Part shown: positions 1 to 64,000 of the stretch, in pieces
How the letters are laid out: each line of letters opens with the position of its first letter
How positions within the stretch are numbered: position 1 is the first letter of the stretch
Assembly: GCA_965242865.1 (NCBI GenBank)
Contig: CBDETK010000013.1
Location: 320,001-384,000, forward strand
Source of the DNA: Candidatus Latescibacterota bacterium
GTDB taxonomy: Bacteria; Latescibacterota; UBA2968; UBA8231
Length of the DNA stretch: 64,000 nt
Reading direction: 5' to 3'
Notes under the pieces: generated by a model
Database searches by the model: none
Told to the model about the DNA's origin: nothing
The model's input: only the letters and a program-made list of their open reading frames with translations
Translations under genes and position numbers: made by a program

Positions 1-262
1 CGTTGATCTGTTCGTTGGTCTGGTCAATTCGCTCGCTCATCTCGGTGCGTAGGTCGTCAATCCGCCCGTTCATCTCGGTACGTAGGTCGTCAATCCGCCC
101 GTTGGTCTGCTCAATCCGCTGACCCATCTCGGTGCGTAGGTCGTCAATCCGCCCGTGTACTTGGCGGACGTCTTGACGCAGGTCTTGAATATCCTCGCGC
201 AGGAAGCTCAACGCGAGGGTGGATTCCGTCGGCTGGACGGGCTTGGGGGCTTGATCGGCCAT
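1..262 (-). CDS. Coiled-coil repeat protein (DUF1640/CCDC90-like), 3' end outside window
   Basis: Hand translation from ATG 262 (GGAGG RBS at 271-275): MADQAPKPVQPTESTLALSFLREDIQDLRQDVRQVHGRIDDLRTEMGQRIEQTNGRIDDLRTEMNGRIDDLRTEMSERIDQTNEQIN; not in the ORF track because it is partial. Confidence 0.7.
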   Translation of the reverse strand, partial: MADQAPKPVQPTESTLALSFLREDIQDLRQDVRQVHGRIDDLRTEMGQRIEQTNGRIDDLRTEMNGRIDDLRTEMSERIDQTNEQIN

Positions 263-421
263 GAGAAGTTCCTCCGTTGATAAATGTAGGGGACGACTTC
301 GCACCTGCAAAAAGCAGGCCACGCCTAAGTCACCGCCCGCTCCCTCTGGTAGAAGTATATGCCGTATGCCTCATGTATGCCTTTGTGGAAACGACCCTGT
401 TCCTCAGAGGTAACAGCCCCT

Positions 422-961
422 TCATTTGACCAAGGTGGCAATTTGCTTGAACTCCGCCGTCCCCGCCTCCTGTAGCAATTCAAATAGACCCATTTCCACC
501 GCTGTGATCTGTGCGCCAGCGGCCGCCATTTTTTGCAGTCCCAGTGCCTTGTTCTCAGGGGTGCGCGAGGAGACCGCGTCGGCGACGACTTCGACTTGGT
601 ACCCTGAGCCGAGCAAATCGCGGGCAGTTTGATAGACGCAGATGTGGCTTTCGATCCCGGCCAACAGGATCTGGCGTCGGCCAGTCTGGCGCAGTTGGGT
701 TTGGAAAGCACTCAGGCCCCAGGCACTAAAGCAGGTCTTGGCCAGCGGTTTTTGGCCGGAGAGCAGGTCGGCGACCTCGGGAATGGTGGGACCAAGCCCT
801 TGGGGATATTGCTCCAGCCACAGGATGGGCAGCTTTAGAACCTGGGCGCCCTTGACGAGAATCTGTAGCTGGCAATAGAGGGCCTCGCGCTCGTGCATCA
901 GCGAGGCCAGCTTGCCCTGAATGTCGATGAGGACGAGCGCGGTGTGGTCGCGGTTGAGCAT
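422..961 (-). CDS. Isochorismatase-family hydrolase
   Basis: LVLIDIQGKL, EQYPQGLGPT, KTCFS, GIESHICVYQT motifs. Confidence 0.9.
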   Translation of the reverse strand: MLNRDHTALVLIDIQGKLASLMHEREALYCQLQILVKGAQVLKLPILWLEQYPQGLGPTIPEVADLLSGQKPLAKTCFSAWGLSAFQTQLRQTGRRQILLAGIESHICVYQTARDLLGSGYQVEVVADAVSSRTPENKALGLQKMAAAGAQITAVEMGLFELLQEAGTAEFKQIATLVK

Positions 962-2106
962 TAGATGTACCCGGTCGAGCCGTCGGGAAGCGTCGGGCTG
1001 GAGCGTTCCCAGTGGATGTATTCGTCGCCGGCAATGGCTTCTTCATTGACCTCAACGCCGAGCCCCGGCCGGTCCGGCCGCAACTCGAGATAGCCGTCTT
1101 TGGGCAGATACGGTTCGTCAACCCAGTCGTTCCATTCAGACTCGGTCGGCAGGAGGTATTCGAGGATTTTGAAGTTGGGCGCCGAAGCGCAGAAGTGCAG
1201 ATTGACCGCTGTCGCCAACGGCCCCATGGGATTGTGCGGAGCGATGCTGATGTAGTGGGCTTCGGCAAGGGCGTTGATCTTGCGCATTTCGAGCAGGCCG
1301 CCGCAGACGCAGATGTCGGGTTGGATAATATCGGCGCCTTGGTTGGCGATTAGATCGAGAAACTCAAAGCGGGCGTACAGACTCTCGCCGGTGGCCAACG
1401 GCACCTGCAGTTGCGACTTGAGGCTGGTCCACGCTGGAATGTGCTCGGGGCGCAGCGGCTCTTCGTAGAACAGGGGGTCGTACGGCGCAAGGGCGTTGGC
1501 TAGCTGCAAGGCGCGAATCGGCTCAAAAATTTTGGCGTGCGGGTCAAAGGCAAATTCCCAGTCGTCGGGGCAGCCAACGCGCAATTCCTCAAAGTACTGG
1601 GCCGCGGCCCGGCAGACCCGGCCCCAGCGATGGGCGTCTGGACTGAGTCGGTACGGGCTGGTTTTGAAGGCGGTGAAGCCATATTCCTCGTTCAGCCGCC
1701 GAGCTTGGTCGGCGGCCTCTTGGCCGTCGCGGCCCCCGATGGAGCGATAGACGCGCACCCGGTCGCGGGCGTGGCCGCCCAAGAGCTGATAGACCGGGAC
1801 GCCCGCGGCTTTGCCGGAGATGTCCCACAGCGCGTGGTCAATGCCGGAGATGGCCGACAGGCCGATCCCGCCCGGTGGAAAGCGGAACTGCTGGTGCAGC
1901 TTCATCATGATGAACTCGACCCGCCGCGGGTCAATGCCCTTGATTAGCTCAAAGCAGTAATCAACGGTTGGCCCCACGGCGAGATCTGGGCCGATGGAGT
2001 AGGTCTCGCCCCAGCCCGTGATGCCCTCGTCGGTCTCGACTTTGACCAAGACGCGGGGGCGGTTGCCGAAGCGGGCGACGCTGGGGGTGATGGCGGTAAT
2101 TTTCAC
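961..2106 (-). CDS. Enolase-superfamily acid-sugar dehydratase (galactonate dehydratase-like)
   Basis: Likely GTG start at 2106 (VKITAIT); GWGE, ALWDISGKAAGVPVYQLLGG, EEP, ATGE, IIQPD, APHNP motifs. Confidence 0.88.
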   Translation of the reverse strand: MKITAITPSVARFGNRPRVLVKVETDEGITGWGETYSIGPDLAVGPTVDYCFELIKGIDPRRVEFIMMKLHQQFRFPPGGIGLSAISGIDHALWDISGKAAGVPVYQLLGGHARDRVRVYRSIGGRDGQEAADQARRLNEEYGFTAFKTSPYRLSPDAHRWGRVCRAAAQYFEELRVGCPDDWEFAFDPHAKIFEPIRALQLANALAPYDPLFYEEPLRPEHIPAWTSLKSQLQVPLATGESLYARFEFLDLIANQGADIIQPDICVCGGLLEMRKINALAEAHYISIAPHNPMGPLATAVNLHFCASAPNFKILEYLLPTESEWNDWVDEPYLPKDGYLELRPDRPGLGVEVNEEAIAGDEYIHWERSSPTLPDGSTGYI

Positions 2107-2117
2107 GGCGGGCCTCG

Positions 2118-3491
2118 CTATTGAAAGAAAAGGGGGTACGGGGCGTTTTCGGCTTCGCGTTTGATCAGGTTCATCAGCTCCATGGCGTGGTAGTCGCCCC
2201 ACATGGCTGCCTCGCCGCACGGCATGGCGCGGCCTGGGGGCACGTAGTCCCAGCCGTTGGGCCGATGGTAAATCGCGTGCAGGGTAATGCCTTGGTGTTG
2301 GGGATCGACCGCGAGGTACGGTTCCTCCAAGAGGGCGCGGGCAATGGTAAAGGCCGCGGCGCGATAGCGCGTCCCCCGCGCCCGATCGCCCTTGGACACA
2401 TAGTAATTGCCCAAGCGCAAATACCCTTGGCCGCAGACAGCCGCGGCCGAGCTGTCGAGCGGTTCGACGTCGTTGTACGGGTCGGAGGGCGCGTCGGTTA
2501 TCGCGCCAAAAGAGGCGACCCCGGGCGCGCCCGTATCCCAAAACGGCACGCCGTCGGCAAAGCTGTTGGCGATGTGGAATTCCGCGGTGGCTACGGCGGC
2601 TTTTTCCATGGTTTGCACGATGTCGGCCTTGGCGCCGAAAGGCTCGACGTCGGCCTCGCTGAGCGCGGCGAAATACTCTAGCTGCTCGGCGTAGCCGGCC
2701 AGCACCCACGACAGCCCGCGCGTCCAAGTCGAAAACGGGGTGTAGCCCTGTTGGGTGCTGGGGCAGCGGTACTGGCCGTCGCGGATGTTGAAGATGGATT
2801 CGTGGGCCACCCGGCCGGGCACGTCAAACGCATCGCGTCCCTCGCCGTAATAGACGTTGAACCGGGCGTTGGTCTGGGCGTGTTCAATCAAGCGGCCGAG
2901 CAGGCTGACGCGCTCGTCGCCCTCGCCCATCAGCGCGTGGCCTAGCTGGTGGGCGGTCCCCAAGATGCGCAGCGAGCGCATGGTGTCGGCAAAGAGCGAA
3001 TGCGGGCCGTTGAAGGAGTGGATAAAACCCGAGCCGTACGCGGTTTCGGTCCAGCGCGCGGCCTGCACGGCACCGGACAGCTTGATGGCCAACTCGTAAA
3101 AGTCTAGCTCGCGCGGGTCGTGCGGAATGCGGCCTTCGAGCATCAGGCGGCGCAAGTTGCCATACGTGGAGAGGTTGTTAAAGCCGTGGTCGTGGACGCC
3201 GACATGCGAGACGTGCGGTGCCATCTGCGCGATGGTGCGGTCGCGGCCGAGCGCGAGAAAGCACTCGTCGTCGGCCATGTCGTACTGGAGTATGGCGCAG
3301 CCGTATTGGAATCCTTGGGTCCACTCGGTCCAGCCGCGGGTGGTGTAACGCCCCTGCTGGGTAAAGACCGGGGTGCCGCGCTCTGGGTCCCAAGTGCGGT
3401 CGAGATCGAGAATTTTGGCGCCGGTAAGGGCTAAAAAGCGTTGGATTGCCGGAAGGAGCTTTTGGGCGTTTAGAGCTTGGTCGGGTTTCAC
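2118..3491 (-). CDS. GH88-like unsaturated glucuronyl hydrolase
   Basis: WTQGF, HDHGF, WTRGLSW, DSSAAA, WGDY motifs typical of GH88. Confidence 0.8.
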   Translation of the reverse strand: MKPDQALNAQKLLPAIQRFLALTGAKILDLDRTWDPERGTPVFTQQGRYTTRGWTEWTQGFQYGCAILQYDMADDECFLALGRDRTIAQMAPHVSHVGVHDHGFNNLSTYGNLRRLMLEGRIPHDPRELDFYELAIKLSGAVQAARWTETAYGSGFIHSFNGPHSLFADTMRSLRILGTAHQLGHALMGEGDERVSLLGRLIEHAQTNARFNVYYGEGRDAFDVPGRVAHESIFNIRDGQYRCPSTQQGYTPFSTWTRGLSWVLAGYAEQLEYFAALSEADVEPFGAKADIVQTMEKAAVATAEFHIANSFADGVPFWDTGAPGVASFGAITDAPSDPYNDVEPLDSSAAAVCGQGYLRLGNYYVSKGDRARGTRYRAAAFTIARALLEEPYLAVDPQHQGITLHAIYHRPNGWDYVPPGRAMPCGEAAMWGDYHAMELMNLIKREAENAPYPLFFQ

Positions 3492-3618
3492 AGCGGCGGT
3501 TCCTCCTGTTGGGCAGCGAGAAGATAGGAGGGGGGCGGGGGTGGGTCAATGCGGGTTGGTCGGGCGTTGGTCGCTTGCTTATTTTTTCGCCGCACAACCG
3601 AGGCCAAGGAGCAAGCAC

Positions 3619-6132
3619 GTGAGCATACCGAGTGAAGGCATTGCCTTAAAAGTATCCGAAACCGCGGGCATTACCCGCCGAAAGTACCCTCTGACGAGGG
3701 GCGTCCCCTTGCCCCAAGGCACTCGCCTCGAGGCCCTGTCTTTGCAGGACGCACAGGGCCGAGAGGTGCCGCTGCAACTACGGGTCTTGGGCCGCTGGCC
3801 GGACGACAGCGCGAAGTGGGTGTTGTTGGACTTTCAGGCCGACGTGGAAGCGGGCCAAGAGGCCGTGTACACCTTGCAATCCACAAAGGAGCCAAACGCC
3901 GCGGCGAGGGGGCGCGGCGTGGAAATCGCCGAGCGGGAAGACCGCTTTGAGGTGTGTACCGGCCCCCTGCGATTTGGCGTTGGCAAAAAGGCATTCGCGC
4001 TTTTTGACGGGGTGGAGCTAGGGCAGCGTGTCGCCGCCGTCGAAGTGCTCCCGCGGGGCGGCGGCGACGCTTGGGCCAAAATATCCGAGTCCGAGTTCGC
4101 CGGCGGAACCCAGCGGCGCATCTTCGGAATGGGGGGCCGCTGTTTGGCGTCAGCGGGTGCGGAAGAATACGCTGTCGAAATCGAAGAGGCCGGTCCCTTG
4201 CGGGCGGTGATTTGCTGCCGCGGGGCCTACGAATCAATCGCGCCGATGCACCACTACGCCGGCTATCGCCCGCTGCGCTTTGCGACCCGGATCTACGCCT
4301 ATGCCGGCAAGGCGCAGGTGCGGGTGGTCCATACCGTGGTCGCGACCTGCAATCCGCGCGAGACCGAGGTCGAGGAGCTGGGCTTGCGCGTCCCGCTCTC
4401 GCCCGCAGGCCGCGGCACTTGGCGCGTCGGGGCCGAGCGGGTCCTAACCGGGCCTTGGGTACCCGAGCGCTACGCATTGCTCTCGCAGCGGCTGGACAAT
4501 CACTTCTGTTGGGAGGAGTACGAAGGCGTTGAGCGCACCGTGCGGGCCGAGGGCGAGCGCGCGGCTGGCTGGATTTGCGCCGAAAACGACCGCGGCGGCG
4601 TTGGCGTCGCGCTGCGCTACATGGCCGAGGAGTATCCCAAGGCCCTCGGCGTCGGCCCCCAAGGCGTTGATATTTTTTTCTGGCGCGACCCAGCCGGCCG
4701 CCGGCTCAGTTTCAAACGCTACGCCGAGGAAGTTGCTTGGCACGAAGGCGAAGGGGTCTATGCCGACGGCACGGGCACGGCAAAGAGCAGCGAATTTTTC
4801 GTGGACTTTTTTCGCGCCGGGTCCGCCAGCCCCGAGCGGTTGCAGGGCCTTTTGCACCCGCCACAGGTGAGCGTCGCGCCGGATTGGGTGGTGCGGACCG
4901 GGGCGGTCGGCGGCTTGGCCACCGGCGCGGAGTTTCCGCGCTCCGACCGCATGTTGACGGGCTTTGTCGCTTGGCTGGAAGGGCACATCGAGCGTTATCG
5001 CTGGAAGGGGTTTTTCGATTGGGGCGACGTGATGGCCACTTGGGAAGAGGGCGCGGGCGGCTGGCGTTTTAAGGGCCGCTGGGGTTGGTGCAACAGCGAA
5101 TGGGACCCGCGCCACGCCGTGTGGTTGCAGTACTTGCGCACGGGCGACGGGCACTACTACGCGCTCGGCGAGGCCATGACCCGGCACTCGCTAGACGTAG
5201 ATACCTGCCACTATCACCCGTTTCGGCCTTACATGGTCGGCGGCAGCTTCCGCCACAGCATGGACCACTTTGGCGACGAGCCGTGCGCTTCGCACACCTT
5301 CATCGACAACTGGGTCGATTACTACTACTTGAGCGGTGACGAGCGGGCGCGGGAGGTGTTGCGCGAGGCCGGGGAATTTTTCCTGCGCTACCGCTGGAGC
5401 GAGGACCCGCGGTACAGCTTCAGCTTGCGCTCCATCGGCAACGCGCTGCGGGGCTTGCTCTACCTGTACGAGCTAACCGGCCAAGCGCGCTTTATGCGCC
5501 GAGCCGAAGCGGTGTACGACGCCGTGGCGCGCGGCCAAAACCCAGACGGCAGTTGGCACAAGCGATTCCAAGTAGCTACGGCGGACAAACGGCCAGACCA
5601 AGGGCCGTACGGCATGGCGACCGAGGGCACGACCCTCGCAGTGGAAATGGGCGCGGCCGCCCCGTTTAGCGACGAAGAGTACCGCGCGCTGGGGGGCAGC
5701 TTTAGCTCGTTGAGGCGGGTTTTGCCCTACGAGGAGCAAAAGGGCTATCAGACTCACTATTTGCTGGTCGGGTTGGAGCGGCTCCACAGAATGACCGAGC
5801 GCACGGATGTGGCCGAGGTCTTCGTGCGGGCGGTCGATTGGTTTTGCGGCGGCCCAGACGTCTTCAACGCCGAGGTGGCCTGCGCCCAAAGCTACCACGG
5901 CGTCCTGTGCGGCTCGTTGGCGTACGCTTGGCGGCTGACCGGCAAGCAGGGCTATCTAAAGATGGGGCGCGCGGTGCTCGCCGAGTTGATCGCCCAGCAG
6001 GACTGGAGCGACCGGCCGGATTACCGGGGCGCGGTCGCCATGCACCCTACCGCGTTGAGCTTAGTGTTCTTTGGGGTGCCGCCGCTTTTGGGGGCACTCG
6101 CAGAAGCAGACTTGGAGGAAATACCATGCTAG
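3619..6132 (+). CDS. Exo-rhamnogalacturonan lyase-like protein (PL26/YetA-like)
   Basis: GTG start after AAGGAG; GVPLPQG...WPDDSAKW N-terminus, WKGFFDWGDVM, WCNSE, MTRHSLDVD motifs. Confidence 0.7.
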   Translation: MSIPSEGIALKVSETAGITRRKYPLTRGVPLPQGTRLEALSLQDAQGREVPLQLRVLGRWPDDSAKWVLLDFQADVEAGQEAVYTLQSTKEPNAAARGRGVEIAEREDRFEVCTGPLRFGVGKKAFALFDGVELGQRVAAVEVLPRGGGDAWAKISESEFAGGTQRRIFGMGGRCLASAGAEEYAVEIEEAGPLRAVICCRGAYESIAPMHHYAGYRPLRFATRIYAYAGKAQVRVVHTVVATCNPRETEVEELGLRVPLSPAGRGTWRVGAERVLTGPWVPERYALLSQRLDNHFCWEEYEGVERTVRAEGERAAGWICAENDRGGVGVALRYMAEEYPKALGVGPQGVDIFFWRDPAGRRLSFKRYAEEVAWHEGEGVYADGTGTAKSSEFFVDFFRAGSASPERLQGLLHPPQVSVAPDWVVRTGAVGGLATGAEFPRSDRMLTGFVAWLEGHIERYRWKGFFDWGDVMATWEEGAGGWRFKGRWGWCNSEWDPRHAVWLQYLRTGDGHYYALGEAMTRHSLDVDTCHYHPFRPYMVGGSFRHSMDHFGDEPCASHTFIDNWVDYYYLSGDERAREVLREAGEFFLRYRWSEDPRYSFSLRSIGNALRGLLYLYELTGQARFMRRAEAVYDAVARGQNPDGSWHKRFQVATADKRPDQGPYGMATEGTTLAVEMGAAAPFSDEEYRALGGSFSSLRRVLPYEEQKGYQTHYLLVGLERLHRMTERTDVAEVFVRAVDWFCGGPDVFNAEVACAQSYHGVLCGSLAYAWRLTGKQGYLKMGRAVLAELIAQQDWSDRPDYRGAVAMHPTALSLVFFGVPPLLGALAEADLEEIPC

Positions 6133-7619
6133 CGCAACCCAACATCATCCTGATCATGACCGACCAACAGCGCTTCGACTCGATCGGCGCTTGGGGCTAC
6201 GACCACGCGATCACGCCGGCCATGGACCGCTTGGCGGCCGAAGGGCTTTCCTTCCGCAATGCCTTTTGCCCGGGCGCGACCTGCATTGCCTCGCGGGCGG
6301 CGATTTTCACGGGGATGTACCCGCACAATACCGGCGTGTACAGCTTTGACCACTGGGCCAGTCACCGCAATTGGGTCCAAGACCTCAACGACGCGGGGTA
6401 TCACTGCGTCAACATCGGCAAGATGCACTTTGCGCCGCGCGATGTCGCCGGAGGCTTCCACGAGCGGGTCATCGTGGAAAACCCCACCAGCCGATACCTC
6501 CACTCGGGCAGTGCCGACGACGATTGGGGCCGCTATCTGCGGCTTCACGGCTTAGAACGGCCCAACGACCGCAACAAAACCGACCCCGATTGGCTGCGGA
6601 AATACCAAGGCGTCCCTTGGCACTTGGAAGAGCGCTTTCACTCGGATGTCTTTATCGGCGACTCGGCCCTTGCTTGGATTCGCGCGTACCAGGGCCGGTT
6701 TCCGTTTTTCTTGCAAATAGGTTTTACCGGCCCGCACGAGCCGTGGGATCCCCTGCCGAGGCATCTGGAGCAATACGCGGGCCGGCCAATGCCTCCGTGC
6801 GTGCTGCGCGATGGCGAGCTAGCGGACAAGCCGCCCCAGCACGAGGCCCAGCGAACCACGCACGCGACGACCGAGCACGAGTCCGCGATCGACATGTACT
6901 CGCCCAGCGAAGAGGACATCGCCCGCATGCGGCGGCACTACTACGCCAAAATCACCACGGTAGATGAGAAGTTAGGCGAGGTCCTCGACGCGCTTGAGGC
7001 GCGGGGCTTTTTGGACAACAGCCTGCTGGTCTTCTGCTCGGATCACGGCGAACTGCTGGGCGATCACGGGCTGGCGTACAAATGGCTGATGTACGACCCG
7101 GTGGTACACGTGCCCCTGATTGTGCGCGACAGCACTCGGGCGCAACAGGGCGGCCAAACCAACGACTTGGTTTCGCTGATGGATTTGGGGCCGACGGTCC
7201 TAGAAGCGGCTGGCGTGGAGGTGCCCAGCTATCTAGAGGGACGCTCGTTGCGGCCCTACTTGGAGGGGTCCGCAGATTGCACGCCGCGCAAGTGGGTGTT
7301 CAGCGAGGACAACTATCAGGTGATGATGCGCGGCCAGCGGCACAAAATGGTCTATTACATCGGCCAAGATCAGGGCGAGCTATACGACTTGGAACAGGAC
7401 CCGCACGAACTGTGGAACCTTTGGGGCCGAGCCGAGCACCACGCCCTGCAAAACGAGTTGCTGGCCCACCTGCTTCGCTGGCTCGCCGCGAGCACGTACT
7501 ACAATGCGGGCTACCGCCGCCAGCGCAGCCGGCAGTACGCGATGCGCTGGCCGCGCCCGGACGACGCGTTTTTACACGGGGCACGGGGCCGGCCGGTGCC
7601 GCGGTCGTTTGACCTCTAA
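6126..7619 (+). CDS. Sulfatase (S1, formylglycine-dependent)
   Basis: PNIILIMTDQQRFD, CIASRAAIFTG (CxAxR), GKMH, SDHG, ELYDL..DP.E. Confidence 0.92.
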   Translation: MLAQPNIILIMTDQQRFDSIGAWGYDHAITPAMDRLAAEGLSFRNAFCPGATCIASRAAIFTGMYPHNTGVYSFDHWASHRNWVQDLNDAGYHCVNIGKMHFAPRDVAGGFHERVIVENPTSRYLHSGSADDDWGRYLRLHGLERPNDRNKTDPDWLRKYQGVPWHLEERFHSDVFIGDSALAWIRAYQGRFPFFLQIGFTGPHEPWDPLPRHLEQYAGRPMPPCVLRDGELADKPPQHEAQRTTHATTEHESAIDMYSPSEEDIARMRRHYYAKITTVDEKLGEVLDALEARGFLDNSLLVFCSDHGELLGDHGLAYKWLMYDPVVHVPLIVRDSTRAQQGGQTNDLVSLMDLGPTVLEAAGVEVPSYLEGRSLRPYLEGSADCTPRKWVFSEDNYQVMMRGQRHKMVYYIGQDQGELYDLEQDPHELWNLWGRAEHHALQNELLAHLLRWLAASTYYNAGYRRQRSRQYAMRWPRPDDAFLHGARGRPVPRSFDL

Positions 7620-9112
7620 ACCATTCCTGTACGGGACGGGCGCGGCCCTTTGCCTGCTCCTAGGGGCGGGGTTGCGCTTTGCGGGGCTGACGCGGGGCAC
7701 CAGCGACTTTGTCTTGCCCGAGGCGCGGCAGCAGGGTGTTGAGCGGGCTTTTTATACCTTTCACCCCGATGATGTTGGTGCCGTTTTCCTTAGCCGATAT
7801 GCACACGGTGCCGCATCTCCACCACTGGACCCACCTTTGGCCCCAAGCGGTGGGCTGGCCGCTAACTATTGGGTTCGCCGGGGGGTTGCTCTGGGTGCTG
7901 TGGCATCGCCCGCGGGGCGCACTGCCCGCGCTCGTCTGGTGTCTGATTTCCCTAGCAATGATAGGCGGTCTGCACACCAAGTACATCCGCTACGTACTGC
8001 CCCTATTGCCTTTGCTGAGTCTTTTTGCCGCCGGTCTTTGTCAGGTGCTCTGGCGACGCCACAAGCTGGTCGGCGGTGCCGTTACAGCGGCCTTCTTGGG
8101 TTATACGGCTTTCTACGGGCTGGCCTTTACCCGCATCTACCTCGAAGAGGACAGCCGGATTCAGGCCGGCCGCTTTGTCGCCGCCCATGCCGAGGACGGG
8201 GCGCGAATCGGTGTGGAAAACGGGGGGTTTAGCATGAAGCCGCTAATTTCGGATGGCACTATCCCCTTGAACGCTCAGCTACTCTTTTGGATGCGTCATT
8301 ACCTGAGTTGTACGGCAGCGGCCGAAGTCCTTTGGAATAGAGTAAAGCGAATGGACTATATCGCCGCTGTTGATGTCAACCGCTATCGCCAGTTCGTGGC
8401 CGTACCGGAATTGCTCCCCGTCGCCCATTCATTTTACCGGAGTCTGTGGGGCGGCGAACTGGGGTTTGAACGAATGAATCGCTTCAAGGTCTATCCCCAC
8501 ATGTTCGGAGTCACCCTGATGGACGACGATGCCGAAGTCTCGTTTTTGGGCTTCGACCATCCGGCCGTGCTCGTTTTCCGTCGGTACGCTAGTGGAGAGG
8601 AACTGGACTGGACTTCTTGGCAACAGCAATTCTTGCAGGATGAACGCTGCGCCGACCGCCTGCTCGCCCAAGCTGCCGATCACTTCCGCGCAGGTGCCTA
8701 TCACAAGACGCTGGCGGCACTCGACTTGGCCCTCGCGTCCTACCCTCAGATGCACTACTCGCATTTGTTGCAGGCTTTTGCTTACGAGCAAATCGGGGCC
8801 GAGAAATCCAAGCTCCACAGCGGCGCAAAATTTGTGGCTGGCTACGACGAAGGAAACGGTTTCCTAGTGCCTTGGGCGACAGCGGCCACCTCACTAACCC
8901 TCGGCCTGCCCGATGTGGCACTTTCCGCCCTGCACCACGGGGTCCAGCTAAACGAGCCGCTAACGGACGCGGAAAGTGACCAAATGGCCACCTCCTATCT
9001 CTACGCCGGCCGACAAGCACAGGAGCTTGGCTATTTGAGCCAAGCCGACGAAATCTACGACATGGCCGCTGCTTTGCGGCCGACCGCGAAGGAAATGCCG
9101 GTTGAAGAATGA
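7609..9112 (+). pseudogene. ArnT/PMT(GT39)-like membrane glycosyltransferase with TPR-like tail, apparently internally deleted and frameshifted
   Basis: Frame 1 gives LLGAGLRFAGLTRG...FHPDD (family N-terminus). Near 7770 the sequence jumps in another frame to late helices (TKYIRYVLPLLPLL); the middle TM region is absent. Confidence 0.5.
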
Positions 9113-9122
9113 GCCGACCGAC

Positions 9123-9806
9123 TTATTTCCGGCTAGCTAAGAAGCTGGCGAGGAGATCAACGGCGGCGGTCCGGGCTATTTTGCCGGTGTTGATCGTCAA
9201 GTCGTAGAGTAGGGGATCGTTCCAGTCGGCTTGGTGGAAGTTGCGCAGGTAGCTCTGACGCCATTGGTCGTGTTGCTCGATGAGTTTCTGCGCTTGCTCG
9301 CGATCTACGTCGCGGCTTTGGATCAATCGTTCGATCCGCGTTTCGAGCGGGGCGATGATTTTGACGTGGTAGGCATTGGGATGATCGGCGAGGATGACTT
9401 GGCTGGCCCGGCCGACGATGACGGCTTGGCCGCTTTGGCCAAAATCCTGCACCAAGGTCGTGATGAGCAACTGATACGTGCCCCGGTCGAGGTACGTCGC
9501 TTCGCCGACCTCGTGCTCGCGTATATGGGGAAACTCGAGTCCAAACTCGGGTGCATAAGCGGCAGCCGATAGGGGAAACGCCCCGGGAGCGACTTCGGGC
9601 ACGAGCAATTTCTTGAGAAAAAACCGGAGCCGACCCTCCCCCTTTTCGTCGTAGCGCTCCACCTCTTCAACCGAGGTGTCGGTGATGCTGGCGATCTCTT
9701 CGACGAGGCGGCGGTCTATGAATTCGTAGTCTAGCTTGGTAGCCAACTGCTCGGCGATCCAGTCGCCAAAGCTGCCGAGCTGACGGGCAACCGTGATGAC
9801 AGTCAT
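9123..9806 (-). CDS. Cytidylate kinase-like family protein
   Basis: VITVARQLGSFG P-loop variant, VIVGR, YDLTINT. Confidence 0.85.
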   Translation of the reverse strand: MTVITVARQLGSFGDWIAEQLATKLDYEFIDRRLVEEIASITDTSVEEVERYDEKGEGRLRFFLKKLLVPEVAPGAFPLSAAAYAPEFGLEFPHIREHEVGEATYLDRGTYQLLITTLVQDFGQSGQAVIVGRASQVILADHPNAYHVKIIAPLETRIERLIQSRDVDREQAQKLIEQHDQWRQSYLRNFHQADWNDPLLYDLTINTGKIARTAAVDLLASFLASRK

Positions 9807-9888
9807 AGCGAGTCTCTTCTCAAATGCCAGCCAGATGCCAGCTTGTACTCATCTTGAACTAGAGTATAAAAGGCAGGCATTCTCCGTG

Positions 9889-10983
9889 TCAACGCTGGTC
9901 CGGCCGACCCAGCTTCGGCCCCAAGCGGATGGAATGGGTTTTGACGAGGCAGTAGATCGGGTCGCCGATACCGAGCTGCATTTCCTCAAGGGCTTCCGGG
10001 GTCGTCTTGGCGGCCAGCCGACACCCGACATCCACGTAGATGAGCTGTTTCCCCCCCACCTCGGCGATTGCGCGGATGGTTCCCTGCAACGCATTGCGGA
10101 TGCTCAACCCTTCGGGGCGCTGGCGAGCGAGGACGATGTCGTCGGCGCGGATGCCGATGAAGAGGCGGCTGCCTACGGGCTGATCAACGTAGGGAATTTT
10201 GAGCTGCTGGCCGTGGCACCGGACCTCGCAGACGCCCCGCTCAGCCTGGGTTGCCGCGATTTCCACGTCGAGGACGTTTTCAAAGCCGTGCTCTTCAACC
10301 AGCGGCAGGACTTGGGGATGGGCGGCGATGTCAAAAAAGTCGCCGTGCGCTACGACTTGGCCGCGGTTGAGGACGACGACTTGGCTGGTGAGTTCGAGGA
10401 TTTCGGCGACCGAGTGGCTGACGTAGAGAATGGGGATCTGGAGGGCGTCGCGCACGTGGCACAAGTAGGGGATGATGCGGTTTTTAAGGCCCTGATCGAG
10501 CGAGGCGAGCGGCTCGTCCATTAGCAGAAGGCGCGGGGAAGTGAGCAGGGCGCGGCCCAAGGCCACGCGCTGACGCTCGCCCCCGGACAGGTGCCTCGGC
10601 CGGCGCGTGAGCAGGGAACCGAGGCCGAGCAAATCGACGATCGGGTCCAAGGCCACGCGGCGTGCGGTCGCCGGCAGCAGATCGCGGCCGTAGCAGAGGT
10701 TTTCCTCGGTGCTCAGGTGCGGAAAGAGCAAGTCGTCTTGAAACACGTAGCCGATGCGGCGGCGCTCAGGCGGCAGATCAATGCGCTGGGCCGAGGAAAA
10801 GAGCGTTTGACCGTCCAAGGATATTTCGCCGTGGTCCGGCCGCACCAGCCCGGCGACCGCGTTGAGCAGCGAGGTTTTGCCCGCGCCCGACGGGCCGTAG
10901 ATGGCGGTGACGGCGTGGGGGCACTCAATATCCACGTCGAGCGCGAAGGGGCCTAGCGGGCGTTGGGCGCAAAGGCGCAGCAT
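9889..10983 (-). CDS. modC: Molybdate ABC transporter ATP-binding protein
   Basis: GPSGAGKT, LSGGERQRVALGRAL, C-terminal TOBE (SIRNAL). Confidence 0.93.
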   Translation of the reverse strand: MLRLCAQRPLGPFALDVDIECPHAVTAIYGPSGAGKTSLLNAVAGLVRPDHGEISLDGQTLFSSAQRIDLPPERRRIGYVFQDDLLFPHLSTEENLCYGRDLLPATARRVALDPIVDLLGLGSLLTRRPRHLSGGERQRVALGRALLTSPRLLLMDEPLASLDQGLKNRIIPYLCHVRDALQIPILYVSHSVAEILELTSQVVVLNRGQVVAHGDFFDIAAHPQVLPLVEEHGFENVLDVEIAATQAERGVCEVRCHGQQLKIPYVDQPVGSRLFIGIRADDIVLARQRPEGLSIRNALQGTIRAIAEVGGKQLIYVDVGCRLAAKTTPEALEEMQLGIGDPIYCLVKTHSIRLGPKLGRPDQR

Positions 10984-10985
10984 GG

Positions 10986-11660
10986 CTAACTCAAGCGCAA
11001 GCGACGGGCCGCCCACTCGCTGGCCACGAGCGCCAGCAGCGAAAGCGCGACCGAGAGCAACACGAGCCCGGCCGCCCGGCCCTCGCCATCCGGTTGGTTG
11101 AGGTACGAGTAAATGGCTAAAGGGAGGGTGCGCGTCTGCCCGGCGATATTGGCCGCAAAAACCATGGTCGCACCAAACTCGCCCAACGAGCGGGCAAAGC
11201 TCAACAGCGAGCCGACCAGCAGGCTAGGGGCCGCGAGGCGCAAGGTCACGGTCAGAAAGGCGCGCACCGGGCCTGCTCCGAGGGTGCGGGCGACGCGCTC
11301 TAGGCGCGGCTCTACGCTCTCAATCCCGAGGCGGACGGAGCGCAGCATCAGGGGAAAGCCCACCACGGCCGAGGCCAGCACCGCGCCCTTCCAATCAAAG
11401 GCCAACTGGAGGTCAAGGGCGGCGAGCACCGGGCCAAAGAGGCCGCCGCGGCCAAACAGCAATAGGAGCAAGTAGCCGGTGACCACCGGCGGCAAGACCA
11501 GCGGCAAGTGACAGAGGCCATCGAGCGCGATCTTGAGCGGAAACTCCCGCCGGGCCAGCAGCCAGCCCAGCAACACGGCCGGCACCAAACTCAGCAACAC
11601 GCAGCAAAAGGCCACGCGCAACGAGAGCAAGAGGACTTGCACTTCCTCAGTGCTGAACAC
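10986..11660 (-). CDS. modB: Molybdate ABC transporter permease
   Basis: LPLVLPPVVTGY, FARSLGEFGAT, TRTLPLAIY. Confidence 0.93.
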   Translation of the reverse strand: MFSTEEVQVLLLSLRVAFCCVLLSLVPAVLLGWLLARREFPLKIALDGLCHLPLVLPPVVTGYLLLLLFGRGGLFGPVLAALDLQLAFDWKGAVLASAVVGFPLMLRSVRLGIESVEPRLERVARTLGAGPVRAFLTVTLRLAAPSLLVGSLLSFARSLGEFGATMVFAANIAGQTRTLPLAIYSYLNQPDGEGRAAGLVLLSVALSLLALVASEWAARRLRLS

Positions 11661-12390
11661 GTGGGTCGCCCAAAAAGGTAAAGCCGTGTTTGCGGAAGAT
11701 GTCGGCGGCCAGTGCTGAGCCGAAAAAAGCCAGCAGGCGGCGGACCTGGGCGTTGGCGCGGCCCTTGACGATGGCCGCTGGATAGACGATGGGGCGGTGC
11801 AGTGAGTCCGGCACCGTGGCCAGCGTTATGGCGCGGTCGCTTTGGGCCGCATCGGTGGCGTACACCCAGCCCGCGGCGCACTCTCCGCGCTCGACGTACA
11901 CCAAGGCGGCGCGGACGTCGGGCGCGGGGGCGATGCGGTTTTTGAGTGCCGGCCACCAGCCCAAGGTCGCTAGAGCTTGGCGGGCGTACTGACCAGCCGG
12001 CACGTGGTCCGGGTCGCCGAGGGCCAAGCGGCCAGCAAAAGCACCGGCAAAGTCAAAATCCTTGGCCCAGCGCACGGCAAAAGGCCCTCCCTTTGGTGCA
12101 ATGACCACGAGGGCGTTGCCGAGGAGATCGACGCGGGAGTCTTGCTCGAGGTGCTGGTGCGCTTGGAGATAGTCCATCCACTCGGCATTGGCGGAAAAGT
12201 AAATGTCGGCCGGCGCCCCGGCGGCAATTTGTTTGGCCAAGGTCGAAGAGCTGGCAATGGACAGGCGCATCCCTTCGCGGTGGCTGGACAGTTCCGCGAG
12301 GGCGGCGCTCAAGCTGGCCGCGGCAAACACGCTTTGGGCCGCGGCCAGCGCGGGGCAGAGCAAGAAGAGTAAGATGCTAAGGGTGGGCAT
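11647..12390 (-). CDS. modA: Molybdate ABC transporter substrate-binding protein
   Basis: Signal peptide, VFAAASL, SSSTLAKQI..GAPADIYFSA, VPAGQY, VYATDA; start taken at MPTL. Confidence 0.9.
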   Translation of the reverse strand: MPTLSILLFLLCPALAAAQSVFAAASLSAALAELSSHREGMRLSIASSSTLAKQIAAGAPADIYFSANAEWMDYLQAHQHLEQDSRVDLLGNALVVIAPKGGPFAVRWAKDFDFAGAFAGRLALGDPDHVPAGQYARQALATLGWWPALKNRIAPAPDVRAALVYVERGECAAGWVYATDAAQSDRAITLATVPDSLHRPIVYPAAIVKGRANAQVRRLLAFFGSALAADIFRKHGFTFLGDPRVQH

Positions 12391-14743
12391 GACGCCAAAA
12401 CTCGGCCAGCGACTGGGCGATATGGGCTGGGGTGCGGACAGCATGCACGGGGTGCCAAGCCGGGGGAAAGAGCTGGCGATAGCGGCTCTGACCAAAGCGG
12501 CGATCGACGAGGAGGATCGCGCCGCGGTCGCTCGCGGTGCGGATGACGCGACCGGCCGCCTGCAACACGCGGTTCATGCCCGGATAAACGTAGGCATAAG
12601 CAAAGCCAGAAATCTCGCGCTCGTCGAAATAGTCGCGGATCAGGTCGCGTTCCAAGCACAGTTGCGGCAGCCCAACGCCGACGACCACCGCCCCGACCAG
12701 CCGCTCGCCGACTAAGTCAATTCCCTCGCCAAAGACGCCGCCCATCACCGCGAACCCCACCGTGTACTGCGCGGGCTGCAATAGGTCCGCGTCAAAGGCG
12801 GCGAGGAACGCCTCGCGCTGGCGGTCGGACATGCCGCTTTTTTGCACGAGGAGGTCGATGTTCGGGTGCGCCTCGGCAAAGCGCGTCGCCACTTCCTCCA
12901 TGTACTTGTACGAAGGGAAAAAGGCGAGATAGTTGCCGGCGCGCTGGCTGACGAGCGCGGCGATGGACTCGGCGATAGCGTCGTAGCTCTCCCCGCGCTT
13001 TTTATACGTCGTCTCAATGCGGTCGGCCAGCAGCAGGCGCAGGTGTTCGGGCGGGAAGGGCGAACCCAAGCTCAACAAGGTATCCCCCTCCTCGCCGCCG
13101 AGCAGGTCGCGGAAGTACGCCAGCGGCGAGAGCGTGGCCGAGAAGAACACGGCCGCGCAGCCGCGTTCTAGGGCTTGGCGGATGTTGTGCGCGGGGTCGA
13201 GACAGAAGAGCCGGAAGCGAATGTCCTGCCCCTGTTTTTCGGTGTACGTGGTGTAATGCTCGTCGAACAACTCGCCGATGCGTTCAAAGCCGAGTGCCCG
13301 GAAGTAGCACTCAACCAACTCGTCCCAAAAGGGCAGGGCCGCGCCTTGCTCTAGGACCTTTTCGGCCGCGCGGAGGACCTTGTGGACTAGCGCCAGCAGG
13401 GCCGTCGGCAATTGCGGACTAACCCAGTTCTCGCCGCCTTCCTGCTCGACCGTCTTGCCGAGCTGGGCAAAGTAGCGGTTGAGGGCATTGAGCGTCTTGC
13501 CCAAGTCGGGATGCGTCTTGCCGACTAAGCGCTTGAGGCCAGCGATCTCGGACTGGCACAAATCGGCCGAGAACATTTCGCGCGCCCGATCGACGAGGTT
13601 GTGCGCCTCGTCAATCAAGAAGGCGTATTGCCCGCCGGCGTCTTGGAAGAAGCGCTTGAGGAAGGCTCGCGGGTCGAAGACGTAGTTGTAATCGCAGATG
13701 ATGACGTCGCACCACGGCGCGAGGTCGAGCGAAAACTCAAAGGGGCAGACGCGGTGCTTTTGCGCGCATTCCTCAATGAGCGTGCGGGTAAAGGCGTCGT
13801 GGGTAAAGATGTCTTCAAGCGCGTCGTTGATGCGGTCGTAGTAGCCGCGGGCGAACTCGCATTGCTCGGGGTCGCAGGTGCTGCCGCCGTTGGGTTTGAA
13901 GCAAATTTTGTCGCGGGCCGTCAGCGTCAGGCTCTTGAGGTGTGCGTCTCCCCCGCGCAGGTCGTCAATGGCTTTTTCAGCAACCCGGCGGCCGCTGGTC
14001 TTGGCCGTCAGGTAGAAGATCTTTTCGGCATGGCCCAAGCCGAGGGCCTTGGCCGCTGGAAACAGGGTCGAAATGGTCTTGCCGATGCCGGTGGGTGCTT
14101 GGGCAAAGGCCCGCCCGCGACCGTCAATGGTGCGATAGGTGGCTGCGGCTAGATCGCGCTGGCCGGGTCGGTACTCGGCGAAGGGAAATTTGAGGGCCGC
14201 AAGCGAACGATCGCGCTCGGCACACCACTGGTGGTAGCGCCGCGCCCAATGCAGGTAGCGCTCGATGAGCTCGGCGCAAAACGCCGCGAGCTCGGCGCAC
14301 GCAAAGGTGCGGCGGTCCTCGCGGCGCTCATCGGTATCCAACTGGAGGTACGTTAGCTGGACGTCGATGGCGTCGAGGCCGCTTTGCTCGGCCACCATAA
14401 AGGCGTAGAGTTTGGCCTGGGCCCAATGCGCCAAGTTTTCGGCGATCGCGTCGAGGTCGGCCTCGGTGGTTTTAATTTCCTCGACGAGCACGACGTCGCC
14501 TTCGACGAGCAGGCCATCGATGCGGCCGCTTATTTCGAGGGCAATTTCCTCGGTCTCAACTAGATAGGAGATGGGCACTTCCGCCTGATAGTCGGCGGGG
14601 CGGGCGCGCTGAATTTTCTGGTGGCCGCGGGTGCCTTCCACTAAGCGGTCGGGGCGGGAAAAGCCGCCGGAGACTAGATCGCCGGAGCGCAGCACGAAGC
14701 CGACCAGTTCGCGCACCGAGGTTTTGAGCAGGCGCGGGGGCAT
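12377..14743 (-). CDS. DinG/XPD-family Fe-S DNA helicase with N-terminal PD-(D/E)XK nuclease domain
   Basis: GRIDG..EEIKT..AQAKLY nuclease motif; QAPTGIGKT, four Fe-S Cys, DEAHNL, SATL, QAAGRVIR. Confidence 0.88.
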   Translation of the reverse strand: MPPRLLKTSVRELVGFVLRSGDLVSGGFSRPDRLVEGTRGHQKIQRARPADYQAEVPISYLVETEEIALEISGRIDGLLVEGDVVLVEEIKTTEADLDAIAENLAHWAQAKLYAFMVAEQSGLDAIDVQLTYLQLDTDERREDRRTFACAELAAFCAELIERYLHWARRYHQWCAERDRSLAALKFPFAEYRPGQRDLAAATYRTIDGRGRAFAQAPTGIGKTISTLFPAAKALGLGHAEKIFYLTAKTSGRRVAEKAIDDLRGGDAHLKSLTLTARDKICFKPNGGSTCDPEQCEFARGYYDRINDALEDIFTHDAFTRTLIEECAQKHRVCPFEFSLDLAPWCDVIICDYNYVFDPRAFLKRFFQDAGGQYAFLIDEAHNLVDRAREMFSADLCQSEIAGLKRLVGKTHPDLGKTLNALNRYFAQLGKTVEQEGGENWVSPQLPTALLALVHKVLRAAEKVLEQGAALPFWDELVECYFRALGFERIGELFDEHYTTYTEKQGQDIRFRLFCLDPAHNIRQALERGCAAVFFSATLSPLAYFRDLLGGEEGDTLLSLGSPFPPEHLRLLLADRIETTYKKRGESYDAIAESIAALVSQRAGNYLAFFPSYKYMEEVATRFAEAHPNIDLLVQKSGMSDRQREAFLAAFDADLLQPAQYTVGFAVMGGVFGEGIDLVGERLVGAVVVGVGLPQLCLERDLIRDYFDEREISGFAYAYVYPGMNRVLQAAGRVIRTASDRGAILLVDRRFGQSRYRQLFPPAWHPVHAVRTPAHIAQSLAEFWRHAHP

Positions 14744-14796
14744 GATGTATAATATAGGGTGCTATCCGGCACTTGCATTTTCAACAGGAGACGACA

Positions 14797-15669
14797 ATGA
14801 GTCAATCCGCAGTCTTGGGCGTCATCGGCGGGTCGGGGCTGTACCACCTAGAAGGGATCGAAACCGTGGCCGAGCACCGGCTAGACACGCCCTTTGGCCC
14901 CCCCTCGGACGCCATCGTCGAGGCGCGAATCAACGACCGGCCGGTGCATTTTCTGCCGCGCCATGGCCGGGGGCATCGGCTGCTGCCAACCGAAGTGCCC
15001 GCGTGCGCCAATATCCACGCGCTCAAGCAACTAGGGGTGAATCGCGTTTTGGCCATAAGTGCCTGCGGCATCATGCAGGAGCACATCCGGCCCGGGGACC
15101 TGATCGTGCCCGACCAGCTATTCGACCGCACCCGCGGACGCCGCCCATCGACGTTTTTTGGCGACGGGATCGTCGGACACGTGCTGTTTGCCGACCCGTT
15201 CTGTGCAGGCCTGCGGGGCGAGGTCGTCGCGGCGGCTCAGGCGGCCGGAGCCAATGTCCACGAGGGCGGCACGTACCTCTGCATGGAGGGGCCGGCCTTT
15301 TCCACCCGCGCGGAGTCGCATTTCTACCGCAACGCCGTGGGCGCGGCCGTGATCGGCATGACCGCGCTGCCCGAGGCCAAGCTAGCGCGCGAGGCAGAAA
15401 TGTGTTACGCGCTGCTGGCGACGGGCACGGACTACGACTGCTGGCACGCGGAGGAAGAAGACGTGACCGTCGAGCAAGTGCTCGCGGTGCTGCGGGCCAA
15501 CAGCACCTTGGCCAAGCAAATTGTCGCCGAGGTCGCCACGCGCCTGCCGCCCGAAGCCGCTTGCCCTTGCTGGCGCGCGGCCGAAAGCGCCATCGTCACC
15601 GATCCAGCGGCGATTCCTCCCGCGGCAAAGGAGCGGCTCTGGGTGTTCTACGGGAAGTACTGGGACTAA
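14797..15669 (+). CDS. mtnP: S-methyl-5'-thioadenosine phosphorylase
   Basis: GVIGGSGLY, FLPRHG, EGPAFSTRAES, GMT..PEAKLAREAE, TDYDCW. Confidence 0.92.
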   Translation: MSQSAVLGVIGGSGLYHLEGIETVAEHRLDTPFGPPSDAIVEARINDRPVHFLPRHGRGHRLLPTEVPACANIHALKQLGVNRVLAISACGIMQEHIRPGDLIVPDQLFDRTRGRRPSTFFGDGIVGHVLFADPFCAGLRGEVVAAAQAAGANVHEGGTYLCMEGPAFSTRAESHFYRNAVGAAVIGMTALPEAKLAREAEMCYALLATGTDYDCWHAEEEDVTVEQVLAVLRANSTLAKQIVAEVATRLPPEAACPCWRAAESAIVTDPAAIPPAAKERLWVFYGKYWD

Positions 15670-15831
15670 GCGGGCGAACCGCATGACCGCGGAGATTTGC
15701 CGATGGCGAAATGTTTTAGATTGCCATAGCTTTTGCGGGAAATTGTCCATGTCCACTATCTATTGTTCCACTGCCGCGGCGTCACCAAGTAACTGCGGCG
15801 GCTGGACGAGACCTAACCATAGGAGGTCGTT

Positions 15832-16284
15832 ATGGCACTAGCCTACGCCTTGGGGTTTTTTCTGCTAGATTTTTTTCTGCTTTTTCTCTTTCTTTTTTTA
15901 GGCCCGTATCTTGGGTGGAAAATAGAGATACCAGACTATTTCCCCCTGTTTCCCGTCTTATTTTTCGCCCTAGCTTCCGCCCTGTATTTCGGCTGGAGCG
16001 AAGAAAAGAAGCGCGAACGGCTGGAACAGCTAGCCGAGCGACTGCGCCGGCTCTACAAGCGCACCGGTCAGCCGGCTCTGCGGGTGCGCCGTCCTAGGCG
16101 ACTCCACTTTGAGACGAATCAGGCTCTTCGAGAGTTGGAAAAGAGCCTCAAAGCCTTGGAGCGTCACTACCAAATCCGAGACCGTCGGCTGCGCCAGTCC
16201 CGGATGTTCATCGACAACCCCAAGCCCGTCCTCGACGACATGAATCAACGCATCTCGCGGCTGGAAGAGGTTGCCATCAAGTAG
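15832..16284 (+). CDS. Hypothetical membrane protein (2 TM + coiled coil)
   Basis: AGGAGG RBS, hydrophobic N-terminus, charged helical tail. Confidence 0.65.
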   Translation: MALAYALGFFLLDFFLLFLFLFLGPYLGWKIEIPDYFPLFPVLFFALASALYFGWSEEKKRERLEQLAERLRRLYKRTGQPALRVRRPRRLHFETNQALRELEKSLKALERHYQIRDRRLRQSRMFIDNPKPVLDDMNQRISRLEEVAIK

Positions 16285-16386
16285 AGGAGCCGGGCTCGCT
16301 CCGTTGTCGGTCAAAGGGTCGCCGGTATGCGAAAAGTGTATATGTTGTCGTCAAATTGTTGTGAAAAATGACGACAGCCTAGTCAA

Positions 16387-17014
16387 ATGACGATTCCACC
16401 CGGGATTCGCTCGCTTTCTGCCCGTTGCAGCCCTCTTTCACGGTCAGACCCTGAACGTGATTAACATCGCCCGAGACGCTCAGGTTGCCCGCACGACGGT
16501 GACGGGTTATCTGGACATCCTAGAGGACACGCTCCTCTGCTTTCGACTTCCTGCCTATGAGACCCGGTTGCGCGTCCGCGAACGCAAATTGCCCAAATGG
16601 TATTGGTGTGACCCTGGTATTGTACGAGCCATGAAAAAGGTCACGACGACGCCAACTCCAGAAGAGCGCGGTGCCCTGTTTGAGGGGCTGATTGCACAGT
16701 TGATTCGGTCGTACAAAGACTATCGCAACTTGTGCGACGAATGCTTTTATTGGGCCACCGTTGCCCAGACCCAAACCGAGGTCGATTTCCTGCTCAAACG
16801 CGCCGGAGAGTTTGTCGCCATTGAGGTCAAGTCCGGCGGCACATTTGCCGAATCTTGGTGCAAAGGACTGAGAGTGCTGGCCGACTTAGAGGGTCTGTGC
16901 CGACGCATTGTCGTCTATCCCGAAGGGCCTGAATTGCAAACGGTAGATGGCATTGAGATCCTTCCATTTTCGCAATTTTCCAACCTGTTGGCCGCCGATG
17001 CACTGTGGCCATAA
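16387..17014 (+). pseudogene. AAA_14/DUF4143 ATPase remnant lacking the ATPase domain
   Basis: In-frame PGFARFLPVAALFHGQTLNV...KWYWCDPG...EVDF...AIEVKS (DUF4143 + PD-(D/E)XK); no Walker A; an out-of-frame ATG at 16387 directly precedes it. Confidence 0.7.
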
Positions 17015-17132
17015 GTGCCTTCGCGAAGTAGGAACCAGTGTCTGCAACGGGCGGCTGTTGCACGTGGTAAAGGAGCGTTGAAGAGGTCTGCGCTAGCGGA
17101 CTAAGAGCCAAGACGATAAGGCGAGCTTCTCT

Positions 17133-17678
17133 ATGATCACGGAAATCAACCAAGCATCCCTTGCGCTGGTGCGAGGGGATATTACAAGAGAACGCGTCGA
17201 TGCGATTGCCAATGCTGCTAACGAGCGGCTCATCGGCGGTGGGGGCGTTGATGGCGCCATTCACCGTGCTGGAGGACCGGCCATCGCGGCCGAATGCAGC
17301 GCAATCCGCGCCAAGCAGGGCGGTTGTCCCCCCGGTCGAGCCGTAATTACGACGGGGGGCAATCTTGCCGCGAAGTACGTCATCCACACCGTGGGGCCGA
17401 TCTGGAGGGGTGGAACCGCCGGTGAACCCGAACTTCTCGCTAGCTGTTATCGAGAAAGTTTAGGACTCGCACTGGAGCACCGCGTCAAGACGATTGCCTT
17501 CCCGTCCATCAGCACTGGCGTGTACGGTTATCCGGTCGCGCAAGCGGCGGTCATCGCGCTCAATGCGGTAAAGCAATTCCTCGTAGAGCACAAAGGTCTC
17601 GCTGAAGTGCGCTTCGTCCTCTTCGACGATGCGACGTACGGTGCTTATGAGAATGCCCTTGCGGACATGCGAGTATAA
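17133..17678 (+). CDS. Macro domain O-acetyl-ADP-ribose deacetylase (YmdB-like)
   Basis: GDIT, NAAN..L.GGGGVDGAIHRAGG, VIHTVGP, AFPSISTGVYGYP. Confidence 0.93.
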   Translation: MITEINQASLALVRGDITRERVDAIANAANERLIGGGGVDGAIHRAGGPAIAAECSAIRAKQGGCPPGRAVITTGGNLAAKYVIHTVGPIWRGGTAGEPELLASCYRESLGLALEHRVKTIAFPSISTGVYGYPVAQAAVIALNAVKQFLVEHKGLAEVRFVLFDDATYGAYENALADMRV

Positions 17679-17762
17679 CGCATGTATGACTGACCGCCTC
17701 GGGAGGGTGTTTTGAAGGTAAAGGAGAGCTGCTCGTCGCCGATGCCAAAGATTCTCTCGGGC

Positions 17763-18653
17763 TTACTGAGTGCGAGAAGTGCAGATGTGGCAGTTGCAAC
17801 TGGAATCAGTGAAGTGACGGACTCCCACCACCGCACCGTCCTTGCGGTCAGCTCGATCAAACACCAATTGGAACAAGTCGTCCTCTTGATTCTCTAAGTA
17901 GCGACGAATCGCATACGAACATACGTCAGCGAGTTGCACCATACTCGTGAGTTGGCTATCGACAAACAGAGGAGTCTCGATGATGTTCTCTACGGCAGTC
18001 CAGCGCGTCCCCCTATGATGGAATCCACGCATAAGATCAGTATGGCGTTTGGCCACCGTCTGGTTATTGTCGTGTATCAACAATCCATAGTTCTTTTGAC
18101 TTGTTCCTGTGACTTGTAAGTACTGTTCAAACCGTGAGACGACCTGATCGAAAGCCATTTCTCCAATATTGTATGGAGTATGCTTCCGTGGATCGAAATG
18201 AACCTTGTCAACACCTTCGGCGAACAGTCGCGCAAAGCCCCACTGGGATAGCGTCTTAGCCGCCTCGGAGATGAACATTCTTCGCTCATCCTCGGTTAGG
18301 TGTATGTATGGCGCAGTTTTGCTGTAGTTCTTTTTTGCCTGACGATACTGCGTCTTCGATGTTCGCTGTAGGCGCAGTAGTTCCGCATTGCGAAACTTTT
18401 CAACCTCGGCTCGCCGGTCGTCGTGCCTCAGTCTCGCGAAGTCTTTTATCTTGGTTTGCTCCAGATACCGGCGGAGCATCCACGCACAGTGAATCTCTTC
18501 ATCATCGAGGAAGTGCTTCCGTTTCAGTTCCGCTATTTCCCTGTCGCATGTCTTCCAGTGCCAGACAGGAATCGACAGACCGACTAGAATGAAGTGAGAG
18601 GTGTTTCCCGGAAGGTCTGGTGTGCCGGACTCATCCATGTAGCACAGATACAT
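17763..18653 (-). CDS. DUF3800 domain protein (RNase H-like fold)
   Basis: N-terminal YMDESG and C-terminal DS...VQLADVCSY; lower GC than flanks. Confidence 0.85.
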   Translation of the reverse strand: MYLCYMDESGTPDLPGNTSHFILVGLSIPVWHWKTCDREIAELKRKHFLDDEEIHCAWMLRRYLEQTKIKDFARLRHDDRRAEVEKFRNAELLRLQRTSKTQYRQAKKNYSKTAPYIHLTEDERRMFISEAAKTLSQWGFARLFAEGVDKVHFDPRKHTPYNIGEMAFDQVVSRFEQYLQVTGTSQKNYGLLIHDNNQTVAKRHTDLMRGFHHRGTRWTAVENIIETPLFVDSQLTSMVQLADVCSYAIRRYLENQEDDLFQLVFDRADRKDGAVVGVRHFTDSSCNCHICTSRTQ

Positions 18654-18691
18654 ATCATTCGTTTATAAGCAATTAGGCCCACACAGTACAT

Positions 18692-18762
18692 AAAAAAGCG
18701 TCTAGGATTCAGGCTTAAAGCCCAAAGACGAGACGCTTGGCGACTCATCCCAGACGCTTATA
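18692..18762 (-). ncRNA. Candidate structured small RNA upstream of DUF3800 gene, ending in a U tract
   Basis: 13-bp closing stem AAGCGTCTGGGAT/ATCCTAGACGCTT encloses two hairpins (GAG.CGC-CAA-GCG.CTC and GGGCT-TTA-AGCCT), followed by a T tract. Confidence 0.6.
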
Positions 18763-18763
18763 C

Positions 18764-18792
18764 AAATTACCCTTATTATTAGGAAAAGTCAA
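18764..18792 (-). promoter_or_regulatory. sigma70-type promoter for the small RNA/DUF3800 cassette
   Basis: TTGACT-N17-TAATTT a few nt before the RNA stem. Confidence 0.55.
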
Positions 18793-18885
18793 CGACAATC
18801 CCGCGTGCAATACGATGCCGAGCAGCATGGCCGCGGTGCGCAGGGCGTCGAGGTTATAGCGACGAGGATATGAGCCTCTATTCAC
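18793..18885 (-). pseudogene. 5' remnant of an acyltransferase-3 (OpgC/MdoC-like) gene
   Basis: GTG overlapping the upstream TGA gives MNRGSYPRRYNLDALRTAAMLLGIVLHAGLS, then runs into the AT-rich cassette and stops. Confidence 0.6.
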
Positions 18886-20141
18886 TCAGCCTCCTCCACC
18901 CTCCTCAACGTCCCCCCATCCCGCACGGCCTCGTAAATCTGGGCGAACTCGCGGCTGCCATCGTCTTCGACGGGGAGGCATTCGGAGCCGCTTTCGCAGA
19001 TGGGCATGGCGTCGCGAGGGTATTCGCTGTGGAGGGCCTGCTTGGAGCAGCCATAATAGGTGACTTCGCCGTTGGCGCGGGCGTAGCGATAGACGTGACG
19101 AGGCGGATCGACCCAACTGTAATCCACCCGATATTGCTCTATGGCCTGCTGGTCAATTTCGACGCCGAGGCCGGGCCGGGCCGGGACTTGGTAGTAGCCG
19201 CCGCGCAGTTGGATGGGAGCGGCCAACAGTTGGTGTTCCCAGATGTTCATGCAGGTAATGGCCGGCCACTTGCCCTGGGGACAGACCGCGCCCAAGTGGG
19301 CGGCCCACGTGGTGGTGATGCCCGTGCCGACGAGCTGGAGCCAGAAGGGTTTGTTGGCTGCGTCTGCGACCGCAGATTGCTGCACAATGCCGTAGGCCCC
19401 AGCGCAGACGACAAAGCCATCGGCGACGTCCTCTCGCAGGGCAGTGAGAATGGGCGGCGAGCCGTAGTGCATGGCCAGCGGGCGGCGGATGTGGCGGCGA
19501 ATTTGGACATTGCCGGCCACATCGCCTTGGGGGATCGGCGTCTCAATCATGGCCACCTGCGGGTATTGCTCCAAGGTCGCCAAAAACTCGACCGCGCTGG
19601 CGGCGTTGGCGAGCGTTCCGTTGAAGTCTAAGTCGAGCTTGAACTGCGGGGGAACGGCCGCGATGATGGCTTGGATACAGGCGTGTAGGTCGAACCAAGT
19701 CCGCGCCTTGAGCTTGGCGGTGGTATAGCCCTGGGCGACGGCGTCCGCGCATTGACGCGCCCAGTCGGCGGGCGGCATGTCTATCGCCCACCACGACAGC
19801 GGGCACCACGTGCGGACCTTGGTCCCCAGCAGGCGATAGGCCGGGGAGCCCAAGGCTTTGCCCACCGCGTCGAACAACGCCTGTTGGACCCCAGCACCCA
19901 GCGCATCCTCCCACAACAAGTCGCCCGCGGCGCGGCCGACAATGCGGTCTTCAATGTCCGCGGGGACTTTGGCCCACGTGTAATTGGGAATGGTCTCGCC
20001 CCAGCCTATGGTGCCGTCGGCGAGGGTGATTTTGCAGAGTTGGACAATGCGCCAATGCGGCAGCCAGTACTGCATCTGCTGATTGGTGTGGTCGGTAAAC
20101 GGAACGTCCAAGTGGATGAGTTCGACGGATTGGACTTGCAT
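18882..20141 (-). CDS. Mandelate racemase/muconate lactonizing enzyme family protein
   Basis: GWGET, ALFDAVGKALG.P.Y.LLG, KLK, DFN, ETP motifs. Confidence 0.85.
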   Translation of the reverse strand: MQVQSVELIHLDVPFTDHTNQQMQYWLPHWRIVQLCKITLADGTIGWGETIPNYTWAKVPADIEDRIVGRAAGDLLWEDALGAGVQQALFDAVGKALGSPAYRLLGTKVRTWCPLSWWAIDMPPADWARQCADAVAQGYTTAKLKARTWFDLHACIQAIIAAVPPQFKLDLDFNGTLANAASAVEFLATLEQYPQVAMIETPIPQGDVAGNVQIRRHIRRPLAMHYGSPPILTALREDVADGFVVCAGAYGIVQQSAVADAANKPFWLQLVGTGITTTWAAHLGAVCPQGKWPAITCMNIWEHQLLAAPIQLRGGYYQVPARPGLGVEIDQQAIEQYRVDYSWVDPPRHVYRYARANGEVTYYGCSKQALHSEYPRDAMPICESGSECLPVEDDGSREFAQIYEAVRDGGTLRRVEEAE

Positions 20142-20172
20142 GGGAAACTCCTTTGGGAGATTGTTTCTGAAA

Positions 20173-20790
20173 TTACAGGATATTCAAAAGGTCCTTCAAA
20201 GGGCCGAATGCGTCGGTATCAAATGCCCATAGACCGCTTTCCGCGGCTTCGCCTAGGCGGAGATTGGGGCGTTCTCTCGATGCGAGAAATGCGTGTACCC
20301 GCGCTTTTGGCATCCACACTTTTCTCGGCCCCTTTATATCTGCTTGGCTGATGCATTCGAAATACCGATTTACACATTCCATTGCAGGATCGGTTTTTAC
20401 GGACTCAAGGCAGACATCCTCAATCATCGTGCCCGCTATATTATGCGGAATGATCAGGTAAGCGACCTTCAAAGAATCATTTGAAACTGGTTCAAGAGAT
20501 CTGGAAGGAACTGGTAGCCCAGCATTCGATAGAGCACTGCGGATTTGTTGTTCGCGACCGCTCCTATTTGAGTTCGCATCTGCCACGATTGCAAGAGAGC
20601 GGACAAGTCCAAAGTTGGATGAACTGCTGAAAGCCTTGAGAAATCGCCTCAGATTTTTATTCCCACCGTAATGTTGTAATTCCAAGTCTCGAGTATTCAA
20701 ATGCCTAGATAACGATTTAAACACCCGGATCTCGTCGTTGCCCTCGACAATGACCTGTCTTGGTTGTGTAATCTTCCAAGCAGCGAGCAC
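20173..20790 (-). CDS. DUF3226 (TOPRIM-like) protein
   Basis: IVEGNDE, IVADAN, GTMIED; abuts the ATPase gene; low GC. Confidence 0.7.
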   Translation of the reverse strand: MLAAWKITQPRQVIVEGNDEIRVFKSLSRHLNTRDLELQHYGGNKNLRRFLKAFSSSSNFGLVRSLAIVADANSNRSGREQQIRSALSNAGLPVPSRSLEPVSNDSLKVAYLIIPHNIAGTMIEDVCLESVKTDPAMECVNRYFECISQADIKGPRKVWMPKARVHAFLASRERPNLRLGEAAESGLWAFDTDAFGPLKDLLNIL

Positions 20791-21900
20791 TTACCTTATC
20801 TCCATGTTGAAATCAATGGCTGTTTCAAGCATTTCATCGTCGAAGCGCACCGCATTGACCTCTCTTTTGACACGATCAAGGCGGTAAAACGCCAACTCTT
20901 GCTGTCCATGGTTTCTAAACGCACGGTGCGCCGCCCTTATACACTCACCACTGTGCGTCGTGGCGAATATCTGCACATCAAATGCTTTGGCAAGAGCTAG
21001 CAGGGTGGAAAACACTTCTTCTTGAACGCTGTGATGCAGTCCGTTTTCAATCTCGTCAATTAGGAGCAGGCCACCTCGTACCTCGCCGATAGACAACGCG
21101 AGTCCGAGCATTCGATTCAAACCTTCGCCAAGTAATTGAACAGGTATTGGCCCATCCATATTGTCTATATAGGCATGAATGACGGGTATATTGTTGATCG
21201 GAATAAGCGTTAATCTCCGCAGACGGGGTTCCAGTGGACGAATAAATTGCAGAATCTTTTCATCCACTCCTGCTAACTGGAATCTGCCAAATTTCGATGC
21301 AATGGCTTGCAGATCTTCTCTTTGAACTGATGCCATGAATACCGAATTGGCCCTATTGTGGACTGCTTGGCGTTCTTGCCGGATACTCAAACCTGGCAAT
21401 GCCGCACCGCGACCAACCGGCATTTGCTCTGCAACCCACCAAGCCCTGGATGTATATTCGTTTTTATTCTCATGCTGATACTTAAACACAATCTCAAACT
21501 CACCTTCGGTTTGAGGGCGTGTCAGTCGTTCTGTACTCGTCCTTTCGAGAGCATCGGAACGGATCATATCAACTTGCTGGTGCTCCTGTAGATAGATATC
21601 TAACGTACGCGGAAGACTACCCCAATCTCCATAGGCACTTACTCTGATGTACCTACCAATATCAAAGTCGCGAAAAATATCGTAGAAGGTTCTCTCGGGG
21701 CCGAGCATGGGAATTCCCCTCAATGTCCTTACTCTGGCAACCAACTCGGGAAGGTCCGCGCCGCTAAACAGCCACAGTGCTTCGAGCAAAGCTGTCTTAC
21801 CCGCTCCGTTTTTCCCACAGATCAGCGTCAGCCGGCCAAGATGTTCTAGCGCGACTGACTTGAGATTGCGGAAATTTGTTACAGTAAGACTCGTCAGCAT
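20791..21900 (-). CDS. AAA_15/AAA_21 ABC-type ATPase
   Basis: NFR, GKNGAGKT, LGEG signature, LLIDEIENGLH, FATTHS. Confidence 0.88.
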   Translation of the reverse strand: MLTSLTVTNFRNLKSVALEHLGRLTLICGKNGAGKTALLEALWLFSGADLPELVARVRTLRGIPMLGPERTFYDIFRDFDIGRYIRVSAYGDWGSLPRTLDIYLQEHQQVDMIRSDALERTSTERLTRPQTEGEFEIVFKYQHENKNEYTSRAWWVAEQMPVGRGAALPGLSIRQERQAVHNRANSVFMASVQREDLQAIASKFGRFQLAGVDEKILQFIRPLEPRLRRLTLIPINNIPVIHAYIDNMDGPIPVQLLGEGLNRMLGLALSIGEVRGGLLLIDEIENGLHHSVQEEVFSTLLALAKAFDVQIFATTHSGECIRAAHRAFRNHGQQELAFYRLDRVKREVNAVRFDDEMLETAIDFNMEIR

Positions 21901-22052
21901 GGGATCTTTCCTCGTTTTCTCCGATAAAACTTAGTAGATAGACTAAGAGAAGGGCTGTGTCAAGCTGTTTACGCGATGGTGAGCACTACTGGGCGAGGGG
22001 CATCGCTCGGGCGAGCTCCTATGCACAACGGCAGTGCATTATATTTTTCGGC

Positions 22053-24170
22053 ATGGAAATTCGCCAATTCGCCGAGCAGGTGCTCTTCGGAACGCGCTGG
22101 GAAGACAAGCTCATCGTCCTCGATCGCTATGAGGACCACGCGCCCGGGGCGGGGATTGAGACCCCCAGTGCCCCGGGCCGCCCGCCCGGCTTGGGGCTGG
22201 ACGAGTGGCACCAGCGGGAAAAGCTCCGCTTCCGCGACGTGCGCCACTTCCACAACGAAAAAGAACGCGGGCTGGTCTTGCACTTTTTTGCCAATCACGA
22301 GCTGCTCGCCTTGGAGCTGATGGCACTGGCCCTGCTCAAATTTCCGCAGGCCCCCAAGAAGTTTCGTCGCGGCTTGGTGCAGACGCTCAAAGACGAGCAA
22401 GAGCACGTGCGGCTCTACCAGCAGCGGATGCAGGAGATTGGGGTGAAGTTTGGCGAGATTCCGGTCGGCGACTTTTTCTGGCAGGCCATCGGGCCGATGG
22501 AGACCCCGATGGACTTTGTAACGGGCTTGAGCCTGACCCTCGAACAAGCCAATCTCGACTACTCCAAGCACTACGCCGCGATCTATCGGCAGTTGGACGA
22601 CCCAGAGACTGCGGCGATTCTGGAGCGGATCTACCGCGACGAAATCGGCCACGTCAAACACGGGTTGGCGTGGTTTAGACGCTGGCAGGAGGCCGGGTTG
22701 AGCGAGTGGGAAGCCTATCGCCGGGCACTGCGCTTCCCGCTGGGACCTGCGCGGGCCAAAGGCATTGGCTTCAATCGCACGGGTCGGCTCAAGGCCGGGC
22801 TTTCCGCGGATTATATCGACGAGTTAGAGCTGTTCTCGCAGTCGCGGGGACGCTGTCCAGCCGTGTACTGGTTCAATGCCAACTGCGAGGAGCAAGTGGC
22901 CTTGGGGCGGCCCGGTGTTACGCCGCCGCAGCGGGTGGCCGAATTGGAGGCCGACTTCCAAGCGCTGCCCATGCTCCTGTGTGCCCGCGATGACGTGGTG
23001 CTCCTGCGCGCAAAGCCTTCGCCGGCCTTTTTGCGGCGGATGCAGGAGGTGGGCTTTGCGATTCCAGAGTTCGTCGAATGCAGCGCGGATGGCCTAGCGG
23101 CCCTTGCCGAGCGCAAGGTCAACGTGCTCAGACCTTGGGGCTGGAGTCCAGACAGTGCCGAGTTGCTCGCACCATTGGCCGCGGGCTTGCCGCACGGTGG
23201 AGAAGGGCCTTGCTGGAGCACGGCACTTAGGTCGCTCTACGCCAAGTCGTGGAGCGCGGCGCGACTGGGCGAATTCCTCGCAGTACACGAGGCCGACTAC
23301 TTCTGCGGGACGGATGCGGTCGGCACGGCTTGCGAGACGACGGAACAAGTCCTAACGCAGATAGAGCGTTTGGCGGCGGGTTCTGGCGCGGTGGTCGTCA
23401 AGGCTCTGTACGGCTCTTCGGGCCGGGGCCAGATCCACTGCCGCGAAGGTCAGGTGCGCGCAGAGCAACGCGGCCAGTTGGCGAACATGTTGCGGCGGCA
23501 AGGCCAAGTCGTAGTAGAGCCGTGGCTCGACAAGGTGGTGGATTTGTCGCTGCATTTCGATGTGGGGGGCGAGGGTGCGGCGGTGGTGGCTGGCTGGACG
23601 CGGTTTCTCACCGATGGGCGCGGGCAGTATCGCGGCTCGTTTGTCGGCTCGCTCACCGCTGGCCTCGACGAGGAGGCAAAGCGATTTCTCTACGGCGATG
23701 GCCGCGATGCACGCCGCTTACCGCGCTTGGGCGAGCAACTGGCCGAATGGCTCGTTGAGCCGTTGTGCGCTGCTGGTTATCAAGGGCCGGTTGGCGTGGA
23801 TGCCATGGTGTACCGCGACCGCGACCGACTGCGGCTAAAGCCGATTGTGGAGCTCAACCCGCGCACGACGATGGGTCGGGTGGCACTCAAGCTGCGACAG
23901 GCGGTTAATTCGGCGCGCACGGCCCTGTGGTTGGTACTCAGCCGCCGCGAAGTGGTAGCGGCTGGATTTGCTGGCTTGGCCGAATGCGCCGCTGCGCTGG
24001 AGGCCGCGCATCCGGCCCGGCTGATGCCCGATGGCAAGCAATTGAGCGGTGGGGTGCTTTTTACGACCGATCCAGCCCAGGCCCGTTCCTTCGCCACCGC
24101 GCTGCTGGTCGGCGAATCGCTGGCCGAGTGCGAGGAGTACCTGCGAGAAGCGGGGCTGGTGCTCAAGTAG
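22053..24170 (+). CDS. DUF455 ferritin-like diiron domain fused to ATP-grasp-like domain
   Basis: HFFANHELLALE, DEQEH, EQANLD, DEIGHV; then VKALYGSSGRG, VVEPW, GPVGVDAM, VELNPRTTMG. Confidence 0.8.
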   Translation: MEIRQFAEQVLFGTRWEDKLIVLDRYEDHAPGAGIETPSAPGRPPGLGLDEWHQREKLRFRDVRHFHNEKERGLVLHFFANHELLALELMALALLKFPQAPKKFRRGLVQTLKDEQEHVRLYQQRMQEIGVKFGEIPVGDFFWQAIGPMETPMDFVTGLSLTLEQANLDYSKHYAAIYRQLDDPETAAILERIYRDEIGHVKHGLAWFRRWQEAGLSEWEAYRRALRFPLGPARAKGIGFNRTGRLKAGLSADYIDELELFSQSRGRCPAVYWFNANCEEQVALGRPGVTPPQRVAELEADFQALPMLLCARDDVVLLRAKPSPAFLRRMQEVGFAIPEFVECSADGLAALAERKVNVLRPWGWSPDSAELLAPLAAGLPHGGEGPCWSTALRSLYAKSWSAARLGEFLAVHEADYFCGTDAVGTACETTEQVLTQIERLAAGSGAVVVKALYGSSGRGQIHCREGQVRAEQRGQLANMLRRQGQVVVEPWLDKVVDLSLHFDVGGEGAAVVAGWTRFLTDGRGQYRGSFVGSLTAGLDEEAKRFLYGDGRDARRLPRLGEQLAEWLVEPLCAAGYQGPVGVDAMVYRDRDRLRLKPIVELNPRTTMGRVALKLRQAVNSARTALWLVLSRREVVAAGFAGLAECAAALEAAHPARLMPDGKQLSGGVLFTTDPAQARSFATALLVGESLAECEEYLREAGLVLK

Positions 24171-24303
24171 GAAGCGAACTGAGGTAAGCGATCTTACGCA
24201 CGGGCTTCTTGGATATAGGATGCTGCTCATGCCTAAAGACGCAGCGTAGGCCGCGCCGAAGGCGAGGACGCAGCACAAGACCGCGCCAAGGGCGCCGGAC
24301 CCG

Positions 24304-24927
24304 CTAATTTTCCTCGACAAACGAGCGCAAATCCCCTTTGCCCACCCGCAGCACCTCGGCGCGATCCCCCACCAACGACACCACGCTCGAAGCCTCCACC
24401 GGCAGCGGCCCGCACTCCAAGATCAAATCCACTTGCGGCCCCAACTCTTCCTCCAAGGCCCACGGCTCGGTCAGCACGGCTTGATCGGCGTAGTTCGCGC
24501 TGGTGCTCAGGATGGGTTGGCCGAGGGCGCGGACCAAGGCCAGCGGCACTGGGTGATCGGGAATCCGCAGGCCGACCGTCTTCTGCTTGGTTTGGAGGAT
24601 GCGCGGCGTCTGGCGGGTAGCGGGCAACACAAAGGTGTACGCCCCCGGCAGGCACTGCTTGAGGATGCGATGGGCATAATTGGAGACGCGGGCGTAGTCG
24701 CTGATGTGGGTCAGGTCGGCGCACACAAAGGACATGGGCTTCTTTTTGTCGCGCCCCTTGATGCGCTGTACGCGCTCAATCGCCTGCTTGTTGGTGATGT
24801 CGCAGCCGAGGCCGTAGATCGTATCGGTGGGATAGACGAGGACGCCGCCTTGGCGCAACACCTCAACGGCGCGCTGGATGTGGCGGCCTTTGAGGCGGTC
24901 GGGATGCACGGTCAGGACTTGGGCCAT
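24304..24927 (-). CDS. Sua5/YciO/YrdC family (threonylcarbamoyl-AMP synthase-like)
   Basis: YPTDTIYGLGC, KGR...KP, PGAYT, GLRIP, STSAN. Confidence 0.9.
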   Translation of the reverse strand: MAQVLTVHPDRLKGRHIQRAVEVLRQGGVLVYPTDTIYGLGCDITNKQAIERVQRIKGRDKKKPMSFVCADLTHISDYARVSNYAHRILKQCLPGAYTFVLPATRQTPRILQTKQKTVGLRIPDHPVPLALVRALGQPILSTSANYADQAVLTEPWALEEELGPQVDLILECGPLPVEASSVVSLVGDRAEVLRVGKGDLRSFVEEN

Positions 24928-24928
24928 T

Positions 24929-25663
24929 TTAACGCTCCCGGTCAATTTTGGCGACCCACGCCTCGACGACGGCCGCGATCATGGCTTGGCCGTGCTCGGC
25001 ATTGGCCGTGTAGCTGTTTCGCGCCTCGTCTTGCTGGCAGTACCAAGGCGGCGCGTCGCCGAGGCGGTCTTGCTCCACCAGCTCGGGACGTGCGGCGAGC
25101 AGGAAGGAGGTCTCGTTGTACCCGGCGTGATCGCCCCCGGCCGGCGGACTCGATTCCGGGAGGATCATGGGCTGTACTTCAATGCGCCCGCCCCAAGAGC
25201 CGGCCCGGTTGAGCGCGTCGCGGTCGCCCCACCAGCCGCGTGGGTGCCCCTCGGCGAGCACCTGCTCAAATGCCAGCTCGGCTGCGGCCTTGCTAAAGGC
25301 CAAGGCGAGGGGACCGCCCATGCCTTGGTGCATGATGATGACGTAGGTCTTGCGAAAGCCCATTTCGAGAAAGTTGCGTAGGATGCTCTTGACCAAGCGG
25401 CCAAAGGCGTCGTAGTCCGGGTCGATGGTCCCGTCGGCCGGGCCGCCGAGGGCATAGCCGGTGGGGCCGTAGTCAAACGACGGGGCAATGGCGCAAGGAG
25501 TGTGTGCGGCCACGCGGTCGCAGATCGCCTCGACGATGAGGGTGTCGTGGCCGATGGCCATGTGCGGGCCGTGGGTCTCGATACAGCCGGCCGGCACGAG
25601 CAGGGGATGCCCTTGGGCCACCGCAGCGGTGAGTTGGTAGGGACGCAGGTGCTTGAGGTACAT
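24929..25663 (-). CDS. Creatininase-family amidohydrolase
   Basis: [20 protein letters not shown]. Confidence 0.85.
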
Positions 25664-25740
25664 GGAAGCTCCTTGTTGGGGCCGCGGAATTGGGCATAAT
25701 ATAGGCTAGGAAGAACACGTCAAGCGAGGACATTGAGCAG

Positions 25741-27642
25741 ATGGCGCACACGGTGATTGGCACGGCCGGGCACATTGACCACGGCAAAACCCTGTTGGTC
25801 AAGGCCCTGACCGGCATGGATACGGACCAAGCCCCAGAAGAGCGGGCGCGCGGGATTACCATTGAACTCGGGTTTGCCTTTTTGGGCGATCGGGCCACGA
25901 TCATCGACGTGCCCGGGCACGAGCGCTTCGTCAAGACCATGGTGGCCGGCGTCAGCACCATTGACGTGGCCATGCTGGTCATTGCCGCCGACGACGGGGT
26001 GATGCCGCAGTCGCGGGAGCACCTCGACGTGTTGCGGCTTTTGGGGGTTGAGCGCGGGGTGGTGGTGATCAACAAGGTTGATTTGGTGGAAGAGGAGTGG
26101 TTGGACTTGGTGGAGGAAGAGGTGCGCGAGTTTGTGCGCGGAACTTTTTTGGCGCCGGCCGAAATGTTCCGCGTCTCTGCGCTCAGCGGCGCGGGCATTG
26201 CCCCATTGCGGCAGCGGCTGTTGGCCATGGCCGAGGACACCGCAGCCAAACGCACGGACGCGCCGTTCCGCCTGCCCGTAGATCGGGCGTTTGGGGTCAA
26301 GGGCTTTGGTCTGGTCTGCACGGGCACGGTGCAGGCCGGGGCCTTGGCCGAGGGCGACCGCGTCGAGGTCGCGCCCGAGGGGCGATTGGTGCGCGTGCGT
26401 CGCTTGCAACAGCACGGAGCGGCCGTACAAGCGGTGCGGGCCGGCGACCGCGCCGCGATCAACTTGGCCGGCGTGGAGCAGGGCCAACTCGCACGCGGGC
26501 ACTCGCTGGTCGCGCCCGGATTTTTTCGCCCCACCCAAATGCTAGACGCCCAAGTGCAGCTCCTCGCCGCAAGCCCCGTGCCCATGGCGTCGCGCACCCG
26601 CGTACGCCTGCACTTGGGCACCCGGGAGATTATGGCGCGGGTCGTCCTCCCTACGGCCAAGCCGTTGACGCCCGGGCAGGAGAGCTTCGCCCAGCTTCGC
26701 TTGGAGGCCCCGGTCGTTGCGGCTTGGGGCGACCGCTTTGTGCTGCGCCGATACTCGCCGGCTCTGACGATTGGCGGCGGTCGGGTACTCAACCCGCATC
26801 CGGCCAAGCACCGGCGCTTTGAGCCGGCGTTGCTCGCGCATTTGCAGGTGTTGACCGAGGGCGACCTGCCCGAAGTCGTGGAGTGCTGGCTCCGCGGCGC
26901 GGACGACCGGCTCAAGAGCCAGCAGGTGCTGGCCGGCGAGCTGGGCCTCGGAGTGGAGCGGTTGACGCGCTGGACGGACGCACTCGTGGCGGCGGGCCGC
27001 GCCGTGCGCGTGACGTCCGAGGGACAGCCGCACGTTTTGCATCGCGCCGTGTGCGAGCACTGGGGGGCGCAGATCGAGGCCGCGCTGGCCCGCTTTCACC
27101 GCGTCCAGCCGCTCAAGTTGGGATTGCCGCGCGAAGAGCTCCGCAATTTGAGTGCCCGCTACGTCCAGCCCGAATTGTTCGACTGTGTGTTGCGCTACTT
27201 GGAGGAAGCCGGGCGGGTCGCGCTGGACGGGGCCGTGGTGCGGGCTGCGGCGCACCGAATATGCTTTACCCCAGAGCAAGCGGAGCTCAAGGCGGCACTG
27301 GAGGCGCGGCTCAACCCCGCGAATTTCGCCAACTTGCCGACGCTGGCCGAGCTAGCCCAAGCCCTCGACGCCTCGCGGGCCGAAGTGGCGGATATGCTGC
27401 AAGCGCTGCAAGCGCTAGGGGAGGTCGTCGCGTTGGAGGGGGGCTTGCTGATCCATTGTGCAGCCCTTGCCCGCGCTCGGGCACTGTTGAGCGATGTTCT
27501 CGCGCGCGACGGCGAGATTGCGGTCGCTGCATTCCGCACCCTGATTGGCAGCAACCGCAAATGCGCCATCGCGCTTTTGGGCTACTTTGACGCCGAGGGC
27601 CTGACGGTGCGCCGGGGCGATGTGCGGGTTTTGGTGGGCTGA
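25741..27642 (+). CDS. selB: Selenocysteine-specific elongation factor
   Basis: [41 protein letters not shown]-terminal winged helix (NRK.AI.LLGYFD). Confidence 0.95.
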
Positions 27643-27765
27643 CTACGGCGCGGTGCGGTGTGTTGGCGAGCAATCTGCATACCTTGAAATATGAGCGACC
27701 GCCGCACAAATTTCAAGGTATCCATTTACTGGATAGACTCCCGCGTCAGAGCCCCCAACGATTCA

Positions 27766-28491
27766 TCAGCCTTCGTCGTACCCCTTTACGGGCCGCGCCC
27801 AGATATTGCGATAGCGCACTAAATCGCCGTGGTCTTGCAAGCGGAGCGGGCCGGTGGGGGGGTGCGCTTCGTAGCGATAGACGCCGCGGTGGCCGGTGGG
27901 GCCTAAAATCTCGACGTGGTGGTGGACCAAGACGCCGTTGTGGATCAACGTCAGATAGGCCGGGCTGACCAACTCGGCGCCGTTGAAGCGCGGGGCCTGC
28001 CAGAAGATGTCGTAGGTCTGCCATGCGCCGGGCGGGCGGCAGGCGTTGACCAGCGGTGGGTACTCGCCATAGACGGCGGCCGTGGTGCCGTCGGCGTACG
28101 TGGGGTTGTCGTACCCGTCGAGGACTTGGATCTCGTATCGGCTCATGAGAAAGACTCCGCTGTTGCCGCGCCCTTGGCTCTCGCCTTTGACCTCGCTGGG
28201 ACAAGCAAATTCGAGGTGGTACTGGACATCGCCAAAGCGCGCTGTACTCGCGATGTCGCCGGTGCGGGGCGCGACCTCCAGGTATCCGTCGGCCACTCGC
28301 CAAGGCGCGTCGCCGCCGTTGACGCTCTGCCAGCTATCGAGACCGGTCCCGTCGAAAAGGACGACCGCGTCTGAAGGGGGGCTGTTGTCGCGGCCGGGCG
28401 TCACGACCGCCGGGGTTGGCCGCCGGTAATCGTGGACGCAATAGGGAGAGTTGGGGAGTAGGGGGGTATCGTCGTACCCTGATTTGCCCAT
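27766..28491 (-). CDS. DUF1080 (3-keto-disaccharide hydrolase-like) protein
   Basis: LFDG, RGNSGVFL..YEIQVLD, WQTYDI, LQDHG...YRNIW. Confidence 0.88.
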   Translation of the reverse strand: MGKSGYDDTPLLPNSPYCVHDYRRPTPAVVTPGRDNSPPSDAVVLFDGTGLDSWQSVNGGDAPWRVADGYLEVAPRTGDIASTARFGDVQYHLEFACPSEVKGESQGRGNSGVFLMSRYEIQVLDGYDNPTYADGTTAAVYGEYPPLVNACRPPGAWQTYDIFWQAPRFNGAELVSPAYLTLIHNGVLVHHHVEILGPTGHRGVYRYEAHPPTGPLRLQDHGDLVRYRNIWARPVKGYDEG

Positions 28492-28620
28492 GGCAAAGCT
28501 CCTTGTTGGGGGTGGCTGGATTGGCATATAAGGCATATAAAGGGAGCCGGCCGCGCTCGCGTCAATAGCTCGCCTAGGTGCGTTGGGTTATATTGAGGGC
28601 CGTTCAACTTGGAGGGCGCG

Positions 28621-30600
28621 ATGTACAGCATTGCCCTGATCGCGCTTGCGCTGTGCTCCGCGGCGGAAGCGCAAATATCGCGGTGGCAAATCGGCGGGGC
28701 CGGGTTGGCGTGGGAAAAAAGCGACACCACGCGGGTCATCATGGACGTCAGCGCCGAGCGCATCCGGCCGGTGTATTTTGCCGCTGGCGACAACATGTTC
28801 CTGTCGGTAGCGGGTTGGTCCGAGCTGATCGCCCCGCGCGAGTTGGGGTACATCAACGGGCATCAGCCGCGGTTGTGGTACGGCGACGGTACGAACGTCA
28901 ATCAGACTTCGTACTACGACAGCCCGCTCTACGTGGATGGGTTGCGGAGCACGTACAACACGGCCCGCGACGGCTGGTGGACCATAGACATCGGCGTCCC
29001 GGTGCCGGCCACGCGCTTTGGGTTTGCCACGCCGACCGAGGGGATTCGCTCCGACGGCGTACCGCTCAACCAAGACCCGGTGCCGGCCTTTGAGGTGAGC
29101 ATGGCCGCTGAGGCGAGCGACATCCTCGCGCAAAAGGGCTATCACCGCTTGAACACCCTCATCGCGGACGTGCCGGTCAACTTCGATTCAGAGGTCGCGC
29201 TCGATTTTCCCCGCCAATACGTGCGCTTTGTGCGCTACCAGCGCAAAGCATCCGCGCTCGACGAGCAGCGCACCACCGACAGCAACACCGTGCGCGGCAC
29301 CATCGCCGAGTTTGTGCTCACCGGCCGCGGCGTCCCCAAGCGGGCCATTTACCGAAGCAAAATCCTCGACTTGGGGGCCGAGGTCAATTTTGGCCGCTTG
29401 GCGTGGGCCGCCCGCGCTCGGCGGATGGTCGGCCCAGAGGCCGTGGCCGCGCCAGACGCCGCGGCGTGGGTGGAGGTGGAGGTGCGAACCGGCCGCGACA
29501 GCGACCCCAATATCTACTATGAATACACGGATTCGGGCCGGGAGTTTGCGGTGACCCGCGTGCGCTACGAAGGCGAATTGCGCCAGCCCGAGACCGAGGG
29601 AATCCTGCAAATTGACCGCCAGCCCGGCATCCGCGCTTCCATTGGGTACGACCGGGAGAACTGGTCTTTTTGGTCCAGCCCGATCGCAGAATCCGGCACG
29701 TGGCTCGACTTGCGCAACGGCTCGCATTTGCAGGTCCAAATCACCCTGCAAAGCCGGGCTTTTGACGACTGGGTGGAGCTCGATTCGCTGTGGATCGAAA
29801 CCTCGCCGCCGCTGGCCGCTCAGATCGTGGGCGAGATTGCCCGCGCCGCCGACATGCAGCCGGCCCTCGGGTTTGTCCAAGTTGAGTTGGGTACGCGGGA
29901 GACGTTTGTGTACGATGTGCGCGCTTCGTTTGCCAACGCCGCGGAAGGGGGCTTTGACCGGGTGCGGATCCACACGGGTATTGCGCCCGAGTTTGTGCGC
30001 TTGGAAATGGGCGACCCGCTCTCGGCCGTCGAGCCGCTCGCCGCAGTCGCCAACGACGCCAGCTTGGAGGTGCTGCTGCCGCAAAAGGTAACGGCCGAGT
30101 CCAACGAGCCGTTGCGCCTAGTCTTTGCCGCGGAGATTTTTGCGCGGGCGACGACCTTTACCGGCGAGGTCTCGACCGAGGACGACAGGCGCCTGCCGCA
30201 GCCGATCGAGCCGGGCGACGCCAGCGACGCGGTCTCCACCAATAGTCTGCGGGTGCTCGGCACGGCGGCCTCGGCCTCAGAGGTCGTCCGGCGCGTGCGC
30301 TTGTCGAGCGGGGTCGTCACGCCCAACGGCGACGGGGTCAACGACCGCGTAGATCTAGCGTACTCGCTCTTTCTCCTGCCCGCGCCCGTGCCGGTGGTGC
30401 TCGCGGTGTACGATTTGGCAGGCAACCGGCGCGCCCACGTGGCGGTCGGGCTGCAGGGCACTGGGCCGCAGCGGGCCTTTTGGGACGGCCGCGACGAGCA
30501 GGGGGTGCTCCTGCCGCCGGGCCTGTACTTATTGGAGCTGACGCTGGCTACCGAGGCCGAGCGCGGGCGCACCGTACAGCCCGTTGGCTTGGCCTATTGA
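28621..30600 (+). CDS. Secreted protein with C-terminal FlgD Ig-like domain
   Basis: Signal peptide; TPNGDGVND...WDGRDEQG..LPPGLY tail. Confidence 0.75.
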   Translation: MYSIALIALALCSAAEAQISRWQIGGAGLAWEKSDTTRVIMDVSAERIRPVYFAAGDNMFLSVAGWSELIAPRELGYINGHQPRLWYGDGTNVNQTSYYDSPLYVDGLRSTYNTARDGWWTIDIGVPVPATRFGFATPTEGIRSDGVPLNQDPVPAFEVSMAAEASDILAQKGYHRLNTLIADVPVNFDSEVALDFPRQYVRFVRYQRKASALDEQRTTDSNTVRGTIAEFVLTGRGVPKRAIYRSKILDLGAEVNFGRLAWAARARRMVGPEAVAAPDAAAWVEVEVRTGRDSDPNIYYEYTDSGREFAVTRVRYEGELRQPETEGILQIDRQPGIRASIGYDRENWSFWSSPIAESGTWLDLRNGSHLQVQITLQSRAFDDWVELDSLWIETSPPLAAQIVGEIARAADMQPALGFVQVELGTRETFVYDVRASFANAAEGGFDRVRIHTGIAPEFVRLEMGDPLSAVEPLAAVANDASLEVLLPQKVTAESNEPLRLVFAAEIFARATTFTGEVSTEDDRRLPQPIEPGDASDAVSTNSLRVLGTAASASEVVRRVRLSSGVVTPNGDGVNDRVDLAYSLFLLPAPVPVVLAVYDLAGNRRAHVAVGLQGTGPQRAFWDGRDEQGVLLPPGLYLLELTLATEAERGRTVQPVGLAY

Positions 30601-30611
30601 GCACGCGACGC

Positions 30612-32945
30612 ATGGCGGTCTTTCTCTTCTGCGCGATTTTCTGGGGCAGCCCCCTCGCGGCCGAGGTCTTTACCTTTGACAGCACCGAAAAGTGGCAGAC
30701 TTGGCAGCTCCCGCAGGGGCTGGTGCAGCTCGGCCCCTCTGGGCATCTAGCGTTGGTCAAGTTCCGCAAGGACATCGATCCCGTCGGCAATGCGGGTGAA
30801 TTTTTCCACGATACCATGGAGCGCCAAGCCGTGCAGGGCGGCATCTTTCGGGCGGGGTCCAATCCAAGCGACGCCTTTAAGATCATCGACAGCGACGCCA
30901 ACACGTTTTGGCGGCCCGACCCGGCCGATCCGCTGGCCAAGTGGGAGGTCGAGATCGACTTGGGCCGGGCGGTGTTGGCCCAAGAGCTGCGCTTGCGCTT
31001 CCCCAACCAAGAAGGTGCCCGCCCCTTGCGGCAGTTTACCGTGTATGTGTCCACCGGGGCGACGATCGATCCCCGGAAGGATTTGTTCCGCTTTGAGTCC
31101 GTGTATCAGACGACCTTGCCCAACGAGGCGACCGAGCTCCGCATCGGGCTGAGCGGGCGCAACGACACCACGCGGGTCTTAGACCCCGGCTTGGATGTGG
31201 TGCTGGCGGACGCGGCGCGCTTCCGGGTCGTCCAGTACATCCGCATTGGCGTCGATGAGCAGAGTGCGGACGCGGCCCTCGCCGAGGTCGAGATCCGCGC
31301 GGTCGGCGACAACCTCAGCCTCGGGGTCGTAGAGCGCGGTGGGGGATTTGCAACCGGCCTAGTGGTGCGCGACGTGGTGGGCTTGGTCGACGGCGACATG
31401 AATACTTACGCCAACAAGTTCACTACCTATCGAGCCACCTCTGGCTGGCGCAACGAAGGGCTGTGGTGGGAGCTGGATCTGGGGGCCCAGTTCTGGATTG
31501 ACGAGATCTTCCTCTACTTCAACGACCGGGGCGAAGGGGCTTCCGGCTCTTCGGTGCGCAACGGGGGCACGGGATTCGCCTTTTTGGTCTCGGACGGTCG
31601 GCGCACGACCGCGGGCGAGGTGGACTACGATCGGCTGGTGGCCCACGGCAACGAGCAAAACCCCGCGGTCACGCCAGAGCGGCACTATCGCTACCTGTTC
31701 GAGCCGCGCAAGGTGCGCTACCTATTCTGGCACGGCTTTCTCACCGAGCAAGAGTGGCACGCGCGCCCGGCCGAGCTGATGCTTTTTTCGCCCGGCTACC
31801 CGGCGCAAGTAGTGCTGCGCTCGGGCTTTATCGACTTGGGCCAGATCGTCGGCGACGGCCGCCCCAAGGCCATTCGGAACCTGTCGTGGGATGCGGATTT
31901 GCCCGCGGGCACGCGGATGCAACTGCGCTCTCGCTCGGGCGCGGTGCTCAGCGAGGAGTACGCGTATCACAACAAGATCGGCGAGGCGGTCACCGAAGAG
32001 AAGTGGCTCAGCTCGCCCAAGGTGTTGCGCGGTCGCGTGGATACTACGCTGGTCGTCGGCGAGGATTGGGGCGCGTGGAGCAATGTTTATCAGCTTTCGG
32101 GCGAAGCCTTCCAGTCGGATAGCCCGCGCCGCTTTGTCCAGCTAGAGGCCCTGCTGTCAACCGAAGACCCGCGGGTGGCACCCGTGCTGCGCTCCCTATC
32201 CATCGAGTTTGAGGACGCCTTGGTGACCGAGGCCAAGGGCCAGATCTGGCCGCGCCAAGCCCAGCCCAACGAGGACACGCGCTTTACCTATACGCTGTGG
32301 CCGGCCGCCAGCGCGGACGACAGCGGCTTTGACCAACTGCGGCTCATCGCCCCCGGCGGCTGGCTGGAGGCCACAGCGGTGGAGGTGGACCTCGCTGGCG
32401 AGCCCATCGTCCCAGCCGAGATCGCGCAGCGGGGCGACTCGCTCTGGGTGACTCTGGGCCGGCGCGTCGGCAGCGACTCGCTCGCGGTCCATTTCACCGC
32501 CCGCCTGTGGCGCAATGCCGCGGTCTTCAGCGCGGAGCTGGGCCACCAAGACCGGCCGGGCCTTTGGCAGTCGGTGGAGGCCGCTTTTCGGCGCGCCAAC
32601 GTGGTGCTCCTGCCGGCCCTAGCGGGTAGCGACCGACTCATCGGCGACTTGGAGGTGTCTCCGGTCGCCTTCACGCCCAACGGCGATGGCATCCACGATC
32701 AGCTGCATATCCGGTTCGTGGTTTTTAAGGTCGCCGACGCCATGCCGCAGGTGCGGATCTTCGACTTGGCGGGGCGGGTGGTGGTTGAGTTGGCCGGAAT
32801 GAGCGGCGACGTTGCCGCCTACACCTGGTCCGGGCGCGATGCCCAAGGAGCACTGGTGCCTCCGGGGCTGTACTTGTGCCACATCGATCTCGGGGCCGCG
32901 GCCGGCGAGGACATGGCAGTGCGCTCGGTCGCGGTCATCTACTAA
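30612..32945 (+). CDS. Secreted protein with discoidin-like segments and C-terminal FlgD Ig-like domain
   Basis: Signal peptide; IDSDANTFW...EIDLG; FTPNGDGIHD...WSGRD..G..VPPGLY. Confidence 0.75.
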   Translation: MAVFLFCAIFWGSPLAAEVFTFDSTEKWQTWQLPQGLVQLGPSGHLALVKFRKDIDPVGNAGEFFHDTMERQAVQGGIFRAGSNPSDAFKIIDSDANTFWRPDPADPLAKWEVEIDLGRAVLAQELRLRFPNQEGARPLRQFTVYVSTGATIDPRKDLFRFESVYQTTLPNEATELRIGLSGRNDTTRVLDPGLDVVLADAARFRVVQYIRIGVDEQSADAALAEVEIRAVGDNLSLGVVERGGGFATGLVVRDVVGLVDGDMNTYANKFTTYRATSGWRNEGLWWELDLGAQFWIDEIFLYFNDRGEGASGSSVRNGGTGFAFLVSDGRRTTAGEVDYDRLVAHGNEQNPAVTPERHYRYLFEPRKVRYLFWHGFLTEQEWHARPAELMLFSPGYPAQVVLRSGFIDLGQIVGDGRPKAIRNLSWDADLPAGTRMQLRSRSGAVLSEEYAYHNKIGEAVTEEKWLSSPKVLRGRVDTTLVVGEDWGAWSNVYQLSGEAFQSDSPRRFVQLEALLSTEDPRVAPVLRSLSIEFEDALVTEAKGQIWPRQAQPNEDTRFTYTLWPAASADDSGFDQLRLIAPGGWLEATAVEVDLAGEPIVPAEIAQRGDSLWVTLGRRVGSDSLAVHFTARLWRNAAVFSAELGHQDRPGLWQSVEAAFRRANVVLLPALAGSDRLIGDLEVSPVAFTPNGDGIHDQLHIRFVVFKVADAMPQVRIFDLAGRVVVELAGMSGDVAAYTWSGRDAQGALVPPGLYLCHIDLGAAAGEDMAVRSVAVIY

Positions 32946-32963
32946 TGCCGTCGCGTCCGTAGC

Positions 32964-34337
32964 CTACGACCAATTCTTGGGCCAGCCAAAGTGCGCGTTG
33001 ATATCTTCCACGTACTTCATCGGCTCATTCGGTTCAATATTAAACAGCGCGTCCAGCACCTCCAGCCCGTGCTCGTAAGACTTTGTCTCTTTGCTTTCGA
33101 GTACGCCAAACAGCATCATGGATTTATCGCCCGACGAGACCGCTTCGAGGGTGCGCTCCATGTCGAGCCAATCGGGATAGATGCACTCCAGCATGATTTT
33201 CTTGGGCAACGGCGGTACGCGCAAAGGCTGAATGCCCTTCTTATTTACAATCGCGGGGACTTCTACCGCCACGTCGTCGGGAATGCCCGGCAAAGCGCCG
33301 CCATTGGGCACGTTCACCTGAAACTGACCTTCCACATTGTTGAGCAGCCCATTTATAATGGGAATGTGCTGTTCGGGCGTCATGCGATCGCCAAACAGAT
33401 CGATCGGTCGCATGTTCTCGTCGTAGGCCGCGGCCTTCATCTGCTCGTATTTTTTTGCCTTGCTCGCTAGCACTCCGTCGCGCCCGGCGGGCGTGTCTTT
33501 GCCGCCCTTGGGATCGTACCAGTATTTCCGCGCCGCCAAATCCGTGTGATACCACCAGCCGCCCCGCCGCGGCGTATCGCCAATGGGCATTAGGCCGTAC
33601 ATCTTGTATTGGTGAATGGCCGCGCGCGACATCTGCGTGGGGATTGCTTTGCCGGCTCGGGTCCGCTGCTCCCAATACGCCTCGCTCTCCTCGGCGATCC
33701 ACTGATCCAGCCTTGGATACACGTCTTCGTTTTCATAGATGAAATCCGTCAACCAGATGTTGTGATTCAACCCCGGCGCTTGCCACGTCACGGCCGCGGA
33801 ATCTAAGCCGAGGGTGCGCGCCACCTCCGCATAGCCGTAGTGCCCGTGACACAAACCACACACCTTAATCGGCGTCTCCCGGGTCAGCAGCGTCGTTCCG
33901 GCAAAGACCGGATTGCCGGCCAGCAAAATCCACGCGGCCGGACACAGCTTCTCCATGTCCCTTGCCACATTTAGCATCAGTTGCAGATTGTGGTATTCGG
34001 GCATCCCGGTTCGGTCGTAAAAGTAACCGAGTTTGGCCGTCATTTTGCGCCGGCGCTGCATGAAATACTCGTTATGCGTCACCGTGGCTGTATTGATCAC
34101 AAAATCGGCGTCTTTTAGCGCGGCTTCCCGATCCGTGGTTTTCGCAAACGTCATGTCTGCGCCCAAATCTTCGGCATACCGCCGCCCGAGTTTGCAAACG
34201 ACATCGAGCACTTCCTCGTTGATGTCCATAAAGCAAACGTGGCTGCCGTTCAACTCCTTGGTCAGGCACAAATCCTTCACTAGGCCGAGCGAAAACACCA
34301 CGCTGCCCGCGCCAAAAATCGTCACCTTATTGGCCAT
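32964..34337 (-). CDS. GH4 NAD-dependent alpha-glycosidase
   Basis: GAGSVVF, ADFVINT, NPV, GLCHG, GLNH, NVPN.G, VEVPA. Confidence 0.9.
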   Translation of the reverse strand: MANKVTIFGAGSVVFSLGLVKDLCLTKELNGSHVCFMDINEEVLDVVCKLGRRYAEDLGADMTFAKTTDREAALKDADFVINTATVTHNEYFMQRRRKMTAKLGYFYDRTGMPEYHNLQLMLNVARDMEKLCPAAWILLAGNPVFAGTTLLTRETPIKVCGLCHGHYGYAEVARTLGLDSAAVTWQAPGLNHNIWLTDFIYENEDVYPRLDQWIAEESEAYWEQRTRAGKAIPTQMSRAAIHQYKMYGLMPIGDTPRRGGWWYHTDLAARKYWYDPKGGKDTPAGRDGVLASKAKKYEQMKAAAYDENMRPIDLFGDRMTPEQHIPIINGLLNNVEGQFQVNVPNGGALPGIPDDVAVEVPAIVNKKGIQPLRVPPLPKKIMLECIYPDWLDMERTLEAVSSGDKSMMLFGVLESKETKSYEHGLEVLDALFNIEPNEPMKYVEDINAHFGWPKNWS

Positions 34338-34374
34338 GGTTCCCTCCTTAAAAAAAGATCAAAGGACTCGAAAT

Positions 34375-35217
34375 CTACGCTCGCGCCGCCTGTGTGATCG
34401 GAGCGATTGACAGCTCCAAGACGGGCCGGTCCAATCGCGCGTGATAGGGCGGTTCGAGGACTTTGCGCTGCTCGTCGGTCATTAGGGCGAGCATGTCTGC
34501 GGCCCAGTCGTGGGCCACATAAGCGAGATTGCCCGGCGAGAAGCGGAACAGCGCGGTGCGGCGGTCGTGGTCGGCGGTCCAAGGCAAAGTCCCGTGTGTG
34601 GTGGCCTCGGTGAATAGGACGCAGTCGCCGGCGTTGCAGGTAATCTGCTTAATGAGCTCGCGATGCGCCTCGCCTCGGCGGAGTGCCAGCGGGCAGGGAT
34701 AGTTGCCCTTGTGGCTGCCTGGGATTACGCACAAGCCCCCGTCGCCCGCGCGGACATCCGCGAGCTGATAGGCGGCTACGGTCAGGCCGTTGTGCATTTT
34801 GCCGTCTTTGAAGATGTAGTACTGGTGGCGATCAAACCCGGGACCGGACGATCCGTGCAGCAGGTGCCCTTCGGCCCCTTTACGCATGGTGATGATGCCG
34901 AGATTGTGGTCGAGGCGAAAGCCCGTGCCCAACATCTCGTGTAGATAGGGCACCACCTTGGGGTTGACCAGCATGTCGCGGAAGGGGCGGCCATAAGGGT
35001 CGGGCCATGCGAGTGCGCCGCCGAGATCGCCGCGCCCGGTGCTCCCTTCGAGTGCCTTGGAGCCTGCCGATAGCGACAGCTCGCCGGTGCGCTCGTGGAT
35101 TTGATCGGCATGGCGGTCAATAGCCTCGTTGGCCAGCGCGAGGTCCTCGGGCGACAAGACGTTGGGAACGACTAGGTAGCCGTTGAGGTCGAAGAAATAC
35201 TTTTCGTCTTGGTTCAT
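34375..35217 (-). CDS. Phytanoyl-CoA dioxygenase (PhyH)-like protein
   Basis: FDLNGYLVV, GGLCVIPGSHK, HGTLPW...RR. Confidence 0.8.
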   Translation of the reverse strand: MNQDEKYFFDLNGYLVVPNVLSPEDLALANEAIDRHADQIHERTGELSLSAGSKALEGSTGRGDLGGALAWPDPYGRPFRDMLVNPKVVPYLHEMLGTGFRLDHNLGIITMRKGAEGHLLHGSSGPGFDRHQYYIFKDGKMHNGLTVAAYQLADVRAGDGGLCVIPGSHKGNYPCPLALRRGEAHRELIKQITCNAGDCVLFTEATTHGTLPWTADHDRRTALFRFSPGNLAYVAHDWAADMLALMTDEQRKVLEPPYHARLDRPVLELSIAPITQAARA

Positions 35218-35566
35218 TTCGCGTTCTCTTTATAAAGGCCGTTGTCCTCGTGGGCGACGAGGATGCACGGCGTTGAAGTCGCAATTTCGCTGCCGGTGAT
35301 GGGCATGGGCAGGCCCGGGGAGACTACAAGTGGGTCTAGTATAGCAGTACGCAATGGCTTGGGCAACCGAGCAGTGGGAGGTTTATGGACGCGGGGATGG
35401 CGGCCTTTAACCTGCTGGCGCAGTAGCACGGATTGCAACTCGAGGAAAACGAATTCGCCGCGTTGTCTATCGCTGAATTCGGCTTGTAAACTAGTGCCAT
35501 TAGTTATTTATTCTTTTACCACGCAAAATCCAACCGCATCTCAGCATTTGACCTAGGAGATTCCCC

Positions 35567-36655
35567 ATGCCCAAGCTCTTCGGCCGCAACTTCACCCGCC
35601 GCCAACTGCTCAATCGCGTCGGCGACATCAGCCAGCTTATGTACGCGCGCCGCGCCGAGCGCCGCGAAGGCTTTGAGCGCGGCGCGGACCTCATTGACGT
35701 GTTCAACGCTTCGGGCTTGGGGTTTTCCGTCTTGCCCGGCCGCGCCCTCGACATTGCCTCGGCCCACTACAAGGGCCAGTCGCTGTGCTTCCGCTCCGGC
35801 CCCGGCGACGTCGGGCCGGCCTTCTACGAGCCAGAGGGCTTCAAATGGGGACGCGGCTGGTTCGGTGGGCTCGTAACCTCTTGCGGCCTCGACTTTGTCG
35901 GCCACCCCGAAGTTGATCCCGAAGAGGAAAACGCCGAAATGCCGCTCCACGGGCGTCTCTCGTACATACCGGCCAAGAACGTCGGCATTGAGGCCGGCTG
36001 GGAGGGCGGCGATTACGTCGTGCGCATCCGCGGCCAAATGCGCCAAGCTGAGGTCTTTGCCGAAAACTTAGAGCTGTCGCGCGAGATCTCGACCGTGCTC
36101 GGCCAGCGGAGCATCCACATCCGCGACCGCATCGAAAACCTCGCGGCCGACCGCTCGCCGCTGATGTTCGTGTATCACTGCAACCCCGGCTTCCCCCTCC
36201 TCGACGAAGGGACCCGCCTCGTCCTCCACAGCCGCACGAGCACCGAGTGGATCGACGACCGCCCCGTCGGCCCAGAGGACTACGCCGTGGCCAAGGGGCC
36301 GCAACCGCGGGCCCACGACGATGTGTACGTGCATCGGCCCCGCACCGACCGCCAAGGGCGCGTCCACATCGGCCTCCTCAACGACGAGCTGGGCTTGGGC
36401 TTGTATTGGCGGTTCAAGCACAGCGAGATTCCCATCGTCAACCACTGGCAGCACTTCCACAAAGGGACTTACGTCACTGGGATTGAGCCGGGCAACTGCT
36501 CGGTGCTCGGCCGCGCTTGGAACCGCAAGCACGGGACTTTGCAGTACATCGAGCCGGGCGAGGTGCGCGAGTTCAACATGGAAATCGGCGTGTTAGACGG
36601 GGCGGATGAGCTGCGCGACTTTGAGCGCAAGGTCGAGCGGGGACTGGCCAAGTAG
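35567..36655 (+). CDS. DUF4432/aldose 1-epimerase-like protein
   Basis: LPGRALDI, FGGL..CGL..G.P, LHGR, YHCN.G.P, GIEP. Confidence 0.85.
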   Translation: MPKLFGRNFTRRQLLNRVGDISQLMYARRAERREGFERGADLIDVFNASGLGFSVLPGRALDIASAHYKGQSLCFRSGPGDVGPAFYEPEGFKWGRGWFGGLVTSCGLDFVGHPEVDPEEENAEMPLHGRLSYIPAKNVGIEAGWEGGDYVVRIRGQMRQAEVFAENLELSREISTVLGQRSIHIRDRIENLAADRSPLMFVYHCNPGFPLLDEGTRLVLHSRTSTEWIDDRPVGPEDYAVAKGPQPRAHDDVYVHRPRTDRQGRVHIGLLNDELGLGLYWRFKHSEIPIVNHWQHFHKGTYVTGIEPGNCSVLGRAWNRKHGTLQYIEPGEVREFNMEIGVLDGADELRDFERKVERGLAK

Positions 36656-36699
36656 GGGGGCTGGAACGGCCGCGAGAGCCGGACTTTGAGAACAAAAAT

Positions 36700-36775
<76 letters not shown>

Positions 36776-36808
36776 TCACCTTCAAATTATACGCCTTAGG
36801 GTGTTCCT

Positions 36809-38563
36809 TTACAAATGCTGGGCCATTCGCCGCGCCAAGTCGCCGCGCGTTATGGGATCGCGGCCTGCCAAGTCCGGCGACAGGCCCGCGGCCCGCAGGT
36901 GCTCGGCCGGCGCGTCGGCCAAGGCGTCTGGGTCGAAACGCAAATGATCGGCTCGGCCCGGCCATATCCCCGCCACCGCCAGCCTCTGCACGGCCGCAAA
37001 GGCCGGATGCCCCAGCGGCACGTCCTCATACCAATACAGCGGCACCCCGGCCGCCAGCAAGGTCTGCTGGTACTGGCGGCACACCGCCACGCTGTGGCAC
37101 ACCGCCGCTGGAGTTCGCCGCTGGCCGAGGCAAAAAGCCGCCAGAGCACCTGCGGCCTCGCCGATGTTCCACTCCACCGGATGCAGGCGGTAGCAGCCAT
37201 TGGTGATGTGCGTAGTGCCGATGTTTTTGCCGGCCGCTAGCAGGTTGTCCAAGTGCCGCGACACGAGCGCGCCCAGCGGGATCTGGAAGGGCTTGGTCGG
37301 CGCGGTATGCACCACGTCAGTCGCTTGGCCGTGGAGGTCGATGGCGTACCAGCCCACGCCGACGCTGTCGCCAAAAGCGGCGGCCCGCGCCTTGGGCTGG
37401 TGCGAGGCGGCCACCTCTTGCTCGACAATGGTCTTGCGCGCCTCTAAGCGCCGGGATTCGCGGATGTACGGGTGCTGGGCGAAGCCGTCGGCGGTTCCCA
37501 TGATGTCGGGGCGCAGCCGCAGTTCGGGATAGCCGTGGCCGCGCCCGTCGTCGCGCGGCACCTCGGTTTGCAGCCAGTACAGCAAGCCCAAGCTCAGTTC
37601 CTTGGCCGCGGCTATCTGCTGCGCTTGCTCGGCCGGTGCCACGTCGATGAGGATGCCGCCGGTGTAGTCGTTGCCCGGCCAGTTGATTAACGCCACGTCC
37701 CCAGGCACTTGCCCCGCGGCGAACTGATCGGCGCACAACAAGCGGCGATAGGCCCAAAAGGAGCCGGGCAGGTCGCCAGCGGTCTCAAAAAATCGGTACG
37801 TGCGCGCGCCGCGGGCGTACTGCAAGGTCAAGGTAAAGGGCTGCTGGGCGCGGTGGCGCTCGTAGTTGGGCGGGCGGGGAATGGTGTGATCTCGACCCGG
37901 GCAGAAATCGACCGCAAACGGGCAGGTAAAAGACTGGGGCAAATGCGGCGCGGGGCCGGCCGTGCGGGCGTGCGGCTCGCCGGTTTGGTCGCGGCTTTCA
38001 GCGCCTGAGACGTAAGGGACGGGCAGCAGGGGCAGCAGGTCGCCGAGCTCGGTGGCGTCGAGCACATACGCGGGAACAAAGCGCAATACGTGCGTCCCCC
38101 CCTCTTGGACGACGTCCACGGTGCGGATGGACTGGCCTTGGACGTGGGCCGCCGCCGCCCGGGCGCGGTAAAAGAGGGTCAAGCGGCCGGCCTCGACTTG
38201 GGGGAGGACTAGGGACAGCAGGGCCGTTAGGCCGGCGCGCGGCTCAAAGCACAGGGCCGAGACCCAGCCAGCGCCGGGGTTGAAGTGCGGGTCGTCTGGG
38301 TTTTTCAGTTGGTATTTGCGGCGATAGTACGCGCGGATGCCGGCGCGGAATTCATCGTAGAGGGCCGTGCCGCCAAAGTGCTCAATGTGCGGATGCTCGT
38401 CTAAGGCGGCTACGCCTTGGCTGGTGGCTTGGCCGCCAATCCACGGGTTCTCTTCGGTCAGGCAGACTCGATAGCCCAAGCGGGCGGCGCGCACGGCCGC
38501 GGCCACGCCCCCCAAGCCGCCGCCCAAGACCAAGACATCGCATTCAATGGTGCGGGTTTCCAC
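36809..38563 (-). CDS. FAD-dependent oxidoreductase (PF12831-like)
   Basis: DVLVLGGGLGG, DATELGDL, PYIRESRR, FQIPLGAL, YRLHPVEW; start at GTG 38563. Confidence 0.85.
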   Translation of the reverse strand: METRTIECDVLVLGGGLGGVAAAVRAARLGYRVCLTEENPWIGGQATSQGVAALDEHPHIEHFGGTALYDEFRAGIRAYYRRKYQLKNPDDPHFNPGAGWVSALCFEPRAGLTALLSLVLPQVEAGRLTLFYRARAAAAHVQGQSIRTVDVVQEGGTHVLRFVPAYVLDATELGDLLPLLPVPYVSGAESRDQTGEPHARTAGPAPHLPQSFTCPFAVDFCPGRDHTIPRPPNYERHRAQQPFTLTLQYARGARTYRFFETAGDLPGSFWAYRRLLCADQFAAGQVPGDVALINWPGNDYTGGILIDVAPAEQAQQIAAAKELSLGLLYWLQTEVPRDDGRGHGYPELRLRPDIMGTADGFAQHPYIRESRRLEARKTIVEQEVAASHQPKARAAAFGDSVGVGWYAIDLHGQATDVVHTAPTKPFQIPLGALVSRHLDNLLAAGKNIGTTHITNGCYRLHPVEWNIGEAAGALAAFCLGQRRTPAAVCHSVAVCRQYQQTLLAAGVPLYWYEDVPLGHPAFAAVQRLAVAGIWPGRADHLRFDPDALADAPAEHLRAAGLSPDLAGRDPITRGDLARRMAQHL

Positions 38564-38564
38564 G

Positions 38565-39410
38565 TCATCTAAGTCCGGCTTGCTTCCACACGCGGCCCAA
38601 CGCGGCGGCCGTAGCCGCCACCGCTTCTTCCCGCTCCAGGGCGCGCACTCGCTGGCTGAACGGCTCGACCATGACCGGGCCGTCGTAGCCAATGTGCTGT
38701 AAGGTGCAGAGGAACGCCTCCATGTCGATTACGCCGGTTGCCCCGGGCAAGTCGCGCACATGGTCGAGCTGATCGTCAATTTCCACGCCGGCCGGTGCGT
38801 CGTTGACGTGAACATCCACCACTTGCTGAGCACTCAAGCGGCGCACATCCGCTGCGGTTTCGCCGGCCGTGTACCAATGCCAGCTATCGAGCAGCAAGCC
38901 CACATTCTCGCCTACGGCTCGGCCCAGCTCCACCATTTGCTCCATCGTGTGGACAAACTCGTATTGCTTGCTCGCCCACGACGTTTTCGGCGCGACGTAT
39001 TCCAAGCCCAACCACACGCCTTCGCCGGCGAGCACGGCCGCGGCCGGTCGCAACCGCTCGACGTGAAAGGCGAAATTTTCTTGGTAGGTCAGCTCGTCCG
39101 AGGCTGGCATGATCCAAGTCGCCGTCCGCCGCACCCCCAAGGCCGCGGCCACCTTGGCCAAGCCCGGCAACTGGGCCAAGCCCGCTTGGTATGCGGCCTC
39201 CTCCCCGCGAAAATTGACGGGGAATCCCCACGCCGACAGGCGCACGCCCTTGCGCTCGGCCAATGCGAGGGCCTCTTCCGCGCCCATGGCCGCGACTTCG
39301 CCGATGTTAAAGTGATACCCGGCGAACCCGTGCCGTGCGGCCAAGTCAAGCCCGTCGGCGAGGTTTTCTACGCTTGCGCCGATGGCCCCCGGCGATAGCG
39401 AGCGAAACAT
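38565..39410 (-). CDS. Sugar phosphate isomerase/epimerase (xylose isomerase-like TIM barrel)
   Basis: GLE, LLDSWH, VHVND, R.LPG.G, EPF. Confidence 0.85.
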   Translation of the reverse strand: MFRSLSPGAIGASVENLADGLDLAARHGFAGYHFNIGEVAAMGAEEALALAERKGVRLSAWGFPVNFRGEEAAYQAGLAQLPGLAKVAAALGVRRTATWIMPASDELTYQENFAFHVERLRPAAAVLAGEGVWLGLEYVAPKTSWASKQYEFVHTMEQMVELGRAVGENVGLLLDSWHWYTAGETAADVRRLSAQQVVDVHVNDAPAGVEIDDQLDHVRDLPGATGVIDMEAFLCTLQHIGYDGPVMVEPFSQRVRALEREEAVAATAAALGRVWKQAGLR

Positions 39411-39446
39411 AGCTTCTCCTTTGCGTTGATTGGTGGCGAGCGATTT

Positions 39447-40985
39447 CTACGCCTTGGCCGCTTGTAAGATGAGCCTGCCAGCGTTTTTCATTTGCCTTAG
39501 CATGACGAACCAGAGCACAAACCCGACAATCAATCCAATATTACAGACTATCCAAGCCTGATCCTCTCGTTCTTCTATTATCGCCCATAGTCCGGCCACT
39601 TCGGCCACTACAAACGAGCAGCAAAAAATAAAACTGGCCACTTCATTGACTGATCTTCGACTGGTTTCGGTATTGAGAGCTATGGCGAGACCGTAAATTG
39701 CAATGAAGTTCCAGTAGAGACTGAACACCGGTACAAAGAGAAATCCAATTGCTTTACCCGGTGTCGTCCTTGCTTTGTGAGTAGGGATGAGTGACCACAA
39801 CTTATGCAGGATGCGTAAACCAAACACGAGAGTAAGTACCAAAAGCACGCCATCAACAATAGCGACTATGATGCCAAGTAGCATGAATGTGACATCCGGC
39901 TTTAACCTCTGCGACTCTAAAATCGCCGCAATGACAACAAACAGTGCAGTCGGTGGTACGACGGCAGCAAGGCAAATGCAGTGGAGCTTAAACCACCTGT
40001 TCAAACGCTTCGCATCATCAACTTTGGCGGCAGACTGAGCAGGCTCATCAGCGATTTCGTCTCCCGTACCGTGCCTTTCCACCTTTTGGCGATGCGCTTG
40101 CTGTCCTGCCGTCTCCCCCTCCATCGCCGCCCGCCACGCCCCCACACTCTGCGGACGAGCCCGCTCATCCACCGACAACGCCCAATCTATCGCCGACAAA
40201 AGCGCACCACTCACACGACCTGCACACCGCTGAGAAACCGGAACGAGCGGATCATCCCGCATCCTATCGGTCGCATCTGCTGGCACCTGACCAGTCAACG
40301 CCCGATAACACACGCCTCCTAACGCATAAAGGTCCGTCCAAGGCCCCTGAAGCACCCGGTTTGAATACTGCTCCAGCGGCGCATACCCCGGCGTCACAAT
40401 CGACGTGACCGGCCGGCTCTTCGCCCCGATCGCCTGACGTGCCGAGCCAAAATCCAGCAACACCGGCGAACCATCCGAATCGCGTAGGACGATGTTGCCC
40501 GGCTTGATGTCCCGATGCAGAAAATCTGCTTGATGCACCACCTCTAAGGCATTCAGCAGCGGATACAGAACGCCCGTAAGCTCCGCTTCACTCAGCGTCC
40601 CCTTGCGCTCAAGATGCGCCGACAAGGTCTCGCCCTCGGCATATTCCATCGCGATATAGGCCGTACCATGCGCCTCAAAGTATTGATGGACGCGGACGAT
40701 GTTGGGATGCTGGAACCGCGCCAGCGTGCGGGCTTCGTCCAAAAACCGCTCCAAGCCCCATTGAAAATCGGCTGCCGCCTGCGACGTCTGCGGCACGACG
40801 GACCCGTCTTGTTCGCGGGTGGCTAAGTCGGCCGGCAGATACTCCTTGATCGCCACTGGAATATCCAAGCTCAGGTTCCAACCCAAATAGGTGATACCGA
40901 AGCCGCCGTGGCCGAGGACGCGGTGAAACTCAAAGTCCCGAATGCGCGTCCCCTGCGGCAGGGCCAAACGGTGCTGCTCATTCAT
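39447..40985 (-). CDS. Hanks-type Ser/Thr kinase with C-terminal multi-TM domain
   Basis: LGHGGFGITY, VAIKE, HRDIKPGN, DFG, GYAPLEQ; low-GC TM tail (TPGKAIGFLFVPVFSLYW). Confidence 0.9.
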   Translation of the reverse strand: MNEQHRLALPQGTRIRDFEFHRVLGHGGFGITYLGWNLSLDIPVAIKEYLPADLATREQDGSVVPQTSQAAADFQWGLERFLDEARTLARFQHPNIVRVHQYFEAHGTAYIAMEYAEGETLSAHLERKGTLSEAELTGVLYPLLNALEVVHQADFLHRDIKPGNIVLRDSDGSPVLLDFGSARQAIGAKSRPVTSIVTPGYAPLEQYSNRVLQGPWTDLYALGGVCYRALTGQVPADATDRMRDDPLVPVSQRCAGRVSGALLSAIDWALSVDERARPQSVGAWRAAMEGETAGQQAHRQKVERHGTGDEIADEPAQSAAKVDDAKRLNRWFKLHCICLAAVVPPTALFVVIAAILESQRLKPDVTFMLLGIIVAIVDGVLLVLTLVFGLRILHKLWSLIPTHKARTTPGKAIGFLFVPVFSLYWNFIAIYGLAIALNTETSRRSVNEVASFIFCCSFVVAEVAGLWAIIEEREDQAWIVCNIGLIVGFVLWFVMLRQMKNAGRLILQAAKA

Positions 40986-40998
40986 AACGTTCTCCTTT

Positions 40999-41877
40999 TT
41001 ATTCGTCGGTCATCTCGTCCAACAAGCGCGTGAACTCGGCTAGTTGCTCCACCTGTATGGCGGCGCGCAGTAAGGCTTGCAGTTGATCTTCCTGCTCAAT
41101 CGCCGCCAAGCGGTCGGCCACCGCCCGCGCCGCACCTTCTGAAAACCGAATCGTCAAAGCTTCTTGGATACTTTGCCGAATCCCCTGCTCGATCCCTTGA
41201 TCCAACTTGCGCTTGCCCAACGACTCCAGTAACGGAAACTCTGTCATAATATCCTCCGAGATGAAAGAAAAAATGATTGACTCCTCGCATACCAACGAAC
41301 TCAATACCCCCATGTGCGCCAACACACTGTGCTTAACTTCACGCGACACCCCCAACCCCTCGGTCGCCGCCACACACCGACCCAACCACGCTTCCACCCC
41401 CGCCGGACGACCCATCAGCGGCGTAAACGGCAGCGCCCCCACATTGCCCGACGACAAATACGCCACACCATCCAACGCGCTCAACCGCAGCACCCTATAC
41501 CGCAGCACCACCTCATGGCCGATGATCTCTTGCACGTACTCCCCCGGATCGCGCCGGCCAGCACCAGGACGCAAGTAGAGCACATAAGACAACAGGGGCA
41601 AGCCATGCTCGGCAATGCAGCGTCCCATGTAGCCAGCCATCCGCTGGGACATGGGCGTCTGGGTGCTATCGGTGGTTTGAAACTCGCAGTGAACTAACGC
41701 TTCCTTGCCATCGAGCCGGACGCGAAGCAAGCTGTCCATCATCTGGGTCTTGACGGTGGGTTGCTCCGGGTTGAGCGTCTCGATCCACTGGCCTGTTGAG
41801 TGCCCCAAGAGAAAGGCCAAAAACCCTTGCGGATGGGCGTTCAAAAGCGACTTGGGTACACTATCGAATTCGGCCAT
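40999..41877 (-). CDS. Rpn/PD-(D/E)XK recombination-promoting nuclease-like (putative transposase)
   Basis: D...K.L, MDSL...HCEFQ, RMAGY, QGIEQG...RF C-terminus. Confidence 0.72.
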   Translation of the reverse strand: MAEFDSVPKSLLNAHPQGFLAFLLGHSTGQWIETLNPEQPTVKTQMMDSLLRVRLDGKEALVHCEFQTTDSTQTPMSQRMAGYMGRCIAEHGLPLLSYVLYLRPGAGRRDPGEYVQEIIGHEVVLRYRVLRLSALDGVAYLSSGNVGALPFTPLMGRPAGVEAWLGRCVAATEGLGVSREVKHSVLAHMGVLSSLVCEESIIFSFISEDIMTEFPLLESLGKRKLDQGIEQGIRQSIQEALTIRFSEGAARAVADRLAAIEQEDQLQALLRAAIQVEQLAEFTRLLDEMTDE

Positions 41878-42127
41878 CGGTGCCTTTCGTCTGAGGGGGA
41901 TGGAATGGAGAGAAATATATCCGCTGGGCGTCCCAAGACAAAGGACATCGCCGCTCCACGGGTTGCCACGGTGGCGACGGGCTTGTCCAAGTTGTGGTCA
42001 AAGCTCGATAGGTCCTGTCGAAGCCGCCAAAACCCAACACGCGCACCCGTTCGCATTCTTGACGACGATAGACTTGGGGCGCGGCGTTGAGCGGTTAGGA
42101 GCTGCGCTCATGGCCGCTCCGCTCCGT

Positions 42128-43906
42128 TCACTTGCGGCCACCGTAACGGCGCAACACCGCCGCTGTTACAGCAGCACCGTTCCGCTCCGCCGTATGCAGC
42201 GGCGTCCGGCCATATTCGTCTTGGGCGTTTACATCCGCGCCGTTGTTCAGCAGCAGCACCGCCATCGTAGTCGCATCGACCCTCACCGCCCGGTGCAGTG
42301 GCGTCCAGCCATCGTAGTCTTGGGCGTTTACGTCCGCGCCGTTATCCAGCAGCACTTTCGCTACCGCCTCCGCATTGACCCACGCCGCTGCATGTAGCGG
42401 CGTCCAGCCATAGTTATTTTGGGCATGGACATCCGCACCCTGTGTGAGCAGTGATTGAGCCAGCGTAGGCAGGTTCATCCTCGCTGCAACGTAAAGGTGG
42501 GATATGCCCATGTTCATCCCGCCCGGATAGGGCTTACGTCCTATAGCGGCGACAAAAGCGTCCTGTTCCTGCCGCAGTTTTTCTAAAGCCGCCTGTTCCT
42601 GCCGCTGCTTCTCTAAGGCTACCTGCTCTCGCCGTTGCTTCTCTAAGGCGGCTTGTTCCTGCCGTTGCTTCTCTAAGGCGGCTTGTTCCTGCCGTTGCTT
42701 CTCTAAGGCGGCTTGTTCCTGCCGTTGCTTCTCTAAGGCGGCCTGCTCTCGCCGCTGCTTTTCCAAGGCGGCCTGTTCCTGCCGCTGCTTTTCTAAGGCG
42801 GCTTGTTTCTGACGTTGCCTCTCTAAGAAGGCGGCTTGTTCCTGCCGCTGCCTCTCTAACGCCTCCTGCTCCCGCCACTGTTGATCGGCATACTTACCAT
42901 ACATTAATACCCCCACCAAGACAGCAACTGCGGCAAACCGCTTAAAGAAGGGTTTCTTCTGCTCCAGCGGCGGCGTCTCCCGCCCCACCCTTGGCGCGTC
43001 CTCCACTTCCTCCCGCTCCACTGCTGCCGTCGCCACCATCGCCTCCCGCCACGCCCCCACGCTCTGCGGACGATCCCCCTCATCCACCGACAACGCCCAA
43101 TCCACCGCCGACAAAAACGCCGCATTCGCCCGACCTGCACACCGTTGCGCCACCGGAACGAGCGGATCATGCCGCATCCGATCCGTCGCGTCGTCCGGCA
43201 CATCCCCGGTCAACGCCCGATAGCACACGCCTCCCAAGGCATATATATCCGTCCACGGCCCCTGACGTCCCCGGCTTGAATACTGCTCAATCGGCGCATA
43301 CCCTGGCGTCACAATCGACGTAACCGACCGGCTCTTCGCCCCAATCGCCTGTCGCGCCGAGCCAAAGTCCAGCAACACCGGCGAACCATCCACATCGCGC
43401 AAGACGATGTTGCCCGGCTTGATGTCCCGGTGCAAAAAGTCCGCCCGATGCACCACCTCCAAAGCACTCAGCAGCGGATACAGAATACCCGTAAGCTCCG
43501 CTTCTTGCAGCGGCCCCTTGCGCTCAAGGTGCGCCGACAAGGTCTCGCCCTCGACATAATCCATCGCGATATAGGCCGTGCTACGCGCTTCAAAGAAGTG
43601 ATGGACGCGGACGATGTTGGGATGTTGGAACCGCGCCAGAATGCGGGCTTCGTCCAAAAACCGCTCCAAGCCCCATTGAAAATCCGACGCAGCCTGCGAC
43701 GTTTGCGGGACGACGGACCCGTCCTGTTCGCGGGTGGCTAAGTCGGCCGGCAGATACTCCTTGATCGCCACCGGAATATCCAAGGCCAAGTTCCAGCCCA
43801 AATAGGTGATGCCAAACCCACCGTGGCCGAGGACGCGATGAAACTCAAAGTCCCGAATGCGCGTCCCCTGCGGCAATGCCAAACGATGGTGCTGTGCCTC
43901 ACTCAT
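42128..43906 (-). CDS. Ser/Thr kinase - TM - decad-repeat stalk - ankyrin repeats
   Basis: Kinase motifs as in the paralog; QEQAALEKQR repeats; GWTPLH...GADVNA ankyrin repeats. Confidence 0.9.
   Translation of the reverse strand: MSEAQHHRLALPQGTRIRDFEFHRVLGHGGFGITYLGWNLALDIPVAIKEYLPADLATREQDGSVVPQTSQAASDFQWGLERFLDEARILARFQHPNIVRVHHFFEARSTAYIAMDYVEGETLSAHLERKGPLQEAELTGILYPLLSALEVVHRADFLHRDIKPGNIVLRDVDGSPVLLDFGSARQAIGAKSRSVTSIVTPGYAPIEQYSSRGRQGPWTDIYALGGVCYRALTGDVPDDATDRMRHDPLVPVAQRCAGRANAAFLSAVDWALSVDEGDRPQSVGAWREAMVATAAVEREEVEDAPRVGRETPPLEQKKPFFKRFAAVAVLVGVLMYGKYADQQWREQEALERQRQEQAAFLERQRQKQAALEKQRQEQAALEKQRREQAALEKQRQEQAALEKQRQEQAALEKQRQEQAALEKQRREQVALEKQRQEQAALEKLRQEQDAFVAAIGRKPYPGGMNMGISHLYVAARMNLPTLAQSLLTQGADVHAQNNYGWTPLHAAAWVNAEAVAKVLLDNGADVNAQDYDGWTPLHRAVRVDATTMAVLLLNNGADVNAQDEYGRTPLHTAERNGAAVTAAVLRRYGGRK
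42562..42872 (-). repeat. About ten 30-bp tandem repeats encoding QEQAALEKQR
   Basis: gccgttgcttctctaaggcggcttgttcct units visible directly. Confidence 0.9.
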
Positions 43907-44007
43907 AACCGCTCCTATTTTTTAACACCGGCGCAAGCCATACCTCGACAAGCTAAGTACGCGACACGTGCTTTGCGCTTACCTTTTCTGGTGCTCCTAA
44001 TGCGTCT

Positions 44008-44055
44008 GGGACCGAAGGCGTCCCGCCTTCGACGAGGGCAAGATGCCCTCGATCC
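44008..44055. repeat. REP-like palindromic doublet
   Basis: GGGACCGAAGGCGTCCCGCCTTCG next to GAGGGCAAGATGCCCTCGATCC (two inverted imperfect hairpins). Confidence 0.55.
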
Positions 44056-44105
44056 TTAGGAAAGCGGGGGCTGGTGTCGTGTAGTACACTCGGCAAGTTA
44101 CCCCA

Positions 44106-45161
44106 TCACTCCTCCTCGCCCGCACCCCCAACACGCTCTTCTTCCCCTTCTTGCGGCTCGTCCGGCTCGGCGTTCTCGCTGTCCCCTGTCGCCTCCGCCT
44201 GAGAAGCAGGTGCCGCCTCGTCAGTGGGTTCAACAGCCGGGGCGTCGGCCTGCATCACTTCGCCCGGCCCAAGCCAATAAATCACCCCCAATAAGACGAC
44301 CACGCATAGCAACGCCCCCAACAGCCCGACCCAACGTTTGGACCGCGGCTTGTCCTGCACCGCTTCCCGCTCGCTGTCCAATTCCGTGTCCTCGGCCGGG
44401 GCGTACAACAACACGGTCGCGTTGTCCTGATGGGGATGTTTGGCCGCTTCCACCGCTTGAATTAGGGCCGCGACGCTATCCTCCAAGGGCGCGTCTTGCG
44501 TTTTCTTGAGGATTTCCGCGATCTCTTGATCGCTGAGGGTCATCAAGCCATCGCTCGCCAAGAGCAGCCGGTCGCCTTTCTGCACGGCCACCGGCTGCGA
44601 CGACACGTCGATCATGGCAATGTCATCGCCCATGACCGCTGACCGCAGCGAATGCCGGCTTGGGTCCTGAGCCGCTTCCTCGGCGGTCATGCGCCCGGTG
44701 GCCACCAAGTCGGCGAGAACTGGTGCCATGGAGTGATCCGCATTCAAGCGTTCCAGTTGCCCGGCGCGGAACAACCACAGCGGCGAGTCGCCCACGCTGA
44801 TCCAGTTCAGCCCTTCGCGCGAGACAACCGCCGCGACCAAGGTCGAACCCATGCTGGCGAGTGCGGGGTTTTCGGCAACGGCCGCGGCAAGAGCGGCATT
44901 GGCCTCGTTGAGGCACGTGCGGAGCCGATCGACAATGGGGCCAGCCGCCTGCGGATACGCCTCGACAAAGGTCTTGCTCAACAGGCCGCTAGCCGTCGCG
45001 CCGCCCACGTGGCCGCCCATGCCATCGGCGACCAGCAACATGGAGTGCTCGCGGCCGTCCAAGCCGAGGTCGCGCCCGTCTAACAGACCGTAATCATCCT
45101 CTTGATAGTCCCGTTGGCCGGGAATTTGTCGCGCGGCAAACCGCCCGTCTAATTCGTTCAT
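44106..45161 (-). CDS. PP2C/PPM Ser/Thr phosphatase with C-terminal TM
   Basis: QED, VADGMGGH, GSTL, VGDS, ASDGL, DNAT. Confidence 0.92.
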   Translation of the reverse strand: MNELDGRFAARQIPGQRDYQEDDYGLLDGRDLGLDGREHSMLLVADGMGGHVGGATASGLLSKTFVEAYPQAAGPIVDRLRTCLNEANAALAAAVAENPALASMGSTLVAAVVSREGLNWISVGDSPLWLFRAGQLERLNADHSMAPVLADLVATGRMTAEEAAQDPSRHSLRSAVMGDDIAMIDVSSQPVAVQKGDRLLLASDGLMTLSDQEIAEILKKTQDAPLEDSVAALIQAVEAAKHPHQDNATVLLYAPAEDTELDSEREAVQDKPRSKRWVGLLGALLCVVVLLGVIYWLGPGEVMQADAPAVEPTDEAAPASQAEATGDSENAEPDEPQEGEEERVGGAGEEE

Positions 45162-45823
45162 CGCGCCTCATTTCCTTCGGTGTCTTGCCAGTCAAACTCC
45201 GCGCCGCACAGGGGCACGAACCGGAGAACCGTGTGGCCGATGCTAATGTGGCTCAGCGCCGGCAACTCAGTCGGAGCGAGCACGGGCTGCTCCCCGACGT
45301 ACGTCAGGTTGGTGCCGCCGCCATGCTGCACGTAAAACTTCCGGCCGCGCGGATCGTACGTGACAACGGCGTGGCCGCTGCGCGAAATCTGCTCGTCGCC
45401 AAAATCGAGCTTGATGCGGTCAGTAACCCCGCGGCCAATCGAATTGGAACCATACCCCAACGGCACGGCCCGCCCCTTGCCCGGCCCCTCGACCACCACC
45501 AACCACCCCACGACCGGATCGTCCATGCCGCGATCTTCGGCCGCGCGCTCCTGCCGCCGCTCCTCGTCTTCGCGCCGCGGCCGGCCGCCCACCAAGCGCG
45601 TCCGTTCCTCCTCGCCGACACCGGCCGGCGCTTGGCTCGCGCCCCGTTCCTCCTCGCCGCCCTGGGCCTCGCCCATCCGCTGCGTGGGCGCGTCTAAACG
45701 CCCGCCGCCCTGGGGTGCTGGCGGCAACGGCCTGTTGGCTAGGTCCGTTGGTTTGGTATCCTCTTGCCGGGCATCGGTTTTCTCTTCGATGATTTTGCCA
45801 TCGGGTCCGCGATAAACAGGCAT
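45158..45823 (-). CDS. FHA domain protein
   Basis: PVVGWLVVVEGPG.G, IGR, ISR..H, TN.TY. Confidence 0.85.
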   Translation of the reverse strand: MPVYRGPDGKIIEEKTDARQEDTKPTDLANRPLPPAPQGGGRLDAPTQRMGEAQGGEEERGASQAPAGVGEEERTRLVGGRPRREDEERRQERAAEDRGMDDPVVGWLVVVEGPGKGRAVPLGYGSNSIGRGVTDRIKLDFGDEQISRSGHAVVTYDPRGRKFYVQHGGGTNLTYVGEQPVLAPTELPALSHISIGHTVLRFVPLCGAEFDWQDTEGNEAR

Positions 45824-45853
45824 AGTGCCCTCCTTATTGGGTTGTCCGGCCCC

Positions 45854-46615
45854 TTACTTTTCGTAGAGCCGGTTGATTAGGTTGTCCAAACAGTATTGAC
45901 CGGATTGGTTCAAGGCCATCTCTTCGCGGCCTTGGGCCATGTGCAGCGCGAACACCAATAGGGCCGATTGGACCAACGCGAGCAAAGTAGTGTAAAACGC
46001 AACGCCCAGCCGACCTGTGATCTCGGCCAGCAAGGTCGGGTCTTGGGGGTCTTCTACATTGGCCGCATAATCCAAGGCAAACGCAATGCCGACCACCGTG
46101 CCAATAAATCCCAACGTGGGGATCAGCCATACGAGATAGCGCAACATCGCGTACTTGAGTTCGAGCTCGTGTTGGAATAATTCAAGGGAAGAATTTAACA
46201 GGGAATTGGCCTGATTGACCGAATGGCTCCCTTGAAATTGCAAGATGCAGCGCGCGATCAGACGCTGTAAGAAGAAGGGACGCTCCTCGTCCTTGGGCCG
46301 CACCTTTTGATAAAAGGCCCCCAAATCCCGCGCCCGCAACATAACCTCATCGTCTTCTGGCAGATAGCGTTTCGACATCTGCTCCATTTCGAGCTTGGCT
46401 TGGTTAAACCGCACCCAGAGTTCGCCGCAGCCAATCCAAAACATGAGCCACATGACGTTTTGGATCGTAAACGGATAGGGGAAATTGACCGTGTGGCGAT
46501 CGAGCAGGAAAGCACCCACCGCCGAATCGGGGTGCGCGAAAACAAGGCTCATAATCGCGATGGATACGACGCCTCCGCTGAGGCTGACGCCGCTTGCTTT
46601 AAGGCGTTGCTCCAT
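45854..46615 (-). CDS. MotA/TolQ/ExbB proton-channel family protein
   Basis: IPTLGFIGTVVGI, AFYTTL. Confidence 0.85.
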   Translation of the reverse strand: MEQRLKASGVSLSGGVVSIAIMSLVFAHPDSAVGAFLLDRHTVNFPYPFTIQNVMWLMFWIGCGELWVRFNQAKLEMEQMSKRYLPEDDEVMLRARDLGAFYQKVRPKDEERPFFLQRLIARCILQFQGSHSVNQANSLLNSSLELFQHELELKYAMLRYLVWLIPTLGFIGTVVGIAFALDYAANVEDPQDPTLLAEITGRLGVAFYTTLLALVQSALLVFALHMAQGREEMALNQSGQYCLDNLINRLYEK

Positions 46616-46616
46616 G

Positions 46617-46985
46617 TCAGTCCTCCTCGCCAATGATCTCGCCCGTCGCTGCGTTGCGCCGCACCGGCCCTTGGGGCAAGGCGGTCCCTTTTTCTGAACG
46701 GCGCACTTTTTTCGCTGCCAGCGCGACGAGTGCGGGTGCGGTCGTCTGATACTGACCGAGCAAAATCGCGTCGGTCGGGTTTATAAATTCCTGCCGGATG
46801 CGGCACCACTCGCCGTTGCGCGCCACGTAACTCCCCCGGCTGCTGGCGCAATCCGTGAGATAGTACGAGCCGCTGGGCGTCGCAACGAGCTCGGCGTGGA
46901 CGCGCGAGACCGAATCATCGTCCAGCCGGATGTCCACGTCCGAGCCGCGCCCGATTCGGTACACAGAAAAACTCGATTTGTTCAT
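46617..46985 (-). CDS. FHA domain protein
   Basis: IGR, VSRVHA, D..S..GSYV. Confidence 0.85.
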   Translation of the reverse strand: MNKSSFSVYRIGRGSDVDIRLDDDSVSRVHAELVATPSGSYYLTDCASSRGSYVARNGEWCRIRQEFINPTDAILLGQYQTTAPALVALAAKKVRRSEKGTALPQGPVRRNAATGEIIGEED

Positions 46986-47027
46986 ATAGCCGTCCTAAAT
47001 GTCAGCACCATTTTTTCCCTATGAGCG

Positions 47028-47054
47028 GTCATTCCCGCGAACGCGGGAATCCAG
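47028..47054 (+). repeat. dRS3-like REP (GTCATTCCCGCGAACGCGGGAATCCAG)
   Basis: ATTCCC-N8-GGGAAT palindrome; second copy in opposite orientation at 61048. Confidence 0.8.
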
Positions 47055-47161
47055 AAAAGGACCAAGCCGAAGCAGAAACTGAAACCCTAATTTTAGAACG
47101 CTTCTAAATATCCTCCCTGCGGTCCCGTAGCGGCGGCCCGAACAACAACATCGGCAAGCGT

Positions 47162-49291
47162 CTAAGGCAACTTGGTCGTCTTTTTCGCTTCTATCTGTCC
47201 TTCGATTTCGACGCGATAGATATACACGCCCGCGGCCACCGCCTTGCCTGTCTCGTCGCGGCCATCCCATACAAACCGATGGCTGCCCGCCTGCAACGGC
47301 CTGTCCCACACCTGCCGCACCCGACGACCCAACACGTCGTACACGGTCAGCGACACGCTCGTCGCGTCCGTTGCCAAATCAAGCGGCAACACCACCGCCG
47401 GATTGAACGGATTGGGATAGCTGTCGCCCAGCCGATACTGCGCCGGGCGCGCTGCCGCCGACGTCAGCACCGCTGTTAGCGGATCGCTCAGCGAACTCTT
47501 GAGCAGATGCACACCGCCCAAGACCGGATCCAACACCACCAAATCGACAGCGCCGTCGCCATCGACATCGCCCGGCAGCACCTGTACCCCATCGCCCTCT
47601 AAGCGATGTGTTTCCACGTCTTCTGTTGGGTTCACGCCCCCGCCCCATTCGACGAACACCCCGAAGCCCGACGCACGATCGCCGCCGACAAACGCCCAGT
47701 CCTCAACCCCATCGGCATTTAAGTCGCCCACCACCACCGGCGAGCGCAAAAACAGCCGCTCATCATACAACACCTCCGTCTCTACAACGCCGCTGGGGCG
47801 GCTGCTCCGCACAACCAGCCCCTTGCGTTGTTCAGCACCGTCGTAGCGCAGGGCCGTCAGCAAGTCCACTTGCCCATCGCTATCAAAATCGCCCGTGCCC
47901 AAAAAAGTATATGAAGCGAGGCTCTGGTCGGCCCCGAGGGCAAATAGGGAGCCTGCCGCAAACTCACCTCCCAACCGAGACACAACCCAAGTATGGGCTT
48001 GGCCAACGATGGGCCCCCACAGCACGTCCAGCCTCCCATCGCCCGTAAGGTCGCCCACCTGAATGGGCACATGATCCTCTGGGAGAGCCGCCACCCGCGA
48101 AGCGGTCCATACGCCACCCGCGACATCCCAGACCTCGAAATAGGACTCGCCAGCCACGGAATAACCTTCTGCATTGTAGTTGACCTCAGAAACGTCCGTG
48201 AAAAAGAGTTCGACATCGCCATCGCCGTCCCAATCCGCTAAGTTTACGAACTCGCGGTTAGGTATCTCCGTCATCACCTCGATCGGGCGGTCCGGCCCCA
48301 TAGACCAAACCGCGACCCGACTGTTTATAGCCAACGCGAGCTCGTCGGTGCCATCGCCGGTTATATCGCCTAGATCCACCTTGAGATAAGCAAGCTCTCC
48401 CACCTGTTCAGTCCATGCGGTTTCAAAGACCCCCTCGCCGTCGTTGAGGGCCATGACCCAACCAGAGGAGGTGTACAAGTCCCGGGGAGGGAGGTGTTGC
48501 CAAACAGAGAAAAGGTCTAAATCGCCATCGCGGTCCAAGTCCGTCAATACACCCGCCCGCTCGTTTCCGAGAACCAACCGGTCGCCTGTGCCCGGCACCA
48601 TGGGATGGAAAGCGGGCGGCTCGAAGTGCCGACCCCTCTCAAAGCGAAAATAGTCGGCTTGGGGTGGCGGTAATTCTCCTTGTAGAATCTCCTCAACGCC
48701 GGTCAACTCGATCCAGTCGATCGCCAAGCGGCCCACCTTTTGCTCGGCCGCACGCGGCACTCCGATTGCGCCCTGATCCAAGTAAAAACTCAGCCGAATA
48801 TCCCGTACCGCACCGGCCCATATAATCTCATCGGGGTCCACAATGGGAATTTCTACTTCTTGCCACTCGGTCGTGTAAACAAAGTCGCGGGGGCCGGGGA
48901 GCAAAAAGCGTCGTTTAGGCCATTCAGGATCGTGCCCCGGCCGCGTGAGGTTGTGTTCATTGGTCCATTTGAAGTTGAAAAAACCGAATGTAGGGCTGTG
49001 ATGGACGGTGCGGAACCGCACTCGCACCCGGTCGAACAGAGCCGAATCGTAGTCCAAGGCGGGAGAAATCACTTCGACGCTCGGATTGTGGTCATCCGAG
49101 CGAAAGGTCTCGATCATCCACGCGCCATCTGCAATCACCCCAGACAACAGGTGGAACTCATGAAAGCCACCCGATGAGACGTCCTTTTTAGCAGCCCATC
49201 CTTGCGCCGTCTCTCCGTCGAAATCCCAAGTGACTGCCGCGGCCGGGCGACTCAACAGCACCATCCCTGCACAAATAGAAACGAGCAACAC
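47162..49291 (-). CDS. Secreted FG-GAP/VCBS-repeat protein with FlgD-type tail (paralog FG5, most divergent)
   Basis: Signal peptide, WDFDG..QGW...IDWIEL N-domain, DxDGDGDxDL repeats, YPNPFNP...WDGRD...GVYIY. Confidence 0.85.
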   Translation of the reverse strand: MLLVSICAGMVLLSRPAAAVTWDFDGETAQGWAAKKDVSSGGFHEFHLLSGVIADGAWMIETFRSDDHNPSVEVISPALDYDSALFDRVRVRFRTVHHSPTFGFFNFKWTNEHNLTRPGHDPEWPKRRFLLPGPRDFVYTTEWQEVEIPIVDPDEIIWAGAVRDIRLSFYLDQGAIGVPRAAEQKVGRLAIDWIELTGVEEILQGELPPPQADYFRFERGRHFEPPAFHPMVPGTGDRLVLGNERAGVLTDLDRDGDLDLFSVWQHLPPRDLYTSSGWVMALNDGEGVFETAWTEQVGELAYLKVDLGDITGDGTDELALAINSRVAVWSMGPDRPIEVMTEIPNREFVNLADWDGDGDVELFFTDVSEVNYNAEGYSVAGESYFEVWDVAGGVWTASRVAALPEDHVPIQVGDLTGDGRLDVLWGPIVGQAHTWVVSRLGGEFAAGSLFALGADQSLASYTFLGTGDFDSDGQVDLLTALRYDGAEQRKGLVVRSSRPSGVVETEVLYDERLFLRSPVVVGDLNADGVEDWAFVGGDRASGFGVFVEWGGGVNPTEDVETHRLEGDGVQVLPGDVDGDGAVDLVVLDPVLGGVHLLKSSLSDPLTAVLTSAAARPAQYRLGDSYPNPFNPAVVLPLDLATDATSVSLTVYDVLGRRVRQVWDRPLQAGSHRFVWDGRDETGKAVAAGVYIYRVEIEGQIEAKKTTKLP

Positions 49292-49376
49292 GACAGCACC
49301 TCCTATTCGTAACTTGAATTGATGGTGAAACCGGAATAAGGCGCGATGAGTTCTCCCGGCAACATCGACAAGCGAC

Positions 49377-51545
49377 CTAAGGCAGCTTGGTCGTCTTTTT
49401 CGCTTCCACCCGGCCTTCGATTTCGACGCGATAGATATACACGCCCGCGGCTACCGCCTTGCCTGCCTCGTCGCGCCCATCCCATACAAACCGATGGCTG
49501 CCCACCCCCAGCGGCCCCTCCCACACCTGCCGCACCCGACGACCCAGCACATCATGCACCCGCAGCGACACTTCCGTCGCGTCTGTCGCCAAATCGAGGG
49601 GCAGCACCACCGCCGGATTGAACGGGTTGGGATAGCTGTCGCCGAGCGAATGTTGCGCCGGGCGTGCTGCCGCCGACATCTGCACGGCTGTTGCAGTCGA
49701 AGCCAGCGAACTCTTGAGCAGATGGGCACCGCCCAAGATCGGATCCAACACCACCAAGTCGAGATCGCCATCGCCGTCCATGTCACCGGACAGCACGTAT
49801 CGCCCACTGCCGGTCAGCCGGTGCCGCTCGCCTTCTTGGGTCGGATTGACGCTCCCGCCCCATTCGACGAACACGCCAAACCCCGAAGCGCGGTCTCCGC
49901 CAATAAACACCCAGTCGTCCACCCTATCGGCGTTGAGATCGCGTATCAGCACCGGCGAGCGACGCAGCAGCCGATCATCATACAGCACTTCGGCTTCGAG
50001 GCGGTCTCCAGCGCCCTTGCGCTGCAAGACAAGCCCCTTGCTTCCTTCGAGTAGATCGGAGGTGAACTCAGTGAGTACATCCACCTGCCCATCGCCATCA
50101 AAATCGCCCACCCCTAACGGCTTCAACGCTTCACCGACCTCAAAGACCTCGCCCCGCTGAAACGCCTCGGGCGTGCTGTTTTGCAACCCCTCGTCCAAGG
50201 GAGACACAATCCACCCGCGCACCAGATCGCGAATCGGTCCCCAGAACACGGCTACGGTCCCATCGCCGGTAAAGTCGCCGAGGTGATAGGGCGTATATTT
50301 TTCGGAATACGCCACCTCCGCGGACGTCCACTCGCCCTGTTCAACCTCCCAGACCGCTAACGTGCTAAAAAACTCCGCCGTACCATTGAGCATATCGTCT
50401 CTTGTGCCATTATATGTAGCTCCCCCGACAAATAATTCGACCCGGCCATCGCCATCCCAATCGGCCACACTGTGAATCGAGCGGTCAATCTGCACGAGTA
50501 CCTCCACTTGGAGATCCGGGCCGATAGACCACACTTCAGTCGGCAGATCTTGGTTTGTTCCTATGGTTATCGCGATTTCGTCTTTACCATCGCCCGTTAA
50601 ATCAGCACCCACCGCCTCTAAGGACAACTGGGGGACGATTACACTTTCCATTCCCGCCTCGGTACTACTCCCCCTGATGGCCACTACTTTCTTAACAAGC
50701 CCCCGCTCCAAGGCCCCGCGCCCGTCATTGAGGGCCATCAGCCAGCCACTTTCAGGCTCAAGCTCCTGTTGCACTTTCGAGGGTGTGTCCCACAGACCAA
50801 AAAGGTCTAAGTCGCCATCGCCATCCAAGTCCGTCAACACGCCGCCCTTCCGCTCCCCTAGATACCCTCCTACATGAAATTCTTGCCCTGTGCCCGGCGC
50901 AATCGGATAGAACACCGGCGGCGCAAAAAGCCCGGCCCCATCAAAGCGAAAGTACTCTACCAGCGGCGGCGACCGTTCCCCCTGTAGTAGCTCTTCCGCG
51001 CCGGTCAACTCGATCCAGTCAATCTCAAACTTCTCCACTACCTTGGTATCCGAATCAGCCAGTATAAATTCTAGTATGATATTTTTTAACGGACCCTCCC
51101 AGCCGTCTCGATCCGCCACCGACAGCACCACTTCCTGCCACTCGGTGGTATAGACTACTTGTTTGAAAACGAGCGTCTCAAAAGAAGCTCTAAACCCTGA
51201 AGCGTTTTCCCACCCGAGCCCAAGCGTACCCTCCGTAGGGTCGTCATAGACGGTGCGGCAGCGAATTCGGACATAGTCGAACAGGCCCGAATCATACCCG
51301 ATAGCAGGAGAAACCAGTTCGCCTTGCGGCAGGGGGGACACAGCCTTAGTGGCCGAGGGATCGACCGTGATCTGCCATACGCTATCTTCGACCACCCAGG
51401 GAAAATGGTTAAATTCACGCGCACCCCGGATATGTTCTTTAGCGGACCACCCTTGCGTCGTCCCATCGTCGAACTCCCACCGAATCGCCACGGCGGGACC
51501 GCTCCACAGTACAAAGCCGACAACAACGGCGGCAAATTTCAGCAT
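49377..51545 (-). CDS. Secreted FG-GAP/FlgD protein (FG4, subtype A)
   Basis: Same architecture as FG5; central region near-identical to 56870..59059. Confidence 0.85.
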   Translation of the reverse strand: MLKFAAVVVGFVLWSGPAVAIRWEFDDGTTQGWSAKEHIRGAREFNHFPWVVEDSVWQITVDPSATKAVSPLPQGELVSPAIGYDSGLFDYVRIRCRTVYDDPTEGTLGLGWENASGFRASFETLVFKQVVYTTEWQEVVLSVADRDGWEGPLKNIILEFILADSDTKVVEKFEIDWIELTGAEELLQGERSPPLVEYFRFDGAGLFAPPVFYPIAPGTGQEFHVGGYLGERKGGVLTDLDGDGDLDLFGLWDTPSKVQQELEPESGWLMALNDGRGALERGLVKKVVAIRGSSTEAGMESVIVPQLSLEAVGADLTGDGKDEIAITIGTNQDLPTEVWSIGPDLQVEVLVQIDRSIHSVADWDGDGRVELFVGGATYNGTRDDMLNGTAEFFSTLAVWEVEQGEWTSAEVAYSEKYTPYHLGDFTGDGTVAVFWGPIRDLVRGWIVSPLDEGLQNSTPEAFQRGEVFEVGEALKPLGVGDFDGDGQVDVLTEFTSDLLEGSKGLVLQRKGAGDRLEAEVLYDDRLLRRSPVLIRDLNADRVDDWVFIGGDRASGFGVFVEWGGSVNPTQEGERHRLTGSGRYVLSGDMDGDGDLDLVVLDPILGGAHLLKSSLASTATAVQMSAAARPAQHSLGDSYPNPFNPAVVLPLDLATDATEVSLRVHDVLGRRVRQVWEGPLGVGSHRFVWDGRDEAGKAVAAGVYIYRVEIEGRVEAKKTTKLP

Positions 51546-51583
51546 GGCATCACCGATCCTTCCAGCAGATAGCGTACCCCGTC

Positions 51584-51627
51584 AAAGAAAGAGGCCGGCT
51601 TAATCGCGATCATTAAACCGGCCTCTT
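51584..51627 (-). terminator. Intrinsic terminator-like hairpin after peptide P3
   Basis: AAGAGGCCGG...CCGGCCTCTT followed by TCTTT on the minus strand. Confidence 0.7.
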
Positions 51628-51632
51628 ACGCC

Positions 51633-51908
51633 TTAGCAAACGCAGCAATACCAATGCGAACACTCGGCATTGCAGTTCGCATCCAGCCAACATGTCTTAC
51701 ATCTGCAATCCGGCTCGTTCGGGTTTGCCTCGCAACCGGAGCTGCCCTCCAGCACTGTCCATGGGGTGCCGTCGCAGGCTTTCGCTTCCTTGGCCCCGAG
51801 CAGGACGGCGATCCCCGTGAGGACGCTGATGACCCAACCGAGGGCCAACCCCTGCCGAGCCGGCACCAAGCCGCTCGACGATGCGAAAAACTCCCTCAAA
51901 TTCTGCAT
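51633..51908 (-). CDS. Cys-rich secreted peptide precursor P3 (44-aa leader + 47-aa core, 10 Cys)
   Basis: TAGGAG RBS; leader shared with two paralogs; core CDGTPWTVLEGSSGCEANPNEPDCRCKTCWLDANCNAECSHWYCCVC. Confidence 0.88.
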   Translation of the reverse strand: MQNLREFFASSSGLVPARQGLALGWVISVLTGIAVLLGAKEAKACDGTPWTVLEGSSGCEANPNEPDCRCKTCWLDANCNAECSHWYCCVC

Positions 51909-51998
51909 GATTCTCGTCTCCTACGTTGCCCAGTACGCCGGCGGCTCGATGCCGCTACGGCACTGGAAGTGAGTGTTAAAAAAACAGCCGATACGAGT
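51777..51998 (-). repeat. Conserved 5'UTR+leader cassette, copy 3
   Basis: About 220 bp nearly identical to 56647-56867 and 59372-59592. Confidence 0.9.
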
Positions 51999-52000
51999 CC

Positions 52001-54151
52001 TTACGGTAGTTTCGTCGTCTTTTTCGCTTCGACTCGCCCGTCCATCTCGACGCGATAGATATACACGCCCGCGGCTACCGCCTTACCTGCCTCGTCGCGG
52101 CCATCCCATACAAACCGATGGCTGCCCGCCCCCAGCGGCCCCTCCCACACCCGACGCACCCGACGACCCAGCACGTCATGCACCCGCAGCGACACTTCCG
52201 TCGCGTCTGTCGCCAAATCGAGGGGCAGCACCACCGCCGGATTGAACGGATTGGGATAGCTGTCGCCCAGCCGGTATTGCGCCGGGCGTGCTGCCGCCGA
52301 CGTCTGCACGGCTGTCGCGGTCGAAGCCAGCGAACTCTTGAGGACATGCACGCCGCCCAAGATCGGATCCAACACCACCAAATCCTCATCGCCGTCGCCA
52401 TCCATATCCCCGGACAGCACGTGAGTCCCACTGCCCGCCAGCCGGTGCCGCTCGCCGTTTTGGGTCGGATTGACGCTTCCACCCCACTCGACGAACACCC
52501 CAAACCCCGAAGCGCGATCTCCGCCGATAAACACCCAGTCGTCCACCCCATCGCCGTTGAGATCGCGGACCAGCACGGGCGAGCGACGAAACAGCCGATC
52601 ATCATACAGCACCTCGGCTTCGAGGCGGTCGCCGGCCCCCTTGCGCTGCAAGGCCAACCCCTTGCTCCCTTCAATTGTGTCCCGTATGAACTCGGTGAGG
52701 AAATCCACCTGCCCATCGCCATCAAAATCGCCCACCCCTAAGAGTTGCCTCTTCTCCTCGAATGCAAAGTACTCGCTTTGCTGCAACCCCTCGCCCAAAG
52801 CCTGCACAATCCACCTGTTTGACCGACCGGCGATCGGCAACCACACCACGTCTAAGGCCCCGTCGCCGGTAACATCGCCGACCCGAATGGGCGCATAGTT
52901 TGGGTCCGCCGCGACCTCCTCGGCGGTCCACCCGCCCTGTGCTGCATCCCAGACCTCTAACGTGCTTCCCTCAAACGTAACGTCCCGCACAAATAATTCG
53001 ACCCGGCCGTCGCCATCCCAATCTGCGGCATCCGCGAGCCACCGATCCACGATCGGCACGAGCACCTCCACTTGCAGTTCCGGCCCGATAGACCACACTT
53101 CTGTTACCTGCCCCCCGTTGCTGGTAGAGAGCACGATTTCGTCTTGCCCATCGCCGGTCAAATCCGCCCCCATCACCGCTAAGACCACCCCGGGGATGCT
53201 CGTCGCGTCCGTGTCCGCATCCGTACTCGTCTCCCCGGTGGCTGTTACTTCCTCTACGTGCCTCCGTTTCAAGGCTCCGTGCCCATCGTTGAGGGCCATC
53301 AGCCAGCCAACTTTAGCCGCAAACGTCCTCGTCAGACGATACCTCCAGAGGGCGAACAGGTCTAAGTCGCCATCGCCATCCAAGTCCGTTAAGACGCCGA
53401 CCTCCTCTGTATCAAGGTCTCCCCCGATGCCCGGGGCAATCGGATAGAACGCCGGCGAGGCAAACAGGCCGAGCCCGTCCAAGCGAAAGTACTCTACAGG
53501 GGGTGGAGGCAGTTCCCCCTGTAAGAGCTCTTCCACGCCAGTCAACTCGATCCAGTCAACCTCAAACCACTCAATCTCAACCACATCCGCCGCCGACCAA
53601 GGGTTTACCTCTGTATCGAGAAAAAAACGGAGCCTAATATCTTTTAATAGCCCCTCCCATATCGTCTCGTCTTGACCGGCCAACGGCAGCACCAATTCCT
53701 GCCACTCAGTGGTATAGACTAGGTCTTGGACGGGGGTGGCAAACCGGCTGCTCGACAGCAGCGGGTCTTCTGGATCCGAACCGGAAGCCAAGGCGTTGTG
53801 CTCGTTGGTCCAAGCGACCGAAAAATGACCGACCGTAGGGTGGTCATGGACGGTGCGGCAGCGGATGCGAACCCGGTCAAACAGGTCCGAATTGTACCCG
53901 ATCATTGGGGAAATCAATTTGAAATCCGCCCGAGAATCACTCCCTCTAGTGCTGGAGGAATCGACCGCGATCCGCCACACGCCATCTTCGACCACACTTG
54001 GAAACAGGTTCGTTTCACGCGGTCCTCCCCCTCCTATAAGTCCTTCTGTGGCAGACCACCCTTGCGTCGTCCCGTCGTCGAACTCCCACCGGACCGCCGT
54101 GGCGGGATCGTCCCACAGCACCACGGCAACAGCGGCGAATAGCAGCATCAT
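52001..54151 (-). CDS. Secreted FG-GAP/FlgD protein (FG3, subtype B)
   Basis: Same architecture; central region near-identical to 54196..56334. Confidence 0.85.
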   Translation of the reverse strand: MMLLFAAVAVVLWDDPATAVRWEFDDGTTQGWSATEGLIGGGGPRETNLFPSVVEDGVWRIAVDSSSTRGSDSRADFKLISPMIGYNSDLFDRVRIRCRTVHDHPTVGHFSVAWTNEHNALASGSDPEDPLLSSSRFATPVQDLVYTTEWQELVLPLAGQDETIWEGLLKDIRLRFFLDTEVNPWSAADVVEIEWFEVDWIELTGVEELLQGELPPPPVEYFRLDGLGLFASPAFYPIAPGIGGDLDTEEVGVLTDLDGDGDLDLFALWRYRLTRTFAAKVGWLMALNDGHGALKRRHVEEVTATGETSTDADTDATSIPGVVLAVMGADLTGDGQDEIVLSTSNGGQVTEVWSIGPELQVEVLVPIVDRWLADAADWDGDGRVELFVRDVTFEGSTLEVWDAAQGGWTAEEVAADPNYAPIRVGDVTGDGALDVVWLPIAGRSNRWIVQALGEGLQQSEYFAFEEKRQLLGVGDFDGDGQVDFLTEFIRDTIEGSKGLALQRKGAGDRLEAEVLYDDRLFRRSPVLVRDLNGDGVDDWVFIGGDRASGFGVFVEWGGSVNPTQNGERHRLAGSGTHVLSGDMDGDGDEDLVVLDPILGGVHVLKSSLASTATAVQTSAAARPAQYRLGDSYPNPFNPAVVLPLDLATDATEVSLRVHDVLGRRVRRVWEGPLGAGSHRFVWDGRDEAGKAVAAGVYIYRVEMDGRVEAKKTTKLP

Positions 54152-54195
54152 AGCCTATCTCCTTTGCAACAGGCAAAAAAGAATGTCCTCTTACG

Positions 54196-56334
54196 TTACG
54201 GCAGTTTCGTCGTCTTTTTCGCTTCTACCCGGCCGTCCATCTCGACGCGATAGATATACACGCCCGCGGCCACCGCCTTACCTGCCTCGTCGCGGCCATC
54301 CCATACAAACCGATGGCTGCCTGCCCGCAACGGCCCCTGCCACATCTGACGCACCCGACGACCCAACACGTCATGTACCCGCAGCGAGACCGCCGCGTCC
54401 TCGGCCAAATCGAGGGGCAGCACCACCGCCGGATTGAACGGATTGGGATAGCTGTCGCCCAGCCGGTACTGCGCCGGGCGTGCTGCCGCCGACATCTGCA
54501 CGGCTGTCGCGGTCGAAGTCAGCGAACTCTTGAGGACATGCACGCCGCCCAAGATCGGATCCAACACCACCAAATCCTCATCGCCGTCGCCATCCATATC
54601 CCCGGACAGCACGTGAGTCCCACTGCCCGCCAGCCGGTGCCGCTCGCCGTCTTGGGTCGGATTGACACTTCCACCCCACTCGACGAACACCCCAAACCCC
54701 GAAGCGCGATCTCCGCCGATAAACACCCAGTCGTCCACCCCATCGCCGTTGAGATCGCGGACCAGCACGGGCGAGCGACGAAACAGCCGATCATCATACA
54801 GCACCTCGGCTTCGAGGCGGGCGCCGGCCCCCTTGCGCTGCAAGGCCAACCCCTTGCTCCCTTCGATTGTGTCCCGTATGAACTCGGTGAGGAAATCCAC
54901 CTGCCCATCGCCATCAAAATCGCCCACCCCTAAGAGTTGCCTCTTCTCCTCGAATGCAAAGTACTCGCTTTGCTGCAACCCCTCGCCCAAAGCCTGCACA
55001 ATCCACCTGTTTGACCGACCGGCGATCGGCACCCACACCACGTCTAAGGCCCCATCGCCGGTAATATCGCCAACCCGATAGGGTCCATAGTCTGGGTCTG
55101 CCGCGACCTCCTCGACGGTCCATTTGCCCTGTTCGACGTCCCAGACCTCTAACGTGCCGCCAGCAAACTCAACATCCTCTACAAATAATTCGACCCGGCC
55201 GTCGCCGTCCCAATCCGCGGCATCCGTGATCCATCGATCCGCGATCGGCACGAGCACCTCCACTTGTAGTTCCGGCCCGATAGACCACACTTCTGTTACC
55301 TCTACCGCACTGGTACTTGTAGAGAGCACGATTTCGTCTTGCCCATCGCCGGTCAAGTCCGCACCCATCACCGCTAAGACCACCCCGGAGATGCTCGTCG
55401 CACCCGTGTCCTCATCCGTACTCGTCTCCCCGGTGGCTGTTACTTCCTCTACGCGCCTCAGTTTCAAGGCCCCGTGCCCGTCATTGAGGGCCATCACCCA
55501 GCCCACGTTAGCCCTTTCAACACCGATACGACTGTCGTCATAGAGAGCGAACAGGTCTAAGTCGCCATCGCCCTCCAAGTCCGTTAAAACGCCCGCTCCT
55601 CCAAGTGCCTTCCCGATGCCTGGGGCAATCGGATAGAACACCGGTGGGTCAAACAGACCAACCCCACCAAAGCGCAAGTACTCCACCGGCGGCGGCGACC
55701 GTTCCCCCTGTAAGAGCTCTTCCACGCCGGTCAACTCGATCCAGTCGATCTCAAACCACGCCACCACCTCAGCCGCCGATGGGTCTTGCAGATCAAACTC
55801 TATATCCAGCATAAAACTGAGCTGAATATCTTTTAACAGACCCTCCCATATCGTCTCGTCTTGCCCGGCCAACGACAGCACCAATTCCTGCCACTCGGTG
55901 GTATAGACGATTGGTTGTACGCGGCTTTGAAATCGGCTTCCAGAGGGCCGATCTTCTGGATCCCAACCGGACGACAGGGCGTTGTGCTCGTTGGTCCACT
56001 CCATTGAAACATTACCGACCGTCGGGCGGTGATGAACAGTGCGGAACCGGATGCGGACCCGGTCGAACAGACCTGAATCGTACCCGATGGTCGAGGAAAT
56101 CACTTCGACACTTGGCGTGAAGTAATTGCCTTTGACGATGGCGGGATCGACCTCGATCCGCCACACGCCGTCTTCGACTTCGCCCGGAAACTGGTGCAAT
56201 TCACGCACCCCACCCCATACAAGCGCTTCTTTGGCGGACCACCCTTGCGTCGTCCCATCGTCAAACTCCCACCGAATCGCCGAGGCGGGACCGCTCCACA
56301 GCACCACGGCGGCAACGACAGCTAGCTTCAACAT
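54196..56334 (-). CDS. Secreted FG-GAP/FlgD protein (FG2, subtype B)
   Basis: Same architecture; GGAGG RBS. Confidence 0.85.
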   Translation of the reverse strand: MLKLAVVAAVVLWSGPASAIRWEFDDGTTQGWSAKEALVWGGVRELHQFPGEVEDGVWRIEVDPAIVKGNYFTPSVEVISSTIGYDSGLFDRVRIRFRTVHHRPTVGNVSMEWTNEHNALSSGWDPEDRPSGSRFQSRVQPIVYTTEWQELVLSLAGQDETIWEGLLKDIQLSFMLDIEFDLQDPSAAEVVAWFEIDWIELTGVEELLQGERSPPPVEYLRFGGVGLFDPPVFYPIAPGIGKALGGAGVLTDLEGDGDLDLFALYDDSRIGVERANVGWVMALNDGHGALKLRRVEEVTATGETSTDEDTGATSISGVVLAVMGADLTGDGQDEIVLSTSTSAVEVTEVWSIGPELQVEVLVPIADRWITDAADWDGDGRVELFVEDVEFAGGTLEVWDVEQGKWTVEEVAADPDYGPYRVGDITGDGALDVVWVPIAGRSNRWIVQALGEGLQQSEYFAFEEKRQLLGVGDFDGDGQVDFLTEFIRDTIEGSKGLALQRKGAGARLEAEVLYDDRLFRRSPVLVRDLNGDGVDDWVFIGGDRASGFGVFVEWGGSVNPTQDGERHRLAGSGTHVLSGDMDGDGDEDLVVLDPILGGVHVLKSSLTSTATAVQMSAAARPAQYRLGDSYPNPFNPAVVLPLDLAEDAAVSLRVHDVLGRRVRQMWQGPLRAGSHRFVWDGRDEAGKAVAAGVYIYRVEMDGRVEAKKTTKLP

Positions 56335-56390
56335 GCTATCACCTCCATAGAGACATTTTCAGAAGACTGAGCACGGTCCGTAAGTGCGAA

Positions 56391-56434
56391 GGAAAAGAGG
56401 GCCGGCTCAAGAATAGCTCCTGAGCCGGACCCTT
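56391..56434 (-). terminator. Terminator-like hairpin after peptide P2
   Basis: GGG.CCGGCTCA...TGAGCCGGCCC followed by TCTTTT on the minus strand. Confidence 0.65.
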
Positions 56435-56493
56435 CCCTTCAGCTTCTTGGACCGAGAAACAGCCCTACCAGCCAGCTAGCGGATGTCCTGATC

Positions 56494-56778
56494 TTAGGCG
56501 ACGCAGGAACAGCTTGTTACATTAATCACATTGCATTCGTCGTCCAGCCACTTGGTGCAGCACCGGAACGGCTTATCCGGATAAACTTCCGCGCACCCGG
56601 CATGCCAAGAACAATCTGTCCGTTGGCCCGGGCAGCTACCGTCACCGGCTTTCGCTTCCTTGGCCCCGAGCAGGACGGTGATCCCCGTGAGGACGCTGAT
56701 GACCCAGCCCAGTGCCAAACCCTGCCGAGCCGGTGCCAACCCGCTCGACGACGTGAAAAACTCCCGCAATTTCTGCAT
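56494..56778 (-). CDS. Cys-rich secreted peptide precursor P2 (44-aa leader + 50-aa core, 8 Cys)
   Basis: Core GDGSCPGQRTDCSWHAGCAEVYPDKPFRCCTKWLDDECNVINVTSCSCVA. Confidence 0.88.
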   Translation of the reverse strand: MQKLREFFTSSSGLAPARQGLALGWVISVLTGITVLLGAKEAKAGDGSCPGQRTDCSWHAGCAEVYPDKPFRCCTKWLDDECNVINVTSCSCVA

Positions 56779-56867
56779 GATTCTCGTCTCCTACGTTGCC
56801 CAGTACGCCAGCGGCCCGATACCGCGATGGCACTGGAAGTGAGGGTTGAAAAACAGCCGATACGAGT
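56647..56867 (-). repeat. Conserved 5'UTR+leader cassette, copy 2
   Basis: Starts 2 nt after the FG1 stop codon, matching the position of copy 3 after FG3. Confidence 0.9.
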
Positions 56868-56869
56868 CC

Positions 56870-59059
56870 TTACGGCAGCTTCGTCGTCTTCTTCGCTTCC
56901 ACCTGTCCGTCCATCTCGACGCGATAGATATACACCCCAGCGGCCACCGCCTTGCCTGTCTCGTCGCGGCCATCCCATACAAACCGATGGCTGCCTGCCC
57001 CCAGCGGCCCCTGCCACACCTGCCGCACCCGACGACCCAACACATCATGCACTCGCAACGAGACCGCCGCGTCCTCGGCCAAATCAAGAGGAATCACCAC
57101 CGCCGGATTAAACGGATTGGGATAGCTGTCGCCGAGCCGGTATTGCGCCGGGCGCACATCCGCCGACGTCTGCACGGCTGTCGCTGTTGAGGCCAGCGAA
57201 TTCTTGAGGACATGCACGCCGCCCAAGATCGGATCCAACACCACCAAATCGAGGTCGCCATCGCCATCCATATCCCCGGACAGCACGGTTCTCCCATTGC
57301 CCGCCAGCCGATGCCGCTCGCCTTCTTGGGTCGGATTGACAAGCCCCCCCCACTCGACGAACACGCCAAACCCCGAAGCGCGGTCTCCGCCAATAAACAC
57401 CCAATCGTCCACCCTATCGGCGTTGAGATCGCGTATCAGCACCGGCGAGCGACGCAGCAGCCGATCATCATACAGCACTTCGGCTTCGAGGCGGTCTCCA
57501 GCGCCCTTGCGCTGCAAGACAAGCCCCTTGCTTCCTTCGAGTAGATCGGAGGTGAACTCAGTGAGTACATCCACCTGCCCATCGCCATCAAAATCGCCCA
57601 CCCCTAACGGCTTCAACGCTTCACCGCCCTCAAAGACCTCGCTCCGCTTCAACGCTTCAGGCTCGCTGCTCTGCAACGCCTTGTCCAAGGGAGACACAAT
57701 CCACCCTTGCGCCAAATTGCGAATCGGTCCCCAGAACACGTCAAGAATCCCATTGCCGGTAAAGTCGCCGATGTGAACGGGCGCGTATTTTTCGGAATAC
57801 GCCACCTCCGAGGACATCCACCCGCCCGGTTTGAACTCCCAGACCGCTAACGTGCTAAAAAACTTCGCTGTACCCGCACGTGCTTCCTTGAGAGTGCCAT
57901 TATGTGTAGCTCCCCCGACAAATAATTCGATCCGGTCATCGCCATCCCAATCGGCCACACTATGAACCCAGCTATCGATCTGTACGAGCACCTCCACTTG
58001 GAGGTCCGGGCCGATAGACCACACTTCAGTTGCAGGCTCCCGGTTGCTTCTCGATAGGACGATTTCGGCTTGACCATCGCCGGTCAAATCGGCCCCAAGG
58101 ACTTGCAAGGCCACCCCTCGGGCGACTATTGCCACCTCCCCTCCTATGGCGGCTCCTTCCTCCTCCCCTGTGGCGGCTCCTTCCTCTATAACAGGCCCCC
58201 GTTCCAAGGCTCCACGCCCATCATTGAAGGCCATCAGCCAGCCCGTTTTCTCCTTACGAGACCCATGATCATTAGGTATTTTCATTTCCCAGAGACCGAA
58301 CAGGTCTAAATCGCCATCGCCATCCAAGTCCGTCAACACATTGCCCGCTCCCCCCCCTAGATACCTGCTTCGACCCCCTCGTGCTTCCCCGATGCCTTTG
58401 GCAATCGGATAGAACACCGGCGGCGCAAAAAGCCCCGTCCCCGCAAAGCGAAAGTACTGCTCTACCGGCGGCGGGGGGAGTTCCCCTTGGAGCACCTCTT
58501 CCACGCCGGTCAACTCGATCCAGTCGATCTCAAACGCCTCCACCACCTCGGTCGTCGAATCTAAATCCAGCATAAAACTGAACCGAAGGTTTCTCAACAG
58601 GCCCTCCCATTCGGCTTGACCCTCCAACGAGACCTCCACTTCCTGCCACGCGGTGGTATAGACTACTTGTTGGACGGGGGTGTCGTCTTGCAAAAAAACA
58701 TGACCTGAAGCGTTGTCCCATTGCACGTAAAAAGTGCCCTCGGTCGGGCGATCATGGACGGTGCGGAAGCGGAGGCGAACCCGGTCGAACAGACCCGAAT
58801 CATACCCGATGGTTGAAGAAACCACTTCGACACTCAGCCGGGAGGGGTCGAAACTGTTGGCAACGGCGGGATCGACCCGGATCCGCCACACGCCCTCGTC
58901 AACTTCGCCGGGAAACTGGTGAAATTCACGCGTACCCCCCGATACATCAGCTTCTTTGGCGGTCCACCCTTGGGTCGTCCCGTCGTCGAACTCCCACCGA
59001 ATCGCCGCGGCGGGGATGCTCCACAGCACAAGCCCTACAACAGCAGCAAACTTCAGCAT
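56870..59059 (-). CDS. Secreted FG-GAP/FlgD protein (FG1, subtype A)
   Basis: Start at MLKFAA after AAGGAG; same architecture. Confidence 0.85.
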   Translation of the reverse strand: MLKFAAVVGLVLWSIPAAAIRWEFDDGTTQGWTAKEADVSGGTREFHQFPGEVDEGVWRIRVDPAVANSFDPSRLSVEVVSSTIGYDSGLFDRVRLRFRTVHDRPTEGTFYVQWDNASGHVFLQDDTPVQQVVYTTAWQEVEVSLEGQAEWEGLLRNLRFSFMLDLDSTTEVVEAFEIDWIELTGVEEVLQGELPPPPVEQYFRFAGTGLFAPPVFYPIAKGIGEARGGRSRYLGGGAGNVLTDLDGDGDLDLFGLWEMKIPNDHGSRKEKTGWLMAFNDGRGALERGPVIEEGAATGEEEGAAIGGEVAIVARGVALQVLGADLTGDGQAEIVLSRSNREPATEVWSIGPDLQVEVLVQIDSWVHSVADWDGDDRIELFVGGATHNGTLKEARAGTAKFFSTLAVWEFKPGGWMSSEVAYSEKYAPVHIGDFTGNGILDVFWGPIRNLAQGWIVSPLDKALQSSEPEALKRSEVFEGGEALKPLGVGDFDGDGQVDVLTEFTSDLLEGSKGLVLQRKGAGDRLEAEVLYDDRLLRRSPVLIRDLNADRVDDWVFIGGDRASGFGVFVEWGGLVNPTQEGERHRLAGNGRTVLSGDMDGDGDLDLVVLDPILGGVHVLKNSLASTATAVQTSADVRPAQYRLGDSYPNPFNPAVVIPLDLAEDAAVSLRVHDVLGRRVRQVWQGPLGAGSHRFVWDGRDETGKAVAAGVYIYRVEMDGQVEAKKTTKLP

Positions 59060-59121
59060 GATAGCACAACTCCTTTCCAACAGGTAACATTCCGACAGAC
59101 TGCACCCTATCCATGAGTACG

Positions 59122-59167
59122 AAAGGGAAGGGGGGCCGGCTGAATCGCTACGATTAAACCGGCCCTT
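59122..59167 (-). terminator. Terminator-like hairpin after peptide P1
   Basis: GGGCCGG..AATCG-TAG-CGATT..CCGGCCC, then a pyrimidine tract with a weak U run. Confidence 0.55.
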
Positions 59168-59221
59168 ACACCTTAACAGGAGAAACGGTCCTACAGCCGC
59201 TAAGGTGGTCCCAGATATACT

Positions 59222-59503
59222 TCAAGCGCAGCAATAGGAAGGCTCGCACGATTCAACGCAATGTATGTCTAGCTGACAGTCCCGACATTCCTGCGCCGCG
59301 TCCCCGTTCGTGGCCCTGTCGCAACCTGCGCTGTACCCAAGGTTATCTGTCCACTCTTCCTCAAAGCAATATGCTTCGCCTTCCTTGGCCCCGAGCAGGA
59401 CGGTGATCCCCGTCAGGACGCTGATGACCCAGCCCAGTGCCAAACCCTGCCGAGCCGGCGCCAACCCGCTCGACGACGCGAAAAACTCCCGCAATTTCTG
59501 CAT
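59222..59503 (-). CDS. Cys-rich secreted peptide precursor P1 (44-aa leader + 49-aa core, 8 Cys)
   Basis: Core YCFEEEWTDNLGYSAGCDRATNGDAAQECRDCQLDIHCVESCEPSYCCA. Confidence 0.88.
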   Translation of the reverse strand: MQKLREFFASSSGLAPARQGLALGWVISVLTGITVLLGAKEGEAYCFEEEWTDNLGYSAGCDRATNGDAAQECRDCQLDIHCVESCEPSYCCA

Positions 59504-59592
59504 GATTCTCGTCTCCTAAGTTGCCCAGTACGCCGGCGGCCCGATACCGCTACGGCACTGGAAGTGAGGGTTGAAAAACAGCCGATACGAGT
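59372..59592 (-). repeat. Conserved 5'UTR+leader cassette, copy 1
   Basis: Nearly identical to the other two copies. Confidence 0.9.
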
Positions 59593-59642
59593 TCGCATCC
59601 CCTCCTTTCTTTTTCATCGGCCTTGCTTCTACGGATTATATA

Positions 59643-59658
59643 AGCAAATTGCGTGCCA
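59643..59658 (-). promoter_or_regulatory. sigma-54 (-24/-12) promoter
   Basis: TGGCACG-CAAT-TTGCT, full match to TGGCACG-N4-TTGCW, about 140 bp before the P1 ATG. Confidence 0.85.
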
Positions 59659-59698
59659 AAAAGCAGGGCATGCACAAAAAAATCCTTTGAGTTTGCCC

Positions 59699-59711
59699 TA
59701 AAGGATTGAAA
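59699..59711. promoter_or_regulatory. Candidate IHF site
   Basis: TAA-AGGA-TTGAAA, one mismatch to YAA-N4-TTGATW, in an AT-rich tract between promoter and repeats. Confidence 0.4.
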
Positions 59712-59778
59712 ATATGAGACTTAAAATAATGGACGCGGCTTCTTACGAGCGGCGGCCTCAGCCCGTGGCGCACGGCTT

Positions 59779-59854
59779 TACACGATTTTCCGTGGGTTCT
59801 ACACGATTTTCCGTGGATTGTACACGATTTTCCGTGGATTACACGACTTTCCGG
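59779..59854. repeat. Four direct repeats TACACGATTTTCCGTGG (spacing 21, 21, 19), candidate enhancer-binding sites
   Basis: Starts at 59779, 59800, 59821, 59840; dyad CACG-N6-CGTG in the first three, degenerate in the fourth. Confidence 0.75.
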
Positions 59855-59971
59855 GTTGCGCCGTCAAGGTAATCACCAGCAGATGCAAGGCCAGCGACAC
59901 CGCCAAGCAACTATGCAGGGTTCTATTTTTGCGGAGCGGAACTTTCCATGCCCGGCGCACCGGCTCACGTC

Positions 59972-61006
59972 TCAGCGCAAAGGATGAAGATTGAGCATTA
60001 ACGCACGCTCGGCCATTTCGTCGTCCGAGATGGTCTGATGCGTTTCGTGAAACGCCATCAGACTAGGGAGACGCAGCTCCTCTGGGATTAGGGAATCCGG
60101 CCATAGCGAGGCAAACCAAAATTCGATCAGGTATAGCTTGGGGTCGTTGTTCTTCTCCGCTATACGGACTATGGCCTTATGCCGTTTTTGCGATTCTGCA
60201 AACGCATTTTGCGGGCTGAAAAAGTCGTGGTGGTGATACAGGTGATAGCTCTGCGCCTTAGCTGCAAAGCACATTTTATGTCCATGCTGCATGAGGCGAT
60301 AGGCCAAATCCCACCCTTCAGAATGGGGCAGCTCTTCGTCAAACCCCCCGACCTCCTCAAGAGCGGTGCGCGAGGCCGCAGCATTATGTGGATAAAAACT
60401 GATCCAACCAATCGGCGAATCGGGCACTTGGTCAAAGAGCACTTGTACCTGGTCTTGCATTCGCTTTAATTCCGGGAAGGGATACCCACCCTCTTGGGCC
60501 AGTCGATCAATCGCGCCAAAATCCGACTGTATCGCAGCCTCGGTCACCCGAAATTCCTCCGGGTACGTCCGCACAACCTGAGCAACCGCTGCCGGAACGT
60601 CCTCCCAAGGAAGGCCGCCGTGCGGGTCTTGGACGTACTCCAAGCGGGGCAAGCAATACTGGAACCCGCTCGTTACGCCGTGGTAGCACTGAAATAGCTG
60701 CCAATGTTGAGCCAACCAATCGGGACCCGGTAGCGCGTCTCCGTCCAAGAAGGCGATCAAGTCGCCCCGCGCCTCCGCGATACCGATGTTCCGCGCCCGA
60801 CAGCGCCCGACATTGGCATGCAAGGGAATGACTTTTATGGGAATGGGCTCGTATTCACGCAGAAAATCCCCCGTCCCGTCCGTGCTGCCATCGTCCACTA
60901 CTACAACCTCAAATTGGCCGGAGAATGTTTGCACGGCCAAGCCGCTTAAAACAAGCCGCAAGCGATCGCGCTGATTGTGTGCGGCAATGACGACAGAAAC
61001 ATCCAT
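59972..61006 (-). CDS. GT2 family glycosyltransferase
   Basis: SVVI..HN, VVVDDGSTDGT, ARN.G, FLDGD, GGFDE, E..DL.YRL; ATG 61006 after AAGGAG. Confidence 0.88.
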   Translation of the reverse strand: MDVSVVIAAHNQRDRLRLVLSGLAVQTFSGQFEVVVVDDGSTDGTGDFLREYEPIPIKVIPLHANVGRCRARNIGIAEARGDLIAFLDGDALPGPDWLAQHWQLFQCYHGVTSGFQYCLPRLEYVQDPHGGLPWEDVPAAVAQVVRTYPEEFRVTEAAIQSDFGAIDRLAQEGGYPFPELKRMQDQVQVLFDQVPDSPIGWISFYPHNAAASRTALEEVGGFDEELPHSEGWDLAYRLMQHGHKMCFAAKAQSYHLYHHHDFFSPQNAFAESQKRHKAIVRIAEKNNDPKLYLIEFWFASLWPDSLIPEELRLPSLMAFHETHQTISDDEMAERALMLNLHPLR

Positions 61007-61047
61007 TGCGCTCGCTCCTTTATATAACAATCCTACATCATTCAAGA

Positions 61048-61074
61048 CTGGATTCCCGCATTCGCGGGAATGAC
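61048..61074 (-). repeat. dRS3-like REP (GTCATTCCCGCGAATGCGGGAATCCAG)
   Basis: Differs by one base from 47028-47054; inverted orientation. Confidence 0.8.
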
Positions 61075-61135
61075 TCCTCATAGGCAAAAAGACGGCGTCG
61101 ATGAACATTTCATACTTTCAAGTCATTTATAATTG

Positions 61136-62122
61136 CTATATACACTCAAGGACCAAGCGGCACTCCTCCTTCAGAGTGTCCGGTCGGTGTATATGAGGCA
61201 AGCCGTTATCCGTCTCTTCATACACCACGGCTTGGGGCACTTCCTTGACAGAGTTGGAGCACACGACGTGGAAGCAATCCAAATGGCCGAAGAAAAAGTC
61301 AAAATACGGCTCGCTATTCTCCAAGACCTTGGGGCGCAATACCTCACTTTGCACATTGGCCTCCGTCAGTGCTGGCGTACCGATACTGATACCGTGAAAC
61401 TCCACGGGAAGCCATCCCAAACCTGCGATAAAAAGCTCAGCCCACGTGTGCCCAAACACCACTTCGTTGTACGTGCGGTTCTCGTAGCGGTTCGGCCCCA
61501 GCGGGTTGACGGCGATGGCTCCGGTTTGCTCGCGGGCGGGTATCTTTAGCTGGCGACAAAGGGCAATAAATGCACGCGCCAACGTAATACAATGTCCGCC
61601 GTCGTCTGTCAGTGCTTTTAGGGTGCTGCATTGATAGCACTGGCAGCTATCTTTGGTTTTCTTGAAATGCTTGTTCTTGGCCAAATAGCAGTACAACAAA
61701 CGAGCTTTTTCTACATCGCTCAATGCTTCGTCTATGCCCACATCCTCCCAACAACGGCGGACGAGCGGATGATCGACCAAGGATTCGTCAACGGCTGTAT
61801 AGAACCTGAACTGTTCGGGCGCGAGCACTTCTGTTGTCCGTGTAGTGCCCATCCCTCTCGCACAAACCGTCAACTCGCAGACGTAAGAAAACGCATAGGC
61901 CCCATCGGAGCTAAAATCACAAACCGCAGGATAGTTGTAGAAAAAACCCGCGTGTGGCAAAAAGTGTTCTTGCATCCCTGCCGGATGGCAAGATAGCAGC
62001 TTTATATCCGTCTGAAAGTCCGTGGATATTGGGTAGGGCAGAAATATCCGCGTATTGTGGGTTGTATCCTCGGCCGCAGACAGGGTGAAGGTATAAGTTA
62101 GCTGCAAGTGCTGGCTCTCCAC
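61136..62122 (-). CDS. Transglutaminase-like cysteine protease domain (possibly the C-terminal half of the upstream gene)
   Basis: GHC....AFIALCR...IPAR...G, HTWAE, GWLPVE; extra CQCYQC motif; no clear RBS. Confidence 0.8.
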   Translation of the reverse strand: MESQHLQLTYTFTLSAAEDTTHNTRIFLPYPISTDFQTDIKLLSCHPAGMQEHFLPHAGFFYNYPAVCDFSSDGAYAFSYVCELTVCARGMGTTRTTEVLAPEQFRFYTAVDESLVDHPLVRRCWEDVGIDEALSDVEKARLLYCYLAKNKHFKKTKDSCQCYQCSTLKALTDDGGHCITLARAFIALCRQLKIPAREQTGAIAVNPLGPNRYENRTYNEVVFGHTWAELFIAGLGWLPVEFHGISIGTPALTEANVQSEVLRPKVLENSEPYFDFFFGHLDCFHVVCSNSVKEVPQAVVYEETDNGLPHIHRPDTLKEECRLVLECI

Positions 62123-63606
62123 AGCCGGACGAAGCGCACCATTTTTTGGGTTGATGAGAACGAACGCATCTCCTCACGCGCCTCGTAATCACGCGCAAAA
62201 AAGCGAGCGTCGTTGTCGTAGAGCCAGTTCCACGAATCGCAACGGTCGTACCAAATGCCGTCTGGTCTCACTTCATGCGGCATCTGGCGCGTACGCCCGT
62301 TCTCGAGCATCGCTTCAACTTGCTCATCGCTGAGCACCGTGCTCAACGACAACTGCCGGGCAAAGTCGCGTTGGCTCATCTGGTAATGCGGATCGAGCCG
62401 GCCTTCTTCCTCGCGACTCATCCAGTACCTATCGACGACATCCGCGACGCGATTCGCATCCTGCCATTTCTGTATATCGGCGGCCAACGCACGGCATCGT
62501 CTGGAGAATATCGCATAGTGGCTTAACAGCCCCTCGACGCTTTGGACGAGAGCTGTCGGTTGGGCGAAATCTCGGTAGCTTAGTTTAATCCCTAGTCCCA
62601 AGGCTTGCAGCCGGTCGATGAAATGCTCCTGCGTACCATGCGTGGGCAGCCCAATGACTGGTATGCCCTTGAACAGAGCTTGGTAGAAGAAACCGGGATC
62701 GCCGCCGCCGGCAAAGACAGCCGCTTGGGAGGCGACCTGCGGCAAAAAACTCGGATCGACCATCTCGCCGCGCTCTATCGAGTCGATATGCACCCCAATA
62801 GGTGGAACCACCCACTGCCGAATCCCCTTCATCCCTAGCTCTCGCACGGCCTCTTGAATGGAAGACCAATCGGCCCCCAGCGTTCTGAGATCCCAGTACA
62901 CCCCCTCCCGATCCACCTCGCCTTGCTCTTGTGCATCGAGCCCCTCAAGCAGCGGCCCCACAAAGGAGTAGCTGGTAGGGGCCTCCGGTCGCAGTGGATG
63001 AATCGCTGGAATATCGCAGAGCAGGTACATTTCCCTACCTGTCACCCGATAAGCCCATTCTCGATGGGTGGTGCGTTCGATGATGTCATCCCAAGTACAC
63101 ACGAACTCAGGCGAGTGAATCGGGTGCGCGTATTCGGGCATGTTGTAGGCCGATTTTATCGAAACTACATCAACCCCTTCTAATGCTGCGGCCAATCTCA
63201 GGGTGGGACGAGAATCTACGATAGCAAAGTCGGGTTTCAAGCGGCCAAGGAGCACTCGCTCGGCTTCCACGCTTTGCTGGATCAACAAATCGTAGTCCAC
63301 TTCACTCGTGCCAAAATCCAGTACGGCCTCCAAGTCTCGTATCGGCGTGTCGAGGTCGTGCAGAGTGAAGCCCGCTTGCCGGATGGGGTCGGCAAACGAA
63401 CCCGTACCAGCAAAATCGACTGCGTATCCTCGGCGCCGGAGCGTCGTACCTACGACCAAAGCACGGGACGCGGAAACCCGATCAAAGCCGCAAAAAAAGA
63501 TCAGGATCGACGCGCGGTCTCGCTTTAGACGACGCGAGCGTTCCTCAAGCCGTCTGATGACCTTGAAGAGTCCGGCTAAGGTCCATTGCTGTATTGCGTT
63601 GACCAT
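62098..63606 (-). CDS. GT-B fold (GT1/GT28-like) glycosyltransferase-like protein
   Basis: SRAL..GTTLRRRGY.VDFA, LKPD..IVD, FVGP, GGG.....QAL.KGIPVIGLP...TQ. Confidence 0.7.
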   Translation of the reverse strand: MVNAIQQWTLAGLFKVIRRLEERSRRLKRDRASILIFFCGFDRVSASRALVVGTTLRRRGYAVDFAGTGSFADPIRQAGFTLHDLDTPIRDLEAVLDFGTSEVDYDLLIQQSVEAERVLLGRLKPDFAIVDSRPTLRLAAALEGVDVVSIKSAYNMPEYAHPIHSPEFVCTWDDIIERTTHREWAYRVTGREMYLLCDIPAIHPLRPEAPTSYSFVGPLLEGLDAQEQGEVDREGVYWDLRTLGADWSSIQEAVRELGMKGIRQWVVPPIGVHIDSIERGEMVDPSFLPQVASQAAVFAGGGDPGFFYQALFKGIPVIGLPTHGTQEHFIDRLQALGLGIKLSYRDFAQPTALVQSVEGLLSHYAIFSRRCRALAADIQKWQDANRVADVVDRYWMSREEEGRLDPHYQMSQRDFARQLSLSTVLSDEQVEAMLENGRTRQMPHEVRPDGIWYDRCDSWNWLYDNDARFFARDYEAREEMRSFSSTQKMVRFVRLWRASTCS

Positions 63607-63617
63607 GGTTTAGTCCT

Positions 63618-64000
63618 TTACATTTGGCCGCTCGTCTTTAGCAGCACTTGGACGAATTCAACCTTGTCGGCTCGCTGGAGTTCGCGGTATAATTCCAATG
63701 CTTGCCGCCACTGAATCAAGGCGTCAAAAGGAGCCTGATTCGACGCATAGACCCGCCCCAAGCGAACTCTAACGTCGGCCACCGCCTCCAAGTCCGATAC
63801 CTTCGTGAACAGTTGCACCGCCTGCCGGTACGCCTCCTCAGCCGCATTGAGGTTTTCGACGTTCATATAGTTATCGCCCACAAGAGCCGCTTGGGCCGCT
63901 CGGCCTCGGTTGTCCCCAATCGCGTCAAATAGCTCCTTAGCCTGCTGGAACCACGCCGCGGCTTCGCGTAGGTCGCCTTTCTCCCAGAGTACCTGCCCCA
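63618..64000 (-). CDS. TPR-repeat protein, 5' end outside window
   Basis: Helical TPR-like repeats (A..AYRQAVQLF, LGRVY...ALELY); frame open to the window edge. Confidence 0.7.
   Translation of the reverse strand, partial: GQVLWEKGDLREAAAWFQQAKELFDAIGDNRGRAAQAALVGDNYMNVENLNAAEEAYRQAVQLFTKVSDLEAVADVRVRLGRVYASNQAPFDALIQWRQALELYRELQRADKVEFVQVLLKTSGQM

Follow-up and report, generated by a model that had tools for sequence, protein, structure and literature searches.

A sigma-54-associated gene array of cysteine-rich miniprotein precursors and T9SS-type propeller proteins, and its candidate link to a prepilin-type peptidase

Introduction

The propeller of integrin alpha pairs with small disulfide-rich ligands, the disintegrins. 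Polymorphic toxin-immunity cassettes (CDI, Rhs) are arrays of pairs in which a conserved 5' part is followed by a variable part and an adjacent binder, and immunity proteins are usually small. Class III signals, as set out in one article (PMC4471445), consist of a hydrophilic leader of 6-26 aa that ends in a conserved Gly, followed by ~21 mainly hydrophobic residues, with a Glu at +5 that is often missing in archaea. The same article describes the Sulfolobus bindosome, in which sugar-binding surface proteins that are not pilins have class III signals and are processed by a prepilin-type peptidase (PMC4471445). For host-made cysteine-bridged peptides of sponges, a review gives a conserved leader and a variable Cys-rich core (PMC12426817).

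Here, we analysed a locus of a sponge-associated bacterium in which small Cys-rich precursors alternate with large propeller proteins, a two-gene cassette present in many copies. On gene linkage and complex modelling, we give an even chance to the proposal that miniproteins matured by a Peptidase_A24 and by thioredoxin-fold proteins dock in cognate surface propellers and so form polymorphic ligand-receptor pairs.

Organization and predicted regulation of the array

The window, that is, the whole stretch of DNA that was analysed (64 kb), contains eight ORFs on the minus strand: three encode peptides of 91-94 aa (P1-P3) and five encode FG-GAP paralogs of 709-736 aa (FG1-FG5), in the order P1-FG1-P2-FG2-FG3-P3-FG4-FG5 (Table 1). 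All eight agree in place and order with the first-pass annotation of this DNA. That annotation had placed the array at 47162-59860, but the cluster runs on past the window edge and comprises, in ~44 kb, 13 propeller genes, 7 peptides, five identical promoter/enhancer cassettes and a sigma-54 activator gene.

Table 1. Features of the array, with positions in the window
Feature	Position	Strand	Description
Putative upstream activator sites	59777..59853	-	3.8 copies of a 21-bp repeat, core CACGGAAAATCGTG (Tandem Repeats Finder)
AT-rich spacer	59683..59720 (approximate)	-	imperfect inverted repeat CCTTTAGG...CAAAGG, between activator sites and promoter
Predicted sigma-54 -24/-12 promoter	59644..59658	-	TGGCACGCAATTTGC; sole perfect TGGCAC-N5-TTGC match in window
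Conserved 5' UTR block	59504..59595	-	GGAG ribosome-binding site; repeated before P2 and P3 (DNA alignment)
P1 precursor	59222..59503	-	93 aa; 20-aa hydrophilic leader to Gly20, 19-aa hydrophobic tract, A-x-A, 49-aa core with 8 Cys
GC-rich hairpin after P1	59133..59165	-	no U-run; z = -2.76 (folding)
FG1	56870..59080	-	likely true start ATG at 59059, giving 729 aa
P2 precursor	56494..56778	-	94 aa; 8 Cys in core; no promoter of its own; conserved UTR begins directly after FG1 stop codon
FG2	54196..56334	-	712 aa; architecture as FG1
FG3	52001..54151	-	716 aa; no peptide gene of its own
P3 precursor	51633..51908	-	91 aa; 10 Cys in core
FG4	49377..51545	-	722 aa (Pfam/NCBIfam profiles)
FG5	47162..49291	-	709 aa; most divergent paralog

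The perfect sigma-54 site lies ~140 nt upstream of the P1 start, and the identical 15-mer is found at four further operon heads. Matches to TGGCAC-N5-TTGC with up to one mismatch numbered 8 in the window against 5.96 expected, and since this is near expectation only the perfect site and its context were counted. A triplet with 21-bp spacing, like that upstream of P1, precedes all five operon heads of the cluster, each of which has 3-4 repeat copies, and these repeats are likely to be binding sites of the sigma-54 activator. The AT-rich spacer element, also present in subfamily-2 promoters, is possibly a DNA-bending site. The activator carries Sigma54_activat (E 1.2e-69), Reg_prop, Y_Y_Y and HTH_8 domains, and rpoN is present in the genome that holds the window (G000). 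A -24 GG/-12 GC promoter, activator sites, an activator gene and rpoN together predict a sigma-54-dependent operon from the sequence, which bears out the sigma-54 association proposed in the first-pass annotation. A second cluster likewise holds an activator paralog and a perfect -24/-12 element, both its own, with a repeat that differs, and one promoter cassette precedes an FG gene without a peptide.

Copies of the 5' UTR block at the five operon heads and, internally, before P2 are 91-98% identical to one another; in any pair that involves P3 the identity is 74-78%. Its fold is unremarkable (z = -0.07), and no Rfam match was found for it. With the leader it forms a DNA repeat, ~90 nt of 5' UTR plus 132 nt of leader, that aligns nearly base for base among P1-P3. 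The GC-rich hairpin is also kept 3' of P2 and P3 and is possibly an attenuator or an mRNA-stabilising element.

Peptide precursors

The results showed that P1-P3 are identical at 41 of their 44 N-terminal positions and divergent thereafter, and a direct count gave 8, 8 and 10 Cys in the cores. The near-invariant 44-aa leader and the even Cys numbers reported at first reading therefore stand. The hydrophobic tract of P1 spans L21-A39 (LALGWVISVLTGITVLLGA), 19 residues. Among 163 distinct family sequences, the conserved leader positions are F7 (141/155), S10 (148/159), G13 (151/159), R18 (128/160), G20 (145/158, with Ala there in 8 more), G24 (140/160) and W25 (140/160). The Ala at -1 of A-x-A is invariant, being A44 in 28 sequences and A45 in 23 distant ones, and five Cys columns are invariant across 22 cores.

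The comparison of leader and core by dN/dS, suggested in the first-pass annotation, gave 0.19-0.29 for the leader and 0.44-0.99 for the core. Within the genome, pS was 0.22 in the leader and 0.73 in the core, and the leader reached ~0.4 between genomes; by these values, the near-invariance of the leader inside this genome is largely concerted evolution. The cores sort into types with orthologs in other species, the P2 type at L032 and L017 in other genomes and P3 at L015 and L019. Because core types are common to several species, the cores are not freely hypervariable: of the family first described, the conserved N-terminal module and the Cys-framework core hold, but the free hypervariability does not.

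P1-P3 matched 0 Pfam and 0 NCBIfam families. The P1 core alone was modelled at pLDDT 92.9, and this model matched 0 PDB folds at E <= 0.001; its best, non-significant fold neighbour was the bacteriocin laterosporulin (E 2.9, TM 0.47). The best Atlas score was 0.81, under the 0.9 mark. A metallothionein or other described Cys-rich family, considered at the outset, found no curated-family or solved-fold match in Pfam, NCBIfam or PDB folds, and the peptide family was not recognised in the literature searched either, in keeping with the early statement that it is not recognised as a described system. Natural fusions exist in which the leader is followed by 1-3 Cys modules and a T9SS sorting domain (200-344 aa); this C-terminal domain is absent from P1-P3 and carried only by the fused relatives.

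Propeller proteins

FG1 comprises a signal peptide, a CBM-like beta-sandwich (20-186), an FG-GAP beta-propeller (~215-620) and a T9SS type A sorting domain (654-729). In Pfam, FG-GAP_3 and FlgD_ig are over cut-off in each of the five FG proteins; the FG-GAP_3 scores are 40.8-62.6 bits against a cut-off of 26.9, and the D-x-D-x-D-G loops are readable. The C-terminal part had at first been called FlgD. However, all five proteins pass TIGR04183 (T9SS type A sorting) with scores of 24.4-29.5 against a cut-off of 23, whereas the equivalogs of FlgD, the flagellar hook cap, stay far below theirs (31-35 bits, cut-offs of 230 or more). By these profile scores, the part first called FlgD is a sorting domain of T9SS type A, with only an Ig-like fold in common with FlgD. 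T9SS machinery is encoded in the genome (PorU 624 bits, SprA 482 bits).

The AF2 model of FG1 reached a pLDDT of only 73 and a pTM of 0.72. Foldseek matched this model to integrin alpha-V, PorZ and CBM4/22/28, the best structural match being integrin alpha-V (4um8; E 5e-8, TM 0.31/0.36, 12% sequence identity).

Predicted peptide-propeller complex and its distribution

In the predicted complex of the P1 core with FG1, the core sits between the CBM-like domain and the propeller. The ipSAE was 0.86, 0.82 and 0.85 in three runs against 0.01 for the best of three controls, with a partner pLDDT of at least 84 and contact agreement of at least 84%. The mark for the complex score separates solved complexes (58 of 80 reach it) from mismatched pairs (2 of 110 do), a calibration that holds only roughly here, because the score came from our own unpaired alignments of 29 and 28 rows. 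Predicted contacts involve 40 of the 49 P1 core residues and 62 FG residues. These contact residues are 0.30 identical among 20 pairs versus 0.64 elsewhere; they are surface loops, which vary more than a fold core anyway. The least conserved 20-residue segments of 13 FG paralogs (221-240, 301-320 and 381-400) hold 5, 9 and 9 contact residues, and the contact sites of the model fall where the propeller family varies most. The predicted contact residues of FG3 are closest to those of FG2 (0.60 identity), and those of FG5 are 0.13-0.25 identical to the other paralogs'. The identity of the cores correlates with that of the FG proteins (rho 0.55 and 0.68, reached by 0 of 2000 Mantel permutations), a co-divergence that is expected from linkage alone and is no proof of co-evolution; the identity of the leaders does not (rho -0.02 and 0.14).

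In related genomes, an FG gene starts at most 300 bp downstream of the peptide in 36 of 44 short peptide genes, a count that, as in all our genome comparisons, is drawn from kin and not independent. Of 24 genomes, 19 have the FG N-domain, and the 16 in which the peptide was found are all among them. Three genomes (G010, G011 and G021) have FG genes but no peptide match, and G000 has 34 FG genes against 13 peptides. The excess of FG genes, the genomes with FG genes alone and the promoter cassette with a peptide-less FG gene indicate that FG proteins can exist without a partner. In other genera, 7 of 11 loci with leader homologs have no FG gene in the flanks examined, indicating that the FG pairing is lineage-specific. 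The first-pass annotation had named leader homologs without FG neighbours as speaking against its peptide-propeller partnership. Such homologs were found in part of the loci, and the partnership is supported by the predicted complex (ipSAE 0.85 versus 0.01) and by the downstream FG genes but is not general. At L078, a distant locus, a run of three tandem peptides precedes an ORF that, judged by eye, begins like an FtsX-type permease.

These data also bear on the role of the pair. It is unlikely, in our estimate, that the miniprotein is an antimicrobial of bacteriocin- or defensin-like type, with the FG protein at the surface to sequester or carry it, and the extra FG proteins as orphan protectors against the peptides of neighbours. 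The arrays, with their conserved N-terminal module, abruptly variable C-terminal part and adjacent variable binder, would suit such a role, as would a peptide that the model encloses nearly on all sides (40 of 49 residues), FG genes that outnumber peptides, FG-only operons, a core dN/dS of up to 0.99 and the tandem peptides of L078 ahead of the permease-like ORF. Laterosporulin as the best fold neighbour points the same way; however, that match (E 2.9, TM 0.47) is not significant, toxicity is unsupported, and it would be unusual for an immunity protein to be a T9SS cargo of 720 aa that carries a CBM-like domain. The antimicrobial reading has the same binding step as the ligand-receptor reading and differs from it only in biological role.

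Linkage to a prepilin-type peptidase

We compared the occurrence of the peptide family and Peptidase_A24 in 168 genomes of the phylum: 31 hold both, 4 the peptide only, 1 A24 only and 132 neither, so that both genes occur in 31 of the 36 genomes that hold either. A peptide match lies within 5 kb of 40 of the 45 full-length A24 homolog genes, and within 500 bp of 17. G000 has a single PF01478 match (27.1 bits, cut-off 26.5), at a locus that reads activator, A24, a 221-aa protein, two AhpC/TSA-Redoxin proteins (CSAC and CPYC), peptide and five FG genes. This only A24 gene of G000 is 2.8 Mb away from the window's cluster, which has none. In five of the seven other-genus loci without an FG-family ORF (L067, L068, L075, L076 and L078), an A24 protein of 353-408 aa adjoins the peptide; four of these five proteins pass the Pfam cut-off (27.5-40.9 bits) and one scores 25.3. 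The candidate catalytic residues D33 and D93 are invariant in 6 of 6 A24 homologs; in the Peptidase_A24 family, the second Asp belongs to a G-x-G-D-like motif. The likeness to archaeal EppA is weak (20 bits, cut-off 450). On these gene neighbourhoods, the A24 link is the general one and the propeller pairing is lineage-specific.

The pilus-assembly ATPase T2SSE (PF00437) was over cut-off in 0 of the 10 genomes that carry the system, and the same search found matches in 13 of 14 control genomes. In G000, the matches to T2SSE, T2SSF and N_methyl are confined to a 41-kb contig (C1), and the 5.6-Mb contig has none; the T2SS-like gene set on C1 would need a prepilin peptidase. Set beside class III signals, the leader ends in Gly and is followed by a hydrophobic tract, a candidate dedicated peptidase gene is present and linked (cleavage is predicted), Trp (140/160) stands at +5 instead of Glu, a class I-type site is present, and the T2SSE plus T2SSF pair of a type IV filament was not found with the system. 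The leader is probably more than a plain Sec signal and matches a prepilin-type (class III) signal in its layout; the miniprotein is probably trimmed by a pilin-type protease, though no pilus machinery was found. The plain Sec signal of the first-pass annotation thus probably gives way to a prepilin-like layout and a linkage to Peptidase_A24 and thioredoxin-fold genes. Gly13, Gly20 and Gly24 are all conserved, and each could be the A24 cleavage site.

We consider it quite improbable that the 44-aa module is nevertheless an ordinary Sec signal with a single signal peptidase I cut at A-x-A, the free peptide as the product and A24 as a bystander. The n-region F..S.SG....R.G is kept in distant members, signal peptides are not usually so conserved, and the leader dN/dS is 0.19-0.29. 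Furthermore, A24 co-occurs in 31 of 36 genomes and is adjacent in 40 of 45 cases, and the 10 genomes have no pilus ATPase that A24 could otherwise serve. On the other side stand the invariant -1 Ala (A44 in 28 and A45 in 23 distant sequences), a hydrophobic tract whose length suits a signal peptide, the T9SS-domain fusions, which need release from the inner membrane, and the absence of an A24 gene from the window's own cluster, all of which a Sec signal would explain.

Less probable still is a periplasmic escort, in which the miniprotein stays anchored in the inner membrane after the A24 cut, is not cut at A-x-A and plugs the ligand site of the FG protein until T9SS export. A Gly-ended leader, hydrophobic helix and small head make up a pilin-like architecture, no filament machinery was found that would extract the peptide from the membrane, the modelled core covers the CBM-like domain and the propeller face, and the peptide has no T9SS domain, all consistent with an escort. 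Against it, A-x-A after the helix is invariant, and natural fusions export the same Cys modules with a T9SS sorting domain. Matching of escort and client would fit the data but is not required of a chaperone.

We regard it as very improbable that the peptides build an unrecognised type IV filament as its small pilins: the class III-like signal, the linked dedicated A24 peptidase and a mature size of ~73 aa, within the range of small pilins, are offset by T2SSE over cut-off in 0 of 10 system genomes (matches in 13 of 14 controls), Trp instead of Glu at +5 (140/160), A-x-A following the helix, and a core model with no pilin head and no PDB match. A RiPP precursor whose core is modified beyond disulfides, suggested, as the first-pass annotation had it, by the conserved leader and variable Cys-rich core, can be given hardly any weight, because no linked core-modifying enzyme (radical-SAM, YcaO, lanthipeptide or similar) was found among the scanned neighbours, which covered part of the ORFs of the 44-kb cluster, the leader carries a membrane-spanning tract, and the only linked enzymes are the peptidase and thioredoxin-fold proteins.

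Proposed mechanism

Returning to the ligand-receptor reading, the partners would be a precursor of ~92 aa and an exported protein of ~720 aa with a signal peptide, a CBM-like domain, an integrin-alpha-like propeller and a T9SS domain. The activator, with its Reg_prop/Y_Y_Y sensor and no membrane segment, would bind the 21-bp repeats and fire the -24/-12 promoters. The precursor would then enter the inner membrane through a leader that ends in R-x-G and the 19 hydrophobic residues behind it, and the divergent Peptidase_A24 would take the leader off on the cytoplasmic side, with Gly20 as the likeliest last residue of the released part. Judging from gene linkage, membrane-anchored thioredoxin-fold proteins may be what makes or rearranges the 3-5 disulfides in the periplasmic core. 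According to the modelling, the core would dock in its cognate FG protein with the CBM-like domain on one side and the propeller face on the other, and the FG protein would reach the surface through T9SS. Since the miniprotein has no sorting domain, it probably rides along with the FG protein after release at A-x-A; the natural fusions of leader, Cys modules and T9SS domain lend this co-export indirect support.

The pairs differ most at the predicted interface, and homogenisation within a genome affects leader and UTR; in our reading, this is a polymorphic ligand-receptor system of the cell surface. The likeliest role would be recognition, either between cells (self/non-self, or a peptide and a neutralising binder) or of host material in the sponge. 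We advance more tentatively, and with distinctly less confidence, that the locus represents an undescribed sorting and recognition pathway, in which A24 peptidases without type IV filament machinery mature a polymorphic family of miniproteins for cognate T9SS propeller receptors. If true, sponge symbionts would have in it a diversifying cell-surface ligand-receptor code. In a bolder extension, the 20-aa leader fragment released by A24 into the cytoplasm might be a signal read by the membrane-less propeller sensor of the activator, which would close a feedback loop.

Comparison with described systems

The precursors resemble type IV prepilins in a 20-aa leader to Gly with Arg at -3 (128/160), ~19-21 hydrophobic residues and a small disulfide-bonded head, and the linked A24 gene keeps both Asp motifs, like the prepilin peptidases PilD, FlaK and EppA. 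They differ in having Trp, not Glu, at +5 and an A-x-A after the helix, which class III signals lack. Further differences lie in the head model, whose fold is not that of a pilin, in the length of the peptidase (353-408 aa) and in the assembly ATPase, for which 10 genomes gave no match over cut-off. As in the Sulfolobus bindosome, the proteins with class III-like signals would be surface proteins and not pilus subunits; however, the bindosome is archaeal, consists of large solute-binding proteins and needs a type IV filament machinery (Bas) for surface localisation, whereas the heads here are Cys-rich, of 50 aa and from a diderm bacterium in which no such machinery was found.

The FG proteins are like T9SS cargo with a type A domain (PorZ, PDB 5m11) in their signal peptide, beta-propeller, beta-sandwich and TIGR04183 domain, and PorU and SprA are in the genome; the peptides, in contrast, have no sorting domain except in fused relatives. 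The literature searched held no report of T9SS cargo with a separately encoded small subunit, and no description of a miniprotein paired with an exported propeller. The integrin alpha/disintegrin pair has a parallel in the best match of the FG model (4um8) and in a Cys-rich protein predicted on the propeller face. Unlike integrin, the FG protein has no beta subunit and is predicted to clamp the peptide with a CBM-like domain as well, and the match is of low TM (0.31/0.36) and 12% identity.

With CDI and Rhs, the locus has in common arrays of pairs, a conserved 5' part homogenised by recombination, an abrupt variable part and a co-diverging neighbour binder. It differs in having no known toxin domain or activity, a secreted multidomain binder of 720 aa and, as the variable part, a disulfide-rich domain of 50 aa. 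Conotoxin and defensin precursors, barrettides and asteropsins likewise combine a conserved N-terminal module with a core that varies around a constant Cys framework. Those peptides, however, are eukaryotic and Sec/ER-routed, and no sequence or fold relation to them was found; in the present family, an A24 peptidase goes with the N-terminal module and a cognate propeller with the core.

A proposed sigma-54-controlled cluster of peptide and propeller genes

The array consists of three short ORFs (P1-P3, precursors of Cys-rich peptides) and five long ORFs (FG1-FG5, propeller proteins of 709-736 aa), arranged in the order P1-FG1-P2-FG2-FG3-P3-FG4-FG5. Alignment of P1-P3 showed that 41 of the first 44 residues (the leader) are identical, with divergence thereafter in the core. 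The repeat was also evident in the DNA: about 90 nt of 5' UTR and the leader are near base-for-base identical among the peptide genes, and for P2 and P3 the conserved UTR block begins directly after the stop codon of the upstream FG gene. A GC-rich hairpin lies 3' of each peptide gene. P1-P3 matched no Pfam or NCBIfam family, and an Rfam scan of 46500-60000 returned nothing meaningful. A riboswitch or leader RNA in the 5' UTR was also considered and dropped, because its folding was not unusual (z = -0.07).

In public contig sets, summed word depth in the leader/UTR bins (59369-59572) was about 16-20-fold that in the P1 core (59114-59368); in sequencing run X1 the depths were 2079-2818 versus 130. 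This fits a multi-copy module beside a single-copy core. The stretch 56300-59900 was present in runs labelled sponge metagenome, and the runs listed for it included no RNA run. In runs X1 and X3, exact contigs covered the P1 core, and no core cover was found among the contigs of X5 and X7.

Coordinates of the array and associated features (window positions, or positions on the 5.6-Mb contig C13 where prefixed; the window spans C13:320001-384000)
Feature	Coordinates	Strand	Description
Array	47162-59860	-	three short and five long ORFs
P1	59222-59503	-	peptide ORF, 8 Cys in core
P2	56494-56778	-	peptide ORF, 8 Cys in core
P3	51633-51908	-	peptide ORF, 10 Cys in core
Sigma-54 promoter	59644-59658	-	perfect TGGCAC-N5-TTGC
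DUF4159 remnant	59861-59965	-	about 35 codons of gene 5' end
Signalling set, in order	39447-46985	-	FHA protein, MotA/ExbB-like protein, FHA protein, PP2C phosphatase
Signalling set, continued	39447-46985	-	Ser/Thr kinase with ankyrin repeats, family-less 292-aa protein, second Ser/Thr kinase
Activator paralog	C13:390344-393571		sigma-54 activator with Reg_prop/Y_Y_Y sensor
Activator paralog	C13:3149146-3152358		sigma-54 activator with Reg_prop/Y_Y_Y sensor
Intact DUF4159 gene	C13:393593-394930		sequence like that of the remnant
Intact DUF4159 gene	C13:496197-537		sequence like that of the remnant
Orphan peptide gene (L008)	C13:2271170-2271475	-	degenerate -24 element (TGGTAC), C-terminal extension

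The promoter element in the table is the single perfect match within the window, and 3.8 copies of a 21-bp repeat lie 120-200 bp upstream of it. The whole genome (G000) contains 50 perfect matches, five of which are an identical 15-mer, each accompanied by 3-4 copies of CACGGAAAATCGTG at 21-bp spacing. These five identical cassettes head five operons at 367-411 kb of C13, which together form a 44-kb cluster of 13 FG genes and 7 peptide genes; the array described in the first-pass annotation was thus confirmed and extended. The cluster also encodes a 1075-aa protein with Reg_prop repeats, Y_Y_Y, Sigma54_activat (E 1.2e-69) and a Fis-type HTH, and rpoN is present in the genome. With perfect -24/-12 elements and 21-bp repeats at five operon heads, an activator gene and rpoN, the proposed sigma-54 control stands. 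A sixth cassette at about 493.5-493.6 kb has an FG gene directly downstream, without a peptide gene.

Reg_prop/Y_Y_Y modules are known from periplasmic glycan sensors of Bacteroides hybrid two-component systems. Two paralogous activators share the sensor, the 1075-aa protein (C13:390344-393571) and that at C13:3149146-3152358; in both it would be cytoplasmic, because neither a signal peptide nor a membrane segment was seen in them.

Just upstream of the enhancer repeats in the window lies a remnant of a DUF4159 gene, reading ..RRAWKVPLRKNRTLHSCLAVSLALHLLVI.., and the same remnant precedes the cassette at about 493.5 kb. Intact DUF4159 genes recur in both clusters. The remnant marks the edge of a duplicated promoter cassette.

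Several other genes adjoin the operons. The signalling gene set directly downstream of FG5 is absent at the other operons. Operons 4 and 5 are separated (window 59972-63606, minus strand, and C13:383618-384544) by genes for a family-2 glycosyltransferase, a protein with a transglutaminase core, a product of 502 aa that lacks a Pfam family, and a TPR protein. The transglutaminase-like protein ends in ..CRLVWECI, a tail also present on an 830-aa protein of the second cluster (C13:3168573-3171065).

Propeller proteins and predicted docking of the P1 core

FG1-FG5 contain FG-GAP repeats and a C-terminal domain that Pfam assigns to FlgD_ig and the first-pass annotation had read as FlgD. NCBIfam identified this domain, above its cut-off, as a type IX secretion system (T9SS) type A sorting domain, and the NCBIfam FlgD equivalogs scored far under their cut-offs, so that a FlgD or flagellar function was rejected. 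PorU and SprA are encoded in the genome. In the AF2 model of FG1 (pLDDT 73, pTM 0.72), a signal peptide precedes a beta-sandwich (20-186) and a propeller (about 215-620), and the sorting domain comes last. Foldseek matched the model to integrin alpha-V (E 5e-8), the Umb lectin propeller and PorZ, and its N-terminal domain to CBM4/22/28.

The P1 core modelled alone reached a pLDDT of 92.9. Against the PDB, Foldseek found no fold at E <= 0.001 for it, the best match being laterosporulin (E 2.9), and in the ESM Atlas the highest score, 0.81, was to clusters without names, which is a lead only. We predicted one complex, that of the cognate pair (FG1 residues 20-625 with P1 residues 45-93), using our own alignments. 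The results gave ipSAE values of 0.86, 0.82 and 0.85, compared with 0.01 for the best of three controls, with a partner pLDDT of at least 84 and a contact agreement of at least 84%. Of 80 solved complexes, 58 reached the mark for a complex, as did 2 of 110 mismatched pairs; these counts are only rough with own alignments. In the prediction, 40 of the 49 core residues contact 62 FG1 residues, 19 in the CBM-like domain and 43 in the propeller.

Among 20 peptide-FG pairs of subfamily 1 (the type of the 44-kb cluster), identity was 0.30 at the predicted contacts, which are loops and would vary more than a fold interior in any case, versus 0.64 elsewhere in residues 20-400. Core identity correlated with FG identity at contact positions (rho 0.55) and at the others (rho 0.68), values reached by 0 of 2000 permutations; leader identity showed no correlation (rho -0.02 and 0.14). 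Co-divergence of core and FG is expected from linkage alone. Across the 13 paralogs of the cluster, the least conserved 20-residue segments were those rich in predicted contacts, with one exception, the variable segment 461-480, which has zero contact residues.

The peptide family and its pairing with FG genes

The leader occurs in 12-13 genes of G000. Of these, 7 belong to the cluster, one is an orphan at 2.27 Mb (locus L008), and the rest form subfamily 2 at 3.155-3.194 Mb, with a leader of about 28% overall identity. No FG gene lies within 1.35 kb of the orphan, and in locus L035 its ortholog has an FG gene 73 bp downstream; the orphan is probably a decaying copy. In one subfamily-2 member, the leader is joined to two Cys modules plus a T9SS sorting domain, and like fusions with 1-3 Cys modules occur in other genomes. 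Such fusions to a sorting domain speak for release of the Cys modules from the inner membrane.

Searched against 1.84 billion representative proteins, the peptide profile gave 86 matches of 35-283 aa. Because none exceeded 283 aa, we rejected the reading of the peptide as a detached FG domain from a split gene. The related loci are labelled as Candidatus Latescibacterota MAGs, one being labelled Gemmatimonadota. The proposal that leader homologs are followed by FG genes held in the first set of loci, where an FG start lay within 300 bp downstream of 36 of 44 distinct short peptide genes; together with the P1-FG1 model, this supports the partnership proposed earlier. Two more had a second peptide gene in between, one had an FG gene 1.1 kb away, and five had none in the available flank (one a frameshifted copy overlapping an FG start, two on a 2.9-kb contig). 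In 24 same-genus genomes, the peptide profile was found in 16 and the FG N-domain in 19, all 16 within the 19; G000 alone has 34 FG N-domain matches. Neither occurred in 16 genomes from other families of the class.

A profile for distant members found the family in 35 of 168 genomes of the phylum, all within three families of one class. At loci from other genera the proposal held only in part: an FG-family ORF was absent from 7 of 11 (3.2 kb examined), one had an FG gene downstream and three were fusions to the sorting domain. These results show that FG pairing of the peptide family is lineage-specific. At three loci from two other genera (L067:426-1445, L068:1937-2827 and L076:175-1143), the peptide gene is followed by one for a larger protein. 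The products (296-339 aa) begin with a signal-like stretch, share a C-terminal ..SWGRIKASL.. ending, belong to no Pfam or NCBIfam family and may be alternative partners of the miniprotein.

Evolution of leader and core

Within G000, the leader showed pS 0.22 and pN 0.05, and the core pS 0.73 (saturated) and pN 0.52. Between genomes, within a core type, dN/dS was 0.19-0.29 for the leader (pS about 0.4) versus 0.44-0.99 for the core (pS 0.19-0.51). The cores have five invariant Cys columns and two frameworks. The free hypervariability suggested at first needs correction, as old core types are shared between species. Because cores were more alike between species than within the genome and leaders the opposite, the UTR-plus-leader module bears the signature of concerted evolution (gene conversion) atop old core types.

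Linkage to a prepilin-type peptidase

At five of the seven FG-less loci, the neighbour of the peptide was a 353-408-aa Peptidase_A24 (A24, prepilin-type) protein scoring 25.3-40.9 bits (cut-off 26.5), and at a sixth, two thioredoxin-fold genes adjoin the peptide. At locus L078 (1501-2487 and 2582-3228), an A24 gene is followed by three tandem peptide genes and then an ORF whose N-terminus, judged by eye, resembles an FtsX/MacB-type ABC permease. The sole PF01478 match of G000 (C13:3152636-3153775) lies in a series that runs activator paralog, A24, 221-aa protein, two AhpC/TSA-Redoxin proteins (membrane-anchored, with CxxC motifs), subfamily-2 peptide and five FG genes; this cluster has its own perfect -24/-12 element with a different upstream repeat.

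Across the 168 genomes, an A24 homolog was found in 32: peptide and A24 occurred together in 31, peptide only in 4, A24 only in 1, and neither in 132. Of 45 full-length homolog genes outside G000, a peptide match lay within 5 kb of 40 and within 500 bp of 17. All six homologs compared keep both candidate catalytic Asp residues. This A24 subfamily spans 55 clusters, whose names go no further than 'A24 family peptidase' or 'prepilin peptidase'.

Two A24 paralog types occur, singly or together, in same-genus genomes (G001-G146). Type one, 73-92% identical to that of G000, is located 1.9 kb upstream of a subfamily-2 peptide, and type two, about 40% identical to it, lies beside subfamily-1 clusters. 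As G000 has type one only, either its subfamily-1 peptides would depend on an A24 acting in trans, or a second A24 gene would be unassembled.

No T2SSE ATPase scored over the Pfam cut-off in 10 system-bearing genomes (five other-genus and five closed or nearly closed same-genus genomes), and the identical search was positive in 13 of 14 control genomes. In G000, T2SSE, T2SSF and N-methyl pilin matches occurred only on the 41-kb contig C1, together at 26570-29874. This contig may be a binning contaminant from another organism, as the assembly has an estimated 6.8% contamination.

Proposed mechanism and implications

The best-supported mechanism, on sequence and modelling, would be one in which sigma-54-controlled miniproteins undergo maturation by A24 and thioredoxin-fold proteins and then dock into cognate T9SS propellers. 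Their role may be cell-cell recognition, a peptide with its neutralising binder, or host binding. The 34 propeller genes, each about 2.2 kb, and 13 peptides of the system take up more than 1% of the 6-Mb genome of G000, which comes from an uncultured sponge symbiont lineage.

The implications all rest on genomics and modelling. If the scheme is true, bacterial prepilin-type aspartyl peptidases serve outside type IV filaments, and the annotation of A24 genes in pilus-less genomes changes. T9SS cargo could then be two-chain complexes in which the small partner lacks its own sorting signal, giving a new surface route for disulfide-rich miniproteins. The pairs would diversify exactly at the predicted contact sites, and how dense symbiont populations distinguish self, neighbours and host would become testable with recombinant proteins. 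The cores would form a natural library of small disulfide scaffolds that model with confidence (pLDDT 92.9), each with a matched binder.

Comparison with known systems

Among the families, structures and literature searched, none described a system of this kind. Searches combining Latescibacteria with sponge cysteine-rich proteins, FG-GAP or type IX secretion found no paper, and those on T9SS with cysteine-rich or FG-GAP proteins, T9SS piggyback and non-pilin prepilin-peptidase substrates found nothing relevant. Term searches of a paper on sponge Latescibacterota (PMC12993501) turned up none of FG-GAP, secretion systems, T9SS, integrin and sigma-54.

The closest comparison is with class III signals, which, according to PMC4471445, consist of a hydrophilic leader of 6-26 aa with Gly as its last residue and a tract of about 21 hydrophobic residues; Glu5 is usual, and no class I cleavage site comes after the tract. 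Across 163 distinct family sequences, F7, S10, S12, G13, R18, G20, L21, G24 and W25 were conserved, and position 20 was G in 145 and A in 8 of 158. With the conserved Gly20 motif and the A24 linkage, the leader is probably more than the plain signal peptide of the first-pass annotation. The family leader agrees with class III signals in its hydrophilic, Gly-ended leader and hydrophobic tract, but differs in having Trp in place of Glu5 and an invariant A-x-A after the tract. Because Glu5 is missing and A-x-A is present, the peptides were not classed as type IV pilins. The leader would instead be a module that is class III-like at its cytoplasmic end and possibly also cut at its periplasmic end.

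What the first reader, a model, noticed from the sequence alone, without database searches (positions are those of the whole stretch)
51633..59503. Peptide Cys framework co-varies with the subtype of the next FG-GAP gene (cognate pairs)
Seen: P1 and P3 share the exact spacing CxxCxLDxxCxxxCxxxYCC plus WT and SxGC. Each is followed by a subtype A gene (FG1, FG4: W[DE]NASG; GEALKPLGVGDFDGDGQVDVLTEFTSDLLEG). P2 has a different framework (CCTKWLDDECN...CSC) and is followed by subtype B genes (FG2, FG3: WTNEHN insertion; EEKRQLLGVG...FLTEFIRDTIEG). P3 has exactly one more Cys pair than P1, which fits gain or loss of a whole disulfide. Inference: ligand-partner coevolution. Simple block duplication of P1-FG1 into P3-FG4 also explains it, and n is only 3.
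Basis: partly seen in the sequence, partly recalled or inferred. Interest (0 to 1): 0.75.

Follow-up and report, generated by a model that had tools for sequence, protein, structure and literature searches.

The report
Linked secreted peptide and propeller cassettes
An uncultured Latescibacterota bacterium carries arrays of two-gene cassettes, each a small secreted cysteine-rich peptide followed by a large surface-exported propeller protein, and peptide type and propeller type are inherited together across related species, which makes a peptide-receptor pairing plausible but does not prove it.

Summary
P1 and P3 share one Cys framework and are followed by W[DE]NASG-type FG-GAP genes. P2 has another framework and is followed by WTNEHN-type genes. 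In fetched regions of 9 genomes of one Latescibacterota genus, all 16 FG-GAP genes that directly follow an alpha-framework peptide form one clade (SH-aLRT 100). Six peptide classes map onto the tree of the FG variable region with 5 changes, the minimum possible; shuffled labels need about 16.

The cause is a cassette. The peptide core and the variable part of the FG gene lie between two blocks that gene conversion keeps uniform within each genome: the 5'UTR plus leader, and the T9SS C-terminal domain. P1-FG1 and P3-FG4 are old paralogous cassette lineages with separate orthologues elsewhere, not a recent block copy.

The effective number of independent contrasts is only about 5-7, so coevolution of a binding interface is not shown.

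The cassettes belong to a larger, undescribed sigma-54-controlled cluster. It holds a sensor-activator, an A24-type peptidase, two thioredoxin-like proteins, glycosyltransferases and DUF4159. The genome also encodes T9SS parts.

The parts
59777..59853 (-). Tandem 21-bp repeat (3.8 copies), a candidate enhancer for the sigma-54 activator
   Evidence: In one search, three copies spaced 21 bp apart lie upstream of five of the six minus-strand sigma-54 promoter copies; two were found at the orphan peptide.
59644..59658 (-). Sigma-54 (-24/-12) type promoter TGGCACGCAATTTGC. It is the only one in the finding's region, so P1 through FG5 are probably one operon.
   Evidence: the only zero-mismatch match in the window; the same element stands before 5 peptide units of the cluster and the orphan peptide. 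The consensus used is recalled.
59504..59600 (-). Conserved 5'UTR block with a GGAG ribosome site. Copies also precede P2 (56779-56869) and P3 (51909-52000).
   Evidence: near-identical in 8 of 8 peptide genes; not significantly structured (z -0.2 to -1.3).
59222..59503 (-). P1: a 44-residue leader/signal plus a 49-residue core with 8 Cys (alpha8 framework)
   Evidence: Core model pLDDT 92.5. No Pfam or NCBIfam match.
59133..59165 (-). GC-rich hairpin with a C/U-rich tail after P1, attenuator-like
   Evidence: intergenic fold z -2.65.
56870..59080 (-). FG1: signal peptide, N-terminal beta-rich domain, FG-GAP repeats and a T9SS type A C-terminal domain. A clade, A8 subclade. The likely start is the Met at 59059.
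56494..56778 (-). P2: the same leader, with a beta-framework core of 8 Cys
56402..56428 (-). Hairpin with a 12-bp stem and a U-rich tail after P2
   Evidence: z -3.35.
54196..56334 (-). FG2: FG-GAP/T9SS protein, WTNEHN type
52001..54151 (-). FG3: sister of FG2. Its C-terminal ~220 codons are nearly identical to FG2 (pS 0.02), a conversion tract.
51633..51908 (-). P3: the same leader, with an alpha10 core of 10 Cys
51590..51626 (-). Hairpin with a U-rich tail after P3
   Evidence: z -3.15.
49377..51545 (-). FG4: A clade, A10 subclade
47162..49291 (-). FG5: trailing FG-GAP/T9SS gene of a different clade, not mentioned in the finding
59972..61108 (-). GT2 glycosyltransferase, a conserved member of the cluster
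   Evidence: 76-85% identical copies beside the arrays in 8 other genomes, and a 45% identical copy in the second cluster.
61136..63606 (-). GT-B (MGT-like) plus transglutaminase-core protein. It is a single ~825-residue protein in relatives. Here it is split into two ORFs at an A-run near 62143-62150.
63618..64000 (-). TPR protein of the cluster; it runs off the window

Best explanation
SHOWN
- The region is one sigma-54-driven operon of three cassettes: P1-FG1, P2-FG2-FG3 and P3-FG4-FG5.
- A cassette has five parts in order: (i) a 5'UTR and a 44-residue leader that are almost identical in every copy within a genome; (ii) a hypervariable 45-55-residue core with 6-12 Cys, mostly 8; (iii) a hairpin with a U-rich tail; (iv) an FG-GAP gene with a divergent N-terminal domain and propeller; (v) a T9SS C-terminal domain that is again uniform within a genome.
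- The variable middle, core plus FG variable region, is inherited as one block. The cassette lineages (alpha8/A8, alpha10/A10, beta, gamma, delta, epsilon) have members in several species of the genus.

INFERRED
- The leader works as a Sec signal: basic n-region, a 19-residue hydrophobic stretch and an AxA site.
- The core folds in the periplasm into a compact disulfide-bonded mini-domain. In relatives, cluster-encoded thioredoxin-like proteins probably help.
- The propeller protein is exported and surface-attached by the T9SS.
- The peptide acts together with the propeller encoded next to it, most likely as its ligand or as cargo that leaves the cell bound to it. The free peptides lack an export domain, whereas sister genes in the same clusters fuse the same Cys modules directly to a T9SS domain.
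For: Cassette anatomy and operon:
- One sigma-54 promoter lies before P1 only. P2 and P3 keep just the 95-nt UTR.
- There is a hairpin after each peptide gene.

Homogenised ends:
- Leader pS is 0.04-0.33 against core pS 0.40-1.0 in 21 of 21 pairs.
- UTR plus leader are 80-100% identical at DNA level, and identity drops to 36-68% in the core.
- The CTD tree follows the genome (11 changes of the genome label, minimum 8) and not the peptide class (13 changes, shuffled mean 15.6).

Linkage of core and FG variable region:
- Class changes on the segment trees are 5, 5 and 6 for the N-terminal domain, propeller part 1 and propeller part 2. The minimum is 5; shuffled means are about 16 and the lowest shuffle is 11-13 of 300.
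- IQ-TREE on FG1 residues 30-447: the 16 alpha-linked FG genes from 8 genomes sit on one side of a branch (SH-aLRT 100). All classes need 5 changes, and 0 of 200 shuffles are as low.

Old lineages: alpha8-like and alpha10-like cores go with the A8 and A10 subclades in 15 of 16 cases.

Secretion:
- TIGR04183 matches at 28.8 bits against a cut-off of 23.
- PorU and SprA score above their cut-offs, and a PorV-like gene lies beside PorU.

Disulfides:
- Cys counts are even in 153 of 166 family members.
- The extra pair is all-or-none in 16 of 16 alpha peptides.
- The core model has pLDDT 92.5.
- Two ResA/TlpA-like genes are in the cluster in relatives.

Fused forms: 15 of 61 leader-bearing ORFs carry Cys modules plus a T9SS domain. 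These include beta-like and gamma-like modules.

Conserved company: a paralogous second cluster in the same genome keeps the peptide, FG, GT and peptidase/thioredoxin genes at 37-56% identity.
Against: - No direct evidence of binding.
- The pairing is not one-to-one. Units hold 1-5 FG genes per peptide.
- 8 of 24 A-clade genes are not preceded by an alpha peptide.
- Two genomes have two alpha peptides in tandem before one FG gene.
- An orphan peptide has its own promoter and no FG gene.
- In G000 the FG gene next to the U1 peptide (U1a) is a recent intruder. The orthologue of the partner seen in G019 is the second gene, U1b.
- In the window's own cluster the peptidase and thioredoxin genes are deleted and the GT-B/transglutaminase gene is split, so this copy may be decaying.
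- All genomes are MAGs of one genus, so the contrasts are few.
- The FG1 model was poor (pLDDT 57.7), so the variable positions could not be placed on a surface.
Confidence: 0.6

Rival explanations
1. One reading: true coevolution of a binding interface. Changes in the peptide core select for compensating changes in the adjacent propeller, beyond what linkage gives.
For: - Zero discordance between class and FG.1 clade in 36 pairs.
- The association holds in the N-terminal domain and the propeller but not in the CTD.
- Fast protein change in both partners: core dN/dS is 0.77 between the recent copies U4 and U5, and pN/pS is about 0.8-1.0 in FG residues 121-330 between U4a and U4b.
Against: - Linkage between homogenised flanks predicts the same pattern.
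- There are only about 5-7 independent contrasts.
- Trailing and orphan FG genes exist, as do tandem peptides.
- No rate-correlation or interface test was possible.
Confidence: 0.35
2. Linkage only. Peptides and propellers are separate secreted products of one regulon that never touch; they co-vary because they sit in one recombination block.
For: - The variable stoichiometry and the orphans.
- Gene conversion mosaics show that DNA mechanics shape the array.
Against: - The order peptide-then-FG is kept in 36 of 46 free peptides examined, and in a 40%-identical paralogous cluster.
- Free peptides have no export domain of their own, while fused sisters do.
Confidence: 0.3
3. Defensin-like bacteriocins. 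The peptides are antimicrobial, and the propellers serve as self-protection, a decoy or a delivery partner, like toxin-immunity cassettes.
For: - A hypervariable core on a fixed Cys scaffold with a conserved signal.
- The best structural neighbour in two searches is the bacteriocin laterosporulin3: Z 3.9, rmsd 3.4 over 42 of 49 residues; Foldseek rank 2, E 1.8.
- The arrays hold many cassettes.
Against: - The structural match is weak, below the level the tool calls meaningful.
- A 720-residue T9SS propeller is unlike known immunity proteins.
- No transporter or lysis gene was seen.
Confidence: 0.15
4. Pilin-like processing. The conserved R-x-G before the hydrophobic stretch is cut by the cluster's A24-family peptidase. 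The peptide then keeps a hydrophobic N-terminal helix and stays membrane- or fibre-bound.
For: - A Peptidase_A24 / FlaK-like gene is in the cluster in 7 of the 8 other genomes (none in the G019 regions fetched) and in the second cluster of G000.
- R18 and G20 are invariant, and L21-x-L23-G24-W25 is invariant, across 24 diverse members.
Against: - There is no Glu at +5; that defining feature is recalled.
- No assembly ATPase or platform gene was seen in the clusters.
- An AxA site follows the hydrophobic stretch in all members seen.
- Fused forms need a soluble periplasmic intermediate for T9SS export.
Confidence: 0.1

Closest known systems
T9SS type A cargo proteins of the FCB group (C-terminal sorting domain, TIGR04183 / PF18962)
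   Same: The FG proteins have a signal peptide and a C-terminal domain above the TIGR04183 cut-off. The genome has PorU, SprA and a PorV-like gene.
   Different: The cargo genes come in arrays, each headed by a small Cys-rich peptide gene, under sigma-54 control. I found no paper that links Latescibacteria with T9SS or with FG-GAP (0 papers each).
Conserved-signal, hypervariable Cys-framework secreted peptides (cone-snail toxins, defensins; recalled). Among bacteria, the defensin-like class IId bacteriocins laterosporulin and actifensin (PMC5396196 and PMC6989792: search listing and start of abstract only).
   Same: A near-invariant signal region, a hypervariable mature part, a fixed even-numbered Cys scaffold, and many paralogues per genome.
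   Different: No sequence similarity to any solved chain. Fold similarity to laterosporulin3 is weak (Z 3.9). The host is Gram-negative, the signal is Sec-type, and there is a partner propeller gene.
Toxin-immunity or bacteriocin-immunity cassettes with conserved flanks and variable centres (polymorphic toxin loci; recalled)
   Same: Arrays of two-gene modules in which both variable parts change together, with conserved ends that allow recombination.
   Different: No toxin domain was recognised. The partner is a large exported propeller, not a small cytoplasmic or membrane immunity protein.
Integrin alpha-subunit FG-GAP propellers that bind small disulfide-rich ligands such as disintegrins (recalled analogy)
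   Same: An FG-GAP repeat propeller (PF13517 above cut-off) encoded beside a small multi-disulfide peptide.
   Different: This is only an analogy. No homology of the peptides and no binding data.
Hitch-hiker export of signal-less partners with a signal-bearing partner (Tat; peroxisomal piggyback; PMC9251779, passages read)
   Same: The proposed route: a partner without an export tag leaves bound to a tagged, folded partner.
   Different: That paper does not describe this for T9SS in the passages read. Here it is inference only.

Membership tests
FG-GAP repeat proteins (PF13517 FG-GAP_3 / PF01839) | Repeats score above the Pfam gathering cut-off | tested here: met
   PF13517 scores 40.8-62.6 bits (cut-off 26.9) in FG1-FG5.
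T9SS type A cargo | C-terminal sorting domain above the curated cut-off | tested here: met
   TIGR04183 at 28.8 bits (cut-off 23) for FG1 and 33.8 for a fused peptide. The Pfam models score below their cut-offs: PF18962 at 19.2 bits on FG5 only, PF13585 at 16.8-18.8 bits on FG2, FG3 and FG5 (cut-off 27). PF13860 (FlgD_ig) covers the same stretch at 42.6-47.9 bits.
T9SS type A cargo | The genome encodes the T9SS machinery | tested here: met
   PorU 624 bits (cut-off 420). SprA 482 bits (cut-off 200). PorV-like 147 bits, below the cut-off of 250, next to PorU. The Gld/PorKLMN genes were not searched.
T9SS type A cargo | N-terminal Sec signal peptide | not testable with these tools
   The sequence shows a hydrophobic N-terminus ending in AAA before IRWEF. 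No signal-peptide predictor was available.
Type IV pilin-like (class III signal) substrates of A24 peptidases | Gly at -1 after a short basic leader, followed by about 20 hydrophobic residues | tested here: inconclusive
   R18 and G20 are invariant before a 19-residue hydrophobic stretch. The leader is 20 residues long, and an AxA site follows the stretch.
Type IV pilin-like (class III signal) substrates of A24 peptidases | Glu at +5 (bacterial pilins; recalled) | tested here: not met
   Position +5 is the invariant W25.
Type IV pilin-like (class III signal) substrates of A24 peptidases | Assembly ATPase and platform protein nearby | tested here: not met
   None among the genes of the clusters in 9 genomes. 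Only the recurring genes were run through Pfam, and several ORFs in the synteny table were left unannotated.
RiPP precursors (for example glycocins made by GT2 enzymes; recalled) | A leader recognised and removed by a dedicated enzyme, and a core modified by a neighbouring enzyme | not testable with these tools
   GT2 and GT-B/transglutaminase genes are conserved neighbours. The leader, however, looks like an export signal. No chemistry can be inferred.
Defensin-like class IId bacteriocins (laterosporulin) | Shared fold or sequence | tested here: inconclusive
   No PDB sequence match at E up to 1. The best fold match is 6lwy at Z 3.9 and Foldseek E 1.8.

The most novel reading that the evidence does not exclude
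A hitch-hiker export and display system. Hypervariable disulfide-rich peptides that lack any export tag leave the periplasm bound to the cognate FG-GAP propeller, which carries the T9SS domain. The many cassette types give each Latescibacterota strain a combinatorial set of surface peptide-propeller complexes used for recognising or antagonising neighbours. A membrane sensor-activator switches the set on through sigma-54.
Probability: 0.2. Interest if true: 0.85.

Novelty: new variant of a known kind. Interest (0 to 1): 0.62.

Why it matters
The peptide family has no name, no Pfam or NCBIfam model and no solved relative. It has 108 close homologues, all unnamed, and 85 representatives among 1.84 billion proteins.

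The family sits in a conserved cluster of an uncultured phylum. That cluster joins sigma-54 control, dedicated redox helpers and T9SS cargo.

If peptide and propeller bind, this would be a bacterial example of a diversifying ligand-receptor cassette system and a new way for T9SS to export small proteins. It would also be a natural library of small stable disulfide scaffolds, each matched to a binder.

If they do not bind, the locus still shows clearly how conserved flanks and gene conversion keep two variable genes in step.

Tried and rejected
1. Complex prediction of the FG1 ectodomain with the P1 core: no verdict. The score was 0.83, but one control with the propeller replaced scored 0.73. 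It counts neither for nor against binding.
2. FG1 structure: mean pLDDT 57.7. That is too poor to map the subtype residues, so no fold search was run on it.
3. Atlas search with the FG1 N-terminal domain: carbohydrate-binding-module-like clusters at 0.86-0.88, below the level the tool trusts. It is a lead only.
4. Fold searches with the confident P1 core model: no match at Foldseek E <= 0.001 and no Z >= 5.
5. RNA evidence: no RNA holder listed.
6. Search for longer fused forms of P1: one protein of 263 residues with the export domain, and no peptide-FG fusion. The tool itself calls this weak evidence.
7. Earlier findings of the scan: nothing to show.
8. Sigma-70 promoter scan: 4 sites against 4.8 expected, so not used.
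9. Rejected: 'subtype B' as a natural group.
10. Rejected: P1-FG1 to P3-FG4 as a recent block copy.
11. Rejected: a structured RNA in the conserved 5'UTR (z -0.2 to -1.3).
Full report
WHAT IS THERE

All features lie on the minus strand.

The five large genes carry FG-GAP repeats (PF13517, 40.8-62.6 bits). Their C-terminal domain matches FlgD_ig, and in FG1 it scores above the TIGR04183 cut-off for the T9SS type A sorting domain. The peptides match no Pfam or NCBIfam model.

Overall identity is only weakly structured. FG1-FG4 is 72%, FG1-FG2 is 70.5%, FG2-FG3 is 81%, and FG5 is 54-56% to the rest.

THE SAME GENOME GIVES A LARGER SAMPLE

The window is G000:C13:320001-384000. The array continues beyond it. 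Between C13:367162 and 411813 there are 7 peptide-led units with 13 FG genes.

Three frameworks occur in these units:
- Alpha: P1, P3 and U4.
- Beta: P2 and U1.
- Gamma: U2 and U3.

The FG gene directly after the peptide is of the W[DE]NASG type after all three alpha peptides. It is of one distinct type after both gamma peptides, and of WTNEHN types after both beta peptides.

A second cluster lies at C13:3.149-3.205 Mb. It has peptides with a divergent form of the same leader and about 20 FG genes at about 40% identity. Two of its leader-bearing ORFs fuse the Cys modules directly to a T9SS domain. One orphan peptide lies at C13:2271170-2271463.

OTHER GENOMES

With P1 as query, 22 of 61 genomes had a match, G000 included. 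That is 20 of the 30 other genomes of the genus, 0 of 6 genomes of other genera in the family, and one weak hit elsewhere (E 6e-4). Record titles name the group as Candidatus Latescibacterota MAGs.

I fetched 20 regions from 8 of these genomes. In these regions plus G000, a leader profile found 61 leader-bearing ORFs: 46 free peptides and 15 fused to a T9SS domain. There were also 77 full-length FG genes.

- In a FastTree of all 77, every FG gene that directly follows an alpha peptide falls in one clade of 24 (support 100).
- On the 63 class-I genes, the 6 peptide classes need 5, 5, 6 and 13 changes on trees of the N-terminal domain, propeller part 1, propeller part 2 and the C-terminal domain. 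The minimum is 5. Shuffled labels give means of 15.6-16.3, and the lowest of 300 shuffles was 13, 12, 11 and 13.
- An IQ-TREE run on FG1 residues 30-447 gives the same answer. The 16 alpha-linked genes sit on one side of a branch (SH-aLRT 100). All classes need 5 changes, and 0 of 200 shuffles are as low.
- Within the A clade, alpha8-like cores go with one subclade and alpha10-like cores with another in 15 of 16 cases. The exception follows a tandem alpha8-alpha10 pair.

So P1-FG1 and P3-FG4 are two old cassette lineages. Each has relatives in other species.

WHY THE TWO GENES STAY IN STEP

The 95-nt 5'UTR and the 132-nt leader are 80-100% identical among all copies in G000. Identity falls to 36-68% in the core. 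Synonymous divergence is 0.04-0.33 in the leader and 0.40-1.0 in the core, in all 21 pairs.

Leaders also carry genome-specific substitutions that are shared by all classes within a genome. This is concerted evolution. The C-terminal domain behaves the same way: its tree follows the genome rather than the class.

Conversion tracts are visible inside the FG genes. FG2 and FG3 have pS 0.02 over residues 441-660 against 0.36-0.42 upstream. FG1 and FG4 have pS 0.08 over residues 441-520, with 98-100% DNA identity over about 240 nt.

The first motif is older and is diagnostic of the clade. W[DE]Nxx G occurs in 15 of 15 captured A-clade genes, and WTN[EQ][HY]N in 30 of 30 captured others. 'Subtype B' is therefore simply 'not A'.

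The variable middle of a cassette thus lies between two recombination-prone uniform blocks and moves as one piece. Linkage alone predicts the covariation.

LIMITS OF THE PAIRING

- Units hold 1 to 5 FG genes.
- 8 of 24 A-clade genes are not preceded by an alpha peptide. They are trailing genes or follow fused peptides.
- Two genomes have two alpha peptides before a single FG gene.
- One peptide has no FG gene at all.
- In G000 the gene next to the U1 peptide belongs to a recently copied group. The second gene is the sister of the partner that follows the similar peptide in G019.

The rows are kin, so the number of independent contrasts is about 5-7, not 36.

THE PEPTIDES

A profile of 24 diverse members shows invariant E6, F7, S10, S12, G13, R18, G20, L21, L23, G24 and W25, then a hydrophobic stretch and an AxA-like site.

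Cys counts after the leader are even in 153 of 166 family members. Eight Cys is the commonest count, in 102 members. Among 16 alpha peptides, the two extra Cys are both present in 7 and both absent in 9, including within alpha8-like sequences.

The P1 core folds with high confidence: pLDDT 92.5, a beta-hairpin, a helix and two short strands. It has no sequence match in the PDB and only weak fold neighbours. The best neighbour is the bacteriocin laterosporulin3 (Z 3.9).

REGULATION AND COMPANY

A perfect sigma-54-type promoter (59644-59658) lies before P1 only. Upstream of it sits a 21-bp tandem repeat with three evenly spaced core matches. The same pair of elements precedes the other four promoter-bearing units of the cluster and the orphan peptide, where two repeat copies were found. 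P2 and P3 have only the UTR, so P1 to FG5 is probably one operon. Each peptide gene is followed by a strong hairpin with a U-rich tail (z -2.7, -3.4, -3.2). This would let peptide message exceed propeller message.

In the other genomes the cassettes sit in a conserved cluster that holds:
- a 1055-residue sigma-54 activator with Reg_prop / Y_Y_Y sensor repeats;
- a 196-residue membrane protein;
- a Peptidase_A24 / FlaK-like protein;
- two ResA/TlpA-like thioredoxins;
- a TPR protein;
- an 825-residue GT-B plus transglutaminase-core protein;
- a GT2;
- DUF4159.

The second cluster of G000 keeps the set at 37-56% identity. That argues for a functional unit rather than chance synteny.

In the window's own cluster a deletion joins the 196-residue gene to the TPR gene and removes the peptidase and both thioredoxins. 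In addition, the GT-B/transglutaminase gene is split at an A-run. The split could be a homopolymer error of the assembly.

The genome encodes PorU and SprA above their cut-offs, and a PorV-like gene.

READING

Shown: old, linked peptide-propeller cassettes with homogenised ends.

Inferred: Sec export, periplasmic disulfide folding, T9SS export of the propeller, and a joint extracellular role. The peptide would be the ligand or hitch-hiking cargo of its neighbour. This last point rests on the fused sister genes and on the absence of an export tag on free peptides. Coevolution of an interface, a bacteriocin role and pilin-like processing remain open rivals.

LITERATURE

No paper in the searched library holds Latescibacteria together with FG-GAP or with type IX secretion. 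A search for FG-GAP, type IX secretion and cysteine-rich gave nothing relevant. Supplementary files were not consulted.

Noticed in passing
window 47162-49291 (-): FG5 is a fifth FG-GAP/T9SS gene directly after FG4. It belongs to a different clade; its sisters are a G007 gene and the first gene of the peptide-less array at C13:488964. The finding does not mention it.
   Followed up: yes
window 62098-62150 (-): The GT-B plus transglutaminase-core gene is one ~825-residue ORF in 8 other genomes. Here it is split into ORFs of 502 and 328 residues at a run of A. This is either a real frameshift or a homopolymer error of the assembly.
   Followed up: partly
G000:C13:383621-384939 (just past the window end; the TPR gene starts at window 63618): A deletion joins residues 1-141 of the 196-residue membrane protein to residues 108-401 of the TPR protein. 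It removes the A24-type peptidase and both thioredoxin-like genes that relatives have at this place.
   Followed up: partly
G000:C13:3149197-3205134: A second, paralogous cluster with its own sigma-54 activator, peptidase, thioredoxins, GT genes, four DUF4159 genes, about 20 FG genes and divergent peptides. Two leader-bearing ORFs there fuse one or two Cys modules to a T9SS domain.
   Followed up: partly
G000:C13:2271170-2271463 and 2271627-2271800: An orphan peptide gene (6 Cys) with its own sigma-54 promoter and 21-bp repeats, and no FG gene nearby.
   Followed up: partly
G000:C13:488964-496002, promoter at 493762: An array of three FG genes without any peptide gene found. A copy of the sigma-54 promoter and the 21-bp repeats lies directly before the third gene. 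One more promoter copy, at C13:2312881, was not examined.
   Followed up: no
G000:C13:1676-5136 and 2011058-2015967: Two further paralogous pairs of the GT-B/transglutaminase and GT2 genes (30-45% identity), one with a TPR gene. No search for peptides was made there.
   Followed up: no
window 39447-46633 (-): Downstream of the array lie a MotA/ExbB-like gene, an FHA-domain gene, a PP2C phosphatase, a Ser/Thr kinase with ankyrin repeats and a second kinase. No link to the cassettes was tested.
   Followed up: no
L032:15999-17096, L034:12455-13552, L035:13002-14099 (G019): A 365-residue WD40 propeller gene stands next to fused-peptide genes in the arrays of one genome.
   Followed up: no
L041:2937-3209 (G002): A beta-type peptide has lost two Cys (6 left) at positions that are Cys in its closest relatives. 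This is another example of change by pairs.
   Followed up: partly
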